Assembly: GCA_963666055.2 (NCBI GenBank)
Contig: CAXWPH010000003.1
Coordinates: forward strand, 32,001 to 96,000
Length of the DNA: 64,000 bases
Origin: Acidobacteriota bacterium
GTDB lineage: Bacteria; Acidobacteriota; UBA890; WLXD01
Direction: 5' to 3'
Part shown: piece by piece, positions 1 to 64,000 of the stretch
Layout: each line of letters begins with the position of its first letter
Numbering within the stretch: the first letter of the stretch is position 1
The notes under the pieces: model-generated
The model's database searches: none
What the model saw: the letters and a program-made list of their open reading frames with translations, nothing else
What the model was told of the DNA's origin: nothing
Translations under genes and position numbers: made by a program

Positions 1-304
1 CGAGCGGCACGAACTCCTTGATCTCGATGGCGTGCGTTGCCTTGAAGAGGATCTCCTCGAGCTCTTCCTGGGTGAAGGTGACGTACTGGCCCTTGGCGAA
101 CTCGTAACCCTTCACCAGATCTTCGCGCTCCACCAGCTGGTCGTCGGTGGGGTCCCAGAAGCGCATGCGCACCCGCGAGCCCGTCTTCGGGTTGATCCAG
201 TTGAGGCTGATCTTGGCGCTGGTGACAGTGCTTGAATACAGTCTTACCGGAATCGACACGAGGCCGAACGAGATTGTCGCTGTAGCCATTGCGCGCGCAG
301 CCAT
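1..304 (-). CDS. ku: Ku protein (NHEJ), 5' part; runs off the window edge
   Basis: Minus strand from ATG 304 reads MAARAMATATISFGLVSIPVRLYS...LVKGYEFAKGQYVTFTQEELE...IEIKEFVP, the bacterial Ku N-terminus; divergent from ligD; absent from the ORF track because it is truncated. Confidence 0.93.
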   Translation of the reverse strand, partial: MAARAMATATISFGLVSIPVRLYSSTVTSAKISLNWINPKTGSRVRMRFWDPTDDQLVEREDLVKGYEFAKGQYVTFTQEELEEILFKATHAIEIKEFVPL

Positions 305-320
305 ACGAGTACTATAGCAT
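305..320 (-). promoter_or_regulatory. Extended -10 promoter (TG-c-TATAGT) for a probably leaderless ku transcript
   Basis: Minus strand reads TGCTATAGT, then 6 nt, then the ku ATG; no Shine-Dalgarno sequence. Confidence 0.55.
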
Positions 321-330
321 TCGACACGCG

Positions 331-2904
331 ATGCCAGGGAATGATAAGGACGCACACTCGCGCCTAGCAAAGTACAGAAACAAGCGGCGTCAGCAGGAGA
401 CTCCGGAGCCGTTTCCGACCGGTGACAAACGCGCCGGGGAGTTCGTGATTCATCTGCATGCGGCACGCCGCACGCACTACGACCTGCGCCTCGAGGTAGG
501 CGGCGTGCTGCGCTGCTGGGCCGTTCCGAACGGCCCTTCGCTCGATACCGCCGACAAGCGGCTCGCCGTGCAAACCGAGGACCACCCGGTCGAGTACCTG
601 GACTTCGAGGACGTGATCCCGGAGGGAAACTACGGCGCCGGGGCGATGATCGTGTGGGATCGAGGTCGCTGGGTGCAGCGCGAGGACGACCAAACAGGCG
701 ACAACAAGCTGCTGTTCGATCTGTACGGCTACAAGCTCAGGGGGCGTTGGACCCTGGTGCGCACCAAACGCAATCCGAAGGAATGGCTGCTCATCAAGAA
801 GGCCGACGGTTTTGCGCGCAGCGGAGCCGAAGCCGATCTGCCCGAGGAGTCGGTGTACTCGGGGCTCACCGTCGAACAACTCGGCGACGGCGGCGATCCG
901 GCCGAGAGCGTGCGAGTCGAGATCGAGCGTTCCGGGGTGCCCTTGAGTCGCGTCAACGCGTCGAATCTGGACCTCATGCTGGCCAAGACGGCCGATGCTC
1001 CTTTTTCGCGCCGCGGATGGCTGTTCGAGCTCAAGTACGACGGCTACCGCCTCGTGGTGGGCGTGGATGATGGCCACGCCTTCCTACGCTATCGAAACGG
1101 GGGTGATGTGACCGAGATCTACCCGGATCTGATCGCGGCGCTCGCCACACTGCCATATCGGTCGCTGGTTTTCGATGGCGAGGTGGTGGTCCTAGACGAC
1201 GACGGTCGTCCGAGCTTCAGTCGGTTGGCCAAGCGAGCACGACTATCGCGCGCCGTGGAAATCCGCGCCGCAGCCCTGCAGCATCCGGCCACCTACTTCG
1301 TTTTCGACCTGCTCGAGCTCGACGGCTACGACCTGCGTGGCTTGCCGCTGTCCAAGCGCAAGGAGTTGTTGAGCCGCGTGGTCCCGCAGCGGGGCCCGGT
1401 GCGCTACGCCGAGCACATCGAGCGGCAAGGCGCGGAGCTTTTCGAGCAGGTTCGCAAGATGGGGCTCGAGGGGTTGATGGCCAAGCGCGGTGATTCCAAA
1501 TACCGAGCTGGCCGCTCGGATCACTGGTTAAAGATCCGTGCCGACCGCAACGTCGACCTGGTGGTCGTGGGGTACGTTCACGGCAAAGGGTCGCGCCGCA
1601 CGCTCGGCGCGTTGCTCGTCGCCGTCTACCATGAAGGCGAGCTGGTATACGTGGGAGGCGTTGGCAGCGGGCTTCGCGAGCGTGAGATCAATGAAATCCT
1701 GCCGCAGTTGCTGGAGCTGAGCGGCGGCGCGACGCCGCCACCGGTAGAGCTGCCGGCGCCCGGAACACGGCGTTACGCCAACATCCCCAAGCCCGGAGAA
1801 ACGGTCTGGGTACGCCCCGAGCTCGTCTGCGAGGTTCGGTTCAAGGAGATCACCCCAGACGGCCTACTGCGCCATCCGGTCTTCTTGCGCATGCGCATCG
1901 ACAAGCTGCCGGCGGAGTGCGACACGGGGCAGGCAGCCCTGGCTCATGCTCGGTTCTTCGGGGTCGGCGAAGACGATCCCACGCCCGCCAAGGCTGCGGC
2001 GTTCGACGCCTGCCGTACGGTGATCACCCGACCTGAGAAAGTGCTCTGGCCGGATGAGGGCTACACGAAGGGCGACCTGATCGACTACTACCGGGCGGTG
2101 TCGGAATGGCTGTTGCCTTATCTGGAGGATAGACCGCTGGTGCTCGACCGGTACCCCGACGGCATTGACGGCAAGTCGTTCTTCCAGAAGCACGCGCCGC
2201 ACTTCACGCCCGATTGGATCCGCACCGTGACCATCCACTCCGGATCCGGCGAGCGCGACATCGATTACTTCGTGGTCGACGACCCGGAAGGGCTCGTCTA
2301 CATGGCAAACGCGGCCGCTATTCCGCTGCACATCTGGTCCAGTCGGACATCAACCATCGACAACCCCGACTGGGCGATCCTGGATCTCGACCCGAAGGAG
2401 GCTTCGTTCGGCAGCGTCGTTCAGGTGGCTCGTGGGATCAACGAGCTATGTAAGCAAATCGGCCTGAGCGCCTACGCCAAGACGTCTGGCAAGACCGGAA
2501 TGCACGTGTTGGTTCCACTGGGCCGACAGGTTACGTATCAGCACGGTCGTATGCTGGCCGACCTGCTCGCCTTGATCGTTTCGAGGCGGTATCCGGAACT
2601 GGCCACGGTGAACCGCGCGCTCCACACACGTGGAGGCCGCGTGTATATCGATGCGGTGCAGAACGGCGCCGGCCGGCTATTGGTGTCGCCGCTGTGTGTG
2701 CGACCCTTCCGCGGCGCCACAGTATCGACACCCCTTCGCTGGAGGGAGGTGAACGCCAAGCTCGATATGCACCGCTTCACGATAAAGACGGTACCGGCGC
2801 GCCTGCGACGCATGAAGCAAGAGCCGATGCGGGCAATACTCGGCGAGCTTCCCGATCTCCTGGGAGCGCTCCAGTTACTGTCGGAGCTCGAGAATACCGA
2901 TTGA
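331..2904 (+). CDS. ligD: ATP-dependent DNA ligase D (phosphoesterase-ligase-polymerase)
   Basis: HYDLRLE phosphoesterase motif, ELKYDGYR ligase motif I, C-terminal primase-polymerase domain (RYPDGI, FFQKH, DLDP, KTSG); ATG 331 is the likely start. Confidence 0.96.
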   Translation: MPGNDKDAHSRLAKYRNKRRQQETPEPFPTGDKRAGEFVIHLHAARRTHYDLRLEVGGVLRCWAVPNGPSLDTADKRLAVQTEDHPVEYLDFEDVIPEGNYGAGAMIVWDRGRWVQREDDQTGDNKLLFDLYGYKLRGRWTLVRTKRNPKEWLLIKKADGFARSGAEADLPEESVYSGLTVEQLGDGGDPAESVRVEIERSGVPLSRVNASNLDLMLAKTADAPFSRRGWLFELKYDGYRLVVGVDDGHAFLRYRNGGDVTEIYPDLIAALATLPYRSLVFDGEVVVLDDDGRPSFSRLAKRARLSRAVEIRAAALQHPATYFVFDLLELDGYDLRGLPLSKRKELLSRVVPQRGPVRYAEHIERQGAELFEQVRKMGLEGLMAKRGDSKYRAGRSDHWLKIRADRNVDLVVVGYVHGKGSRRTLGALLVAVYHEGELVYVGGVGSGLREREINEILPQLLELSGGATPPPVELPAPGTRRYANIPKPGETVWVRPELVCEVRFKEITPDGLLRHPVFLRMRIDKLPAECDTGQAALAHARFFGVGEDDPTPAKAAAFDACRTVITRPEKVLWPDEGYTKGDLIDYYRAVSEWLLPYLEDRPLVLDRYPDGIDGKSFFQKHAPHFTPDWIRTVTIHSGSGERDIDYFVVDDPEGLVYMANAAAIPLHIWSSRTSTIDNPDWAILDLDPKEASFGSVVQVARGINELCKQIGLSAYAKTSGKTGMHVLVPLGRQVTYQHGRMLADLLALIVSRRYPELATVNRALHTRGGRVYIDAVQNGAGRLLVSPLCVRPFRGATVSTPLRWREVNAKLDMHRFTIKTVPARLRRMKQEPMRAILGELPDLLGALQLLSELENTD

Positions 2905-2932
2905 TCGTGGCGGCGGCCCCCTTCCCCGGCTC

Positions 2933-2956
2933 GACACACTTGCACCAGGCCACTAG
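2933..2956 (-). repeat. Divergent solo end of the CTAG-anchored repeat
   Basis: CTAGTGGCCTGGTGCAAGTGTG starts at the TAG stop of the hydrolase gene. Confidence 0.6.
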
Positions 2957-3603
2957 TGGTGCTCGCCGCCGTCGGGCAACGCTCCGACGAACTCTGCTGC
3001 CGCGTCGAGGGCCTCTTGGAGGTTGCCCGCCAGCGTGCGGCCCGATTTCACACGAGGCTTGAACGAGTGGTCGCCGTCTGCCAACCAATGCACCGAGATC
3101 GCTGCGGACAGACCGTATTGTTCTACCTCGTCGGGCGTGCCGAACGGGTCGCGTGTGCCCTGGAGAACGAGAGTTGGCGTACGTAGGTCGACCAGGTGCG
3201 AGGTCCGGAGCTTCTCGGGCTGGCCAGGCGGATGGAATGGGTAGCCCAGGCACAACAGCCCTCGGGCGGTGACTTCGTCGGCCACCATGCTGGCAATGCG
3301 GCCGCCCATCGACTTGCCTCCGATGACCAGCCTGCGCCCGCCGCCCAGCGCCTCGACTGCCGCACGCCACGTATCGAGGAGCTTCGTCGGGCGGTCCAGT
3401 CCGCCGCGTTTGCCGGTCTCGCGCCTACGTCGCATGTAAGGGAATTCGAATCGGGCGACGTGAAGTCCGCGCTCGGCCAGCCCGGTCGCGAAGCCATTCA
3501 TCCAGGCGGATTCCATACCGGCGCCGGCACCATGAGTCAGGACCACTGTGTGGTTGTCGGGCGTGCCGTCGAAGACGAAGTCGTCCACAGTCATCGGGTG
3601 CAT
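2953..3603 (-). CDS. Alpha/beta hydrolase (KANSL3/Tex30-like)
   Basis: HGAGA, GGKSMGGR nucleophile elbow, LGYPFHPPG, QGTRDPFG, GDHSF. Confidence 0.9.
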   Translation of the reverse strand: MHPMTVDDFVFDGTPDNHTVVLTHGAGAGMESAWMNGFATGLAERGLHVARFEFPYMRRRRETGKRGGLDRPTKLLDTWRAAVEALGGGRRLVIGGKSMGGRIASMVADEVTARGLLCLGYPFHPPGQPEKLRTSHLVDLRTPTLVLQGTRDPFGTPDEVEQYGLSAAISVHWLADGDHSFKPRVKSGRTLAGNLQEALDAAAEFVGALPDGGEHH

Positions 3604-3632
3604 TGTGGGTCGCGCCGAAAGGCGCGTCCAGC

Positions 3633-3730
3633 GTCGACGTTGGCGGAAACTCAGCGCCCCCGTCTAGCAAAGACCATACGACGGCTCGCAGAGCCAGTGA
3701 TCGACTCGGCAGCCTTCCGCAAACGTCGAC
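3633..3730. repeat. 98-bp intergenic segment bounded by a 16-bp inverted repeat
   Basis: GTCGACGTTGGCGGAA (3633-3648) matches the reverse complement of TTCCGCAAACGTCGAC (3715-3730) at 15/16. Confidence 0.6.
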
Positions 3731-3757
3731 TGACGACTACCGTACGCGAGGATGTGA

Positions 3758-4522
3758 ATGCAGGAGCAAGTCATGCCGCTTTCCGAGCCAGAGCTCAGCG
3801 CCCGCCAGGCATCGGGCGATGCTTCCCCGGCGCGCCCGCCAGCGTCCTGGCTGCGGCTCGCGGTGGGAGTGGTGATGGTGTTGTTATTGGTGACCTTCCG
3901 CCGCGAGTTGGCGGCCTCCGTGCCGCGCTTCACCGAGTGGGTCGACGGGATGGGAGTCTGGGGCCCGGTCGTTTTCATGCTCGGCTACGCGATTGCCACG
4001 GTGGCTTTCGTCCCAGGGTCGCTCCTGACGCTGGCGGCCGGGGCGATCTTCGGGATCGCACAGGGCCTGCTGCTTGTTTTCGTCGGCGCCTCGGTCGGCG
4101 CTACTGCGGCGTTCTTTCTGGCGCGTACGGTGGCCCGAAGCGCTATCGAGCAGAAGCTCGAGAACAACTCGCGTTTCGCAGCCGTCGATCGGGCCGTCGA
4201 GCGTGAAGGCCTGAAGATCGTGATGCTGCTGCGGTTGTCGCCGGTGTTTCCATTCAACATGCTGAACTATGCGTTGGGTCTCACGCGCGTACGGCCGCGT
4301 GACTACATGATCGCGTGTCTCGGGATGCTCCCGGGAACCATGCTCTACGTCTATACCGGCAAAGTCGTCGGCGATGTGGCGGCGGTGGCGGGCGGCGCCG
4401 CGCCCGAGCGCGGTCTCGGCTACTGGGCCATTGCCGTTGTTGGGCTCGTTGCCACCGTCGTAGTGACCACGGTTGTCACTCGTACTGCGCGGCAGGCGCT
4501 CCGACAAGTAACCGATGGCTGA
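3758..4522 (+). CDS. TVP38/TMEM64 (DedA/VTT) family membrane protein
   Basis: PGSLLTLAAGAIFG, LLRLSPVFPFNMLNY, GMLPGT; overlaps the next gene. Confidence 0.9.
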   Translation: MQEQVMPLSEPELSARQASGDASPARPPASWLRLAVGVVMVLLLVTFRRELAASVPRFTEWVDGMGVWGPVVFMLGYAIATVAFVPGSLLTLAAGAIFGIAQGLLLVFVGASVGATAAFFLARTVARSAIEQKLENNSRFAAVDRAVEREGLKIVMLLRLSPVFPFNMLNYALGLTRVRPRDYMIACLGMLPGTMLYVYTGKVVGDVAAVAGGAAPERGLGYWAIAVVGLVATVVVTTVVTRTARQALRQVTDG

Positions 4523-6065
4523 TTTGCCGGCGACAGAGCTGGGCGGCGCGTCGGACCTGGGGGTTCGCATGGCGCCTTTCGACGAGCACAACCAAGAGCT
4601 GGTCGCCAACGTCCATCCCCACGACTGGGCCAACCCGCAGCCAGCTGGCCGCTACAACCTCGTGGCTATCGGGGCGGGCACCGCAGGCTTGGTTTCGGCG
4701 GCCGGTGCGGCTGGGCTCGGTGCCCGCGCCGCGGTAATCGAGCGGCATCTGATGGGTGGCGATTGCCTCAACGTCGGGTGCGTCCCCTCCAAAGGCGTGA
4801 TCAGCGCGGCTCGCGCCTGGCATGCGGCGCGTCGAGCCAGCTCCGAGTTCGGCGGTCCCACCTGCGGCGATGATGCTGACTTCGGTGCTGCGATGGAGCG
4901 GATGCGTCGCCTGCGCGCCGGGATCAGCCACCACGACAGCGTTGAGCGCTTCGCTCGCCTCGGCGTCGACGTCTATCTCGGGCAGGCGCGTTTCACGGGT
5001 TCCGACACGATCGAAGTGGACGGCAGGCAGTTGCGCTTCCGTCGAGCGGTGATCGCCACCGGTGGCCGTGCAGCCGCACCCCCGATTCCCGGGCTCGACG
5101 AGATCGACTACCTGACGAACGAGACGATTTTCTCGCTGACCGAGCTTCCCGCCCGGTTCGGGGTGATCGGAGGCGGCCCCATCGGTTGTGAGATGGCGCA
5201 ATCATGGGCGCGTTTCGGCAGCAGGGTTGCGCTGTTCGACATAGCTGACCATGTGCTGCCGCGCGAGGATCCGGACGCCGCCGCGGTCGTTCAGGAGAGC
5301 CTGGTCAGCGACGGCGTTGAGCTGATTCTGAAAGCGCGCATCAACGCGGTCGCCGCCAGTGGCGACACGAAGCTCGTGCGCTACGAGCTCGACGATGGTG
5401 TGGCGCGCGAGATCGAGGTCGACGCGTTGCTCGTCGCCGTCGGCAGGAAGCCCAATGTGGAGGATCTGGGCCTTGACGCCGCCGGCGTCAACTATGGTGC
5501 ACGGGGTGTCGAGGTCGATGACTTCCTACGCACCAGCAATCGTCGCGTCTATGCGTGCGGCGACGTGGCGTCGCGATACCAATTCACCCATACGGCTGAC
5601 GCACAGGCGCGCATCGTTATCCAGAACGCTCTGTTCCACGGGCGCGCCAGAGCGAGCAAGCTGGTGGTGCCCTGGTGTACGTACACCAGCCCGGAGATCG
5701 CTCACGTGGGGATGTACGAATCTGATGCCCGCGCCGCCGGCCATGAGGTTACAACGATCACGATTCCTCTTTCGGAGGTTGATCGCGCCGTCCTCGACGG
5801 CGAAGCCCACGGGTTCCTGCGCGTGCACCACGAGAAGGGGCGCATTCTCGGAGCCACGATGGTCGCCGAGCATGCCGGGGACATGATCGGTGAGCTGGCG
5901 CTGGCGATCACCGCGGGTATCCGGCTTTCGCAGATCTCGGCAACGATCCACCCGTACCCGACTCAGGCCGAGGTCATTCGCAAGGTAGGGGATGCGTACC
6001 GCCGTACCGGACTGACGCCGCTGACCAAGAGACTGCTGCGGTTCTGGTTCCGCCTCTTCGGCTAG
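4515..6065 (+). CDS. Flavin disulfide oxidoreductase (mercuric reductase/dihydrolipoamide dehydrogenase-like)
   Basis: GAGTAG FAD motif, GGDCLNVGCVPSK redox disulfide, GGGPIG, HPYPT; no C-terminal CC pair of true MerA. Confidence 0.88.
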   Translation: MADLPATELGGASDLGVRMAPFDEHNQELVANVHPHDWANPQPAGRYNLVAIGAGTAGLVSAAGAAGLGARAAVIERHLMGGDCLNVGCVPSKGVISAARAWHAARRASSEFGGPTCGDDADFGAAMERMRRLRAGISHHDSVERFARLGVDVYLGQARFTGSDTIEVDGRQLRFRRAVIATGGRAAAPPIPGLDEIDYLTNETIFSLTELPARFGVIGGGPIGCEMAQSWARFGSRVALFDIADHVLPREDPDAAAVVQESLVSDGVELILKARINAVAASGDTKLVRYELDDGVAREIEVDALLVAVGRKPNVEDLGLDAAGVNYGARGVEVDDFLRTSNRRVYACGDVASRYQFTHTADAQARIVIQNALFHGRARASKLVVPWCTYTSPEIAHVGMYESDARAAGHEVTTITIPLSEVDRAVLDGEAHGFLRVHHEKGRILGATMVAEHAGDMIGELALAITAGIRLSQISATIHPYPTQAEVIRKVGDAYRRTGLTPLTKRLLRFWFRLFG

Positions 6066-6085
6066 CAGGTCGTGGTGGAAGTGTG
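6062..6085 (+). repeat. Solo end of the CTAG-anchored element
   Basis: CTAGCAGGTCGTGGTGGAAGTGTG starts at the TAG stop and fills the gap between convergent genes. Confidence 0.9.
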
Positions 6086-6091
6086 CCGAGC

Positions 6092-7861
6092 TTAGGCGGC
6101 CACGTAGTCCACGGCCGTGAGCGTCTCTTGGCGCAGTAGCTCCTCGGCCTTCCGTGCCTCGACGGGCATCGAGAACAGGTAGCCTTGCGCCAATCCGCAT
6201 CCCAGGCTGCGGAGCAGATTCGCCTGCTGCAGTGTTTCCACACCCTCGGCGACGACCGTTAGCTCGAGGCTTTCGCCCAGGGTGATTATTGCCTGCACGA
6301 TCGCCCGATCCTTCTGGTTTTTCTCCAGGGAGTTCACGAAGGCGCGGTCCATCTTGAGCACATCGACGGGGAAATCCCGCAGATAGCTTAGCGACGAGTA
6401 TCCGGTTCCGAAGTCGTCAATTGCCAGGCGCACACCCAACTGCTTGATGTCCTGTAGAAGCGCGATGATGCCGTCTCCCAGGTCGGTCATCACGCTCTCG
6501 GTGATCTCCAAGCAAAGCCGATTTCGGTCGATGTCATAGCGGGACAGTCGGCGCTCGAGCTTCTCGACGAAGCGCGCCTCACCGAGCTGCTTGTTCGAGA
6601 CATTGACGCTCAGCATGAACGCTCGGTCGCCGAGCAGTTTCTCCCACTCCTGGAGCTGGGCACATGCTTGTTCGATCACCCACCAGCCGATCGGGATAAT
6701 CAGCCCGGTATCTTCGGCCACGGGGATGAAATCGCCCGGTGGCACCAGCCCGATCTCGGGGTGTTGCCAGCGAATCAAGCCCTCGCAGCCGACCATGTAC
6801 CCGTCGGTGAGCGATACGTAGGGTTGGTAGTAGAGGATCAGCTCATCGGCGTCGATCGCTCCGCGAAGGTCGTTCTCGAGCTTGAGCTGTGCCATCGCGT
6901 GCTCATGCATGCGCTGATCAAAGACCTCGAAACCGGAGAGATCGCGCTGCTTGGCGCGATACATGGCGGTATCGGCATCGCGCAGATAGTCCTCAGGCCG
7001 GCTGCGACCCGGGTCGCTCATGGCGATACCCATGCACGCCGAGGTGACGATCTCGTGGCCGTCGATCGTTAACGGCTGGCGAAGCGCGTTCTGGATACGC
7101 TCGGCGGTACGAGTGGCCTCCTTGAGGTTCTTGATGTCGTCCACGATTACCACGAACTCGTCGCCGCCGAAGCGTCCGACCACGTCGTTGTGCCGCAGGC
7201 ATCGCGAGAGCACCTTGGCGATCTCCACCAGGAACCTGTCGCCCGCCAGGTGACCTAGACTGTCGTTGACCATCTTGAAGCGATCAAGATCGAGAAATAC
7301 CAGGGCAAAGTGATAGCGCGGATTGCGACGCGCACGCTCTATCGAACGCGACAGGATCTCCATCACCATGGTTCGATTCGGCAGTCCGGTAAGCGTGTCG
7401 TGCAGCGCGTCGTGCTTGAGCTTTCCTTCGGCGAGCTTCCGTTCGGTGACATCCATCACGTACACGAACACGTCGTCACCGCTTGGGTTGGAGTAGTACC
7501 CGAACGAGAACACGCGGTCGTCGACGCTAACCTCGATGTCGCGATAGCCGCCCCGTGTTTGCACGCATTCCGCCACGATCTCGGCGTGCTTGGCGGGGAG
7601 AAATGCCTCGATGGCGTCGATACCGAGCTCGTCCAGTGTCCGCTGGGCGGCCGGGTTGAGGAACTTCACCGCGCCGTCGCTTCCAAAGGTCATGAACGGG
7701 TTTGGGTTTTTGATCGGGAACGCGGCGAGGCGCTTGTTTTCTTGCTCGGTGCTGCGGCGCTGTCGCTCGATGAGCTTCTCGTTAACCAGCGTGAGAGCGC
7801 CCAGCAGCACAAGGCCGAAGAACACACAGGGTCGGTGTCTCTTGATCTGGAACTGCTTCAT
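6092..7861 (-). CDS. PAS-GGDEF-EAL diguanylate cyclase/phosphodiesterase, N-terminus probably truncated
   Basis: HDTLTGLPNR, RFGGDEF, EGLIRW, DDFGTGYSSLSYL; the 5' end abuts an AT-rich patch. Confidence 0.92.
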   Translation of the reverse strand: MKQFQIKRHRPCVFFGLVLLGALTLVNEKLIERQRRSTEQENKRLAAFPIKNPNPFMTFGSDGAVKFLNPAAQRTLDELGIDAIEAFLPAKHAEIVAECVQTRGGYRDIEVSVDDRVFSFGYYSNPSGDDVFVYVMDVTERKLAEGKLKHDALHDTLTGLPNRTMVMEILSRSIERARRNPRYHFALVFLDLDRFKMVNDSLGHLAGDRFLVEIAKVLSRCLRHNDVVGRFGGDEFVVIVDDIKNLKEATRTAERIQNALRQPLTIDGHEIVTSACMGIAMSDPGRSRPEDYLRDADTAMYRAKQRDLSGFEVFDQRMHEHAMAQLKLENDLRGAIDADELILYYQPYVSLTDGYMVGCEGLIRWQHPEIGLVPPGDFIPVAEDTGLIIPIGWWVIEQACAQLQEWEKLLGDRAFMLSVNVSNKQLGEARFVEKLERRLSRYDIDRNRLCLEITESVMTDLGDGIIALLQDIKQLGVRLAIDDFGTGYSSLSYLRDFPVDVLKMDRAFVNSLEKNQKDRAIVQAIITLGESLELTVVAEGVETLQQANLLRSLGCGLAQGYLFSMPVEARKAEELLRQETLTAVDYVAA

Positions 7862-8015
7862 AAGAGTATTGAAGTTCTCAAGAGATACTCAATCACTTTA
7901 AAAGATATTAAAAAATAATATTAACTGTTATTAGCTATTATTGGACACTAATGGCCTGTTTTGACGACACTCCACGACGTTGATGCCACGCCCTGGGCGG
8001 AGCAAGATCGGGGAT

Positions 8016-8711
8016 ATGGTCGACTCATGTCCCGATCCTGCCGAGGTTGGAGCGGCGCAGGAAAGTGCCCACATAAATTCAGGCGAGCAGTCGGAGGAGC
8101 TACAGGGACTGGGAGCAAAGCTGGCGGAGCGATTGGAGCTGACGCGGGCGCTGACGTTTGTCGATCTCGAAACGACCGGCCTCGACGTGTGCACCGCTCG
8201 GATCGTCGAGGTGGCGCTAGTTCGCGTCGAGCCGACCGGGTCGGCCGCGAGCTTCGCGACGCTGATCAATCCAACTATCTCGATTCCCGCTGAGGCCACC
8301 CGGGTACACAGCATCTGCAACGATGATGTGGCCGATGCTCCGACCTTTGCCGAGGCGGCTGCCACCGTAGGCAGCTGGCTCGCCGAGTCCGATCTTGGGG
8401 GCTACAACCTGGCGCGGTTCGACCTGCCGTTGCTCGACGCAGAGTTCGAGCGAGCCGGCCACCCTTTCGCATGGGACGAGGCGCGGATCCTCGACGCGTG
8501 CGCGATATTCAAACGCATGGAACGCTGAGATCTTGCCGCCGCCTATCGCTTCTACTGCGCCTCCGAGCTCGAAGGGGCCCACGCCGCCGGTGCCGATGTT
8601 CGTGCCACGATCCAAGTGGTGCTCGGCCAACTGGATCACTATCCGGAACTGCCCCGCGACGTTGAGTCGCTGGATGCCCTCTGGCGTCCACGGAGTGACA
8701 AAGGCTACTAG
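8016..8711 (+). pseudogene. DEDDh 3'-5' exonuclease (DnaQ-like) with in-frame TGA at 8526-8528
   Basis: DLETTG, YNLARFD; after TGA the frame continues DLAAAYRFYC...AHAAGAD (ExoIII motif) to TAG 8709-8711. Confidence 0.8.
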
Positions 8712-8727
8712 CAGGCCGTGGTGTGGC
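8708..8727 (+). repeat. Solo end of the CTAG-anchored element (internal 6-nt deletion)
   Basis: CTAGCAGGCCGTGGTGTGGC at the exonuclease TAG. Confidence 0.8.
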
Positions 8728-8872
8728 TCTCGAGCGCAGAAAAACTGCGCCGGTGCATGCCGACGCCGACCCGAGCCGGTAACCTTGTTCGTGACGAGTC
8801 GCTCCTAGATGCGCGGCGAGTCCGACCAAACTTGCTGATCCGATCCGCCTGACCTTCGGGCAGGAGCGCGCC

Positions 8873-9985
8873 ATGAACTTCCAATTCGTTCGATCCGGCT
8901 CACGCTACTCAATCTCCGTCGTGTTGCTGGCCGCGGGTGCCTTGGCGATGCTGTCGGCGGCAGGATGTGCCCGACAGTTGGCGTCGCAGGAGGCATCGAC
9001 GACGACGCCGACGTCTGCGCCTTCGTTGGCTGACACCGATACCGTGCTTGCAACGATCGACGGCGCGCCACTCCGTATGGGAGATCTGGACGACGCGGTC
9101 AACGATCGCCTGGCGGCGCTGGCGTTTGAATACAGCACGCAGCGATTTCAGCTTCTCGAAGCAGGCCTGAAGGGCGCCGTGAGGCGTCGGTTGCTCGATG
9201 CCGAGGCCACTCGTCGCGGCACCACCACGGAAGAGATGGTGGAGGCCGAGATCACCTCGGGGATTCAGGTTACCGCCGAAGACGTGAACGCCTGGCACCA
9301 GGCCAACAGTGCTCGCCTCCAGGGACAGTCACTGGAGGCTCTGCGTCCGGCGATCGAGGAGTTCCTCTTCGAGCAACTACAGGAAGAGGGCACTGAAGCT
9401 TTCACCGCTGAGCTGGCGGCGGATCGCGACGTTACCGTGCTGCTGGAGCCGGTTCGTGCCGATATCGAGACCGAGGGCTACCCGACCCTCGGTCCCGCTG
9501 ACGCGCCGGTCACGCTCGTCGAGTTCTCGGACTTCGAGTGCCCATTCTGCAGCCGTTTTACGCCGACCGTGGACCAGGTCAAGGAAGCGTACGCTGGCCG
9601 GATCCGCTTGGTGTACCGGCAGTTCCCGCTGCGCGAGATCCACCCGAACGCGCAGAAGGCCGCCGAGGCGTCGCTGTGCGCCGAGGAACAAGGGAAGTTC
9701 TGGGAGCTGCACGATCTGATGTTCGCAGAGCAGGACGCCCTGAGCGTCGATGAGCTCAAAGGCAAGGCGGGGCGGCTCGACATGGATACCCAGGCGTTCG
9801 CGATTTGTCTAGATTCAGACCGCTACGTGGATACAGTCCAGGCTGACCTGCGCGCCGGTCAACGTCTGGGTGTCAACGGCACCCCGGCCGTGTTCGTCAA
9901 CGGCCGTCCGATCCCGGGCGGGGCCGTCCCGTTCGAGACGATTGCCAAGATCATCGAGGAGGAGCTCGATCGAGCCGGACGCTAG
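8873..9985 (+). CDS. DsbA-family thiol-disulfide oxidoreductase lipoprotein
   Basis: Lipobox AAGC, EFSDFECPFC, GVNGTP cis-Pro motif, AGGAG RBS. Confidence 0.9.
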   Translation: MNFQFVRSGSRYSISVVLLAAGALAMLSAAGCARQLASQEASTTTPTSAPSLADTDTVLATIDGAPLRMGDLDDAVNDRLAALAFEYSTQRFQLLEAGLKGAVRRRLLDAEATRRGTTTEEMVEAEITSGIQVTAEDVNAWHQANSARLQGQSLEALRPAIEEFLFEQLQEEGTEAFTAELAADRDVTVLLEPVRADIETEGYPTLGPADAPVTLVEFSDFECPFCSRFTPTVDQVKEAYAGRIRLVYRQFPLREIHPNAQKAAEASLCAEEQGKFWELHDLMFAEQDALSVDELKGKAGRLDMDTQAFAICLDSDRYVDTVQADLRAGQRLGVNGTPAVFVNGRPIPGGAVPFETIAKIIEEELDRAGR

Positions 9986-10005
9986 CAGCCCATGGTGGAA
10001 GTGTG
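9982..10005 (+). repeat. Solo end of the CTAG-anchored element
   Basis: CTAGCAGCCCATGGTGGAAGTGTG spans the dsbA stop to the next start codon. Confidence 0.88.
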
Positions 10006-10962
10006 ATGGCAACCCTTCGGGCGATCCGGGTGATCGATTCGCACACTGGCGGTGAGCCGACGCGTCTGGTCCTCGATGGTGCCCCCGACCTCGGGTCGGG
10101 CACCGCGGCCGAGAGGCTGGCCCGCTTTCGCGACCATCACGACGACTTCCGCTCAACCGTGGTCAATGAGCCGCGCGGGTTCGACGCGATGGTCGGCGCA
10201 GTGCTTTGTGAGCCGTCCTCCGTCGACTGTGCCGCCCAGGTGATCTTCTTCAACAACGTCGGCTATCTGGGAATGTGTGTGCACGGCACCATCGGGGTGG
10301 CCGTGACCCTGGCGTCGATCGGCCGGCTGGTGCCCGGCGCGCATCGATTCGAGACCCCAGTCGGGGTCGTAGGGGTCGAGCTTCGGAACGATGGCCAGGT
10401 TGCTGTGGAGAACGTAGTCAGCTACCGGGTAGCGAGCGGTGTCGAGGTCGCAGTTGCCGAGATCGGCTCGGTGCGCGGCGATGTCGCCTGGGGCGGCAAC
10501 TGGTTTTTTCTGGTCGAAGAGCACGGCCAGCGCCTCGAGGCCGACAACGTGGTGGCGCTCACCGACTATTGCTGGGCGATTCGCAAGGCACTGCAAGCCG
10601 CCAGCGTCGTCGGCGACGATGGCGCCGAGGTTGATCACATCGAGCTGTCCGGGCCGCCGCCAACCGCAGCCACGGACAGCAAGAACTTCGTTCTCTGTCC
10701 GGGCCGCGAGTACGATCGCTCCCCGTGCGGCACCGGCACGAGCGCGAAGATGGCGTGTCTGTGGGCCGACGGCAAGCTGCTGCCCGGGCAAGCCTGGAGG
10801 CAGGAGGGCATCTTGGGCAGCCGCTTCGTGGGGAGCATAAGGGAGGTAGAGGGTGGTGTCTTGCCTACAATCGTCGGCACGGCCTGGGTGACGGGCGAGA
10901 GCACGTTGCTGGTTGGCGACGATGACCCGTTCGGAGCCGGGATTTGCGCCACTAGGCCATGA
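10003..10962 (+). CDS. 4-hydroxyproline 2-epimerase / proline racemase family
   Basis: DSHTGGEPTR, MCVHG, WGGNWF, DRSPCGTGTSA (two catalytic Cys). Confidence 0.92.
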   Translation: MMATLRAIRVIDSHTGGEPTRLVLDGAPDLGSGTAAERLARFRDHHDDFRSTVVNEPRGFDAMVGAVLCEPSSVDCAAQVIFFNNVGYLGMCVHGTIGVAVTLASIGRLVPGAHRFETPVGVVGVELRNDGQVAVENVVSYRVASGVEVAVAEIGSVRGDVAWGGNWFFLVEEHGQRLEADNVVALTDYCWAIRKALQAASVVGDDGAEVDHIELSGPPPTAATDSKNFVLCPGREYDRSPCGTGTSAKMACLWADGKLLPGQAWRQEGILGSRFVGSIREVEGGVLPTIVGTAWVTGESTLLVGDDDPFGAGICATRP

Positions 10963-12245
10963 ATCCGGTGCGCGACGTTGTCGTGGTGGGCGGGGGCGCC
11001 GTCGGCGTCTGCTGCGCCTACTTCCTGTGGCGCGACGGTCATGCGGTAACGCTTGTCGAACGTGGCGACGGCAGCGACGGCGCCTCGCACGGCAACGCCG
11101 GCATGCTCGTCCCGAGCCATGTCGTGCCGCTTGCGGCCCCTGGGGTGATCGGCCAAGGGCTGCGTTGGTTGTTCAAGCCCGATAGCCCGCTGTACATTCG
11201 CCCGCGCCTCGATGGCGAGCTGTTTCGGTGGCTTTGGCGTTTTCGGGCCTCGTGCACCGAGGCCCATGTGTGCCGTTCGGTCCCGGTGCTGCGCGACCTG
11301 ATGCTGGCGAGCGTTGACCTGTTCCGCGATCTCGCTCAGCTGGACGGCGTCGAGGTGGACCTACACGAGAACGGCATCTTGATGCCCTACGAAACGGAGG
11401 CTGGCAAGCGCCACGCTGTCAAGCACGCCGCGACACTGCGGGCCGCCGGTCTCCAGGTCGACGTGCTCGATGGGCGCGATCTCGGGGAGCTCGAGCCTGC
11501 CCTGCGCACGCCAGCGATCGGCGCCGCGTACTTTCGCCAGGACTGCCACGTTGACCCGTCGAGCTTCGTACGCACCCTGGCCGCCTACTTGCGGGCCCAC
11601 GGAGTCGAGATGCTCTCGTCGACCGAGGTCGCCGGATTCGACCGGCGAGGCGATCGAATCCATGCAGTTCGGACGCGCGATCAACTACTCGCAACCCGAT
11701 CGGTGGTTCTCGCGGCGGGTGCGTTCACCCAGCCACTAGGGGCTGCCGTGGGCGTGCGCGTTCCAGTACAACCCGGCAAGGGATACAGCGTGACGCTTCC
11801 TCGAGGCAGCTGTGGCCTGCGCATCCCGTTGCTCCTGCACGAGGCGGGGGTGACGGTGACGCCGATGAGCGACCAGCTGCGCTTCACAGGTGGGCTGGAG
11901 TTGGTGGGCCTCGATCGTTCGATCAAGCCGAGGCGAGTCGCCGCCATTCTCCGGCAGGTCACGGCGTATCTGCCGGAGACCGACACCGAAGCGATCGTTG
12001 CCGCCACGCATCGAGACCCGAATGCGGTCGCCCCAGCTATGTGGACAGGGTTTCGCCCCTGTAGCCCTGACGGGTTGCCGATCATCGGGAAGGCACCGGG
12101 GCTCACCAACCTGACGCTGGCTACCGGTCACGGCATGCTGGGGCTAGCGCTGGCGCCGATCACCGGGAAGTTGGTAGCGCATCTGGTATCCGGCGAGCCG
12201 ACCCCGATCGGTGTGACCGCACTCGATCCGGCACGGTTCGCATAG
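10959..12245 (+). CDS. D-amino acid dehydrogenase (probable D-hydroxyproline dehydrogenase)
   Basis: GGGAVG, ASHGNAG, GFRPCSPDGLPIIG, TGHGMLG; ATGA overlap with the epimerase. Confidence 0.88.
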   Translation: MNPVRDVVVVGGGAVGVCCAYFLWRDGHAVTLVERGDGSDGASHGNAGMLVPSHVVPLAAPGVIGQGLRWLFKPDSPLYIRPRLDGELFRWLWRFRASCTEAHVCRSVPVLRDLMLASVDLFRDLAQLDGVEVDLHENGILMPYETEAGKRHAVKHAATLRAAGLQVDVLDGRDLGELEPALRTPAIGAAYFRQDCHVDPSSFVRTLAAYLRAHGVEMLSSTEVAGFDRRGDRIHAVRTRDQLLATRSVVLAAGAFTQPLGAAVGVRVPVQPGKGYSVTLPRGSCGLRIPLLLHEAGVTVTPMSDQLRFTGGLELVGLDRSIKPRRVAAILRQVTAYLPETDTEAIVAATHRDPNAVAPAMWTGFRPCSPDGLPIIGKAPGLTNLTLATGHGMLGLALAPITGKLVAHLVSGEPTPIGVTALDPARFA

Positions 12246-12352
12246 TCGCCAACGCCGGCCGCGCCGACGGGGGCGACTGTATACAATGTTCAGAATACAA
12301 TTCTCAGGAAGGCCGGGATTGCCACCCCTATTTCGTTCCCGCCGGAGATGCA

Positions 12353-13711
12353 GTGAGAGTGAACGCGGACGGACGGTGGCGAGCGGCGTGGCGCGTCCTG
12401 GTGATGCTCGCGCTACTGGTCTCGGCGACGCCGGCACAGTTTCCGGTGTGGGCCGCCACGGCGCCACCCCAGGAGGCGGACCCGGACGGCACATCAAGGC
12501 CGGGGCCCGCGCTGCGCATCTTCCTCGATTGTGAGCGTCGCTGCGACTTCGACTATCTGCGACGCGAGGTGGCGTTCGTCAACTACGTGCTCGATCGTCG
12601 CGACGCCGATGTACACGTGCTCGTGACGAATCGGCGGACGGGTGCTGGAAACGAGTTCAGCCTCCAATTCATCGGCATCGACGAGTTCGCTGATGAGGTC
12701 GATACCCACGTTTTCACTACCTCGGACACCGATACGGACGACGAGGTGCGGAGGGCGCTCGGTAGCGTACTGACGCTCGGTCTGGCGCCCTATCTGTTGC
12801 GCACGCCGTTGGCCACCCAGATGCGCACCGCGCACGATGCCCCATCGACGTCGGGACCGATGGCGGCCACGCCGGACGAGGACCGGTGGAACTTCTGGGT
12901 GTTTCGCGTCGACGCCAACGCTTCTCTGCGAGGCGAGGAACGCCAGTCATCGCGCCAGGTCGAGGGCGACATCAGTGCGCGGCGGGTGACCGAAGGCTGG
13001 AAGATCTTCGTCGGCGTCGATGGTGAGTACGACGAGCGCAACTTCGAGTTCGATGATGGCGAAGAGCTCAAGAGCGTCGGGCGGGAATTCGGGTTCGGCG
13101 GCCAGGCGATCAAGAGTCTCGGGCCGCGTTGGGGCATCGGTGTGGGGATGGCCGGTGCTTCGTCGACGTTCTCCAACCTCGATCTGTCCAGCCGGGTAGC
13201 GGCGGCGCTCGAGCACAATCTCTTTCCGTACGATGCGTCGTCGCAGCGGCTGTTGACGCTGACCTATTTCGCCGGCGTAACACGCTACATCTTTCGCGAG
13301 GAGACGATCTTCGGACGGACAGAGCAGACGCTGGTCGACCACGGGCTGCTCGTCGCCCTCGAGCTCAATCGCCCATGGGGTGAGGCTGGCTTCACGCTCG
13401 AGGCTGCTCACCTGATCAACGATCCGGGAAAACACCGAGCCGAGATGCGCGGCCAGCTCGACTTCCGGGTCAGTCGCGGACTCAGGCTGAGCGTTTCTGG
13501 CAGGGCGTCGCTGGTCCGCGATCAGATCTTCCTGCCGGCTAGCGGTATCACCGACGAGGAGATTCTCCTGTCTCGCCGCGCCGTCGAAACCGATTTCCGG
13601 TATCGTGTCGGCTTCGGCGTGAACTATACATTCGGCTCGATCTTCAACAACGTCGTCAACCCGCGATTCGCCGGCTCGAGTCGAGGCTTCCATCGGATTC
13701 GGCGACGTTAA
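12353..13711 (+). CDS. Secreted or outer-membrane hypothetical protein (beta-barrel-like)
   Basis: Signal peptide, alternating beta-strand pattern, YTFGSIFNNVVNPRF C-terminus. Confidence 0.7.
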   Translation: MRVNADGRWRAAWRVLVMLALLVSATPAQFPVWAATAPPQEADPDGTSRPGPALRIFLDCERRCDFDYLRREVAFVNYVLDRRDADVHVLVTNRRTGAGNEFSLQFIGIDEFADEVDTHVFTTSDTDTDDEVRRALGSVLTLGLAPYLLRTPLATQMRTAHDAPSTSGPMAATPDEDRWNFWVFRVDANASLRGEERQSSRQVEGDISARRVTEGWKIFVGVDGEYDERNFEFDDGEELKSVGREFGFGGQAIKSLGPRWGIGVGMAGASSTFSNLDLSSRVAAALEHNLFPYDASSQRLLTLTYFAGVTRYIFREETIFGRTEQTLVDHGLLVALELNRPWGEAGFTLEAAHLINDPGKHRAEMRGQLDFRVSRGLRLSVSGRASLVRDQIFLPASGITDEEILLSRRAVETDFRYRVGFGVNYTFGSIFNNVVNPRFAGSSRGFHRIRRR

Positions 13712-13792
13712 ACGGTAGCTGACGAGTTGGCTCCGCTACTCGCCCGCGCTGCCTGCACGCCGGTGCGTTAGCTCGCCGGCGTATCGTTGCCG

Positions 13793-14263
13793 CTACATCC
13801 CGAGGTCCGTCAGGCCGGGATGATCTTCTGGCCGTGCTCCGGGCGCCTCCCAGTGGAACCGTCGGTCGGACTCTTGGATTGGCACGTCGTTGATGCTCGC
13901 CTCCCGCCGCCTCATGAGGCCGGAATCGTCGAACTCCCACTGCTCGTTGCCGTAGGCCCGGTACCAAGTGTCCAAGCTATCATGCCATTCGTATTGGAAG
14001 CGCACGGCGATGCGGTGATCGCCGTATACCCAGAGCTCCTTGATCAGCCTGTAGTCGAGCTCCTTGGCCCATTTGCGCTGCAGAAATGCGCCGATCGCCT
14101 CGCGGCCCTGGAGAAACTCGGCGCGGTTACGCCGCTTGCTGTCCTCGGTATAGGCCATGCACACGCGACCGGGATCGCGCGTGTTCCAGGCGTTCTCGGC
14201 GATGCGCACCTTGCGCACGGCGGAGTCGAAATCGAAGGGCGGTGTGATCGGCACGGCGGTCAT
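13793..14263 (-). CDS. DUF1348 / SnoaL-like NTF2-fold protein
   Basis: [42 protein letters not shown]. Confidence 0.9.
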
Positions 14264-14329
14264 GGGGCTTTCTCTGGCTCTGTGCGGGCGACCTTCCCGG
14301 CCTCCCTCTTTTCGGGTCGACGCCCGATG

Positions 14330-14395
14330 CTAGCAGGCGGTGGTGGAAGTGTGGCGGCGCCAAGGGTAACGACGACTTGGAGTCACTTGCGGCGC
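14330..14395 (+). repeat. Eroded longer copy of the CTAG-anchored element
   Basis: CTAGCAGGCGGTGGTGGAAGTGTGGCGG followed by GGGTAACGACGACTTGGAGTCACTTGCGGCG, which aligns to the internal arm GGGTTACGGTGATTTGGGGCCATCTGCGGCG of the full element. Confidence 0.85.
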
Positions 14396-14524
14396 CGTCT
14401 GCCGCGCTACTGCTTCTTGCCTCGGTCGGTTTCGTGAGGCGCGCCCAGCTGATAGGTTCGGTTCTCGAATTCTCCGGGTCAGTACGACACGGACCGTTCT
14501 TTCCGTATACCAGGAGACTCAAGC

Positions 14525-15931
14525 ATGGCCAGACTCACGCCTGATCCCAGCTTCTACCCGTCGCCCAAGGATGCTGCGAAGGCTGATCCGGAGGGGCTCG
14601 CATACGTTTCGTTGCTCAATTGCAACGACGACGGCAAGCCAGATGCCATCGGCGTTGTCGACGTCAATCCCGATTCCTCGGACTACGGGAAGCTCATCAG
14701 CCAGGTGGACATGTCGAGCGCCGGCGACGAGCTACACCACTTCGGCTGGAACGCCTGCAGCTCGTGCCTGTGCCCGTATGCGCCGCATCCGCATATGGAG
14801 AGACGCTATCTCGTGGTGCCGGGCATCCACTCGTCGCGCATCCACATCCTCGATACGCAGCCGGATCCGCGCAATCCGAAGATCATCAAGGTAATCCAAG
14901 CTGAAGAGCTGGCCGAGAAGACCGGTTACAGCGCTCCGCACACGGTGCATTGTGGCCCCGACGGGATCTATATCAGCGCCCTCGGCAATGCCGATGGCGA
15001 GGGTCCGGGTGGCATCTTCACCATGGATCACGAGACCTTCGAGCTCGGCGGCGCTTGGGAGGCCGATCGTGGCCCGCAGGAACTTGCTTACGATTTCGGC
15101 TGGCATCTCGGCCAGGACGCGATCGTCACCAGCGAGTGGGGCACCCCCAACATGGTCAGTAGCGGGCTCAATGCCGAGCTGTTGCTGGCCGGCAAGTACG
15201 GTCACGGGCTGCACTTCTGGGATCTGAAGACCCGCTCGCATGTGCAGGCGCTGGATCTCGGTGCCGAGCAGCAGATGGTGCTGGAGGTGCGCCCGGCGCA
15301 CGATCCGGCTCACGCGTATGGCTTCGTCGGTGTGGTGGTGTCGATCGAGGACCTGTCGGCCTCGATCTGGCTGTGGCGCAAGGGCGAGGGTAACGGCGAT
15401 GGCCCTTGGAGCATCAAGAAGGTGGTGACGATCCCGGCGCAGCCGGCCGATGCGGATGACCTGCCCGAGTTGCTCAAGGGCTTCGGCGCGGTGCCGCCGC
15501 TGGTTACCGACATCGACCTGTCGGTTGACGACAAGTTCCTCTATGTCTCGTGCTGGGGTATCGGGGAGTTCCACCAATACGACGTCAGCGACCCCGACAA
15601 CCCCAAGCTCGTCGGCAACGTCAAGCTCGGAGGGATCGTCAGCCGGACGCCGCATCCGGCCAAGCCGGATCAGCCGCTCAACGGCGGGCCGCAGATGGTC
15701 GAGGTGAGCCGCGACGGCAAGCGTGTGTACTTCACCAACTCGCTGTATTCACCGTGGGATGCACAGTTCTACCCGGACGGGATCCAAGGGTGGATGGTGA
15801 AGCTGGATGCTGATCCGAACGGCGGCATGGAGCTTGATCTACGGTTCCTGATGGAGACTGGAGGAATGCGCTCGCATCAGGTGCGGTTGGAAGGAGGCGA
15901 CGCGTCTTCGGACTCGTATTGCTTCAGCTAG
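14525..15931 (+). CDS. Selenium-binding protein SBP56 (methanethiol oxidase family), no signal peptide
   Basis: GDELHHFGWNACSS, PHTVHC, YDFGWH, GGPQMVEVSRDGKRVYFTNSLY, GGDASSD. Confidence 0.93.
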   Translation: MARLTPDPSFYPSPKDAAKADPEGLAYVSLLNCNDDGKPDAIGVVDVNPDSSDYGKLISQVDMSSAGDELHHFGWNACSSCLCPYAPHPHMERRYLVVPGIHSSRIHILDTQPDPRNPKIIKVIQAEELAEKTGYSAPHTVHCGPDGIYISALGNADGEGPGGIFTMDHETFELGGAWEADRGPQELAYDFGWHLGQDAIVTSEWGTPNMVSSGLNAELLLAGKYGHGLHFWDLKTRSHVQALDLGAEQQMVLEVRPAHDPAHAYGFVGVVVSIEDLSASIWLWRKGEGNGDGPWSIKKVVTIPAQPADADDLPELLKGFGAVPPLVTDIDLSVDDKFLYVSCWGIGEFHQYDVSDPDNPKLVGNVKLGGIVSRTPHPAKPDQPLNGGPQMVEVSRDGKRVYFTNSLYSPWDAQFYPDGIQGWMVKLDADPNGGMELDLRFLMETGGMRSHQVRLEGGDASSDSYCFS

Positions 15932-15944
15932 CAGGCCGTGGTGG
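15928..15944 (+). repeat. Truncated solo end supplying both a stop and the next start codon
   Basis: CTAGCAGGCCGTGGTGG: TAG ends SBP56 and GTG at 15938 starts the next gene. Confidence 0.75.
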
Positions 15945-16549
15945 CCTGGGCGGCGCTGTTCGCTCTGGGCGCGTTTCACGGCATCAACCCGGGTATGGGT
16001 TGGTTGTTTGCCGTAGCGCTGGGAATGCAGGAGCGCCGCCGCGCGGCGGTGTGGCGGACGCTCCTGCCGCTTGCCGTCGGCCATGCCTTTGCGGTGGCGG
16101 CGGCGCTGATGCTAGCTGTCGCGCTCGGGGTGGTGCTGCCGCTCGGAACGCTGAGGCTGATCGTCGCGGCGCTGCTGATCGGTTTCGGTGCGTACAAGCT
16201 GGTGCGGTCGCGGCATCCACGATACGGCGGCATGCAGATGTCGCAGTGGAATCTTGTGGTGTGGTCGTTTCTCATGGCATCGGCTCACGGCGCCGGGTTG
16301 ATGGTGGCACCGTTGCTCTTGGGCGCCGGAGGCCGCTCTGCGATGGACATGCCCGCCACCGCTGGCGCTGCCGTCGGACTCATGGCGGCGCTGGTGCACA
16401 CGGCGGGCTATCTGCTGGTGACTGGCGTGGTGGCGGTGATCGTCTATGAGTACTTCGGCGTTCTGTTTCTGCGCCGTGCTTGGATCAACCTTGACCTGAT
16501 CTGGGCCGTGGCGCTCGTGCTTACGGGTGTGGCTACCCTGCTGATCTAG
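15938..16549 (+). CDS. Membrane protein associated with SBP56
   Basis: LGAFHGINPGMGWLFAVA, MASAHGAG; several TM helices with intramembrane His. Confidence 0.8.
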   Translation: MVAWAALFALGAFHGINPGMGWLFAVALGMQERRRAAVWRTLLPLAVGHAFAVAAALMLAVALGVVLPLGTLRLIVAALLIGFGAYKLVRSRHPRYGGMQMSQWNLVVWSFLMASAHGAGLMVAPLLLGAGGRSAMDMPATAGAAVGLMAALVHTAGYLLVTGVVAVIVYEYFGVLFLRRAWINLDLIWAVALVLTGVATLLI

Positions 16550-16824
16550 CAGGCCGAGGTGGAAGTGTGACGGGCCTGGCGACAGGGTCGTGCGAGGCGG
16601 AGGCAAGGAGAAAGGAGGAGGCGATGGTTACCCCATCGTCGACGACGAACGACACAGCATACGCGCGCAACCCCCTATCGCCCGGAGGGTTACGGTGATT
16701 TGGGGCCATCTGCGGCGTTGACCTTCCTCGACGATCGCGGGGGCATCGCGAGCGTCAGGCCGCCTTGCATCTGGCCCCAACTCGCCGTAACCAGGCCCGC
16801 CACACTTCCACCACGGCCTGCTAG
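16546..16824. mobile_element. Complete MITE-like element: 271 bp (16550-16820), 30-bp TIRs, CTAG on both flanks
   Basis: Left CAGGCCGAGGTGGAAGTGTGACGGGCCTGG versus reverse complement of right end CAGGCCGTGGTGGAAGTGTGGCGGGCCTGG (28/30); CTAG at 16546-16549 and 16821-16824; no transposase. Confidence 0.9.
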
Positions 16825-16900
16825 CCTGGTTGTCAAGAAGGATGTCGACGATGTGACAAGGTCGAGTCGGAGAGGATCACTACACGGTTGCTGGGTGGCC

Positions 16901-16929
16901 GTGACGCACGATAGCGCAGCACGTACAAT
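16901..16929 (+). promoter_or_regulatory. Putative sigma70 promoter of the peroxiredoxin gene
   Basis: GTGACG-17 nt-TACAAT; GAGGAGG RBS downstream; TTGTCA-N18-TGACAA inverted repeat at 16830-16859. Confidence 0.45.
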
Positions 16930-16958
16930 GCGCCGCGGCCAAACTCGAGGAGGAAGGC

Positions 16959-17618
<660 letters not shown>

Positions 17619-17634
17619 CGGGCCGCACCCGAAG

Positions 17635-18174
17635 CTACCGGGTGGCGGATCCCAGGTCGACGAGCTGCGGGGCGTGCTCGTGTGCTTCGAGGAAACGGAG
17701 CATGTCCTGCGGCTGGATCGACGTTGTCCTGGCATTGTCCAGCGGGTGGAAGTTCCAGGCTGCGGCGTCGAGCAGGCTGCGCTCGATGGCGACCTGCACG
17801 TTGAGGCCGTGATCGTTGATCACGGCGAACGGTGTCACCGCGCCCGGGATCACTCCCAGGTTCTCCATCAGGCGCTGCGCGCTGCCGAACGAAAGTCGCC
17901 CGCTGCGGAGCAGAGTCGGCAGCTTCTTGAGATCGACGCGACGGTCCTCGCGGCACACCACGAGCCACATCTTTTTCTTCTTGTCACGTAGGAAGAGGTT
18001 CTTGGTGTGAGCTCCCGCTAGCTTGCCGCGGTGTGCCTTGGCCTCCGCGACGGTGAAAACGGGCTCGTGCTCGATCGTTTGCACGTCGATCTCGAGGTCA
18101 CTCAGGTGGCCGAGGAGGTCCTCGTAGGTAGCCGGCTCGCTGCCGTCGGCGAGGGTGTTGGGCGTCTCGGTCAC
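17635..18174 (-). CDS. Prolyl-tRNA editing protein (PrdX/ProXp-ala, YbaK superfamily)
   Basis: HEPVFTVAE, HTKNLFLRDKK, LSFGS, GVIPGAVTPF, NFHPLDN. Confidence 0.9.
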   Translation of the reverse strand: MTETPNTLADGSEPATYEDLLGHLSDLEIDVQTIEHEPVFTVAEAKAHRGKLAGAHTKNLFLRDKKKKMWLVVCREDRRVDLKKLPTLLRSGRLSFGSAQRLMENLGVIPGAVTPFAVINDHGLNVQVAIERSLLDAAAWNFHPLDNARTTSIQPQDMLRFLEAHEHAPQLVDLGSATR

Positions 18175-18584
18175 GGTGACCCTCCTTCGACGAGCTCATT
18201 CCAGATAGCTCGGTGCACCTTCCACGCGCCCTCGTCGCGGCGTAGCACACGTAGAAGCTTGTAGGCACGTTTGTCCTCTACTCCGGTCTGCGGATGGCGC
18301 GTGGTTCCGCGCACGATGCCCCATTCGAAGGCGTGATCGCCGACGATCTCGACCTCCTCGAACTCGAAGGCGTACTCGATTACTTCGACCGAAGATTCGG
18401 CGTTACCGGCTGCCTCGAGCTGCGCGAAGAGCTCCGGGCCTCGAAGGCGCGGTCCGCCAGGTGCGAGCATTACTCCGTCGTCGGTCCACAGCGCCGCGAG
18501 CGCCGCGTAGTCGCGTGCCTTCGCGGCTTTTACATCGCGCGCGTGGAGTGCCTCTATCGCAGCTCGGTCGTCCAGCTCGCTCAC
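18171..18584 (-). CDS. DUF4440/SnoaL-like NTF2-fold protein
   Basis: DRAAIEAL, LWTDDGV, GDHAFEWG, WKVHRAIWN. Confidence 0.8.
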   Translation of the reverse strand: MSELDDRAAIEALHARDVKAAKARDYAALAALWTDDGVMLAPGGPRLRGPELFAQLEAAGNAESSVEVIEYAFEFEEVEIVGDHAFEWGIVRGTTRHPQTGVEDKRAYKLLRVLRRDEGAWKVHRAIWNELVEGGSP

Positions 18585-18714
18585 CAGTCCTCCGGAACGT
18601 CGAACAATGATGCTCTGCCACAAAGTCGGAGACAACGATGAGCCACCCTACAGCCGCCTTGTACTCACGCCCGATCGCGGCGACTACGGCATGCCGGAGA
18701 CGTTGCTGCGGGTG

Positions 18715-20829
18715 CTACTCGCCTGCCGTGGCTGTCTCAGGCTCGAGGTACTTGTCGTACCAGGCCAGGTAACGCCGGTGCAGGTCCTGGCGGTAGTAGG
18801 GCAGGTTGATGCCGTGGTGCATGTTCGGGTAGACAACGAGTAGCGCCTCGCGGCCCATGCTCTTGACTGCCTGATACATCATCTCGGCGTGAATGATGGG
18901 GACGTTCCAGTCCTCCTTGCCGCCCACCCACATGGTCGGTGTGGTGATCTTATCGACGTCGTTGTACGACGACAGCTTCTCGTAGATCGCCCGCGCCTCG
19001 GGTTCCCACGGGTTTCCAAACTCCAGCCGGTACCAGCGCTGATAGTGATCGTGCCCGTAGCTGCTGATCCAGTGTGCTCCGGAGGCACCGGCGATCGCGG
19101 CTTTGAAGCGTTGCGTCTGGGTGATGACGTAGTTGGTGAGGATGCCGCCGTAGGACCAGCCGCCGACGCCGAGTCGATCGGGGTCAGCCCAGCCGAGCTT
19201 GATGGCGTGGTCGACGCCGGCGATCACGTCCTGGGTGTCCTTGTCACCCCAGGACTGCCAGATCCCCATCTGGAAGGCTTTGCCGTAGCCCGACGAGCCG
19301 CGAGGGTTCGTGGTCACCACCAAGTAGCCGTTGGCGGCGAACAGCTGTGCCTCGTAGTTCCATCCGTAGGTGTACTGCGACACCGGGCCGCCGTGGATTC
19401 GCAGGATGGTCGGATAACGCACGCCCTCTTGGAAGTTCAGTGGCTTGAATATGAAGCCCTCGATCTCGGTTCCGTCGGCGCTCGGGAAGTGCACGTTCTC
19501 AACCTCGGCCAGATCGATCCCGGTCAGCATCTCGTCATTGTTGCGGGTGAGCTTGCGTAGATCGCCGCTGTCCTCGCGAAGGTAGAGATTGCCCGGCTCG
19601 TGCGGCCCGCTGATCAGCGCAACGATCGTGCCATCGTCAGAGATAGTCACTGCGTTGACGCTGCGCGGCCCATCGATGACCCGTATCACTTCGCCGCCCC
19701 GGGTGGAGATCATTGCCAGGTGACGCTCGCCGCTGTCGTCGACCTGGAAGTAGACGGAGTTTCCGTCGGCGCTGAACATCGGCCGGCGGCTACCCCGATC
19801 CAAGCCTTCGGTGAGGATCATCGCCTGTCCGCCGGGCTCGATTATCGCCACCTTGGCGACGTCATAGGGAGAGTGATCGATATCGGTCTCGGTGATGTGG
19901 GCGATTCGTGCGCCGTCCGGGCTCCAAGTGGGAGAGCCGTCCGAGCCGGGGTTCGTGGTGACCTGCGTCAGCCGGGCCCCCATGTCGGTGTTGCCGGCCT
20001 CGACCAGCCAGATGTTGGTGTCGAAGTTGCCATCGGCATCATCCGTACGGTTGCTGACGAAGGCGATCGTCTTGCCGTCGGGTGACCAGACAGGCTGGGA
20101 GTCGTCGTAGTCGCCCGAGGTGATCTGCACAATCTCCCTGCTACCCAGATCAAACGTGTAGAGGTGGTCTCGACGCCGATCCAGGTAGCCAACGTAGTCA
20201 CGCTTGAACTGCAGCCGGTCGACCACCCAGGGCTCGGGAATATCCGAGCCGTCCTTCGTCTTGGCGGCGGGATTCGTCTCCGGCGCCGGGTCCTTGATGC
20301 GCAGCGCCATCCGTCGACCGTCCGGTGCCCACTCGTAGCCCGAGACGCCTTCCTCGGCTTCGGTGAGCTGCACGGCCTCACCGCCAGAGGTCAGATCAAG
20401 CGCCCACACCTGCGTCTTGTCGCCGTCGCGCGCCGACAGGAAAGACAGCTGCCTCCCATCCGGGCTCCATCGCGGGCTCGAGGCGGAGCTTCCTTTCCCG
20501 GTCATCGGAATCGGTGCGCCACCGTCGCGATCGACGACCCAGATCCGCGTTTCCGAGCTGTTGGTGTCGTAATCCGTGGTCCCGACCGTATAGGCGACGC
20601 GCCTGCCGTCCGGGCTGATCTGAGGTGAGCCTACCCGCTCGATCAGGAACTGGTCGTCGATGGTGATTCCGGGCCGCTGCGGCGCCGAGCCGAGTCTGAC
20701 GGCCGGCGGAGCGCTGCCATCGGCTAGCGCTTGCGCCGAGCTAGCGGAGGGATGCACGGCGCTTGCGGCGATCCCGGCAACGAGTGTGGCGCAGATTGGT
20801 ACCGAGCGCAGGGCAGGTCGGGTCTTCAT
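18715..20829 (-). CDS. S9 family peptidase with PD40 propeller
   Basis: Signal peptide, WSPDG repeats, HGGP, GWSYGG nucleophile, catalytic D and H. Confidence 0.93.
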   Translation of the reverse strand: MKTRPALRSVPICATLVAGIAASAVHPSASSAQALADGSAPPAVRLGSAPQRPGITIDDQFLIERVGSPQISPDGRRVAYTVGTTDYDTNSSETRIWVVDRDGGAPIPMTGKGSSASSPRWSPDGRQLSFLSARDGDKTQVWALDLTSGGEAVQLTEAEEGVSGYEWAPDGRRMALRIKDPAPETNPAAKTKDGSDIPEPWVVDRLQFKRDYVGYLDRRRDHLYTFDLGSREIVQITSGDYDDSQPVWSPDGKTIAFVSNRTDDADGNFDTNIWLVEAGNTDMGARLTQVTTNPGSDGSPTWSPDGARIAHITETDIDHSPYDVAKVAIIEPGGQAMILTEGLDRGSRRPMFSADGNSVYFQVDDSGERHLAMISTRGGEVIRVIDGPRSVNAVTISDDGTIVALISGPHEPGNLYLREDSGDLRKLTRNNDEMLTGIDLAEVENVHFPSADGTEIEGFIFKPLNFQEGVRYPTILRIHGGPVSQYTYGWNYEAQLFAANGYLVVTTNPRGSSGYGKAFQMGIWQSWGDKDTQDVIAGVDHAIKLGWADPDRLGVGGWSYGGILTNYVITQTQRFKAAIAGASGAHWISSYGHDHYQRWYRLEFGNPWEPEARAIYEKLSSYNDVDKITTPTMWVGGKEDWNVPIIHAEMMYQAVKSMGREALLVVYPNMHHGINLPYYRQDLHRRYLAWYDKYLEPETATAGE

Positions 20830-21192
20830 CTCGGGGTTTCCTCCAATGGTGCCAGCATGTTCGATGGTCACAAGAGTTGCCGGCATTCGACCATAGGCGA
20901 CGGGATTTCTCAACGGATGCGGCGCTCGCTCAAGGGCCGCGGACGGCCGTCGGCAGGCTGGATCTGGCTCAGGCGCGCTGCGCTGCTGGCGACCCGTGGC
21001 TAGTTGTCGTACCTGCTTGGTGCCAGCCTGCCCCCGTTTCGGGACCTGGCCATCGTTGTCCGCAGAGAAACTGGCGAGATACCTGTTTCGGCAGCGGTAC
21101 CGCGCTCGATGTGCTGTTATCTATCTCTCGATATGTTCAACAGTGCCACACAGAGTTGTGATGGGCATGGATAGTAACGCGAGGAGCTGAAC

Positions 21193-22791
21193 TTGACGCC
21201 TACTCTCCAGAGCAACGCCGGCTCAGCCTACCTTGTCACGCTGCTGGTTATGGCCATTACCCTGGCCCTCGGGACGGCCCTGGTGACCGGCGGCGTCACC
21301 GAGCTCGACATCTCCGGCCACTACCGGAATCGGGCGACCGCTTACTATGCCGCGGATTCGGGCATCGAACAGACGGTCGTCGATCTCCTTGCCGACTCGA
21401 CCTGGATTGAGCAGGTCATCGAATCTGACCCTTGGGCGCTGGTCAACCCGTTCCCGTCGACGGTCACGTTCGACGGCATGACCTTGAACCTGCCGACCGA
21501 CGGCAACGGCGACGTGATTCCGGGGTACGTAGATCTGGGAAGCTCGCAGGGTATCGGCTACGGTGCGTTCACCCGCGAGATCTGGATGCCGCCGACGCTG
21601 ACCATGTCGGGCGCCGACTCGGTGCTCGCGTTTCGCACACGGTCGACCGGTAGCGGCGGCACCGGCGACCAGTCGACCCAGATCGTGCGCGCCGACATTA
21701 GGGCAAAGATGCGTGACCACGGCGTCTGGGACAATGCCATCTTCGCCGATACCGCTGCCGGGGGAGGCACCATCAACGGCCACGTTGCCATCCGCGGCTC
21801 GGTGCACATCGTCGGCGATGAATTATCTCCGCCGACGATCACACTGGGCGGCACCGGAGACATCCGCAACAACTACGGCGATGCGGTTTCGTGGTTCGGC
21901 GCCGCCGAGGCGGGCAAGCTACCGGCGCTGCCGACCGTGGATGTGAACGGCGTCAGCGTCGAGACGCTCAATGCCATTGTCCGCGCACGATACGCAGACG
22001 TCTCGCTCACCGGGACCGCCGATATTGGCGAGGCGAACGACGATGGCAACAACATCAAGGAGACCATCGACGCCGTGCACTCCGACGGCACGGTCGGGCC
22101 CGCATCGGACGTTCATTCGGACTACTGGGGAGCGTACGACACCGATGGCGTGGAGTTCCCGTTGCTGTCTGATCCCTACACCGACCCGGCGACGGGCACC
22201 CTGTGGGCGATCCACACGGACTTCCTGAACTCCAACTCGTTGACCATCACCGAGACCGAGATCTCGAAGAACATCGCCGCTTTCAGCCATTCCGACGGCA
22301 ACGGTAATTCGGTCTCCTGGGACCCGTCCACACTGACGCTGGACATCGAAGGTATCATCAAGGTCGACGGCTCGCTGCGCTTTGGCCGGCCAGGCGGCGC
22401 GCCCTCGCTGCGAGGCGTGAACTATCAAGGTACCGGTACCTTCTACACGACCAACGATATTCACGTCGAAGGATTCATGGTCCCGGTCAACAACTACGTA
22501 GTCGACGGTAATCTCGGGCTGATCGCCGCCGCCGACGTCATCATGAACGAGGCCTCGCAAATCAGCGTCTTCGCCGCCGTCTACGGACAGGACCAGATCA
22601 GGGTCACCAAGCAAACGGCAATCGCAGGTGCCCTGGTCTCGACAGGGTTCGACTTCGGCACGGACGTGCCGGGTGTGTTCCACGTGCCGTCGTTGAGCAC
22701 CAACCTGCCGCCGGGTATGCCTGGCGGAGGAAGGGTGACGTCGATCGACCGGATCGAGGTCGCCAACTGGTTCCAGGAGTCCGGCCAATGA
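21193..22791 (+). CDS. PilX N-terminal domain pilus assembly protein
   Basis: GSAYLVTLLVM hydrophobic N-terminus, AYYAADSGIE motif. Confidence 0.75.
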   Translation: MTPTLQSNAGSAYLVTLLVMAITLALGTALVTGGVTELDISGHYRNRATAYYAADSGIEQTVVDLLADSTWIEQVIESDPWALVNPFPSTVTFDGMTLNLPTDGNGDVIPGYVDLGSSQGIGYGAFTREIWMPPTLTMSGADSVLAFRTRSTGSGGTGDQSTQIVRADIRAKMRDHGVWDNAIFADTAAGGGTINGHVAIRGSVHIVGDELSPPTITLGGTGDIRNNYGDAVSWFGAAEAGKLPALPTVDVNGVSVETLNAIVRARYADVSLTGTADIGEANDDGNNIKETIDAVHSDGTVGPASDVHSDYWGAYDTDGVEFPLLSDPYTDPATGTLWAIHTDFLNSNSLTITETEISKNIAAFSHSDGNGNSVSWDPSTLTLDIEGIIKVDGSLRFGRPGGAPSLRGVNYQGTGTFYTTNDIHVEGFMVPVNNYVVDGNLGLIAAADVIMNEASQISVFAAVYGQDQIRVTKQTAIAGALVSTGFDFGTDVPGVFHVPSLSTNLPPGMPGGGRVTSIDRIEVANWFQESGQ

Positions 22792-23246
22792 GCACGGCGG
22801 AGCGTCGAATGATCTCGTCGCCCCTGCGAGGGTTGAGGACTTCCGCGGCCGACGAAGGTGGGTTGTCGCTGCTGGAGTTGACGATCTCCATGCTGCTCTT
22901 GCTCATGGTCTTGCTGTCGGTCGCCCAGCTGTTCTTGGCCGGCGCGGCAATCAACAAGGCCGCTGACGACATCACCCAGGTCACGACGCTGGCCAGCGAA
23001 AAGATCGAACAGCTGCGCCAGATTCCGTACAACAGCATCATTGCGGGCGGCTCGTTGCTTTCCGACGAGAGTGGGTTCTTCGACTCAGCGGACGTGGAGG
23101 ACGACGGTGATGTCGACTACACGCGTCGATGGGCAATCACCGATCAGGGAGACTACTTCGAGCTCGATGTCCGAGTTGTCGCGCAGATTGGAGCGATGGG
23201 CACAATCAAGGAGACCACCCTGACCGCCATTTCGGCTCCACGATGA
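22788..23246 (+). CDS. PilV-like minor pilin
   Basis: EGG/LSLLEL prepilin motif, LASEKIEQLR, YTRRW. Confidence 0.75.
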   Translation: MSTAERRMISSPLRGLRTSAADEGGLSLLELTISMLLLLMVLLSVAQLFLAGAAINKAADDITQVTTLASEKIEQLRQIPYNSIIAGGSLLSDESGFFDSADVEDDGDVDYTRRWAITDQGDYFELDVRVVAQIGAMGTIKETTLTAISAPR

Positions 23247-23253
23247 GCCCCTG

Positions 23254-23913
23254 ATGATCGTTCACGCTGATGATGCGGGTACCGGCTTGCTGGAGCTGCT
23301 CATTGCCGCCACGATTCTCACTCTGGTGGTGGGCGGAGTGTTGTCGATGCTCACCGGTAGCCAGAACCTGTTCGAGTCTCAGCAAGCCGACATGGGCATG
23401 AGACAGGAGGCCCGCGTGGCGCTCGACAAGATTGTTCGCGAGACGCGCGTCGCCGGGTACGACATAGGTACTGTTGCCGAGATCTTCAGCTTGGCCACCC
23501 CGTCCGCGCTGCAGTTTGCTGCCGACGTCGACGACGGTGACAGTGATCCGCCTTGCGCGGCCGGGTTCGAGAACGCCGTTGGCGGCGGCGCCGAGCGTCT
23601 CGGCTACGCGGTCGTTGGCACGCAGATCCTACGCAGCGTCGACTGCTGGGACGGAAGTTCCTGGACGCCGGAGATTACCAGTCAAGTCCTGGTGGCGAGC
23701 GTCACGAGCGGTCAAACCGTCTTCCGCTATTTCGATGAAACGGGCGCCGAGCTAATTCCTGGTGTCGGTGGGCTCGTCGCCGCTGATCGCAGCCGGATTC
23801 GCTCGGTTTCCATCCAGCTCGACCTGATCGACGATGCGGTTACACAACTGGTCGGCGATACGCACACCAACTACGAGCTCACCGCACAGGTGAAGGTCCA
23901 CAACGCCCAGTAG
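23254..23913 (+). CDS. PilW-like minor pilin
   Basis: AG/TGLLELLIA, ARVALDKIVRETRVAGY, FRYFD, IRSVSI. Confidence 0.75.
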   Translation: MIVHADDAGTGLLELLIAATILTLVVGGVLSMLTGSQNLFESQQADMGMRQEARVALDKIVRETRVAGYDIGTVAEIFSLATPSALQFAADVDDGDSDPPCAAGFENAVGGGAERLGYAVVGTQILRSVDCWDGSSWTPEITSQVLVASVTSGQTVFRYFDETGAELIPGVGGLVAADRSRIRSVSIQLDLIDDAVTQLVGDTHTNYELTAQVKVHNAQ

Positions 23914-23933
23914 GGCGAGTCAGGAGGACGCTC

Positions 23934-24416
23934 ATGCCACGATCTACAGACAATCGAAACCGCCGTCGCATTCGCAATTTTCTCGTCAGCCCGCGGGTGC
24001 AATATCGCTACGGACTGTAATTCTTTGGCGTCGCGGGCATTGCGGCGGTTCTGACGCAGCTCCTGCTGATCTATGCGTTCCAGCGGATCATGGGCCAGGC
24101 GATGCTCCATACCTCTATCGATCCTCTAGAGCTGGCCGCCGCAGTTGGACAGCCACTACGCAGCCTGGGGATCTGGATGGCCCTGCTGGTCCCGTTACTC
24201 GCTATGGTCTGCGGTGCTTTTGCGATCTGGCTGACGCACCGTTTCGTGGGTCCGCAGGTGGCGATTCAGCGCCATATCGAGCGCCTCAAGGCGGGCGACT
24301 ATGCCCACACATGCAACCTGCGCACTCACGACGAGCTCAAGGGGGTTGCCGGGGCGTTGAATGAGCTGACGGAGGCGCTGCGCCACCAAGATGAGCGCCA
24401 CGGAATCGCCGCATAG
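23934..24416 (+). pseudogene. Two-TM HAMP-domain membrane protein with in-frame TAA at 24018-24020
   Basis: AGGAGG RBS and ATG 23934: MPRSTDNRNRRRIRNFLVSPRVQYRYGL*FFGV... stays in frame with THRFVGP...LRTHDEL. Confidence 0.75.
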
Positions 24417-24442
24417 CCCTGTAGCGTGCAGGGCGCCCGGGA

Positions 24443-25111
24443 CTATTCCACGGCGATGAGCGCGAGCCCGACACCGCTCGCGTCAACGCCCACCTCTACA
24501 TCGAGCTCGACCACCGGGTCGCCGGCGACGTTCCACGCGGTCAGTTCGTAGGAGCCAAGCGGCACGTTCTCGATGCGAAACTCGCCGTCGTTGTTGGCGA
24601 CCGCAGCGTATGGGTGCGAGACGACGAGAATCAGCGCCATCATTGCGGGGTGGATGTCACAGCGCACCGTATAGGGACCCGGGTCAACGAAGATGTACTC
24701 GACGCTCTCGTCCATCAGCAAGTTGGTATTCACGACCACCGCGTGGGTCTCGGCGTGTGCCACGCGGACGTGATGGTCGACATCCTCGCTGTTGCGGAAG
24801 CGAACTGGCTGACCCTGCCGCGTAATCGACAGCGGAGGATCGAACGTGTAGCCGAACTGATCGATAAGCGTTACCGCTATCGGTGGTCGGGTGTCGTCGG
24901 CGGATCTTGGTTGTAGCGCTACCAGTGCGGGGCCGATTTGTTCCGGCAGGGTTGCTACGAGTACCTCGGCTCCGGTCATCGTCGTTACGAGAGCCTCGCC
25001 TGCCGCCGGGTCTGGCGCCTGATCTCCCCGGGCACACGACGCGAAGGCTATGCAGCAGGCGATCAGCAGCCCATAGGGCTGCAATACGGAGCGCTCCGCG
25101 CCGGCTGTCAT
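24443..25111 (-). CDS. Cupredoxin-like / carboxypeptidase-regulatory domain lipoprotein
   Basis: Lipobox FASC, HHV, CDIHPAM copper-type motif, GEFRIENVPLGSY. Confidence 0.78.
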   Translation of the reverse strand: MTAGAERSVLQPYGLLIACCIAFASCARGDQAPDPAAGEALVTTMTGAEVLVATLPEQIGPALVALQPRSADDTRPPIAVTLIDQFGYTFDPPLSITRQGQPVRFRNSEDVDHHVRVAHAETHAVVVNTNLLMDESVEYIFVDPGPYTVRCDIHPAMMALILVVSHPYAAVANNDGEFRIENVPLGSYELTAWNVAGDPVVELDVEVGVDASGVGLALIAVE

Positions 25112-25120
25112 GCCGCCAGT

Positions 25121-25774
25121 CTATCGGGCGGCGAGCTCGGCTGGGCAACTTACCCTTGCGCCGGGGGCGCGGTCCAGCAGCGGGCAAGGGTTGATTGGTC
25201 CGGCAAAGTCGTGCACCTCGAAATGCAGGTGGGGGATGCCGCCGCTCGCGTTCCCGGTGTTGCCGACGGTGCCGATCTGCTGCCCGCTCAGTACGTATTG
25301 CCCGGATCGCACGGCGCGCGAGTCGAGGTGGGTGAAGACGAACTGGATCCTTTCATTGATGTCCAGGAGCACAACGGTGTGGCCACCCCGGCCACCGTTG
25401 CGCGAGGTGATCACGCGCGCGTCGACCGGAGCGCGTACGAGGGTGCCGCGTGGTGCGCCGATATCGATGCCAGCATGGCGCCGCGCGCCGCCATCCCGCG
25501 GCCCACCGAAGTGGCTGAGGATGGTGTTATCCCGGATTGCTGCGACCGGCAGGTGCCATTCTCGAGAATCAGCCCTTTCAATGGCCGCAATAGTCGGCGG
25601 GGGCTCGTAGCACTCCGGCATGAACAGAGTCTCGTGGCCCGTCGCAGTGGGATTCGAGGTCGCAGTCAGGGTCGCAATCGGAGTTGCAGTCGGGCGACGG
25701 TTTGGACGAAGTGCCGCGCTATGAGCGCAGCCGATCGTCAGCAGGGCGGCCAGTGCCAGACACGAGCGTTTCAC
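25121..25774 (-). CDS. M23 metallopeptidase lipoprotein
   Basis: HAGIDI, THLD, VGNTGNA, PHLHFE; start uncertain. Confidence 0.88.
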   Translation of the reverse strand: MKRSCLALAALLTIGCAHSAALRPNRRPTATPIATLTATSNPTATGHETLFMPECYEPPPTIAAIERADSREWHLPVAAIRDNTILSHFGGPRDGGARRHAGIDIGAPRGTLVRAPVDARVITSRNGGRGGHTVVLLDINERIQFVFTHLDSRAVRSGQYVLSGQQIGTVGNTGNASGGIPHLHFEVHDFAGPINPCPLLDRAPGARVSCPAELAAR

Positions 25775-25979
25775 GTGACTCTGCGTGCATGGGGAGGCGC
25801 GCGTGGCTGGCTCAACCAACCAGGATCGAGTCTAGAGAGGCGAGACTAGCCAGGGCAACACTTTTCGGTCAGCTGGGGCCAAATAGAGCCTGCGCGCGGC
25901 AGAGCGCATCTTGTTGGCGGTCTCGGACGCCCACGCAAGCGGGTCGGAATCGCCGCGAATCGGGGTGCCGCGTGCGGCC

Positions 25980-26190
25980 CTACTCGAACTTCAGCGCCCG
26001 TACCGGGTCGACGCGAGTAGCTCGCAGCGCCGGCACCAGGCTGGCGACGCTGGCCACCAGCAGGAGCACCAGCGACGTGGCCCCGAAGGCGAACAGATCG
26101 GTGCCGCTGACGCCGTACAGCAAGTTGGCTAATCGCCGGCCCATGAGCGCGGCCATGCCGGCGCCGATTCCAGAGCCGGTCCATGCGTCA
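25980..26190 (-). pseudogene. Orphan 3' fragment of an ABC (FtsX/ADOP) permease
   Basis: ...LLYGVSGTDLFAFGATSLVLLLVASVASLVPALRATRVDPVRALKFE*; no upstream gene body. Confidence 0.8.
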
Positions 26191-26307
26191 ACCCCAGGGG
26201 GAGCATTCGGGCGAGGGGAGCTAGTCTACCCGTTTGCTTGACCTACAGGATCGTTTACGACATCCGATGAGGTCGCTGAGCGGACCGATCGCTGGCGGAA
26301 CGAGCTA

Positions 26308-27405
26308 TCAGTGTGTGTGGGTGTGGGCCGGTATTCCTTCGGTGTGCGCCGCCGCCAGGTGCTCCCTTAGCGGGTCACGCCCGAAGTCGCGGGCGAAGTT
26401 GCGCCACACCGTGTGTACATGGTTCGCGTCGTTCTGGGTGTTGTCGTACTCGACCACGAAGCTGGGGCCGTGGATGCGATAGTAGTGTGGCTCACCGGCC
26501 TCGATTCCACCGGCCCAGCCGAAGCGCAGCTCGTCGAGGCCCTCGGCACGGATTTCCGCCAGCTCGCTTGCCGCCAACGACGGTTCCAGTCGCGCCGCGT
26601 AGAGCTCGAGCAGCGCCCACAATGCTTGCTGCTGGGACTCCGTGAGCTGCTGGTAGCGAATCCCCAAAGCCGCGGGTCGCAAGGCCACCTTGGTGTTGCT
26701 CGTCAGGATGTCGTCGGGAGCCGTGGGGGAGAACACTGCCGTCCTCCGCGCTGCGGGGTCGAGGTGCTGAAGGAAAAGTCGCGCCCGGTCCTCTTCCTGC
26801 GCGAACGGACGCAGCCCGGAGTGCAGCCCCTCGCCCACGTAGGCCGGGTTGCCGCCGAAGAACGCCGGCGTCGTGCCGACGACCCGGCCATCGAGCAGCG
26901 TGAAGTTCACCGATAGGTGATGCCCCTCGAAGCGCCAGCCCCAGCGGCCGAGGCTGCCCGGTGCTCCGAACACCGTGAGCAGGTACATGCCGGGGTCGCG
27001 AAAGTCGGATTGCTCGGAGCGTTCGTACAGGACCTCCTCGAGCCGGATGATGTCCCTCGCCTTCTGCACGCCGAGCTCCCCGAGACCGGATGTGACCAGC
27101 TTCCAGGTGATCTCGCGCTCCGTCTCAGTCATCTCGCGCAGCGGAAACCCATTGCGGGGAACCGGAGTGTAGGCCCAGTTGAAGCGCTCCTGGTCCTCGA
27201 AGCCGGTCAGCGCCCAGTGCCGCCGCTCGCCTTCCGATGAGCTCAGCAGCGCGCGGGCAGCATCGCGCATTCCGGGATCGGCAGGAAACGATTCCTGCGC
27301 TCGTCCGCTGCTCGCGGCGAGCGTCAGCGCGACGACGACGGCGACTACCAGGGCGGTTACAGCGGGTCGACGGTGGGTGCGTCGGGCCAACGCTAATGCT
27401 CGCAT
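26308..27405 (-). CDS. DUF3500 protein
   Basis: WGWRFEGHHLSVNF, TPAFFGGNP, HYYRIHGP, NHVHTVWR. Confidence 0.9.
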   Translation of the reverse strand: MRALALARRTHRRPAVTALVVAVVVALTLAASSGRAQESFPADPGMRDAARALLSSSEGERRHWALTGFEDQERFNWAYTPVPRNGFPLREMTETEREITWKLVTSGLGELGVQKARDIIRLEEVLYERSEQSDFRDPGMYLLTVFGAPGSLGRWGWRFEGHHLSVNFTLLDGRVVGTTPAFFGGNPAYVGEGLHSGLRPFAQEEDRARLFLQHLDPAARRTAVFSPTAPDDILTSNTKVALRPAALGIRYQQLTESQQQALWALLELYAARLEPSLAASELAEIRAEGLDELRFGWAGGIEAGEPHYYRIHGPSFVVEYDNTQNDANHVHTVWRNFARDFGRDPLREHLAAAHTEGIPAHTHTH

Positions 27406-27580
27406 CTCGTGCTCCCTCGATTCAGAAGACCGGTAGCGGGGGCTCGTGCCGGCGAGATCGTATCGTAGCGCTGTGTCCCGTCTCCAGGGCTGGCGGGCAG
27501 TTTTACCTCATCGGGTCGCCGACGTGGATCAGTCGAGCATCGAGCGCGGCCACAATGGACGCCCTGTTGCCAGAGCGACG

Positions 27581-27830
27581 CTACTCGAGTGGCAACGCAT
27601 TCACCGGGTCCATCCTCGCTGCTCTGAGCGCCGGGATCAGGCTGGCGATCGCGGTGGTGGCGAGCAGCACCACCGCGACAACGATCCCCGTCGTCGGATC
27701 GACCGTCCCCAGGTTCTGCAGCACCGCGTTGAGCACGCGAACCAGCATGAAGATGAACGGGGCGCCGATGGCCACGCCTATGAGGCCCAGCGTGAATCCT
27801 TGGCGCGTGATCATGCGGACCATGTGGTGC
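27581..27830 (-). pseudogene. Second orphan 3' fragment of an ABC (FtsX/ADOP) permease
   Basis: VRMITRQGFTL...ASLIPALRAARMDPVNAL..*; begins right after the methyltransferase stop. Confidence 0.8.
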
Positions 27831-27842
27831 CGGCGGTTCCAA

Positions 27843-28505
27843 TCAGCGCTTCATCGCCAGCGTCAGCCCATCGCCGAGCGGCAGCATACTCAGATGGACG
27901 CGCTCATCGTCGCGCAGCTTGGCGTTCAGCGCTCGGATGGAAACCACCGCTTCGTCGGTATCGGTGGTGTCGATCACCGTGCCGCTCCAAAGAACGTTGT
28001 CGATGGCGATCAGGCCGCCCCGCCGCACGAGCACGAGCGCGCGCTCATAGTATGCGTCGTACTCGTTCTTGTCGGCGTCGATGAACGCCAGGTCGAACGA
28101 CTCTGTCTGACCGTCTTCGATCAGTCGATCCAGCGTCTCGACAGCCGGGCCGATGCGCAGGTCGATCTTGTCGGCGACGCCGGCCTGTCGCCAGTAGCGC
28201 CGGGCGACGGCGGTGTATTCCTCGCTGACGTCGCAGGCGATAATGCGCCCCTCCGGCGGCAAGGCCAGCGCCACCACTAGGGCGCTGTAGCCGGTGAACA
28301 CACCGATCTCGAGCGTCCGGCGAGCGCCCATCAGGTGCGCCAACAGGGCCATGAACTGACCCTGCTCGGGCGAGATCTGCATTACCGCCAGCGGGTGCGA
28401 TGCGGTCTCCTCACGAAGCTGTCGAAGGAGATCGTCCTCTCGCAGCGAGGCTCCGAGAAGGTAATCGTAAAGCTCGTCGGTCAGGGTAATGCTGCGATTC
28501 GACAC
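27843..28505 (-). CDS. Class I SAM-dependent O-methyltransferase (caffeoyl-CoA OMT-like)
   Basis: MQISPEQGQ, LEIGVFTGYS, FDLAFIDADK, DNVLWSG, GDGLTL. Confidence 0.93.
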   Translation of the reverse strand: MSNRSITLTDELYDYLLGASLREDDLLRQLREETASHPLAVMQISPEQGQFMALLAHLMGARRTLEIGVFTGYSALVVALALPPEGRIIACDVSEEYTAVARRYWRQAGVADKIDLRIGPAVETLDRLIEDGQTESFDLAFIDADKNEYDAYYERALVLVRRGGLIAIDNVLWSGTVIDTTDTDEAVVSIRALNAKLRDDERVHLSMLPLGDGLTLAMKR

Positions 28506-28672
28506 CGTCTCATGCCTCCATGGCAGTTGTTTCCATACACCACAGTACGTGGTTGCGCTTGTGGCCGACGGGATGATCAACTGAGCGTCCGGACTATACT
28601 CACCGCTTCCATGAGGGCGAGGGGGTCCGTGAACGAACTCCGGAGAGCTCGTCGGCGGCAAGGAGGTCACCA

Positions 28673-29389
28673 GTGGCGAAATCGGGCCGACTGCAGTTCA
28701 GGACCTGCTTCTGTGTCGCGCTCGCGCTGCTCATGCTGGCGGCGGGCCAGTTGAGCGCCGCCGAGGTGCAAGACCAGGATGGCGCCAACAGCGGAACGGA
28801 GGACGTCGTCGATTCGGAGGAGTATCGGGCCGGCGTCAGCGCGTTCAAAACTCGTGACTACGAGGCGGCGCTGGCGAAGTGGCAGGAGCTGTTGGCGGCA
28901 GATCCGGTCCCCAATGTGGTGCTGCTGCGGGTAGCCGAGGCCCACCGAGCATTGGGCAACAGCGCCGCGGAGGAGGTGGCGCTCAAGCGGGTCCTGAAGG
29001 CCGATCCCGACTCCAGGACCGCCAGCTTCATGCTGGCACAGAGCTACCTCCGGGCGGATCGCCAAGACGACGCCGAAGCGCTGTTCGAAAAGCTTCTTGC
29101 AGACGAGCCCGACAACGCCTTGCTGCATGTGGGGATTGGCGATACCTACATGAAGGAACGACGGCACGAGTCGGCACTGGCGTCCTACCGTCGAGCGCTG
29201 GCGATCGATCCGAATCTCGCTGTGGCGCAAAAGCAGGTCGGCTTCGCGCATGTCCAGGGCCGCGATCTTGCCGGTGCCGTCGCCGCGTTCGAGAGGTTCC
29301 TGGAGATGGAGCCGACCGACACCGACGATGCAGAGATCGTCCGGCGGCTTCTGGACGCGATCGAGGCGCAATTAGCGGCGCAACAGTGA
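28673..29389 (+). CDS. Secreted TPR protein
   Basis: AGGAGG RBS, signal peptide, several TPR repeats. Confidence 0.85.
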   Translation: MAKSGRLQFRTCFCVALALLMLAAGQLSAAEVQDQDGANSGTEDVVDSEEYRAGVSAFKTRDYEAALAKWQELLAADPVPNVVLLRVAEAHRALGNSAAEEVALKRVLKADPDSRTASFMLAQSYLRADRQDDAEALFEKLLADEPDNALLHVGIGDTYMKERRHESALASYRRALAIDPNLAVAQKQVGFAHVQGRDLAGAVAAFERFLEMEPTDTDDAEIVRRLLDAIEAQLAAQQ

Positions 29390-29403
29390 CGCGGCAGGCG
29401 AGC

Positions 29404-30564
29404 ATGAATACGGGTGGCGAGCCGTTCGAGGTGCTGCCCGAGTTCCAGCGTTTCAGCCAGCGTGACGACGTCTTCTGCCGCTCGTTCTGGGATCCGACGG
29501 TGCGCTCCGAGCGTAGCGAGCTGTTCTACGAGACGTATCGGAAGCCGCTGGCCAACTGGCGCAGCGTCGACGGGTTCACGCAGCGTGACTACGCGCTCCG
29601 CAACGCCTCGTGGCATGTCACCGACGTCTTCGCGGAGCTCAAGGAAGACGAGGACCGCCGCGAGGGTTATCTCGACGAGCTGACGGTGCTTCGCGATGCG
29701 GCGGCCGAAAAGGTGCCGTTCGATTCGCCGGCGGCGGCCAGCGTCGAGATCAAGCGCGTCGGCAAGCTGTTCGGGGCCGATCTGATCGGTGTCACCGCCT
29801 ACGACGACCGCTGGGTATACACCAACAAGTACAGTCGCCGGTTGGAGAACGAGAAGCCGAACGAAATGCCGGAGGGGCTGAAGAACGTGATCGTCGTTGC
29901 CAAGCAGATGGACCACGGGCTGATCGACACGGTTCCGTCGGCGCTGAGCGGCACGGCCACCGGCTGGGGCTACTCGGAGGACACGCTGACGCTGCTGGCG
30001 CTCAGTCAGTACATCCGCAATCTCGGCTACCAGGCGGTGCCCAACCTCAACGACACGTCGCTGTCGATCCCGCTGGCGATCCAGGCGGGTCTGGGCGAGT
30101 ACGGACGCCACGGCATGGTGATTACCAAGGAGTTCGGCCCACGAGTCCGGTTCGGCAAGATCTTTACCGATCTGCCGTTGGCCAACGATACGCCGGTGAG
30201 CTTCGGTGTGAAGGAATTTTGCAACGCCTGTCGGCGGTGCTCCGATGCCTGCCCGGTGCAGGCGATTCCCGACGGCGTGCCGAGCGCGCGCGTTTACAAT
30301 CGCTCCAACATTGTCGGGGTGCGCAAATGGACGGTCGACGCCGAGAAGTGCTTCGGATTCTGGACCAAGCAGAACAGCGACTGCTCGATTTGCATCCGCG
30401 TCTGCCCTTACAACAAGCGCTGGTCGCCCCGCGTCTTCAGCATCTGGCGTCGCCTGGCAGGCACGCCCCTGCGTCGTGTGCTGCTGAGGCTCGACACCTG
30501 GCTCGGGTTCGGCGCCCGGAAATCGGCCAGCCAATGGTGGCGCACCGGGGGAGAGAGAGCATGA
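29404..30564 (+). CDS. Reductive dehalogenase-like cobalamin/2x[4Fe-4S] protein, no Tat signal
   Basis: FGADLIGV, GYS, FIRNLGY-like YIRNLGY, PLAIQAGLGEYGRHG, GPRVRFGKIFTDLPL, FCNACRRCSDACP and C..W......DCSICIRVCP. Confidence 0.85.
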   Translation: MNTGGEPFEVLPEFQRFSQRDDVFCRSFWDPTVRSERSELFYETYRKPLANWRSVDGFTQRDYALRNASWHVTDVFAELKEDEDRREGYLDELTVLRDAAAEKVPFDSPAAASVEIKRVGKLFGADLIGVTAYDDRWVYTNKYSRRLENEKPNEMPEGLKNVIVVAKQMDHGLIDTVPSALSGTATGWGYSEDTLTLLALSQYIRNLGYQAVPNLNDTSLSIPLAIQAGLGEYGRHGMVITKEFGPRVRFGKIFTDLPLANDTPVSFGVKEFCNACRRCSDACPVQAIPDGVPSARVYNRSNIVGVRKWTVDAEKCFGFWTKQNSDCSICIRVCPYNKRWSPRVFSIWRRLAGTPLRRVLLRLDTWLGFGARKSASQWWRTGGERA

Positions 30565-30607
30565 TGTTCGGCAGCGCCTTCTCGATCGTCAGCTCAGGAG
30601 GTATGAA

Positions 30608-31240
30608 GTGTCGGATCAGTGGATGCTCAGGGGCGTGGAATACAACAATTGCAACTGTGACTGGGGATGCCCCTGTCAGTTCGGGGCGCCCACGACGCAC
30701 GGTAATTGCGAGGCGGTGCTGAGCGGCCACATCGAGGAAGGGCACTTCAACGACACGCGACTGGACGGTCTCAACTGGGCGATGGTGCTGTGGTGGCCGG
30801 GTGAGATCGCCGACGGCAACGGTCGGCAGCAGGCGATCATCGACGAGCGTGCCACTTCGGAGCAGCACGAGGCGCTGCGCAAGATCCTGCACGGGGAGTC
30901 CACCGCGCCCGGCGCCACCCACTTCTTCGTCTACAACAGCACCATGGCGGAAGTGTTGGAGACGCTGTCGGCGCCGATCGAGCTTTCCATCGATGTCGAG
31001 GCGCGCCGCGCCACTGCTCGCATCCCGGGCCTGGTGGAGTCGGAGGGCGTACCGATTATCAACAGGTTCTCAGGGGAGGAGTCGCGCTCGCGTATCCACC
31101 TGCCGAACGGCTTCGAGTACACCTATGCCGAGATGGGCAGCGGCCGCTCCAAGACGACCGGCGCCATCACCCTCGACTTCGACGGCTCGTATGCGCAGTT
31201 CAACGTCCTGCACATGAACCAGGACGGGGTGATTCGCTGA
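30608..31240 (+). CDS. DUF1326 protein
   Basis: NCNCDWGCPCQF, HGNCE, IIDERAT, GFEYTYAE. Confidence 0.9.
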   Translation: MSDQWMLRGVEYNNCNCDWGCPCQFGAPTTHGNCEAVLSGHIEEGHFNDTRLDGLNWAMVLWWPGEIADGNGRQQAIIDERATSEQHEALRKILHGESTAPGATHFFVYNSTMAEVLETLSAPIELSIDVEARRATARIPGLVESEGVPIINRFSGEESRSRIHLPNGFEYTYAEMGSGRSKTTGAITLDFDGSYAQFNVLHMNQDGVIR

Positions 31241-32004
31241 ACCGGCGCGACCGCATCGCGGTACTGGCGTCGATGGCGGGAGTCACCCTGGTGGCCTGGG
31301 TGCACCTGATCGTCACCGCCTCGAAGATGCAGCCCGCCGGTGGCGCGAGCATGGACGACATGGTCGCGCTGCGCGCCTGGGGACCGGCCGACTTCGGCCT
31401 CGTGTTCCTGATGTGGGCCGTGATGATGGTCGGCATGATGGTCCCGACGGCTGCGCCCATGGTGCTGATCTACGCGTCGGTGGTGCGCAAGGCGGCGCGT
31501 CAGGACAGCATTCTGGCGCCGACGGCTGCCTTCGTGTCGGGATACGTGCTGATCTGGTGCGCGTTCAGCCTGGCGGTGACGCTTCTTCAGTGGCGGCTGA
31601 ACCGCGCAGCATTGCTGGCGCCGATGATGGTGCTCTCCAACATCAACCTGGGCGCCGGGCTGCTGATCATCGCCGGGCTCTACCAGATGACGCCGCTGAA
31701 AGAGGCGTGCCTCAGGCATTGTCGATCCCCGGCGCACTTCATTGCCGAGCACTGGCGTCCCGGCACTGGCGGTGCCGTTCGCATGGGCTTCGAGCACGGC
31801 ATCTTCTGTCTGGGTTGCTGCTGGCTGCTGATGCTGCTGTTGTTCGTCGGCGGCGTGATGAACGTGCTGTGGATCGCTGTGATCACGGCGTTTGTGTTGT
31901 TCGAGAAGCTCGGGGCGCGCGGCGCGGGCGGTGGCCGGCTGGCCGGCGTCGCCATGATTGCCGTGGGCGTGTTGGTGCTGTTGCGGAGCGGCGGCGGGAG
32001 CTGA
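31237..32004 (+). CDS. DUF2182 metal-binding integral membrane protein
   Basis: MWAVMMVGMM, YQMTPLKEACLRHCRSP, CLGCCW, VGGVMN, EK; possible CTG start overlapping the upstream TGA. Confidence 0.9.
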   Translation: MNRRDRIAVLASMAGVTLVAWVHLIVTASKMQPAGGASMDDMVALRAWGPADFGLVFLMWAVMMVGMMVPTAAPMVLIYASVVRKAARQDSILAPTAAFVSGYVLIWCAFSLAVTLLQWRLNRAALLAPMMVLSNINLGAGLLIIAGLYQMTPLKEACLRHCRSPAHFIAEHWRPGTGGAVRMGFEHGIFCLGCCWLLMLLLFVGGVMNVLWIAVITAFVLFEKLGARGAGGGRLAGVAMIAVGVLVLLRSGGGS

Positions 32005-32010
32005 GGGGCT

Positions 32011-32038
32011 CCGCCACACTCCCACCACGGCCTGCTAG
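32011..32038 (-). repeat. Solo end of the CTAG-anchored element
   Basis: CTAGCAGGCCGTGGTGGGAGTGTGGCGG from the TAG of the aminotransferase; fills the convergent gap. Confidence 0.9.
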
Positions 32039-33177
32039 CCGAGGCAGCGATCAAGCTCATCGAGAGCGCGCTCGATGTCTTCGGTGGTGTTGTACAGGTG
32101 TGGCGAGAAGCGAATAAAATCGTTGCGTCCCGAGACCACCACGCCGCTGGCGTTCAGGCTTGTGGCGATCTTCACTGGGTCGGCACCAGGAATGCGCATG
32201 GAGACGATCGAGGTGCGCTCCTTGCTGGCTCGGGGCGAGAGGATCTCCGCGCCGCGCGTCTCCAGCCCGTCGATCAGCTGCGTGGCCAGGCCGAGGTTGT
32301 GCGCCGCAATCTGGTCGATGCCGACGTCCATGAGCGTGTCCATGGATCGCGCCAGACCGATGGCGTTGCCGTAGCCCAGCGTTCCGTACTCGAATCGCCG
32401 CGCTGTTTCGGGCAGCTCCATGCGCACCGGTGCCAGATCCCAGAGTCGCTGGTGGCTGCGAAAGCCGACCAGCCCAGGGTCGAACCGCGTGTGCAGGTGC
32501 GGCGCCAGCACCATCACGGCGGCGCCAAACGGACCGCATAGCCACTTGTAGCCGGCCGTTATCAGCACGTCGATCTCACTCTCCCGAACGTCGATCGGGA
32601 TGGCGCCGGCCGACTGGGTTCCGTCGACCACCAACAGCGCGTCGTGGGCGTGGGCACCGTCGGCCAGTTGCTTCAGGTCGAATCGCTGGCCGCTACCGAA
32701 CTCGACGTGTGAGATGCAGACGACGGCGGTGCGCTCGTCGATCTGATCCAGCAGCTGATCGGGATCTACTCGCATGTCGCGGCTCGGTGCCAGCCGGATC
32801 TCACATCCGGTGCGGCGAGCGACGCGTACCCACGGATAGAGCGTGCTCGGGAATCCGACGTCGGTGCCCACGACGTTGGTGTTGGCGGCCGGTGCCATCG
32901 CCCAGGCGAGGGAGCCCAGGAGCTCGCTGAAGCTGGCCGCCACGGCGATGTCGTCGGTGGTGGCGCCGAACAGCCGCGCGGCGGACTCGTGCAAGCCGTC
33001 GAAGACGGTTTCCTCGGGATTTTCGCCGAAGTTGACCGTGCCGTTGCGGGCTACATCCCGCTGCCACTCGATGATCGCCTCTTCGGCTGCGCGCGGCATC
33101 AACGCCACCGAGGCGGCGTTCAGGTAGGTGCGACCGTCGACGCGGCGAAACTGGTCAGTGCCTGACAGATCGTTCAT
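32035..33177 (-). CDS. Class V aminotransferase (cysteine desulfurase/kynureninase-like)
   Basis: YLNAAS, VDGTQSAG, GYKWLCGP (PLP Lys), RFEYGT, RFSPHLYN. Confidence 0.9.
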   Translation of the reverse strand: MNDLSGTDQFRRVDGRTYLNAASVALMPRAAEEAIIEWQRDVARNGTVNFGENPEETVFDGLHESAARLFGATTDDIAVAASFSELLGSLAWAMAPAANTNVVGTDVGFPSTLYPWVRVARRTGCEIRLAPSRDMRVDPDQLLDQIDERTAVVCISHVEFGSGQRFDLKQLADGAHAHDALLVVDGTQSAGAIPIDVRESEIDVLITAGYKWLCGPFGAAVMVLAPHLHTRFDPGLVGFRSHQRLWDLAPVRMELPETARRFEYGTLGYGNAIGLARSMDTLMDVGIDQIAAHNLGLATQLIDGLETRGAEILSPRASKERTSIVSMRIPGADPVKIATSLNASGVVVSGRNDFIRFSPHLYNTTEDIERALDELDRCLG

Positions 33178-33356
33178 CAGCTCGGAGGAGGTTCATGGCG
33201 AGGAATAAGGCTGAGGCGGTGGGGAGGACGATGCGGCGTTGTCTCATGGCGCTGTGTTCATCAGCTGACCCGGTGCAACGCGCTCGCTTGAAGGCTAGTC
33301 TGTCGCTTGTCGAGTGGCCAACGTGCGGAGCGTATCCAAATGCCTCAGGAGTTGTG

Positions 33357-36300
33357 ATGACATCGACGTCTTCGTCCAGCCGATGCTACTACCCCGCAGT
33401 TGTCATGCCTGCCGCCTTGCTTGCGGCGGCGCTCATCGTCGTGGCACCGCCCACTGCCGCGGCGCAGATGGATGCGCCTGCGGCCTTGCAGCCGCTGCAT
33501 TTCCGCCACATCGGTCCTGTCGGCAACCGTATCGCCGCGGTTGCGGGTGTCGAGGGCGACGCGCACGTCTACTATGTCGGCGCAGCATCGGGCGGCATAT
33601 GGAAGACCGAGGACGGCGGTCTCAGCTGGCGACCGGTGTTCGACGACCACCCGGTGCACGCGATCGGATCGTTGGCGGTCGCCGCGAGCGACCCGCAGAT
33701 CGTTTGGGCAGGTACCGGCGAGCCGCACATTCGATCCAACGTGTCGATCGGTAACGGCGTGTGGAAGTCGACCGACGGCGGCGACAGCTGGGAGCACATG
33801 GGGTTGGAGGCAACGGGTCGGATCTCCGACGTGCTGATCCATCCGCGTGATCCGGACGTAGTCTACGTGGCGGCGCTGGGGCACGGGCACAGCCCGCAAC
33901 CGGAGCGCGGCATCTTCCGCACCACCGACGGCGGCACCACCTGGGAGCACGTGTTGTTCGTCGACGAGAACACCGGTGCGTCGGATCTGGAGATGGATCC
34001 CAACAATCCGCGCATTCTGTTCGCCGGCATGTGGCAGGTATCGATCAATACCTGGGGCCGCGAGAGCGGCGGCCCCGGCAGCGGCATCTTCGTGAGCCGC
34101 GACGCCGGTGATACCTGGACCAAGCTGGAGGGACACGGGCTGCCGACCCGGCCGGTGGGCAAGGTCGACATCTGCATGACAGCCGCTGATAGCCGTCGTG
34201 TCTACGCCCTAATCGAAACCGGCGACGGGGTTCCGTGGCACGGCGAGGAGACCGACAGCGGCGAGCTCTGGCGCTCCGAGGACGGTGGACGTGACTGGGA
34301 GCTGGTCAACCACAGCCGTGACCTGGCAGGACGCAGCGCCTACTACACCGTTTGCCATGTCTCGCCGCAGGATGCCGACGAGACCTATTTCCTGGCGGCG
34401 CCGTTCCTTTACTCGCTCGACGGCGGTCGCAGCTACGTTGCGGCCGGATCCGATGACGCAGCAATGGCGCGTCCAGGCGGCGACAACCACGACATGTGGA
34501 TCGATCCCGGCAACGCCGACCGCATGATCGTCGGCAACGATCCGGGGGTGGCGATCTCCACCAACCGCGGTCGTAGCTGGATGCGTATCCAGCTGCCGAT
34601 CGCCCAGATGTACCACGTGACAGTCGACAACAACGTGCCCTACTACGTGTACGGCAACCGCCAGGACGGGCCGTCGTACCGCGGCCCGAGCAACAGTCGC
34701 ACCGGCGGGTTCGGAGGCGGCTCCATCCCGCGGGGCATGTGGCACAGCGTCGGTGGCGGCGAGAGCGGGTTTGCCACCCCCGATCCGGAGGACCCCGACC
34801 TCATCTGGTCGAGCGCTTCCGGGGCCGGGGCCCGGGGCGGCATCGTGGTGCGCTACCGCGATAGCACCCGCCAGTTCCGGCAGGTGGAAGTGTGGCCCGA
34901 GAGCACTGGTGGGTGGCCGGCCGAGGGAGTGAGGTATCGCTTCCAGTGGACGTTCCCGTTGCTGATATCGCCGCACGACAGCGACACCGTGTACGTGACC
35001 AGCCAGCACGTTCACCGCACCACCAACGCTGGCCAGAGCTGGGATGTGATCAGCCCGGACCTCAGCACCAACGACAAGTCCAAGCAGGGGATCTCCGGCG
35101 GGCTCACACCCGACAACATCGGGGTGGAGTACTGCTGTGTAATCTACGCGTTCGACGAGTCGCCGGCGCAGCAGGGCGTGCTCTGGGCCGGCACCAACGA
35201 CGGGCTGGTGCAGGTCAGCCGCGACGGCGGCGCATCGTGGGACAACGTCACCGCCAACATCCCCGGTCTGCCGCTGGAGGGTGTGGTACGGGCGGTCGAG
35301 GCGTCGAAGTGGGACGCCGGCAAGGCCTACGTGGCGATCGAGCATCACCAGGTAGGCGATTTCGCTCCCTACGTGTATCGAACCGATGACTTCGGTGGCA
35401 GCTGGGACAAGATCACCGACGGGCTCGCGCCGGGCGTTCTGAGTTACGCGCGCCACATCGAAGAGGACCCGGTGCGGCCGGGCCTGCTGTACCTCGGCAC
35501 CGAGAACGCCCTGTACGTCAGCTTCGACGACGGCGACAGCTGGCAGTCGATGATGACCGACCTGCCGGCCTCGCCGATGTACGGCATCGTCGTCCAGGAG
35601 CACTTCAACGACCTGGTGATCGGCACATACGGACGCGGATTCTGGATCATGGACGACCTGTCGGCCTTGCAGCAGCTCACCCCGGCGATGGTCGCTGCCG
35701 TACAGGCTGGAGTCGCGGGCGGGCCCGCGGCGCACCTGTTCGAGCCGCGGCGGGCGTACCGTTTCCACAACATCACCTCGCCGGCCAGCAGCGCTGGCGA
35801 TCCCAGTGCTGGTGAGAATCCGCCGCGCGGGGCGTCGATCAACTACTGGCTCGGAGAGGAGCCGGAAGGACCGGTGACGGTTCGCATCAGCAATGCCGCA
35901 GGAGAGACCGTGCGCCAGCTGAGCGGCACCAAGACGGCGGGCATCAACCGTATTTGGTGGGATCTTCGTGGCGAGTCGGCCACACCGTTGCGCCTGCGCA
36001 CCAGACCCATTACCGCCGAGTGGTTTGATCTGGGCGCGGATCGCGTGCGTGAGGTGAACAGCCGCCCCGGCATGCTGAAGCCACCCGGAACCTACACCGT
36101 AACGCTCGAAGCCGCGGGGCAGACGTCCGAGCACACGCTCGAGGTGCTGAAGGATCCGAATTCCGAGGGCACCAACGCCGACGTCGCGTTGCAGACCGAG
36201 ATGCTGGTGCAGCTGCGCGGTGATCTCGAGACTACCGTGGCGATGATCAACCGCATCGAATGGATCCGCCGCCAGCTCTACGATCTGCAGGCGGTGATGG

Positions 36301-36644
36301 CCGACACACCGGATTCCGAGCGTCTGATCGAGGCGGCCGGCGAGCTCGACGGTACGCTGTTGACGGTAGAGGAGGATCTCTACCAGACGCGGCTCAGTTA
36401 CACCGGGCAGGATCGGGTGCGCTGGCCAACGCGCCTGTTCGGTCACCTGCAGTATCTGGAGGGTGCGGTTGCTACCGTCGATTTCCCGCCGACCGACCAA
36501 GCCCGTGAGGTGCAACAGGTGCTCGAGCAGCGCATGAATGAACTGTCCGAAGAGCTCGCCGGAGTCGTCGACGAGGACGTCGAGGCGTTCAACCGTCTGT
36601 TGCGCGAGCTCGGCCTCGGCCCGCTGGTCACCGGGGTTGAGTAG
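33357..36644 (+). CDS. BNR-repeat / VPS10-like secreted glycosyl-hydrolase-type protein
   Basis: Many S/TxDGGxxW Asp-boxes, signal peptide, C-terminal coiled coil. Confidence 0.88.
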   Translation: MTSTSSSSRCYYPAVVMPAALLAAALIVVAPPTAAAQMDAPAALQPLHFRHIGPVGNRIAAVAGVEGDAHVYYVGAASGGIWKTEDGGLSWRPVFDDHPVHAIGSLAVAASDPQIVWAGTGEPHIRSNVSIGNGVWKSTDGGDSWEHMGLEATGRISDVLIHPRDPDVVYVAALGHGHSPQPERGIFRTTDGGTTWEHVLFVDENTGASDLEMDPNNPRILFAGMWQVSINTWGRESGGPGSGIFVSRDAGDTWTKLEGHGLPTRPVGKVDICMTAADSRRVYALIETGDGVPWHGEETDSGELWRSEDGGRDWELVNHSRDLAGRSAYYTVCHVSPQDADETYFLAAPFLYSLDGGRSYVAAGSDDAAMARPGGDNHDMWIDPGNADRMIVGNDPGVAISTNRGRSWMRIQLPIAQMYHVTVDNNVPYYVYGNRQDGPSYRGPSNSRTGGFGGGSIPRGMWHSVGGGESGFATPDPEDPDLIWSSASGAGARGGIVVRYRDSTRQFRQVEVWPESTGGWPAEGVRYRFQWTFPLLISPHDSDTVYVTSQHVHRTTNAGQSWDVISPDLSTNDKSKQGISGGLTPDNIGVEYCCVIYAFDESPAQQGVLWAGTNDGLVQVSRDGGASWDNVTANIPGLPLEGVVRAVEASKWDAGKAYVAIEHHQVGDFAPYVYRTDDFGGSWDKITDGLAPGVLSYARHIEEDPVRPGLLYLGTENALYVSFDDGDSWQSMMTDLPASPMYGIVVQEHFNDLVIGTYGRGFWIMDDLSALQQLTPAMVAAVQAGVAGGPAAHLFEPRRAYRFHNITSPASSAGDPSAGENPPRGASINYWLGEEPEGPVTVRISNAAGETVRQLSGTKTAGINRIWWDLRGESATPLRLRTRPITAEWFDLGADRVREVNSRPGMLKPPGTYTVTLEAAGQTSEHTLEVLKDPNSEGTNADVALQTEMLVQLRGDLETTVAMINRIEWIRRQLYDLQAVMADTPDSERLIEAAGELDGTLLTVEEDLYQTRLSYTGQDRVRWPTRLFGHLQYLEGAVATVDFPPTDQAREVQQVLEQRMNELSEELAGVVDEDVEAFNRLLRELGLGPLVTGVE

Positions 36645-38103
36645 ACCCATCACGGCGGCGCTTGCGCTGGGGCTGGTGCTGTCGATTGCGCCGACGGCGA
36701 GCGGCGGCCAGCGAGCTTCGTCACTTTCCTCGGGCGAGAGCGAGCGAGCGGCGTGGTCGCGGTTCCGTGGCCCCAACGGCTCCGGCGTTGCCGAGACCTC
36801 GGCCCTGCCCATGCGCTTCGACGGTGACAGGCAACTCGTGTGGAAGACGACCTTGCCGCCGGGGCACTCGTCGCCGGTGCTGTCAACGGATCGCATCTTC
36901 GTGACCGCGTTCGAGCACGAGCAACTTTCGACGCTCGCCGTCGATCGAGCCACCGGCGGAATACTGTGGCGACGCCAGGCACCGAGAGCGCGAACCGAGA
37001 AGCTCGATGCACGTAACAACCCGGCGGCCCCCAGCCCGGCGACTGACGGCGAGCGCGTGGTGGTGTTCTTCGCGGAGTACGGCTTGCTGGCCTACGACGT
37101 TGACGGCAACGAGCTCTGGAGGCTGCCGCTCGGCCCCTTTGACAACCTCTACGGCATGGGCGCGTCGCCGATCATTCACCAGGGCAAGGTCTTGCTGGTC
37201 TGCGATCAGCGAACCGGCTCGTACCTGCTGTCGGTTGACGCGGCGACCGGTCGCGAGCTTTGGCGCGTCGATCGACCCGAGGCCGCCAGCTCCCATGCCA
37301 CTCCGATAATCTGGACGTCGCCCGAGGGTGAGGCGCAGCTCGTGGTTGTCGGGTCGTTCCTGCTCAGTGGTTACTCGGTGCAGACCGGAGAGCGACGCTG
37401 GTGGGTGCGCGGCATGATCCACGAGATGAAGTCGGTACCGGTCGTCGGCGACGGCGTGGTCTACGTCAACGGCTACGGCTCACCGCTCAACGACCCCGGC
37501 AACACCATGGACGTCGGGTCGTTCGACGAGGCGCTGGCACTCAGCGACGCCAACGCCGACGGGTTGTTGACCCCGGAGGAGTTGCCAGAGGGGCGGGCGA
37601 AGCGGCGTTTCAGGGTCAGTGACCTCGATGGCGGCGGCACGCTGGATCAACGCGACTGGGACTACTTCCGCAACTCGATGGCGATGACCAACGGCATGTT
37701 CGCCATACGCCTCGGTGGCAGCGGCGACATGACCGCGGAGAGCTTTCTGTGGATCTACAGTCGGGCGGTGCCGCAGCTACCATCGCCGCTGCTGTACGAG
37801 GGGCTGCTCTACATGATCAACGACGGCGGCATCGTGACGATCCTCGATCCTGCCAGCGGCGAGCGACTCGACCAGGGGCGCATTCCGGGCGCGGTCGACA
37901 AGTTCTACGCCTCGCCGGTGGCCGGAGACGGCAAGATCTACATGCTCAGCGAGCTCGGTAAGGTGGCGGTGCTGAAGCCGGGCCCCGAGCTCGATGTGTT
38001 GGCGGTCAACGACCTCGACGACCTGGCGTACGGCACGCCGGCGATCGCGGACGGACGCATCTATGTGCGCACTCGTGAGACCCTCTACGCGTTCGGGTCC
38101 TAG
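36637..38103 (+). CDS. PQQ-like beta-propeller (BamB-like) protein with EF-hand-like insert
   Basis: WSRFRGPNGSG, GHSSP, DANADGLLTPEE, YASPV, TPAIADGRIYVRT. Confidence 0.85.
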   Translation: MSRPITAALALGLVLSIAPTASGGQRASSLSSGESERAAWSRFRGPNGSGVAETSALPMRFDGDRQLVWKTTLPPGHSSPVLSTDRIFVTAFEHEQLSTLAVDRATGGILWRRQAPRARTEKLDARNNPAAPSPATDGERVVVFFAEYGLLAYDVDGNELWRLPLGPFDNLYGMGASPIIHQGKVLLVCDQRTGSYLLSVDAATGRELWRVDRPEAASSHATPIIWTSPEGEAQLVVVGSFLLSGYSVQTGERRWWVRGMIHEMKSVPVVGDGVVYVNGYGSPLNDPGNTMDVGSFDEALALSDANADGLLTPEELPEGRAKRRFRVSDLDGGGTLDQRDWDYFRNSMAMTNGMFAIRLGGSGDMTAESFLWIYSRAVPQLPSPLLYEGLLYMINDGGIVTILDPASGERLDQGRIPGAVDKFYASPVAGDGKIYMLSELGKVAVLKPGPELDVLAVNDLDDLAYGTPAIADGRIYVRTRETLYAFGS

Positions 38104-38127
38104 CAGTCGGTGGAGGAAGTGTGGCGG
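38100..38127 (+). repeat. Solo end of the CTAG-anchored element
   Basis: CTAGCAGTCGGTGGAGGAAGTGTGGCGG at the TAG stop. Confidence 0.85.
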
Positions 38128-38163
38128 ATCTGCTAACGGCGACCGCCCGGCAAACGGAGTTAC

Positions 38164-39288
38164 GTGATGAAGGTGGAGATTTTCGAGCTCGAGAGGGTTC
38201 AGTCGCTCTGGGAGAACCTCGTCGAGATCAATCTCACCGAGAGTGGCGTGCACCCGTATACCCTCGAGGAGCTGCTCACCGCGGATGAGATTGCCGAGGT
38301 CACGCGGGTTCGTCTGGGCTACGGCCAGACCAACGGCTCGATCCCGCTGCGCGAGCGCATCAGTGGCCTTTACATCGACGCCGACGCCGACAACGTGTTG
38401 GTGACCACGGGCTCGGCGGAGGCCAACTTCGTGGCCGCCTGGAACCTGCTCGAGACCGGCGACGAGCTCGCGCTGATGGTGCCCAACTACCTGCAGATTC
38501 GCGGCATAGGGCGTGCGTTCGGCGTCGACGTGAACCCGTTCCACCTGCGCGAGGAGCTCGCCTGGGGGCCCGATCTCGATGAGCTGCGAGCGGTGATCTC
38601 GCCACGCACCAAGATGATCGCGCTGTGCAATCCGAACAACCCCACCGGCGCGGTGCTCAGCGCCGACGACATGCAGGTGATCGTCGACCTTGCCGCCGAC
38701 GTCAACGCCTGGGTTTACGTCGACGAGGTCTATCGTGGCGCCGAGCTCGCGGACAGCGATACGCCGACGTTCTGGGGAACCTACGACAAGGTCGTGGTCA
38801 ACGGTGGGCTTTCGAAGGCCTACGCGCTTCCCGGCCTGCGTATCGGCTGGCTAGTGGGACCGCATCAGATGATCGCCGATTCCTGGGCGCGGCACGACTA
38901 CACCACCATCGCCGCTGCCGTGATGAGCGATCAGATCGCCCAGATGGCGCTGACCTCGCCGCGTCGCGAGCAGATCTTCGAGCGCAACCGGAGCTTGCTG
39001 CGCCACAACCTGGTGATTGTCCAGGACTGGGTCGCCGCACACCGGGGCCGGCTCCACTTCATCCCACCGCGGTCGGGCGGCATGGCGTTCGTGCGCTACG
39101 ACTTCGACATCAACTCGACTGAGCTGACAACCCGCCTGCGCGACGAGGAGGGGCTGCTGGTGGTCGCCGGCGACTGTTTCGGTATGGATCAGTACCTGCG
39201 AATCGGTATCGGCGGTGAGTCCGAGCAGCTGATTATCGGGCTCGGTCGCATCGACGACATGATTGCCCGGCTAGCGCCCGCCGGCTAG
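38164..39288 (+). CDS. Class I/II aminotransferase
   Basis: CNPNNPTG, DEVY, LSKAYALPGLRIGW. Confidence 0.93.
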   Translation: MMKVEIFELERVQSLWENLVEINLTESGVHPYTLEELLTADEIAEVTRVRLGYGQTNGSIPLRERISGLYIDADADNVLVTTGSAEANFVAAWNLLETGDELALMVPNYLQIRGIGRAFGVDVNPFHLREELAWGPDLDELRAVISPRTKMIALCNPNNPTGAVLSADDMQVIVDLAADVNAWVYVDEVYRGAELADSDTPTFWGTYDKVVVNGGLSKAYALPGLRIGWLVGPHQMIADSWARHDYTTIAAAVMSDQIAQMALTSPRREQIFERNRSLLRHNLVIVQDWVAAHRGRLHFIPPRSGGMAFVRYDFDINSTELTTRLRDEEGLLVVAGDCFGMDQYLRIGIGGESEQLIIGLGRIDDMIARLAPAG

Positions 39289-39311
39289 AACCGGCTACGG
39301 CGTCGTGCGTC

Positions 39312-39827
39312 TTATCGGTCGGGACGTGCCTTCGTCTGACGACGCGCCGCCGCCCTGCTGCGAGCCTCGAGCAGCAGCGGGTCGGAGGTGCTGTCGTAGA
39401 TGTTGCCGACGTAGTGCAGGCCCTTGCTGTTCCCACCGCTCCGGCGCCGGGCGCCGCGGAAGTTGTCCTCGGGCACCGACTCCTGGATCATCAGCGAGCC
39501 CTTGGCAGACGTCGCACCGTCGAGGGAGAAGATGGTCATCAGGTAGGAGTCGGCGCCGAGACCGTGCTCGCACAGCTCGAAGGCGGTGTCGAACGACTGT
39601 CCGGCGCAGACCGTGAAGATCTCACCGTCGGTAATACCTTCGATCAGGATGTCGAAGTCGGCATGCCTGGTCCAGGCGACCTGCCAGCGCATGAAGCCGA
39701 ACCCGATGGGCTGATAGGAGAACACGTCGCCGTCGCGGATCTGCCTGCGGATCCCACTTTGGGCCCCGGCCGAGGCCGCGCTGACAACAACACCCAGCAC
39801 CGAGATCGCCAGTAGTAGCTTTCGCAT
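39312..39827 (-). CDS. Secreted hypothetical protein
   Basis: Signal peptide MRKLLLAISVLGVVVSAASAGA, GGAG RBS, coding-like composition. Confidence 0.6.
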   Translation of the reverse strand: MRKLLLAISVLGVVVSAASAGAQSGIRRQIRDGDVFSYQPIGFGFMRWQVAWTRHADFDILIEGITDGEIFTVCAGQSFDTAFELCEHGLGADSYLMTIFSLDGATSAKGSLMIQESVPEDNFRGARRRSGGNSKGLHYVGNIYDSTSDPLLLEARSRAAARRQTKARPDR

Positions 39828-39987
39828 CGGGGGCTTCTCCGTTTCAACGGAGGCGCGAAAGCGGCGTGTCGATGCCGTGCACGACTCCGGGGAGCGATGA
39901 GTCGGCGGGTCGACAGGGGACTCCTCTCATCGTAGCGCGCCGAGGGTGGTGGTTGCACGGACGCCGCCGGTCTGCGAGCTTCCGACC

Positions 39988-41170
39988 ATGACTACGCCCT
40001 GGTGGACACGTGACGGACTCGAAGTTCGCGATGGTCGCATGTCGATCGCGGGTCAAGATGTGGAGGCGCTGGCACGTGCCCACGGCACGCCACTGTACGT
40101 GTACGACATCTCCCGCATGGAGGCCAACCTGCGCCGGCTGCAGCGTGCGCTCGACGACGCCGGCGTGCGTCATCATCTACTCTACGCGCTCAAGTGCAAT
40201 CGTCATCCGGACATCGTTGCCAGAATGCACGGCACCGGCGTGGGCGTCGATGTCTGCTCGCCGAACGAGATGGACATGGCGTTGGCGGCCGGCTGGACGG
40301 CGGGAGAGATCTCGTACACCGGCACGAACCTCAGCTCGTGCGACCTGGAACGCATTCTTGCCCATCCGTTGGTCTTGAACCTCGACTCGCTGAGCGCCAT
40401 CCGGCACGTAGGCGCGCGGGCCGCCGGCAGGACGATCGGCCTGCGGCTCAACCCGGGAGTGGGAGCCTACTCGACGCGCACGACCGCAGCGGGCAGCTGG
40501 CCATCCAAATTCGGCATCTACCCCGGAGCAGGTGGACGAGGCGCTGGCGATTGCTGCCAACCACCAGATGAAGGTGGGAGGGCTGCATTTTCACATCGGC
40601 TCGGGTTGGCTCCAGGACATGCTCGGCGATTTCCGACAGGCGGTTCAGGTGGTCAGTGACGTCGCTGCTCGGCTCACGGACCTCGAGTACATCAACGTCG
40701 GCGGCGGTATCGGCGTTCCGCTGCTGGCGTCCTCAGTTCGCGTCGATCTCGATGTGTACGCAGCCCTGATCGCGGCGAGCTTTGGGCCACTCGGCGTGAC
40801 CGTGATGTGCGAACCAGGCGACTTCCTGGCGCGCGATGCGGGCGTGTTCCTGGTAGAGGTGGTGGGGGTGGACGAGCGCCGGGGCACGAAGTTCGTCGGT
40901 GTCGACGGGGGATACAACGCCTGTGGCATTCCCTATCTGTATCGCGAGCCCCAGGAGATCGTGGTTTGCCGAGCCGCCGATGTTGCCGCAACCGAGACCT
41001 ACACGGTCGCCGGCCACATCAACGAGGCGCGTGACGTGTTCGCTGACGATTTGCGACTGCCGGAAGTTCACCAGGGTGACATCCTGGCGCTGCTGAACGT
41101 CGGCGGCTACGGGGCCGAGCTCGCCACTACCCATTGTGGCCGCCCGCACGCCGAGCGGCTCGTACTCTGA
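39988..41170 (+). CDS. Diaminopimelate decarboxylase-like PLP enzyme, split by one extra base at CCCC 40521-40524
   Basis: GTPLYVYD, YALK, SKFGIYP joined to EQVDEAL, HFHIGS, GGG, EPG, GGYG. Confidence 0.82.
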
Positions 41171-41336
41171 CCGCAGCGAGTCATTGTGCTCGCTGCAGCG
41201 CCGGCCTGGGCTCGCCAACAGAAGGAAGGAGGCTGCCTTGCCGAGATCGTTCATCACCACGCAGCGAGGCCGGACGAGCGCGCCGTCGCGATGGGTCGGA
41301 TTGGTCTGCACGGCGGCGATGCTGCTGGCCGCGGCG

Positions 41337-41612
41337 TCAGATTGCCTGTTTGCCCGGCATCCCGGTGGTACGTGGGCGGATCCTCTTAGGCGATAGCCTA
41401 GTGGCGCCGGGGTACAGACACCGTGAGCAGCCATCGCGCTTGATGACGCTGCGGACGGTGTCGAGCGTGTACCAGAGCCGACCACAGGCGTCGCAGATCG
41501 ACCAGCGGTAGACGCGGCCCGGGTGCTGCTTCTGCTTGTAAACGATCCGGTCGTCGGCCAGGCGCATTATCGCCGCTGCCCTCGGATCTCTCGTAAGCTG
41601 CCACTTGTCCAC
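41337..41612 (-). CDS. Small putative zinc-ribbon protein
   Basis: CDAC...CSRC pair; GGAG upstream; no recognised family. Confidence 0.35.
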   Translation of the reverse strand: MDKWQLTRDPRAAAIMRLADDRIVYKQKQHPGRVYRWSICDACGRLWYTLDTVRSVIKRDGCSRCLYPGATRLSPKRIRPRTTGMPGKQAI

Positions 41613-41622
41613 GAGGAGGCTC

Positions 41623-41797
41623 CTATGCGCGGTGTGATCTTCGGCGACCTTCTCGATCCACCCAGATGAACTCGCTGATGCTGAGATCGACCCCGGGCGC
41701 GTACACCAACGTCCCCGTCTCGGCGAAGGCAGCTTGCATGGTGCCGGCGTCGCCGAGAACGTCGTCGTAGATTACCACCGGGACGCCGGTCACCGCT
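41623..41797 (-). pseudogene. Internal fragment of a TolB/PD40-type propeller (typical of acidobacterial kinase C-termini)
   Basis: VTGVPVVIYDDV...AFAETGTLVYAPG...FIWVDREG*. Confidence 0.55.
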
Positions 41798-42049
41798 TAG
41801 TTACATACCACTAGTGGGGCCGCCAGAAGGTTGCCGTCCATCCCGTAGACCAGATGACGGAGGGTCTATGGGCTCGCATCCGATCAACCTAGCTGTTCGA
41901 TTCCTGCTCGAATTGTCGGTGCGCGCCGCGCGCTTCAAGTGCCCACCAGGATCCTGAAGGCGGTCAGGCGGGAACGCGTTGACGACGCGCAACGAGCCCA
42001 GCGACGCCCTGCCCGAAAGTCGTCGGTGGGGATGTCGGCGCTTGTCGCC

Positions 42050-42245
42050 CTCTGGGCATTCGTCGTCGAACGCCGTGACGTCCGTGCCCGGTTCACTCTG
42101 GTCGGTATACACCTTGACCGAACCGTACTCTGTATCGGTTACGGTGAGGGTGAACCTTATGTTGGTCAGGCCACCGAAGAAGAACCAAAACTTGCCGTTG
42201 TTCTGGCGGCCGTCAATGGCCTTGGCGACCATTTCTTGAGTGATC
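42050..42245 (-). pseudogene. C-terminal fragment of an acidobacterial (Thermoanaerobaculia-type) repeat-domain protein
   Basis: EMVAKAIDGRQNNGKFWFFFGGLTNIRFTLTVTDTEYG...DVTAF. Confidence 0.6.
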
Positions 42246-42322
42246 CGTTCGGAGAATCCGCGCCATTCTCTTTTCCCACGATGCAACGCGAGTTCGGATT
42301 CTGACACCGTCGACCGTGGGTG

Positions 42323-43072
42323 TCAGATGCCCACCAGGTTCGGTCGAAGCTTGTGATAGCCGCGTTCGCTGGCCCACAGATCCAGTGGCAGGGCAGCAAT
42401 CTCGTCGACGTCCGCCACGGCGCGCGGGTCGGCCGCCAGGCTGACGACGTGCAGGTAGCGATTGCAGCTCAGGCAGGCGCGAACCTGAAGCTGCGGCAGC
42501 TTGTCGGTGCCGTACCACGCCAGCTGGGTGTCGTCCGTCTGACCACAAGCCGCGCATCGGGCGCGCGGGAACTCCCACTCCGCCAGGCAAAGGGAACAGA
42601 TCAGGCTCAACGCCGTGCCGTCGCCGTGAGTCCGCGAGCAGCAAACCTGGGGCGCATGGCCGCAGCGGGGACAGTGATCGACCGAGTCGCCAGTGGCGGC
42701 ACTCGCGCTGCTGTTGCCCGTGCCGGCAGCGGCCGCCGGGCCCAACAACACCCGGGCGAAGAAGCTCCGCGGTGATTCCGTGTCCTCGGTTTGGCGATAG
42801 GCCTCGAGGGCGATCTCGCCCGCCGCGGCGTCGAAGCATCGGGCGGCAGCCTTCAATGGATCAGGGGCGATCCTGATGACCAGGTTCACGAGGCCGGCGC
42901 GAGAGTCGAGTGGTGTCGCCGTCGAGACTCCTGCCTGGAACGCTGCAATCTCGGCGTAGAATTCCAGCGCCTGACGCGTCGCCGGGTGGCTTTCGGCGAG
43001 CACCCGGGCGCGTGCCTCACGGCGGGCACAAAGGTCGGCGAAGTCTTGCTGGCCTGGCAGCGGCGCGGTCAG
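42323..43072 (-). CDS. fdhE: Formate dehydrogenase accessory protein FdhE
   Basis: Four CxxC motifs (CPRCG, CSLC, CAACG, CLSC), DEIAALPLDLWA, GY..LRPN. Confidence 0.9.
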   Translation of the reverse strand: MTAPLPGQQDFADLCARREARARVLAESHPATRQALEFYAEIAAFQAGVSTATPLDSRAGLVNLVIRIAPDPLKAAARCFDAAAGEIALEAYRQTEDTESPRSFFARVLLGPAAAAGTGNSSASAATGDSVDHCPRCGHAPQVCCSRTHGDGTALSLICSLCLAEWEFPRARCAACGQTDDTQLAWYGTDKLPQLQVRACLSCNRYLHVVSLAADPRAVADVDEIAALPLDLWASERGYHKLRPNLVGI

Positions 43073-43695
43073 CGGCCGGAGATCTTGGAGTACCACTTGG
43101 CGTGGTGCGACGCGGCCCAGTCGGCGCTCACCCAGCCTCGGGTCATGGCACGGAGGGAACCCGGGATCGCCGCCACGGCCATGTAGATGTGAACGATGAT
43201 GCCGCCAATGGCGACCACCGCTGCGAGCGGGTGCACGAGCAAGGCGGCAAAGGTGAGACCACGCGGCGCCGTGCTCGGAAACCACATCACCAGCCCGCTG
43301 GCCAGCAGTGCCACTGCGGCCATCGATTGAGCCCAGAACAGCATCTTCTGCCCGGCGTTGAAGCGCCCGGACTCCGGCAGCCCGTCGGCGTCGTTGGCAA
43401 TGTAACGATGCGCCTGGCGCAGCCAGCTGCGGTCGTCAACGTCGACGCGCATCTGGCGTGCCCAGCTGACGAACATCAGGCCGAGGATGGCTGCGAAGAA
43501 GATGCCGCCCCAGGGGTGTCCCCAGCGCGTCGCGTCGCCGCCGCCGAATATCGTCGACAGCCAGAGCAGCTTGTGGCTCCAGAGCGAGAGGCCGGTCGCT
43601 GCGACATAGACGAAGCCGATGGCGACCAGCCAGTGAACGGCTCGTTCGCGGAACGAAAAGCGCTCCAGGCGCTCGTCGGTGGGCGCGGTGTTCAC
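43069..43695 (-). CDS. fdnI: Formate dehydrogenase cytochrome b556 (gamma) subunit
   Basis: ERAVHW, GRFNAGQK, HIYMA, SHHAKW. Confidence 0.93.
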   Translation of the reverse strand: MNTAPTDERLERFSFRERAVHWLVAIGFVYVAATGLSLWSHKLLWLSTIFGGGDATRWGHPWGGIFFAAILGLMFVSWARQMRVDVDDRSWLRQAHRYIANDADGLPESGRFNAGQKMLFWAQSMAAVALLASGLVMWFPSTAPRGLTFAALLVHPLAAVVAIGGIIVHIYMAVAAIPGSLRAMTRGWVSADWAASHHAKWYSKISGR

Positions 43696-44489
43696 GCCTC
43701 ACCTCCGTGCTCTTGGCCGAGGGGGCCGACGCGAAGGTAGTGCAGCAGTACCCCCAAGATACCGCCGAAGAAGACCAGATTGCCCAGCCACTTCACCGGG
43801 CCCTTCCAGAGCTTCACCGTCCAGTGCACGGTGGGATTGGCGGGAAGGCCGTAGATCTGCGGTTGCGAGGCGTCCTTGAGCACGTACAGCACATTGGTCC
43901 CGCCGACCCCCAGGGGGTTGTACACGCCGGCGTTCTGATGTCCCGCGTTGCGCAGATCCTCGGTACGGGTCTCGGCTAGCTGGAGAAGATCGTCCCGAGT
44001 ACCGAACGTCAAGCAGCTCGTCGGGCAGGCCTTGACGCAGGCGGGCTCCAGACCCACCGATGTACGATCGGAGCACAGGGTGCACTTGTAGACCTTTTGG
44101 GTCACCGGAGACAGGCGCGGTATGTCGAACGGGCAACCGGCGATGCAGTAACCACAGCCGATACACAGGTTGTGGTCGAAATCGACGATGCCGTTGTCGT
44201 GCCGGAAGATCGCCCCGGGGACGGGGCAAACGTCCATGCACCCTGGTTCGACACAATGCATGCACTGGTACTTGGAAAAGATCCAGTCGAGGGTGTTGTC
44301 CTCGTGCTCGACCTCCTTGAACTTGATTAAGTTCCAGAAGTCGTGGCGAACTTCAGGCATCGTCTGATAGGTGCCGTCGAACGCGCCGTACGTGGTCCCC
44401 TGATCGTTCCACTGCTGACAGGCGGCCTCGCAAGCCTTGCAGCCGATGCAGGTGGTGGTGTCGATCAGCTTGGCGACGATCTCGGCCAT
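43692..44489 (-). CDS. fdnH: Formate dehydrogenase iron-sulfur (beta) subunit
   Basis: CIGCKACEAAC, CMHCVEPGC, CIGCGYCIAGCP, KCTLC; C-terminal TM helix. Confidence 0.94.
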   Translation of the reverse strand: MAEIVAKLIDTTTCIGCKACEAACQQWNDQGTTYGAFDGTYQTMPEVRHDFWNLIKFKEVEHEDNTLDWIFSKYQCMHCVEPGCMDVCPVPGAIFRHDNGIVDFDHNLCIGCGYCIAGCPFDIPRLSPVTQKVYKCTLCSDRTSVGLEPACVKACPTSCLTFGTRDDLLQLAETRTEDLRNAGHQNAGVYNPLGVGGTNVLYVLKDASQPQIYGLPANPTVHWTVKLWKGPVKWLGNLVFFGGILGVLLHYLRVGPLGQEHGGEA

Positions 44490-44493
44490 GAGC

Positions 44494-47400
44494 TCAGAGC
44501 TTCTCCAGGTTCACCAGGAACCCCTTGTATTCGGGCGTGCCGGAATTGGGATCGAGCACCGACGGGGTGAGGTTGTTGACCAGCGGTCCCCGAACTCTGC
44601 CGACGAAGCCCCAGTGGATGGGGATCCCGAGCTGATAGACGGGCCGCTCGGCGACTCGCAGGGCGCGCAACCGCTTGGTTACCATCGCGGGGCCTTCGAC
44701 GCGGCCGCGCGCCGCCGTCACCGCGACGAGATCTCCGTTGGCGATGCCCTTCTCGCGCGCCAACTCTTCGGGTACCTCGACGAAGAACTCCGGCTGTAGC
44801 TGCGAGGCCGTGGACACGTGCTTTGTCCAGAAGTGGAAGTGCTCGGTGAGCCGGAAAGTCACCGCCACGTAGGGGAACTCGTCGGCGCTGCCGAGCGGGT
44901 CGAGGTCGCCCCGCATGATCGTCGCCATCGGATTGCTGTTGACCGTCGGGTGCAACAGGTTGTCGACCGGCGACTCGACTGGCTCGTAGTGCTCCGGAAA
45001 CGGCCCTTCCACGAAGTCCGGCGCGAACAGCTTCGCCACCCCCTCGGCAAGCATGATGAACGAACCATACTGGTCGGGCGGAGCGTTAGCGGCGTAGTCG
45101 GCGACGTCTCCCAGATAGCGGCCATTGTCCCAGCGGATCGGTGCGCGCGTAACGTCCCAGGGCTGGCCGTCAGCATCGGCCGAGGCACGGTTGTAGAGCA
45201 CGCGACGGTTGGCCGGCCAGCTCCAGGCGTAGTCCGCGAACAGACCCAATCCGGTGGGGTCTTCCTGGCCGCGCCGATCCATCATGTTGCCGGCCTCGGT
45301 AAACGAACCCGCGTAAAGCCAGTTGCCGCACAGCGTCGACCCGTCGGCGCGCAGCTCTCCGAAGCCCCCCACCTGTTGGGCATTGCCGATCGAGCGGCCG
45401 CTGATCTCCATGGCCACCTCGGTCAGCGACGGCGACACCGCGTTGCCGTAGTCCCACGCGATGTTCAGTAGTGGCTCCGGGGCGGTGCCCCCCTCCTGGC
45501 GATACAAGTCGCGGAGCTTCAGGAACAGCCGGGCGATGATCTCCTGGTCGTTCTTGGCGTCGCCCGGCGGCGGCAGAGCGGCGTCTTTCCATTGCAGCCA
45601 GCGCGACGAGTTCACGAAGGTGCCGTCCTTCTCGGCAAAGCAGCCTGCCGGCAGCAGGAAGACCTCTGTATCGATGTCTGCTGGCTCGGCGGCGTTGGCG
45701 TAGTACTCGCCGGCAAGGTCCCGGGCCTTCCAGAACGCTGCCGTCTCGGTCTCGAAGTTCTCGACCACGATCATCCACTTGAGCTTGGCGAGCGCGGCAA
45801 TCATCTTCGGGCTATTGGGCCCGTTGGCCACCGGGTTCATTCCGAACGAGATCAACCCCTCCATCTCGCCTTCGTTCATGCGGTCGAAGATCTGGCCCCA
45901 GCTGTGGTTTGCGGCCTCGTCGATCTTCGGCAGCCAGTCGTAGCCGTAATCGTTCGATGCCTGGGCGTTGGCTCCGTAGTAGGCCTTCAGCAGGCTGGCC
46001 ATGAAGCGCGGCGTGCCGGTCCAATAGTTCATCGAGTCAGGGCGCAACGCCCGCGGCGAGTTGGCGGCGTTGTACTCGGCCAGCGATGTCTGCGGTGCCT
46101 TCGGAACCTTCAGATAGCCGGGCAGCATGTCCCATGCGCCCATGTCGGTGGCGCCCTGGATATTGGAATGGCCGCGCTGGGCGTTGAGCCCCCCGCCGGG
46201 CATGCCGATGTTGCCCAGCAATAGCTGCAACATCGCGGCGCAGTGGATCAGCTGCACCGAATGGCTGTGCTGGGTCCAGCCGAGTGCGTACAGGATCGTG
46301 CCGGAGCGGCCCGCACGGCCAGACGATGTGATCACCTCGGCAGCGCGCTCGAATGCCTCCGCGGTGCAGCCGCTAATCGAAGCCACGACGTCAGCCGTGT
46401 AAACGTTCGTAGTGGTGCGTCATGAGCTGGAACACACAGCGCGGGTGCTGCAACGTCGGGTCGACGCGAGCGTGGCCGCGGGAGTCGAGCTCGTAGCTCC
46501 AGGTCGACTTGTCGTAGGCGTTGCGTTCCGCGTCCCAGCCCGAGAAGTACCCGTCCTCGAAACCGAAGCCCTCCTGGATCAGGAACGCGGCGTTGGTGTG
46601 CTGCGCGACGTACTCTCGGTGATAGCGATCGTTGCTCAGCGCATACTTGATGAGGCCGCCGAGGAAGGCGATGTCGCTGCCGGCGCGGATCGCGACGTAC
46701 TCATCGGCAACCGCAGCGGTGCGGTTGAAGCGTGGGTCGACGCAAACCAGCTTGGCGTTGCGATTCTTCTTCGCCTGCATGACGAAGCGGAAGCCCACCG
46801 GGTGGTTCTCGGCGGGATTGCCCCCCATGACGAGGATCACATCAGCGTTGGCGACGTCCGTCCAGCCGTTGGTCATTGCCCCGCGACCGAACGTGGCGGC
46901 CAGACTGGCCACGGTGGGGCCGTGTCACAAACGCGCCTGGTTCTCGTACGGCAAGATCCCGAGACCGAAGCGCAGCTTGCCGAGCAGGTAGTTGACCTCG
47001 TTAGTGTCGGTGCAGCCGCCGATCAGCGCCAGGTTGGTAAGGCGGTTGACGGTACGGCCTTGCGCGTCGCGCTCCTCGAACCCGGCGTCACGCGTGTCCT
47101 TGATACGGCGCGCCATGCGGTCCAGAGCCTCGTCCCATGAGATGGGCTCGAAATCCGTCGCCCCTGGAGCGCGGTACAGGGGTCGCTCCAGCCGGCGGTC
47201 GTTGTTGACATAGTCCTTCAGGCTGATGCCCTTGGAGCAAAGCGTGCCGCGGTTGATCGGGCTGTCGGGATCGCCCTCGATGTGCACCACCGTTGGCTTT
47301 ACGTTGTCGGCACGATCGCCGAGCGTGTGGATGACGACACTGCAGCCGACGGCGCAATAGGGGCAGACGCTGTGGGTCTGCGTGGTGCGCGCGATCTTGA

Positions 47401-47509
47401 GCTGGCGGACCGCAGCGTGTGCCGGGCGCAGGTCAAACCCGAAGGCCGTGGTGGCGATCACCACCGCGCCTGCCTTGAACAGCTGCCGTCGAGAAACGTC
47501 CGTGCTCAT
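44494..47509 (-). CDS. fdnG: Selenocysteine formate dehydrogenase-N/O alpha subunit (Sec TGA 46925-46927; extra base near 46401-46403)
   Basis: Tat signal SRRQLFK, CPYCAVGC, ENQARL-U-HGPTVASL, RGHSNIQG, PFPEHYEP, PEYKGFLV; split into three ORFs in the track. Confidence 0.93.
46892..46913 (-). promoter_or_regulatory. Bacterial SECIS hairpin
   Basis: CGUGGCCAGUCUGGCCGCCACG begins 11 nt after the UGA. Confidence 0.75.
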
Positions 47510-47662
47510 ACGCTCGAACCCCCGCTGGTTGATACCACGGTGGTTAGCGGATCGTCAACGAACAACGGGCCGACGATGCAGCAATGTCTCAATGACGCGA
47601 TACAAGAACACACTGTCGGAAAGGATGTACCAACACTTCCCATTGTTCGCTGGTTCGCCATA

Positions 47663-48024
47663 ATGGCGCTACTCGTGGCGCTTTTTCCCAGTATCGGATG
47701 CGCCTCAATGGCGCCACGCGCCAACGTGGCGCATATCGGCTACATCGCGGCTTCGGCCGGTGACATCGCTTCCACGCAACGAGCTCTGAGAGCCGGCGCC
47801 GTCGAGATGAAACCCGCTACTGGGAAGCAATCCCAACATCGAAAAGCTCGTAGGAATCAAGGTCGCGGGATGGGCCGGGCTGCGAGCGTTCGAAGGGGTG
47901 CTGGAGCGGCATGTCGAGCGGCCGCTCAAGTGGTGGGAGCAGGCCACTCGTCTGGGCGGTTCCTATCGGTGTGACGGCCTGGGCGACGGCGCACAACAAC
48001 GGCGTATCCCGACGACTCGAGTAG
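47663..48024 (+). CDS. Small membrane/lipoprotein, frameshifted
   Basis: DIASTQRALRAGAVEM(N)PLLG motif broken at AAA 47810-47812; exact frame and ends uncertain. Confidence 0.4.
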
Positions 48025-48179
48025 CGGCGCAAGCCGGCAGCGGGTCAATTGTCGGTCGTCGCGCCGCCCTCGCACAACGCTCGTGGTCGTCCTCGGAGGC
48101 CGTCTCCGGTGACGATGGCTGCGCCGGAATACGCTACAAGTACCCTCAGCGAACCTAACCGGCCGCGGGTATCGGAGGC

Positions 48180-49822
48180 TTGAACCAAATCATGAGACGT
48201 TATGGGCGGCCTGCGATCGTGCTGTTAATCGGGATGTGTGGTGCCGCCGGAGCGTCCCCGAGCGCCGCGTCGCAGCAGCCGTCGGCGGCTGATCGGGCGA
48301 TTACGTTACCCATCCGACGGCAGATCATCGCCCCGGCGGCGGTGACCGGCCACGCTAAGGCAACGCGGCGAACGCTTGCCGAGACCCTGGACTTCTGCCT
48401 GTCCAACAGCGACAAGTGCGCCCTGTCGGTGAACCACATGACCGACGGGTGGGACGTCACTTCAACGCCGATCGGCTGCAGACCACAGCGTCCACCTTCA
48501 AGACGTTGGTGCTGATTGGCTACGCGGAGGCGGTGGCCGATGGGCGCGTTGCACCGCACCGCGTGCTCGGGGGACGCGCGATCAATCCCGACAAGCTCAT
48601 GCGCCGCGACGACTGGGCGCGCTTCTGGAGCTCGCTCGACGGCGGGGCGCTCGCCGCCGCGTGGGAGGACCTGGGTCGGCCGTCCAAGGTGACCCCGGAT
48701 CAAATGGCTCGCCAGATGATCGCGTTCAGCGATAACGCTGCTCCCGACTGGTTCATCTCGGAGCTGGGCGAGGCCGCGATGCAGGAGGTTGTCGACCGCT
48801 ACGTCAATACCGCCGGGCATCACGACCGCCCACGACCCGTCAACGCTTTCTTCAATACGTGGGTCGCCAACCCGGACGAGGAAGGCATCGGCCCGCGCAT
48901 GTTCGCCGATTACAGCGGCAACGACGTCGGTGGCTACCACGCTGAAGTTGCGCGCCTGTTCGCCGACATGCACAAGAAGCGATTCATGAATCGTCTTCGC
49001 AAGGTGCGCTGCTTCGCGCTGCCCTGGAAGAAGGCACCCGCTGGCTGCGTGCCGGTGTTGGGTACGAGTCCCGACGAGCTGGTCGCCCTGAGTCAGTCGT
49101 ACTTCAACCGTTCGACTAGCCGCACGTATGTGAACCTGCTGACTCGGATGCTCTCCGGCGACCTGTGGGAGGCCGATGTGGAGGCCGTTGTACGGCGGCA
49201 GTTCGAGTGGGTGCTCGAACTACCCGACTTCTCCGCCGTCTTCAGCCGCAATGGCCGCAAGGGGGGCGCCTTGGGTACGAATGTTCTGAACTGGACCGCC
49301 TACATGCACTCGCGTGAAACCGGGGCGCAGATCGCCTTCACGATGATGTTGCAGAACCTTGCTCCCGGAGACATCGAGGCGAGCGACGTGATCCTTCTCG
49401 CCGAGGGCATCGCCCGCAGCGCGGCGTCAGCACGACTGCTTCGCGACACCGTGCCGGCCGAGCCCACGCTGCCGGAAATCGTTTCGCAAGTAGGGGTCGT
49501 GGAGGCGGCGGCGCGGCGCGGGGGTGGGACTGACCTGAGAGTTGAAGTAGAGATCATCAACACCAGTCCGCACCGAGCCCGGAAGCAGGTAGAAGTCGCC
49601 GCCTATCTGTCCAAGGACAGCATTTTCCAGATGAGCCGGGACACGCTCATCAGCAAAGCCAAAGCCGGAAAGCTCGGCGCGTACGGTCGCAAGGTCGTGA
49701 TGCTGTCCGGCGCGACCACCGTCTCGGTGGCCGACAAGTTCCTCCTCATCGTCGTCGATCCGAACGGCAAGCTCAAGGAGAGCGTGGAGGACAACAACGT
49801 CGCCTACCAGAGAATCCGTTAG
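48180..49822 (+). CDS. Class A beta-lactamase-like serine hydrolase with C-terminal CARDB/Ig-like domain; frameshift near 48450
   Basis: Signal peptide in 48180..48515; ASTFK (SxxK), SDN, RKGG; VVDP.G...ES.EDNN. Confidence 0.75.
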
Positions 49823-49903
49823 CAGTTGGGATGCCTTCGCTTGACTCACTGAAGATTCAGTAGATCGTCATTGTTTGTCGATGATTAATCGCTGAATTTC
49901 GAG

Positions 49904-50680
49904 ATGGCCGTGTCGCCTATCGGTGCGCTACGTTACCCACTCAGCCTCGGGCGCCGTTGTCTGCTTTCGGCTTCGCTGGCTGCCGGCCTGGTGGCCAGCT
50001 CGTTGTCCATCCTGGCTGCGTCGCAAGAGGGGACAACGGTGCACGACGCGGTGTTCAGCAGCGCGCAAGTCGAACGCGGCCAGGTCAGCTACGAGACCCA
50101 CTGCGCCTCCTGTCACGGCGCCGATCTCGGGGGCGACAGCGCCGGCGCTCTTGTCGGAGAGGACTTTCTGCGTAGCTGGACCGGCCTGTCGCTCAGCGGG
50201 CTGTTCGAGTTCGTCCAGGCCATGCCTCCAGAAGCCGCGTCGAGCCTCGGCGACCAGACCTATCTGGACCTCCTCAGCCACATCCTCCACACCAACGGGT
50301 TTCCGACCGGAGCGCAGGACCTGCGCACCGACGTCCTCGCGGCGGTGCTGCTGCAAGGCGCCGAAGGCCCTCAGGAAGTACCCGACTACTCGCTGGTGCA
50401 GGTGGTCGGTTGTCTGACCCGAGGACCGGACGACGCATGGATCGTGACTCAAGCGAGCGTCCCGATCCGCACCCGGAACCCCGCGGCATCGACCGGCGGC
50501 GCGCTGCTGGGCGCGAGTTCGGTGGCCCGCGGGTCGGCGTCCTTCGAGCTGTTGTACGTGTTTCCGCGCCCCGACGATCTGCAAGGACGCCGCGTCGAGG
50601 TGAAGGGCTTTCTTATCCGCGGCGATCGGGACGCGCTCAACGTCACGGCATTGTCGAGTTTGTCAGCACCCTGCCCTTAG
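49904..50680 (+). CDS. Mono-heme cytochrome c with C-terminal extension
   Basis: CASCHG, distal Met (AMPP), LVQVVGCL. Confidence 0.85.
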   Translation: MAVSPIGALRYPLSLGRRCLLSASLAAGLVASSLSILAASQEGTTVHDAVFSSAQVERGQVSYETHCASCHGADLGGDSAGALVGEDFLRSWTGLSLSGLFEFVQAMPPEAASSLGDQTYLDLLSHILHTNGFPTGAQDLRTDVLAAVLLQGAEGPQEVPDYSLVQVVGCLTRGPDDAWIVTQASVPIRTRNPAASTGGALLGASSVARGSASFELLYVFPRPDDLQGRRVEVKGFLIRGDRDALNVTALSSLSAPCP

Positions 50681-50683
50681 CGG

Positions 50684-50721
50684 CGTAACCAGACCCACCA
50701 GCCTTCCACCACGATATGCAA
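50684..50721 (-). repeat. Degenerate right end of the CTAG-anchored element
   Basis: CGTAACCAGACCCACCAGCCTTCCACCACG aligns to CGTAACCAGGCCCGCCACACTTCCACCACG (16785-16814). Confidence 0.65.
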
Positions 50722-50741
50722 CGATCATCTGTTACAGGCCA

Positions 50742-52271
50742 CTAGTGGCCTGCGCTCGTTTCTTCCTCCGGCTGAGCGACCGGTTCGATGCCCTCGCGGA
50801 GCATGACGTCGCGGATTGCCGCGGCGGTGGGCGGTGAGCTGATGATGTTCATACCCCGGTGGACGCCTTCGGCGATCTCAAGTGGTGTCCAGCCCCTCGA
50901 GTTCTGCCGATTCCAGACGGCGATGTCAGCCCCCTCGTCGGCGAGTAGCCGGACGACCGCGGGTACGGCCTTGTAGGCGGCGCCGTGCATCGCTGTCTCG
51001 CCCTTGAGGTCGACGGCGTTGATGTCGCTTCCTAGCTCGAGGGCCAGCCTGACGACTTCGATCACCTCGGGCTCTGTGCCCGGATCCTCCCCCGGTGACG
51101 AGGTGCCGAGGCCGGCGGCAACCATCAGCGACGTCGACTCATCGTCGTTGGTCAGCAGCGGATCGGCACCCAGCTCGACGAGGAGGCGCATGTAGTCGGC
51201 GTCGGCCGTCCGTGCGGCCAGCAGAAACGGCGTCCCGCCCACGAAGCTCAGCGCCGTAATTCCGGCGGGTGGACGCTTGGTCACCCGCGCGTTCACGTCT
51301 GCGCCGGCTGCCACGAGCTTGCGGACAAGCTCGAGGCTCTCCATGTCACCCGAGCCCACGGGCGCCGGGTTGTTGCTCCCGGCGATGCCCGCCTTCCGTA
51401 CCCACGTGACCTGATGAAGCGCGGTCCAGCCGCGCGGCGCCACGTTCGGGTCGGCGCCGCGATCCAGGAGTTTGGCAGCGAGCTCGTAGTGCGCGTTTCC
51501 GACGGCCAGCAGAAAGGCGTTGACCCCCGCGTCGGAGGCCGAGTCTCTTTCCAGACCGCCAGCGGTCCGCCGTGCATTTACGGTGAGCGACTCGTCGAGG
51601 CTGGAGCCGGCATCCAGCAGGGCTTCGACGGCCTCGATGTGCCCTTCGCGGGCGGCGAACAGCAACGCCGTGAACGCCTTCTCGGAGGCGGCGTGGACGT
51701 CCGCGTCATGCGCCAGTAGCGCCTTGACCACATCGATGTGGCCCTCCGCGGCGGCCCACATCAGCGCCGTCTGCCCGCGCCAGCTCTCGGCCGCATTGAT
51801 GTGGGCTCCGTGTGCGAGCAGGAGCTCGACCGCTGCCAGGCTGCCGGTGCGTGCAGCTGTCATCAGGACGGTTTCGTCCTCCGCGAGGGTGGCGTTCACG
51901 TCGGCGCCGGCGTTTAGCAGCGCCAGGATGATCGACGCGTTGCCGTTGACCGCCGCGAGGGAGATCGGCTGCACGCCGTAGCGGTTTGTCGAGCTGGCGG
52001 TGGCACCCGCCTCGAGCAGCAACTCGATCATGTCGGCGTCGTTTCGATAAGCGGCCCAGTGGAGCGCGGTCGTCCCGTCTGCCTCGGGCTCGTCGACGTC
52101 GATGCCCTCCGACAGCAACGACCGCACGGCGGCGGCGTCGGTGCGTTTGACGGCATCGACCAGGGCCGCGTCGGCGGCCGCGGCGGTGCTGCCAGCGGCG
52201 AGCAGAAAACCGACGGTCGCGGCAAGGGAACGGAGCATGCTCAGCTTCAATGCGGTCATCACGTCACACAC
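50742..52271 (-). CDS. Secreted ankyrin-repeat protein
   Basis: Many G.TALHWAA / TALMWAA / TPFLLAA repeats. Confidence 0.92.
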   Translation of the reverse strand: MCDVMTALKLSMLRSLAATVGFLLAAGSTAAAADAALVDAVKRTDAAAVRSLLSEGIDVDEPEADGTTALHWAAYRNDADMIELLLEAGATASSTNRYGVQPISLAAVNGNASIILALLNAGADVNATLAEDETVLMTAARTGSLAAVELLLAHGAHINAAESWRGQTALMWAAAEGHIDVVKALLAHDADVHAASEKAFTALLFAAREGHIEAVEALLDAGSSLDESLTVNARRTAGGLERDSASDAGVNAFLLAVGNAHYELAAKLLDRGADPNVAPRGWTALHQVTWVRKAGIAGSNNPAPVGSGDMESLELVRKLVAAGADVNARVTKRPPAGITALSFVGGTPFLLAARTADADYMRLLVELGADPLLTNDDESTSLMVAAGLGTSSPGEDPGTEPEVIEVVRLALELGSDINAVDLKGETAMHGAAYKAVPAVVRLLADEGADIAVWNRQNSRGWTPLEIAEGVHRGMNIISSPPTAAAIRDVMLREGIEPVAQPEEETSAGH

Positions 52272-52284
52272 GAAAATCGAGCGA

Positions 52285-53631
52285 TCATAGGCTCATCGGC
52301 GCGAGCACTTCGCCCGCCCGGCCCGTGCTGTCGACGAAGCTGTCCAGGTGCACCCCGACGTGATCCAGCAGCGCCAGGTGCAAGTTGGCCAGCGGCATAG
52401 CCTCGTCGTACTTGACATGCCACCCACCCTTGACCTGCCCGGCTCCGCCGCGGGCAACAACGATCGGCAGGTTGGTGTGGTCGTGCACATCCGGGTTGCC
52501 CATCCCGCTCCCCAGCAGATAGGTAGTGTGGTCGAGCAGCGTGCCGTCGCCATCGGGGGTCGACCGCAGCCTTTCGAGCAGGTACGCGAAGAGCGAGACG
52601 TGATAGGCGTTGATCTTGGCCAGCTTGGCCAGCTTGACGGGGTCGTTGACGTGATGAGACACCGGATGATGGGGCTCCGGCACGCCGATTTGTGGGTAGG
52701 TTCTGGTGCTGCCCTCGCGCGCCAGCTGAAAGGTGATGACCCGGGTCATGTCGGCCTGCAGTGCCAGCACCTGCAGGTCGAACATCAGCTTGACGTGCTC
52801 CTCCCACGACTCGGGCACGCTGGCGGGGCGATCGAGGTCCGGAAGCGGCGTCGAGTCGGCATGTTGCTCGGCCCGCTGGATGCGGCGTTCGACCTCGCGC
52901 ACAGTGTCGATGTACTCGTCGACCTTGGCTCGGTCACCGCTCCCTAGCTTCGCCTGCAGCCGCGCCATGTCGTGCATCACCCAGTCGAGGATGCTGGCGT
53001 TCGTCTTCAACTGCGCCTGGCGCTGCTCGAGGGTGCCGCCATCACCGAACAATCGCTCGAAGACGGCGCGCGGGTCGGATTCCGGTGGCAGCGGCGTCGT
53101 CGGTGATGACCACGACAAGCTATTCATGTAGACGCAGGCGTAGCCGTTGTCGCAGTTGCCGACCTGCGCAATCAGGTCAGTGCCCAGCTCGAGCGACGGA
53201 ATCGGTGTCTCGCCGCCGATCTGAGCCGCGGCAATCTGGTCGACGGTCGTCCCCAGCAGGTAATCGCTGCCTTCGGTGCGCTTGCCCCCGGTACAGCTCA
53301 GGAACGCGGCGTTGGACGACGCGTGATTGCCGGTCGTGTAGGCGTTGCGCAGCTCGGTGTTGGTGACCACGGTCAGGTGATCGAGGTAGGGGGTGAGCGA
53401 AGCCAAAGAGGGTGACAGCTCGGTAATGGCGCCCTCTCCCTTGGGAATCCACGGCACTGGGTTCATTCCCATCGGGATGAACACATATCCGAGCCGCCGC
53501 ACGGGGTTTGCCGCGGTTCCGATCTGCGCGGACAGCGCCGGCACCATGGCGTCCAACAAGGGGAGAGCCAGAGTGGCGCCGACACCGCGCAGGAACGTGC
53601 GGCGCGGTAGGGCCGTCTTGGTGACGATCAT
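52285..53631 (-). CDS. DUF1552 protein (Tat-like signal)
   Basis: RRTFLRG, LPLLDAM, TVDQIAA, CDNGYAC, HHPVSHH, H.H.NLP. Confidence 0.9.
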   Translation of the reverse strand: MIVTKTALPRRTFLRGVGATLALPLLDAMVPALSAQIGTAANPVRRLGYVFIPMGMNPVPWIPKGEGAITELSPSLASLTPYLDHLTVVTNTELRNAYTTGNHASSNAAFLSCTGGKRTEGSDYLLGTTVDQIAAAQIGGETPIPSLELGTDLIAQVGNCDNGYACVYMNSLSWSSPTTPLPPESDPRAVFERLFGDGGTLEQRQAQLKTNASILDWVMHDMARLQAKLGSGDRAKVDEYIDTVREVERRIQRAEQHADSTPLPDLDRPASVPESWEEHVKLMFDLQVLALQADMTRVITFQLAREGSTRTYPQIGVPEPHHPVSHHVNDPVKLAKLAKINAYHVSLFAYLLERLRSTPDGDGTLLDHTTYLLGSGMGNPDVHDHTNLPIVVARGGAGQVKGGWHVKYDEAMPLANLHLALLDHVGVHLDSFVDSTGRAGEVLAPMSL

Positions 53632-56030
53632 TGCGACCTCCGCATCTGAAACGGATGACTCTTTGTGATGGCGAGCACGAGCGACGAGAAACGATAATCG
53701 TAGTGCGCCGCGTCCCGCACGATGGCGCGCACGGCTGGGGCATCGTGGTAGTCGACACCACGGCCCAGGGCGAACGTAAGCAGCTTTTCCGTCAATGTAC
53801 CGACGAACACCTGCGGCCGGGCCAGGAGCGCCGAGCGCAGTCCCGCTACTCCCTCGAAAGTCGCACCACCGGGTAAGCTTCCCGACGCGTCGATCGACGT
53901 GCGGTCCTCGCCAAGATCGCGCCATCGTCCAACCGCGTCGAAGTTCTCCATCGCCAGGCCGGCCGGGTCCATCAGCTGGTGACAGGCGGCGCACACCGGA
54001 TTGGCGCGGTGCTCGACCATGCGCTCGCGCATCGACAAGGCCCTCCGGCCCGGTTCAGTCTCCGGTAACGGCGGCACCGTCGCGGGCGGCGGCGGTGGTG
54101 GCATCCCGAGGATGTTGCTGAGGACCCACTTTCCACGCAGCACGGGTGAGGTGCGCGTCGCGTACGAGGTTACCGTCAGGATGCCGCCGTGCCCCAGCAG
54201 TCCGGCCCGCTCGCTTCCCTCGGACAGCTGCACCCGTCGAAAATGGTCGCCGTAGATGTGCGGCATCCCGTAGTGTCTGGCGAGGCGCTCGTTGACATAG
54301 GTGTAGTCGGCGGTCAGCAGATCGACGACGTTGCGGTCTTCGCGGACGATGCTGTCGAACAAGAGCTCAGTCTCGCGACGAAACCCCTGGCGCAGGTTGT
54401 CGTCGAAGTCGGGAAACAACCGCAAATTAGGGCGCGCGGCATCCAGGTTTCGCAGGTGCAGCCACTGCCCGGCGAAGTTGGTGCTCAACGACTCGGACCG
54501 CAGGTCGATCAGCATCCGGCGAACCTGAGACTCGAGCACATTCGGTTCCCGGAGCTCGCCGCGCTCGGCGACGGCCAGCAGTTCGTCGTCTGGAATGCTG
54601 CTCCAGAGGAAGAAGGACAGGCGCGTCGCCAGCTCCAGATCGCTGAGAAGATACGCCTCGCCCGAGGCGACGTGGTCGGCGTCGCGCTCGATGCGGAAGA
54701 GGAACTCGGTGCTCGACAGCAGCGCCCTGAGCGCTGTTTCGATCCCGGCCTCGAAACCCCCTGTAGCGCGGGCGTTCCGATAGAACGAGAGCAGTGCGGC
54801 GCTGTCGGCGTCGGTCACGGGGCGCCGATACGCACGTCGGGCCAACGTCGAGATGATGGTGCGCGCACACGCCTGTTCATCGTCCGCCGAGGTGCTCGCC
54901 GGCTGGCACACGAAGATCCGCTCGCGGCTCGGCGTTGCGCCTGTGCCGCTAGCTTCGAACGGACCGGCGATGGCGACCGAGCGCACCGCGGGCTGGGTCC
55001 TGGGATGCCGGTCCATGTTGAAGTGCGCCTGGTAGGGCTGGCGCTCGGTTTCGATGAGTGCGGAGCTCTTCTTGATGAACGTCGCCGTGACAACATGCGG
55101 GCCGGCCTCGACCGGCACTCGAGTCACCAGATCCTTGTCGACATCCACGTCGGAGTAGTAATCGCCGAAATTATTTCGATTCGGCGTGATGGTGAAGAGT
55201 CGGAGCCGCTCGCCGTCCAGCGCGAGCTCCATGATGTGCGGCTCCGTCAGGCCTTCGACGTTCTCGTTACGGTTGCGGGACAGCCGGACCCGGAGCTCGT
55301 ACTCGCCCTCGAGTGGAAAGCTGTAGCTGACGGCGATGCCGCCACGCGTGCCGAACGGCAGCCCGTCGAAGTGGTCTTCTTGCGTGAGATCGGCGGGGAG
55401 TACCACGACATGACTCCCGGGAGCTGGCGAGGCACTGCCGACGGCCGCCCGACTGACCTTTTGCGCGGCCGACAGATACCGCTCCATCAACATCGGCGAG
55501 AGACCGACGACGCTGACGTTGTCGAACCCGAAGCTGGCGTCGTCGCGCGGCAACAGCGCGGTCACGTCCACATCGAGCGCCAGCAGATCTCGCACCGCGT
55601 TCCGATACTCCGTGCGGTTGAGCCGGCGGAATGTGTCGGTGCGACCAGGGTCCGGGTTGATGGCCGCAACGCGGTCGAGCTCGGTCTCCAGATACGCCAG
55701 CAGACCTTCGTAGCTGGCCTCATCGGGTCGCGGGATCCGTGCCGGGGGCATGGCCCGAGCGTTCAGCTTCCTGACGACCTTCTCCCAGACCTCGAGGTGC
55801 TCGCCGATGCGGTCGAGCTTGACGGTATCGAGGGCAAGCCCGCCCGCCAGGGCTTGCTCGTTGTGACAGCCCACGCAGTAGGTCTCGACCAAGTCCGACT
55901 GTACCGCGACAGCCGGCGCGCCCGAAGCAGTCTGCGCGGGGACCGCCCGCACACCAGCGGATGGCCAGTAGCCGACCGACAGCCCGATGGCGGCACCTAC
56001 CAGGGCTCGCCTCATGCCACGCGGGGTCAT
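53628..56030 (-). CDS. DUF1587/1595/1592/1588/1585 (PSD) cytochrome c-type protein
   Basis: CVGCH, RRLNRTEY, FDN, LSFFLWSSIPD, RTSPVLRGKW, CAACH. Confidence 0.92.
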   Translation of the reverse strand: MTPRGMRRALVGAAIGLSVGYWPSAGVRAVPAQTASGAPAVAVQSDLVETYCVGCHNEQALAGGLALDTVKLDRIGEHLEVWEKVVRKLNARAMPPARIPRPDEASYEGLLAYLETELDRVAAINPDPGRTDTFRRLNRTEYRNAVRDLLALDVDVTALLPRDDASFGFDNVSVVGLSPMLMERYLSAAQKVSRAAVGSASPAPGSHVVVLPADLTQEDHFDGLPFGTRGGIAVSYSFPLEGEYELRVRLSRNRNENVEGLTEPHIMELALDGERLRLFTITPNRNNFGDYYSDVDVDKDLVTRVPVEAGPHVVTATFIKKSSALIETERQPYQAHFNMDRHPRTQPAVRSVAIAGPFEASGTGATPSRERIFVCQPASTSADDEQACARTIISTLARRAYRRPVTDADSAALLSFYRNARATGGFEAGIETALRALLSSTEFLFRIERDADHVASGEAYLLSDLELATRLSFFLWSSIPDDELLAVAERGELREPNVLESQVRRMLIDLRSESLSTNFAGQWLHLRNLDAARPNLRLFPDFDDNLRQGFRRETELLFDSIVREDRNVVDLLTADYTYVNERLARHYGMPHIYGDHFRRVQLSEGSERAGLLGHGGILTVTSYATRTSPVLRGKWVLSNILGMPPPPPPATVPPLPETEPGRRALSMRERMVEHRANPVCAACHQLMDPAGLAMENFDAVGRWRDLGEDRTSIDASGSLPGGATFEGVAGLRSALLARPQVFVGTLTEKLLTFALGRGVDYHDAPAVRAIVRDAAHYDYRFSSLVLAITKSHPFQMRRSQ

Positions 56031-56174
56031 CGTCTGCGCCTCCCGGGCCTCGACTCACTGTCAGCAGAGTATCCGCGTGAAACCTGCTATCCAGTTCGAC
56101 GGAGTATACGACAGCTCTGCATCGCTACGACCAAATCAGCCGCTGACGAAGATCGTGCCGGGGGCCGGCGACCG

Positions 56175-57515
56175 CTACCTGGATGGAAACAGTGCCCGGT
56201 TCAGGATCGACTCGAAGAGCTCCTGTTTGCCGCTACGAGTCTCCGGCGCGCCGTTCGTGGAGGCGATCTCATAGAGGTCGGCAAACTCCAGCTCGCCCGA
56301 CTCGAACGCCGCTCCGGGGGCGGTGGAAAAGCTCTCGTAGCGGTGGTCGCGCAATCGCAGGTAATCCGACTCCTCCAGGATGCCTGCCGCAACCAGCAGG
56401 GCACTTGCAAAGGTGTCCATACCGGTGATGTGGGCGATGAACAGGTCTTCGGCGTCGGTCGAGTTGCGGCGCAGCTTGGCGTCGAAATTGACTCCGCCGG
56501 TTCCGAGCCCACCGGCTTGGAGCAGTACGAGCATCGCTTCGGTGGTCTCGTACAGATCCACCGGAAACTGGTCCGTGTCCCAGCCGCTCTGGTAGTCGCC
56601 GCGGTTGGCGTCGATGCTGCCGAGCAGGCCGGCATCGGCGGCCACCTGGAGCTCGTGCTGGAAGGTGTGGCCGGCGAGCGTAGCGTGGTTTACCTCGATA
56701 TTGAGCTTGAAGTCATCGAGCAGGTCGAACTCGCGCAGGAAACCTACCGCGGTTGCCGCGTCGTAGTCGTACTGGTGCTTCATCGGCTCCTGTGGCTTCG
56801 GCTCGATCAGGAAGACGCCGTCGAAGCCGTGGCTACGCGCGTAGTCACGGGCGGAATGCAGAAACCGCGCCAGGTGCTCACGCTCGCGCTGCATATCGGT
56901 GTTAAGCAGGCTCATGTAGCCTTCTCGCCCGCCCCAGAACACGTAGTTGGTTCCACCTAGAGCAATGGTGGCGTCCAGCGCGCATTTCACTTGGGCGGCG
57001 GCGTGGGCGACGACAGCGAAATCGGGGTTGGTGGCAGCGCCGTTCATATAGCGCGGGTGCGAGAACAGGTTGGCGGTACCCCAGAGCAGCTGCACGCCGG
57101 AGGCACGCTGTTTCTCGGCCGCATACTCGACGGCTGCTTGCAGGCGACGCTCGGACTCGCCAACGGAGTCGCCTTCGGCGACCAGGTCCGTGTCGTGGAA
57201 GCAGTAGAACGGCACCCCGAGCTTGGTGATGAACTCGAACGCCGCATCTATCTTCAAGCGCGCCGCGGCGAGCGGATCGGGCTCCCTCGACCAGGGGAAC
57301 TCGCGCGTCGGCGTGCCGAACGGGTCGCCGCCGCCAACGCCGAAGCTGTGCCAGTAGGCAACCGCGAAGCGCAGGTGCTCGGCGAGCGTCTTGCCGGCCA
57401 CGGTGCGACCGGGGTCATAGGCCTTGAAGGCAAGCGGGTTGCGGGAGTCTGGTCCTTCGAACGGGATCTCCCCGACCTGCGGAAAGAACTCGTTGTCTCC
57501 GATTGTTACGGGCAT
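56175..57515 (-). CDS. xylA: Xylose isomerase (class II)
   Basis: [45 protein letters not shown]. Confidence 0.97.
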
Positions 57516-59026
57516 TTCGGTTGCTCCTCCACGTCGTGGCCGGCGACCGCCCGTTCAAGGTGGCGGCACCATCGATCATAGGCGGCAGCGTATTCCGAGC
57601 GCAGTGGATCGTCGGGCTCTACGACGGCGCTCGCGATGAGGCCGGCGAATGCCTCCGCGCTGGTCTCATAGACCCCGATACCGAGGCCGGCGCCGCGCGC
57701 CGCCCCCTGTGCTCCATCGGTCTCGAACAGCTCGATCGTCGCGCCGCTTGTGGTCGCCAGCGCCTGCCGAAAGATTGGGCTAGCGAACATGTTGCCCGAG
57801 CCGGCGCGGATTACTCGCGGCTCGATTCCGGTCTCGCGCAAGACGTCCAGCCCGTAGCGAAAGGCAAAGGCGATGCCCTCCTGTGCGGCACGCAACAGGT
57901 GGGACCTCTGGTGCCGATTGAACCCCAGGCCGTAGATCTGACACCCGAGGTCCCGATTCTCGAGTAGCCGTTCCGCGCCGTTTCCGAAGGGAAGAACGAC
58001 CACCCCTTCGCTGCCCACAGGCACCTGCCCGGCAGTGGCGTTCATGGCGTCGTAGTCAGTTCCCGGCGAGCACACTTGCCGCCGAAGCCAGGCGTTGAGA
58101 ATGCCGGTGCCGTTGATGCACAGCAGCACACCGAGGCGAGGCCTGCCGCTTTCGTGGTTCACATGCGCAAACGTGTTCACCCGCCAGCGCGGGTCCGGCT
58201 GGGCAACATCGCTCACCCCGTAGACCACCCCGGAAGTGCCGGCTGTGGCGGCGATAGCCCCGGGCTCGAGCACGTTGAGCGACAGCGCGTTGTTGGGCTG
58301 GTCGCCGCCCCGATAACTGACCGGAGTGCCGGCCTGCAGCCCGAGCTCAGAAGCGGCCGCTGCCGTCACCCGGCCCTGGACACCGAAGGTCGGGACCACC
58401 TCCGGCAGGAGCGAAGCGTCGAGCTCGAAGTGCCGCAGCAGCGGCATCGAAACCTGGTGATCGACAAAATCCCACAGGATTCCCTCCGACAGGCCGGGCA
58501 CGGTAGTGGCGATGGTCCCGGTCATCCGCATCGCGACCCAGTCGCCCGGGAACAGCATCTTGTGGGCGCGGGCGAACGTATCCGGCTCGTGTGCCTTCAC
58601 CCAGGCGAGCTTGGAGGCGGTGAAGTTGCCGGGAGAGTTCAGCAGGTGCCGCTGGCAGTAGTCGGGCCCGATGGAGTCGAGGGCGTCGTCGCCCAGGGAC
58701 ACGGCGCGGCTGTCACACCAGATGATCGCCGGTCGCAGAACCTCGGTGTGCTCGTCGACCAGCACGAGGCCGTGCATCTGGTAGGCGATGCCGACCGCGC
58801 CGACCCGGTCGGGCCGCACCGCCGCAGCCTCGAGCACCGCGGCGGTGGCGCGCACCAGATGCCTCCACCACAGCTCGGGGTGTTGCTCGGCATAGCCGGG
58901 GCACGGAGCGTCGATCGCCATCTCGTCGGCCGGCGACGATGCCGAGGCGACACAGGCGCCGGAGTCGGCTTCGAGGAGCGCCGCCTTGACCGAGGAACTT
59001 CCGATGTCGTAGCCGAGGAGGTACAT
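57506..59026 (-). CDS. xylB: Xylulokinase (FGGY family)
   Basis: [31 protein letters not shown]. Confidence 0.92.
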
Positions 59027-59046
59027 CGTGGGCTCCGACCGCCGCG

Positions 59047-59916
59047 CTAGCACTGCTCGCGGCCTTCCTGTGGCGAGTACTCGGTGCGCAGCAGGCGGGC
59101 GTTCAGGTTGACGTTGACGGTGCCAACGAAATCGTCTGCATGTGGCGGGCGGTGGCGGTGGGTCGCGTCGTAGTCGAGGTTGCTGCCAGCGCCGAGTGCG
59201 TACTCGATACCGCCCGCCAGGTGGCCCAGAAACGCCGCCTCGGAATAGCTCTCGGTGGTGTGGCCGAGTGCCGTGTAAAAGGCGCGTCCACCGTCGTACT
59301 CGTGCGACCAGGACATGCGATGTGGATCGCCGGTGGTGGCACCCTCGTAGCTGTCTTCCTCGATCGTCAGCAACACGCGCACGTCCGAGCTCGTATAGCG
59401 CAGGTCGTACCACTCGTCGGTGCGCGTCCAGGTGGGCTGGAGATGGTTCGTTGCCGGATGGTCCGGGTCGTCCACCCGTAGGGTGGCCTGTTGAATCTCG
59501 GGATGATCAACGAAGTAGGCGCCGACAAGACGTCCGTACCACGGCCAGCCATACTCGGTGTCGCTGGCGGCGTGTATGCCGACATAGCCACCGCCGGCCT
59601 GGATGAAACGCTCGAAGTTCGCCTGCTGGGAAGCATCGAGGACGTCGCCCGTCGTGCTGAGGAACACGACGACGTCGTAGTTGCGCAGCGTGCCTTCCGC
59701 GAACACCGAGGCGCCCTCGGTGGCGTCCACGCTGAACCCGCGCTCGCGGCCGAGCTTGCGAATGGCGCTGACGCCCACCTCGATGGAGCCGTGTCGGAAC
59801 GCCGCCGTCTTGGAGAACACCAGCACCCGAGGTGGTGGCGCAGAACAGGCGGTGGCGATCAGCGTTGCGAGCATGGCAACGAGGGTGAGCCCTGATGGCC
59901 GGGTGCGGTGGCGCAT
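59047..59916 (-). CDS. ThuA-domain lipoprotein, possibly C-terminally truncated
   Basis: LVFSKTAAFRH, GGGYVGIHAASDT, DEWY, FYTALGH. Confidence 0.87.
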   Translation of the reverse strand: MRHRTRPSGLTLVAMLATLIATACSAPPPRVLVFSKTAAFRHGSIEVGVSAIRKLGRERGFSVDATEGASVFAEGTLRNYDVVVFLSTTGDVLDASQQANFERFIQAGGGYVGIHAASDTEYGWPWYGRLVGAYFVDHPEIQQATLRVDDPDHPATNHLQPTWTRTDEWYDLRYTSSDVRVLLTIEEDSYEGATTGDPHRMSWSHEYDGGRAFYTALGHTTESYSEAAFLGHLAGGIEYALGAGSNLDYDATHRHRPPHADDFVGTVNVNLNARLLRTEYSPQEGREQC

Positions 59917-59954
59917 GTGGGTCCTTTGCACTTTGTGGGGGGCGAAACGACCGG

Positions 59955-61160
59955 CTAGGAGGCCGAGCCGTAGTCAACGTCGATCTGTCGGCGTGACGCG
60001 GCGGATAACAGCACGGCGTCACACACCACCGCGGCGCGATAGCCGTCGTCGAAGGTGGCGCCATGCGGCGCTACCTCCCGATCGTTGACGATGCAGTCGA
60101 GCAGGTGAGCGAACTCGTGCACGAACGTGTGCTCCCAACCGATGATGTGCCCGTGAGGCCACCAGTGTTCCCAGAACGGGTGATGCGCTTCGGTTACCAG
60201 AACATCGTGGAAGCCCTGCGTCTCACGGGGCTGGTCGCCGACCCAGAACACCTGGAGCTCGTTGAGGCGTTCGAGGTTGAAGCAGATGCTGCCAAGCTCG
60301 CCGTTGATCTCGACGACCTGGTGATTCTTGCGGCCGGCTGCGAAGCGCGACGATTCGAGCGTTCCCAGAGCCCCGTTGGCGAATTCCACGGTGGCAACAA
60401 AGGCATCGTCGACGTTGACCTTGGCATTGCCGGAGCCGTCGGGCGACGGCCGCTCGTCGATGAAGGTACACGTCGCGGCGCCTACGCTGGCAATGTTGCC
60501 CACGAGGTAGTGCGCCAGGTCGATGATGTGCGCGCCCAGGTCGCCCAATGCTCCGCTACCGGCACGTTCCTTGTCGAGTCGCCAGATTCTCGGCGTGCCG
60601 TAGTGCGGCAGGATCCACTCCTGCAGGTAGACCGCACGATAATGGTAGATACGGCCCAGCGCGCCGCTCTCGATCAGCTGGCGCGCTTGGCGAATGGCGG
60701 GTACGAAACGGTAGTTGAACCCCACCATGTGCTTGACGCCCGCGTCGCGCACCGCCGCCAGCATTGTCGCAGCCTCCTCGGCGTCGCGCGCCAAGGGTTT
60801 TTCGCAGATCACGTGCTTGCCGGCAACGGCGGCGGCGATGCAGGGCTCGGCATGGACGTTGTTGGGCCCACCGTTGTCGAATAATTGCACGTGCTCGTCG
60901 TCGATGAGCTCGCGCCAGTCCGTGTAGTGCCTCGCGTAGCCGTAGCGTCGCGCCGCTTCGGCGACGGCGCTCTCGTCGCGGCCGCAGATCGCTACCAACT
61001 CGGGCATTGCCGGTGGCGGGTAGATCATGTAGGGGAGCGTCTTGAGCGCGTTCGAGTGCGCCTTTCCCATGAAGGAGTACCCGAGCATACCGACACCTAC
61101 GCTGGGTACGTCGAGATCGGTCGTCGTCGCCGCCATGTCGGTGAAGGACTGCTCACCCAT
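59955..61160 (-). CDS. Gfo/Idh/MocA oxidoreductase
   Basis: GYSFMGKAHS, CEKP, GFNYRF, GALGDLGAH. Confidence 0.93.
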   Translation of the reverse strand: MGEQSFTDMAATTTDLDVPSVGVGMLGYSFMGKAHSNALKTLPYMIYPPPAMPELVAICGRDESAVAEAARRYGYARHYTDWRELIDDEHVQLFDNGGPNNVHAEPCIAAAVAGKHVICEKPLARDAEEAATMLAAVRDAGVKHMVGFNYRFVPAIRQARQLIESGALGRIYHYRAVYLQEWILPHYGTPRIWRLDKERAGSGALGDLGAHIIDLAHYLVGNIASVGAATCTFIDERPSPDGSGNAKVNVDDAFVATVEFANGALGTLESSRFAAGRKNHQVVEINGELGSICFNLERLNELQVFWVGDQPRETQGFHDVLVTEAHHPFWEHWWPHGHIIGWEHTFVHEFAHLLDCIVNDREVAPHGATFDDGYRAAVVCDAVLLSAASRRQIDVDYGSAS

Positions 61161-61190
61161 CCTGGTGCTCCCGGCCTGGTGTAAATCGCC

Positions 61191-62189
61191 TCAATCGTCG
61201 GCGAACGCCGCGTCGAACGCCACATCCGAGGGTGTGAAGTCCTGGTCGCGGACCATCTGTAGCGCCTCCTGCGCACCCCACTCCCGGTCCATACCGATGT
61301 CCTCCCACTCGATCGACAGGGGACCGTTGTAGCCGATGCGGTTGAGCGCCCGTACGATTAGGTCCCACTCTACGTCGCCACGCCCAGGGGATACGAAATC
61401 CCAGCCCCGTCGAGGGTCACCGAAGTCCAGGTGTGACGCCAGGATGCTGTTGCGTCCGTCCAGCTGCACTCGCGCGTCCTTCACATGGACGTGGAAGATA
61501 CGGTCGGGAAACTCGTCGATAAAGGTCACCGGCTCGATGAACTGGTGAACCAGATGACTGGGATCGAAGTTGAACCCGAAGCTGGGGTGGTTGTCGATCG
61601 CATCCAGCGCCCGCCGTGCCGTGATGGTGTCGTAGGCGATCTCGGTGGGGTGCACTTCGAGCCCGTAACGCACCTCTTCTTCGGCGAATACAGCAAGGAT
61701 GGGCTGCCAACGCTCGGCAAAATCGTTGTACCCCGCATCGATATCGCCCTGGCTCGTGGGTGGGAAGAAGTAGAGCTTGGACCACACGCTACTGCCGGTG
61801 AATCCGTTGACTACGTCGACTCCGAATCGGCGCGCTGCCCGTGCGGTGTCGGCGATCTCCGCGGCGGCGCGCTGCCGGACCCCCTCGGGGTCGCCGTCTC
61901 CCCAGATCCGGAGCGGCAGGATCCCACGGTGCCGTTCGTCGATGGGATCACACACGCACTGGCCTACCAGGTGGGTGCTGATGGCCGAGCACGACAATCC
62001 GTGACGCTCGAGTAGCTCCCGCTTGGCATCGAGGTAGGAGTCGTCGCTGAGCGCCAGGTCGACCTCGAAGTGATCACCCCAGCAGGCCAGCTCGAGCCCA
62101 TCGAAGCCCCATTCTGCAGCCTTCGCAGCCAACGTCTCCAAAGGCAGGTCAGCCCACTGGCCGGTGAACAGGGTGATCGCTCGTGACAT
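61191..62189 (-). CDS. Sugar phosphate isomerase/epimerase (AP_endonuc_2)
   Basis: [31 protein letters not shown]. Confidence 0.92.
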
Positions 62190-62391
62190 CGAGAATCTCC
62201 TTTGTAGCGCCTCGGTTCCACGGCAATTTACGCGGGTGGACGTCGCGAAACAACGTGCGCTTTCGCTGATCCCAGGCCGCGGCTATATTCTGCGCTTGGG
62301 CTTCCGAAAGGAATTCGTTCGTAGCGTTCGGGGCGCTCGCCCGCGACCCCGCCAGCGCTGCCCATCCGGAGTTGGACGAGTCGTATCCACG

Positions 62392-63579
62392 ATGCATGAC
62401 GAGCAAGCCTACGAGCGCGAGCCGTACCTCACCGAGCTTCATGTCGAGGTTGTCTCGGCAGGCGACGAGGAGGGACGTCCGTTCGTGATTCTCGATGACA
62501 CGATTCTGTACCCGGAGGGTGGTGGCCAGCCTGCGGATCATGGCCTGGTCGACGAAGTGCCGGTAGTCGATGTGCAGCGGGTTGACCGCGACATTCGCCA
62601 CTATGTTGATCGCCCGATAGAGCCGGGGGCGGCGCGGCTGACCCTGGACTGGTCGCGCCGATTCGATCACATGCAGCAGCACACCGCACAACACCTGATC
62701 ACTGCGGTGGCCGAGGCGCAGCACGGCTGGGAGACGACTTCGTTTCATCTCGGCGAGCAGCGCTGCGATATCGAGCTCAACACACCGTTGCCGGATACGG
62801 TTTCGCTGGCTCGTGTGGAGGACGTCGTGATGGGAGTGGTGCGGTCGAACCGCCGTGTCAACGCGCGCCGTGTGTCGCCGGCTGAGGTTGGCGCGCTCGA
62901 GGTACGTACTCGCGGGTTGCCATCAGGGCATCACGGCAGTGTGCGCCTGGTTGAGATCGACGGCATCGATGTCTGCGCCTGCGGCGGCACGCACCTGTCG
63001 TCGACAGCCGAGATCGAAGCCGTCAAGCTACTGGGGGTCGAAGCGATGCGGGGAGGATGCCGGCTGCACTGGGTAGCCGGTGGCCGGGTGCGTGCGCGGC
63101 TGAGCGGGCACGAAGCCCGAGCCCGCCAGCTGCGCGCCCAGCTCGACGTCGCCGACGAAGATCTCGTCGACGCGGTGGTGGGCCGCCTGGAGCGACTCAA
63201 GACGGCGGAGAGGCGTGTGCACCGCCTGGAGAGGCAGCTGGCCCGACAGGTTGCGCGTCGGCTCGGTGGCGCCGATACGCCGGTCGTGGAGGCGCACTTC
63301 GACGATACGAATGCCGGGTTCCTGCAGCTCGTTGCGCGCCATCTTTCCGTCGATGCCGGCGCGCGCATCGCTTTTCTCACCGCTTCCGATGCCGGCGAGC
63401 ATTTCTTCTTGCTTGCCACCGGCGCCGATAGCTCAGTGCAGTTAGGCGAGCCTGGAGCGCAGGTCGCCGAGCTGCTCGACGGTCGAGGCGGGGGCTCCGG
63501 AACGCTCTTTCAGGGCAAGGCCGGCAGCTTGAGCCGCCGCTGCGAGGCGGTGGCGCTGCTCGAGAGGCTCAGCGACTGA
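62392..63579 (+). CDS. AlaX-type alanyl-tRNA editing protein
   Basis: YPEGGGQPAD, MQQHTAQH (HxxxH), CGGTH, C-terminal GRGGG. Confidence 0.92.
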   Translation: MHDEQAYEREPYLTELHVEVVSAGDEEGRPFVILDDTILYPEGGGQPADHGLVDEVPVVDVQRVDRDIRHYVDRPIEPGAARLTLDWSRRFDHMQQHTAQHLITAVAEAQHGWETTSFHLGEQRCDIELNTPLPDTVSLARVEDVVMGVVRSNRRVNARRVSPAEVGALEVRTRGLPSGHHGSVRLVEIDGIDVCACGGTHLSSTAEIEAVKLLGVEAMRGGCRLHWVAGGRVRARLSGHEARARQLRAQLDVADEDLVDAVVGRLERLKTAERRVHRLERQLARQVARRLGGADTPVVEAHFDDTNAGFLQLVARHLSVDAGARIAFLTASDAGEHFFLLATGADSSVQLGEPGAQVAELLDGRGGGSGTLFQGKAGSLSRRCEAVALLERLSD

Positions 63580-63654
63580 ATATCGTCGCTACGCGGCCGC
63601 GCGGCCGCGCGCCTATCGATGCTGTCGTTTCGAGATCTCTGGGCGGTGGTGTCC

Positions 63655-64000
63655 TCAGCCCGCCGTCGCCTCCGAGGTGTCGCCGACGCTGGCGCGAGTC
63701 CAGTCCCCGTTGACGTGACGCCAGGCGCCTTCTGGGTTGGCGTCGCGGAGCAGGCTCGGTAGACGGTGCTGACGAACGTTGTCGTAACACTCCAGCATCG
63801 CGAAACGAGCCAGCGAAGTCGGAATCCCGACCGCAGTGAAGCCCGGATGACCGGTAGCCGGGTAGGGGCCACCGTGGTTCATGGCCGCCGTGACAGCTAC
63901 ACCGGTCGGCATCTTGTCGTTCAGTAGCCGCCCGACGCGCCGGCGCAACGGCTTGGCGATGCGCTCGTAGAGGGCGTCGTCGTCGTTGCCGGTGTGGGAG
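63655..64000 (-). CDS. Aldehyde dehydrogenase C-terminus (2-ketoglutarate semialdehyde dehydrogenase type); starts outside the window
   Basis: GRLLNDKMPTGVAV, MNHGGPYPATG, FTAVG. Confidence 0.85.
   Translation of the reverse strand, partial: SHTGNDDDALYERIAKPLRRRVGRLLNDKMPTGVAVTAAMNHGGPYPATGHPGFTAVGIPTSLARFAMLECYDNVRQHRLPSLLRDANPEGAWRHVNGDWTRASVGDTSEATAG

Follow-up and report, generated by a model that had tools for sequence, protein, structure and literature searches.

Among described bacterial elements, MITEPsy1 of Pseudomonas syringae is reported to insert following CTAG or YTAA, duplicating 4 nt (PMC3189936), and MITEPye1 of Paracoccus yeei is described as a non-coding, intergenic element with 4-bp direct repeats, a long stem-loop and terminal repeats like those of the IS1182 family (PMC11578231). 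The pneumococcal BOX, RUP and SPRITE repeats are reported to be enriched between convergent genes, where they are seen as tolerated parasitic insertions, with BOX supplying the stop codon of 36 genes (PMC3049150). The window analysed here is a 64,000-nucleotide stretch of an Acidobacteriota genome (G000), in which a motif had been noticed that begins at the CTAG stop of unrelated genes and often makes up the intergenic spacer. Our main reading, to which we assign a probability of about 0.85, is that the lone ends are deletion remnants of a CTAG-targeting MITE, surviving at TAG stops since duplication of CTAG leaves the gene undamaged, with an IS1182-like transposase as the likely mover.

The repeated motif and its source element

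The motif consists of a CTAG target duplication followed by the terminal inverted repeat of a non-coding MITE of 271 bp, here named family A. A genome-wide PWM scan, a check proposed with the original prediction, gave 407 matches scoring at least 12, far above chance, while the reversed genome gave 2. The genome contains 85 full copies (median pairwise identity 94%), of which 69 have CTAG on both sides, and family-A matches were present in 22 of the 41 genomes compared. The arms are 34 nt long including CTAG and 94% complementary, and no ORF of at least 100 aa was found within the 271 bp. Like bacterial MITEs, family A is shorter than 300 bp, transposase-free and multicopy, with inverted repeats, a target duplication and ends in common with an autonomous IS, the latter through a 17-bp identity to an IS in another genome. 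The window had no Rfam match at gathering score, and family A was undescribed among the literature matches listed for bacterial MITEs, IS1182, CTAG targets, stop codons and Acidobacteriota. The sites in the window are as follows.

2935..2956, minus strand: end, either divergent or chimeric, on the stop of an alpha/beta-hydrolase gene
6062..6085, plus strand: CTAG and 20-nt remnant where gene 4515-6065 (pyridine nucleotide-disulphide oxidoreductase) stops, facing a convergent GGDEF-EAL gene
8708..8723, plus strand: CTAG and 12-nt remnant at an exonuclease gene's ancestral stop
9982..10024, plus strand: CTAG, remnant of about 24 nt and short fragment like the MITE interior, at the stop of a DsbA-like gene
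14330..14357, plus strand: CTAG and 24-nt remnant in a divergent spacer, off a stop
15928..15944, plus strand: CTAG and 13-nt remnant at the stop of an SBP56 gene
16546..16549, plus strand: left CTAG target duplication, its TAG being the stop of gene 15938-16549
16550..16820, plus strand: intact 271-bp family-A MITE with terminal inverted repeats of about 30 bp and two internal hairpin arms, without transposase
16821..16824, plus strand: right CTAG target duplication, originally listed as the copy at 16824
32011..32038, minus strand: CTAG and 24-nt remnant at the stop of a class-V aminotransferase gene, filling most of the convergent spacer
38100..38136, plus strand: likely collapsed element made up of CTAG stop, 29 nt with a GGCCTG-like word at the end, and CTAA as degenerate second target copy
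50681..50745, minus strand: family-B end fused to a family-A fragment, with CTAG 50742-50745 as the stop of ankyrin gene 50742-52271

The motif search recovered the copies predicted at 6062, 8708, 9982, 14330, 15928, 16546 and 38100 on the plus strand, and at 16824 and 32038 on the minus strand. Those at 16546 and 16824 are real, but they are the two ends of one intact MITE and not solos; this copy has a strong RNA fold (z = -9.9), and its site is element-free in congeners G004 and G003, with a lone CTAG or GTAG. CTAG is an in-frame stop, as had been claimed, at 6062, 9982, 15928, 16546, 32038, 38100 and 2956, but at 8708 it is the ancestral stop only, and in this genome the exonuclease gene is interrupted by a premature TGA (8526-8528). 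The divergent end at 2956 does lie at a stop, is possibly chimeric and was missed at up to 7 mismatches; the copy placed near 50700 is a family-A fragment, but the CTAG stop belongs to the end of the second family (B) to which it is fused. The motif does occupy almost the whole convergent gap at 6062 (20 nt of a 26-nt spacer) and 32038 (24 of 30 nt). With eight of nine family-A sites at stops, the window is an extreme sample of the genome-wide stop association (121/279, binomial P = 0.007; P = 0.04 against the core-junction rate of 24/43).

A 1497-bp IS, present in four copies in a genome of the same order (G011), has CTAG flanks and a 17-bp left end identical to that of the MITE. Both ends were matched at 59 related IS loci; 37 of these had CTAG on both sides, and four off-target 4-mers were duplicated exactly. 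IS1182 transposases combine DUF772 and DDE_Tnp_1_6 domains. The G011 transposase scored 69.4 bits for DUF772, above the cut-off, and 21.9 for DDE_Tnp_1_6 (cut-off 25.1); its best family was NF033551 (NCBIfam, IS1182; E = 2.5e-46), at 158.6 bits against a cut-off of 270, and it is therefore named IS1182-like or IS5-related and not a member of IS1182. From its ends, family A was likely moved by an IS1182-like transposase. Three MITE copies are flanked by GTAG and CTAG, and in all of them the variant side is at a stop, where the first base is free to drift.

An IS1182-like transposase query had no match in G000 (95.7% complete) or its four congeners, although eight MITE copy pairs are at least 99% identical, and this was counted against the decay reading; profile searches with PF13546 and PF13701 also found nothing in G000. 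Other partners were considered and rejected. The IS5 of G000 differs in its ends and is flanked by TTAA. Among facing end pairs, which include five spaced at 2-4 kb, the two that were read, separated by 1313 and 719 bp, enclose ordinary sequence and no transposase. An IS630 model with TA duplication, of the RUP type, had been raised by outer-base variants, but the related IS duplicate whole 4-mers, including CCAA.

Stop codons and the probable decay of copies

CTAG occupancy was 0.4% in genes (11 events at 2689 sites), 8.5-10.6% in intergenic sequence and 18% at stops. With gene calls from a custom script, the genome-wide 121 of 279 insertion events on a stop compare with 12% of all empty CTAGs, 28% of non-genic ones and 45% of those in conserved junctions. 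The stop enrichment held against all and against non-genic empty CTAGs, but solos matched the conserved-junction rate (one-ended copies 16/33, empty sites 87/195, p = 0.71), and short conserved spacers often offer no CTAG other than the stop. Occupied stops pre-exist in a relative, since 26/31 were conserved in G004 in a protein-level comparison, against 124/145 empty stops.

Stop-codon targeting, as first suggested, is unneeded for solos, but intact copies were still 2-4-fold in excess at stops after the controls. Overall, 53 of 90 intact copies lay at stops; for non-genic copies the figures were 53/89 against 545/1976 CTAGs (odds ratio 3.9, p = 1e-9). The excess was 2.7-fold over convergent-spacer CTAGs (p = 0.013), and was also found in core junctions (8/10, p = 0.047) and in 50-150-nt spacers (19/24 vs 162/380). 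Spacers longer than 300 nt hold 853 of the 1431 empty intergenic CTAGs. This excess beyond availability was also counted against the decay reading.

Remnants are mostly 7-30 nt long. A common truncation point had been placed at 24-28 nt; a local bump exists, but at 22-25 nt (35/186), and remnants of 8-21 nt are more numerous (55/186), with lengths taken from a short detector because the 24-nt PWM had biased them upward. A far-end word was found in 19/155 solos against 77/20000 random windows, and collapse or internal deletion explains only 14/36 remnants of the 22-25-nt band, a further point against the decay reading. The structure at 38100..38136 is likely a collapsed element of the same class as 19 collapsed remnants.

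Comparison with congeners showed the 16546 insertion as a full copy here and a remnant in G002, and deletion states differ between these genomes at two other sites. The G002 comparison covered 480 kb and 19 scorable sites, and 11 of the 14 G000 solos located there had no matching end at that place. Wherever the flank could be mapped in G001, G003 or G004, no family-A remnant of the window was seen. The 6062 junction is empty in these three and holds a family-B mini-element in G002; a family-B element lies at the 8708-equivalent stop in G004, while in G002 the hydrolase stop (2956) carries a clean family-A remnant and the 50742 site a two-ended family-B copy. The 32038 remnant is 8 nt past the stop in G002 and missing from G001, G003 and G004, and that at 15928 is common to G002 and missing from G003, G004 and G005. 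Contigs of two sequencing runs, which may come from the source sample, show 0 and 2 differences from positions 1500-14770; none of the matches listed varied in the presence or absence of an end.

A few remnants likely supply start codons. The called start of the following gene falls within 7/148 short remnants, and eight genes end inside a repeat. In the 9982 remnant, GTG (10003) and ATG (10006) are the likely starts of a proline-racemase-family gene with different native starts in G001 and G002, and the gene after the 15928 remnant probably lost its native start to GTG at 15938 in that remnant.

Insertion at CTAG followed by deletion, one option of the original prediction, is backed by flanks, empty sites and remnants. 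The flanks and empty sites show that the MITE inserts into CTAG with a 4-bp duplication, and the identity of the ends points to the enzyme. Copies inside reading frames would likely be purged; at a stop the left CTAG would still terminate the protein, so that the copy persists. The palindromic body may then be lost by slippage between short repeats, leaving mostly short ends, and GGC(C)/GGCCTG words at positions 20-30, which match the far end, could account for part of the 22-25-nt bump. The stop-side end would be kept by preference because deletions across it would take away the stop, and now and then a remnant would provide a start codon or C-terminus.

Alternative explanations

Ordinary transposon decay at CTAG was weighed against two other options of the original prediction. 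That the ends are recombination sites or adjacent-deletion scars joining unrelated genes, like cassette boundaries, is scarcely credible: the ends do sit at gene junctions, and in one congener (G004, 2.1 of 5.9 Mb compared) 9/46 solo junctions miss a neighbour and 6/46 have extra DNA, but control junctions gave equal or higher values (190 and 82 of 753; Fisher p = 0.44 for adjacency), and rearrangement affected 24/753 controls and 0/46 solos. The window is collinear in four congeners, and its flanking genes are not newly joined. An integron cassette or attC array was not supported, with gene order unvaried across sites and 0/7 of the window's remnants folding better as RNA than shuffles. The same folding result weighs against solo ends being a selected, domesticated 3'-end or translational-coupling signal, which is very improbable even with the 22-25-nt bump, the starts and gene ends within repeats and the 15928 remnant common to G002 in its favour; 121/189 one-ended copies are off stops, most solos located in G002 lack a matching end there, the window remnants are unseen in the other congeners, and the same junctions are usually empty or occupied by another CTAG element.

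An insertion bias to gene-end CTAGs (owing, for instance, to transcriptional or translational state or to a broader target context), or favouring of intact copies as 3'-UTR hairpins, would leave solos as remnants and seems improbable. It would fit the residual excess of two-ended copies over non-genic CTAGs, repeated in G004 (8/11 at stops), the strong fold of the full element and the different families at the same stops across congeners (6062, 8708, 9982 and 38100). However, some empty intergenic CTAGs lie in promoters, uncalled genes or recent islands, which inflates the excess; it is absent in spacers shorter than 50 nt (24/27 vs 211/247) and for one-ended copies in core junctions, and flank composition is nearly alike. 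There is a small but real chance of a broader system, in which one two-hairpin core of about 270 bp, with at least three transposon ends (families A, B and C), is preferentially placed or kept at TAG stops as a portable 3'-UTR module, its decayed ends serving anew as start codons and C-termini through which neighbours are coupled again.

Comparison with described elements

Read as decay, these sites are a countable example of a CTAG-targeting element hiding at TAG stops, whose short scars reshape spacers and sometimes gene starts. They would carry greater weight if the intact-copy excess arose at the insertion step, or if the hairpin core had a host function. The analysis also gives family A a candidate transposase and a target duplication of 4 bp, whereas RUP is linked to IS630 and to TA targets (PMC2229807). 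Tn10-type nearly precise excision is described as short-direct-repeat deletion promoted by inverted repeats (PMC12524634), like the decay proposed here, which is read from remnants alone and directly explains a minority of solos. TnRErm46/ISRe46 of Rhodococcus equi, cited as precedent, is described as an autonomous IS481-family transposon with a 6-bp repeat and not a MITE (PMC6794481). The likeness to MITEPye1 is by description, and that element is given as 159 bp with 1-3 copies per chromosome (PMC11578231), against 271 bp, 85 full and about 190 one-ended copies here. MITEPsy1, with 100 bp, other ends, six copies and mobility shown experimentally, is likewise a CTAG-inserting MITE, and has ends in common with ISPsy2 (PMC3189936), as family A has with the IS of G011.

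The 271-bp element, its relatives and a candidate partner IS

The motif copies described in the original prediction were found at their sites, far above chance, with 407 hits of a PWM for the end motif in the genome (G000) against 2 in its reversed sequence. The copies at 16546 and 16824 are the two boundaries of a single intact element (16550-16820, 271 bp), which had 85 full-length matches in G000, with CTAG on both sides in 69 of them; median pairwise identity of the full copies was 94%, reaching at least 99% in 8 pairs. The element showed every MITE feature testable in this analysis. It was matched in 22 of 41 genomes searched, almost all of the same order as G000, and database records carrying its exact end were chiefly from Acidobacteriota, which makes this phylum the likely affiliation of the host. 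Among the papers listed by a literature search covering bacterial MITEs, CTAG targets, IS1182, stop codons, nearly precise excision and Acidobacteriota, none described this family. The solo ends are likely remnants of this uncatalogued CTAG-targeting MITE, a real feature with an ordinary mechanism.

Two further families, B (10 complete copies) and C (5), are also CTAG-flanked and ~270 bp long; their ends differ from those of the 271-bp element (family A), but the two-hairpin interior is the same. The core pattern occurred 159 times in G000 and 0 times in the reversed genome. At C11:160030-160362, C1:107444 and C3:137427-137510 the right end of the MITE is repeated head to tail in 83-bp units, which start at a CTAG within the element and probably arose by insertion of the MITE into another copy followed by recombination.

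Scanning for the MITE end retrieved a 1497-bp IS that is flanked by CTAG and has an identical 17-bp left end; it encodes a 472-aa transposase, whose best family was IS1182 with a score under the curated cut-off. Four identical IS copies, all between two CTAGs, were found in G011, a genome of the same order that also carries the MITE. Among 78 related IS loci, many of them from few genomes, both ends were pattern-matched in 59: 37 had CTAG on both flanks, four had exact off-target duplications (ATAG, CCAA, CTAA and TTAG) and 18 were mismatched or false matches. The paired CTAGs and exact off-target 4-mers support a target duplication of 4 bp rather than of TA. The IS1182-like query detected no such transposase in G000 and four congeners (G001-G004). 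A young IS5 is present in G000 (C2:349872-351055 and seven more near-identical copies), with TTAA flanks and no relation to the MITE ends, and genome G007 shows a large IS expansion: 62 matches there fall on a distant IS5-like transposase that is ~30% identical to the query.

Stop codons and CTAG availability

In the window, CTAG forms an in-frame gene stop at seven sites. At an eighth, 8708, it is the ancestral stop; the exonuclease gene there has a premature TGA in G000 (8526-8528; Arg in G001-G003). Contigs from two sequencing runs differed from window 1500-14770 at 0 and 2 positions. The placement of solos on stops stood at these sites, but not at 14330, where there is no stop codon, nor for 16546 and 16824 as separate ends; the copy at ~50700 is a family A fragment fused to a family B end (50716-50745, minus strand). 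Having eight of nine sites at stops makes the window an extreme case (P=0.007 to 0.04).

Genome-wide, 4751 genes were called with a hexamer model of G000 itself (85% coding, some genes probably missed), and ends, each recognised by CTAG and the first 10 bases of the repeat, were grouped into 279 insertion events: 121 at stops, 147 intergenic and 11 genic. Empty unique CTAGs numbered 545 at stops, 1431 intergenic, 2678 genic and 8 at contig edges. Genic CTAGs are therefore almost never occupied (0.4%), against 8.5-10.6% of intergenic CTAGs and 18% of those at stops. TAG is the stop codon of 1711 called genes (36%), seemingly a high share for a bacterium. A CTAG is also common to dozens of gene starts that are almost identical (e.g. 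C2:382817, C6:275438) and resemble Ser/Thr-kinase N-termini.

Once CTAG availability was considered, the enrichment disappeared for one-ended events and persisted for two-ended ones. At stops were 68/189 one-ended and 53/90 two-ended events; in 786 junctions conserved with G004, these were 16/33 (p=0.71) and 8/10 (p=0.047), respectively, compared with 87/195 empty non-genic CTAGs. One-ended events tracked empty sites closely across spacer-length classes (44/55 vs 211/247, 11/38 vs 162/380, 9/54 vs 117/610 and 4/32 vs 55/739), while the two-ended excess lay mostly in 50-150-nt spacers (19/24 at stops). Over 2.1 Mb of G004, 8/11 two-ended events, 13/32 one-ended events and 255/709 empty non-genic sites were at stops. 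Intact copies retain a residual 2-4-fold excess at stops. The G004 stop was no more than three codons away for 26/31 occupied stops, about as often as for empty ones (124/145), indicating that the stop codon is older than the insertion.

Synteny and decay of the copies

The proposal that insertion and rearrangement stitch unrelated genes together was not supported by synteny. The window is collinear with G001-G004; at the individual sites the flanking genes of these congeners are unchanged and the CTAG is either empty or taken by another element, such as family B at 6062 in G002, at 9982 in G003 and G004, and at 8708 and 38100 in G004. Against 2.095 Mb of G004 (1181 orthologues, 81% median identity), the neighbouring genes were adjacent at 31 of 46 solo junctions and had extra DNA between them at 6, one of the two was missing at 9, and 0 junctions were rearranged, similar to 753 controls (457, 82, 190 and 24, respectively; p=0.44); 24 intact-copy junctions gave 13, 6, 3 and 2. 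Solo junctions show no sign of gene stitching.

A common truncation point at 24-28 nt was only partly borne out. Single-end lengths, measured with a short detector (n=186), ranged from 7 to 271, with 42 at 8-13, 22 at 14-17, 13 at 18-21, 35 at 22-25, 6 at 26-29, 9 at 30-33 and then a thin tail; the bump at 22-25 is real but modest. Nine of the 186 are full-length copies in which the far flank is damaged. The far-end word occurred within 60 nt of 19/155 PWM solos against 77/20000 random windows; most of these solos are entire elements that collapsed between short repeats and still have both CTAGs. In the 22-25 band (n=36), 7 remnants are collapses of this kind, 7 pick up again inside the element and 22 pass into flanking DNA.

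This decay process is visible at orthologous sites in different deletion states: the 16546 copy is full in G000 and ~125-135 nt in G002, where ~65 nt of flank is also gone, and at two further sites the two genomes retain different remnants of a single insertion. In 480 kb of G002, 14 solos could be scored: the matching end was in place for 3 and absent for 11, some of which hold other remnants or family B. The MITE palindrome would promote slippage that removes the element body; the full element folds strongly (z=-9.9), and 0/7 window remnants fold better than shuffles.

Possible use by neighbouring genes, and known systems

Of 148 short remnants, 7 include the start called for the gene that follows. 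Relatives' native start differs at 15938, 10003/10006 and one C15 site, where the remnant-borne starts may be used by the genes. Eight genes terminate within a repeat with the tail TAC-stop; these eight called genes (C2:250190-250681, C10:110437-111228 and six more) read outward through the repeat, and in seven of them the tail is TTAC-stop.

Junctions with solos are convergent in 52/146 cases, against 665/4448 without elements; for pneumococcal repeats, enrichment between convergent genes was taken to indicate tolerated parasites (PMC3049150). The closest precedents are MITEPye1, with IS1182-type ends and 4-bp repeats (PMC11578231), MITEPsy1, with a CTAG target (PMC3189936), and TnRErm46, where genes stay uninterrupted and take their stop codon from the CTAG target (PMC6794481).
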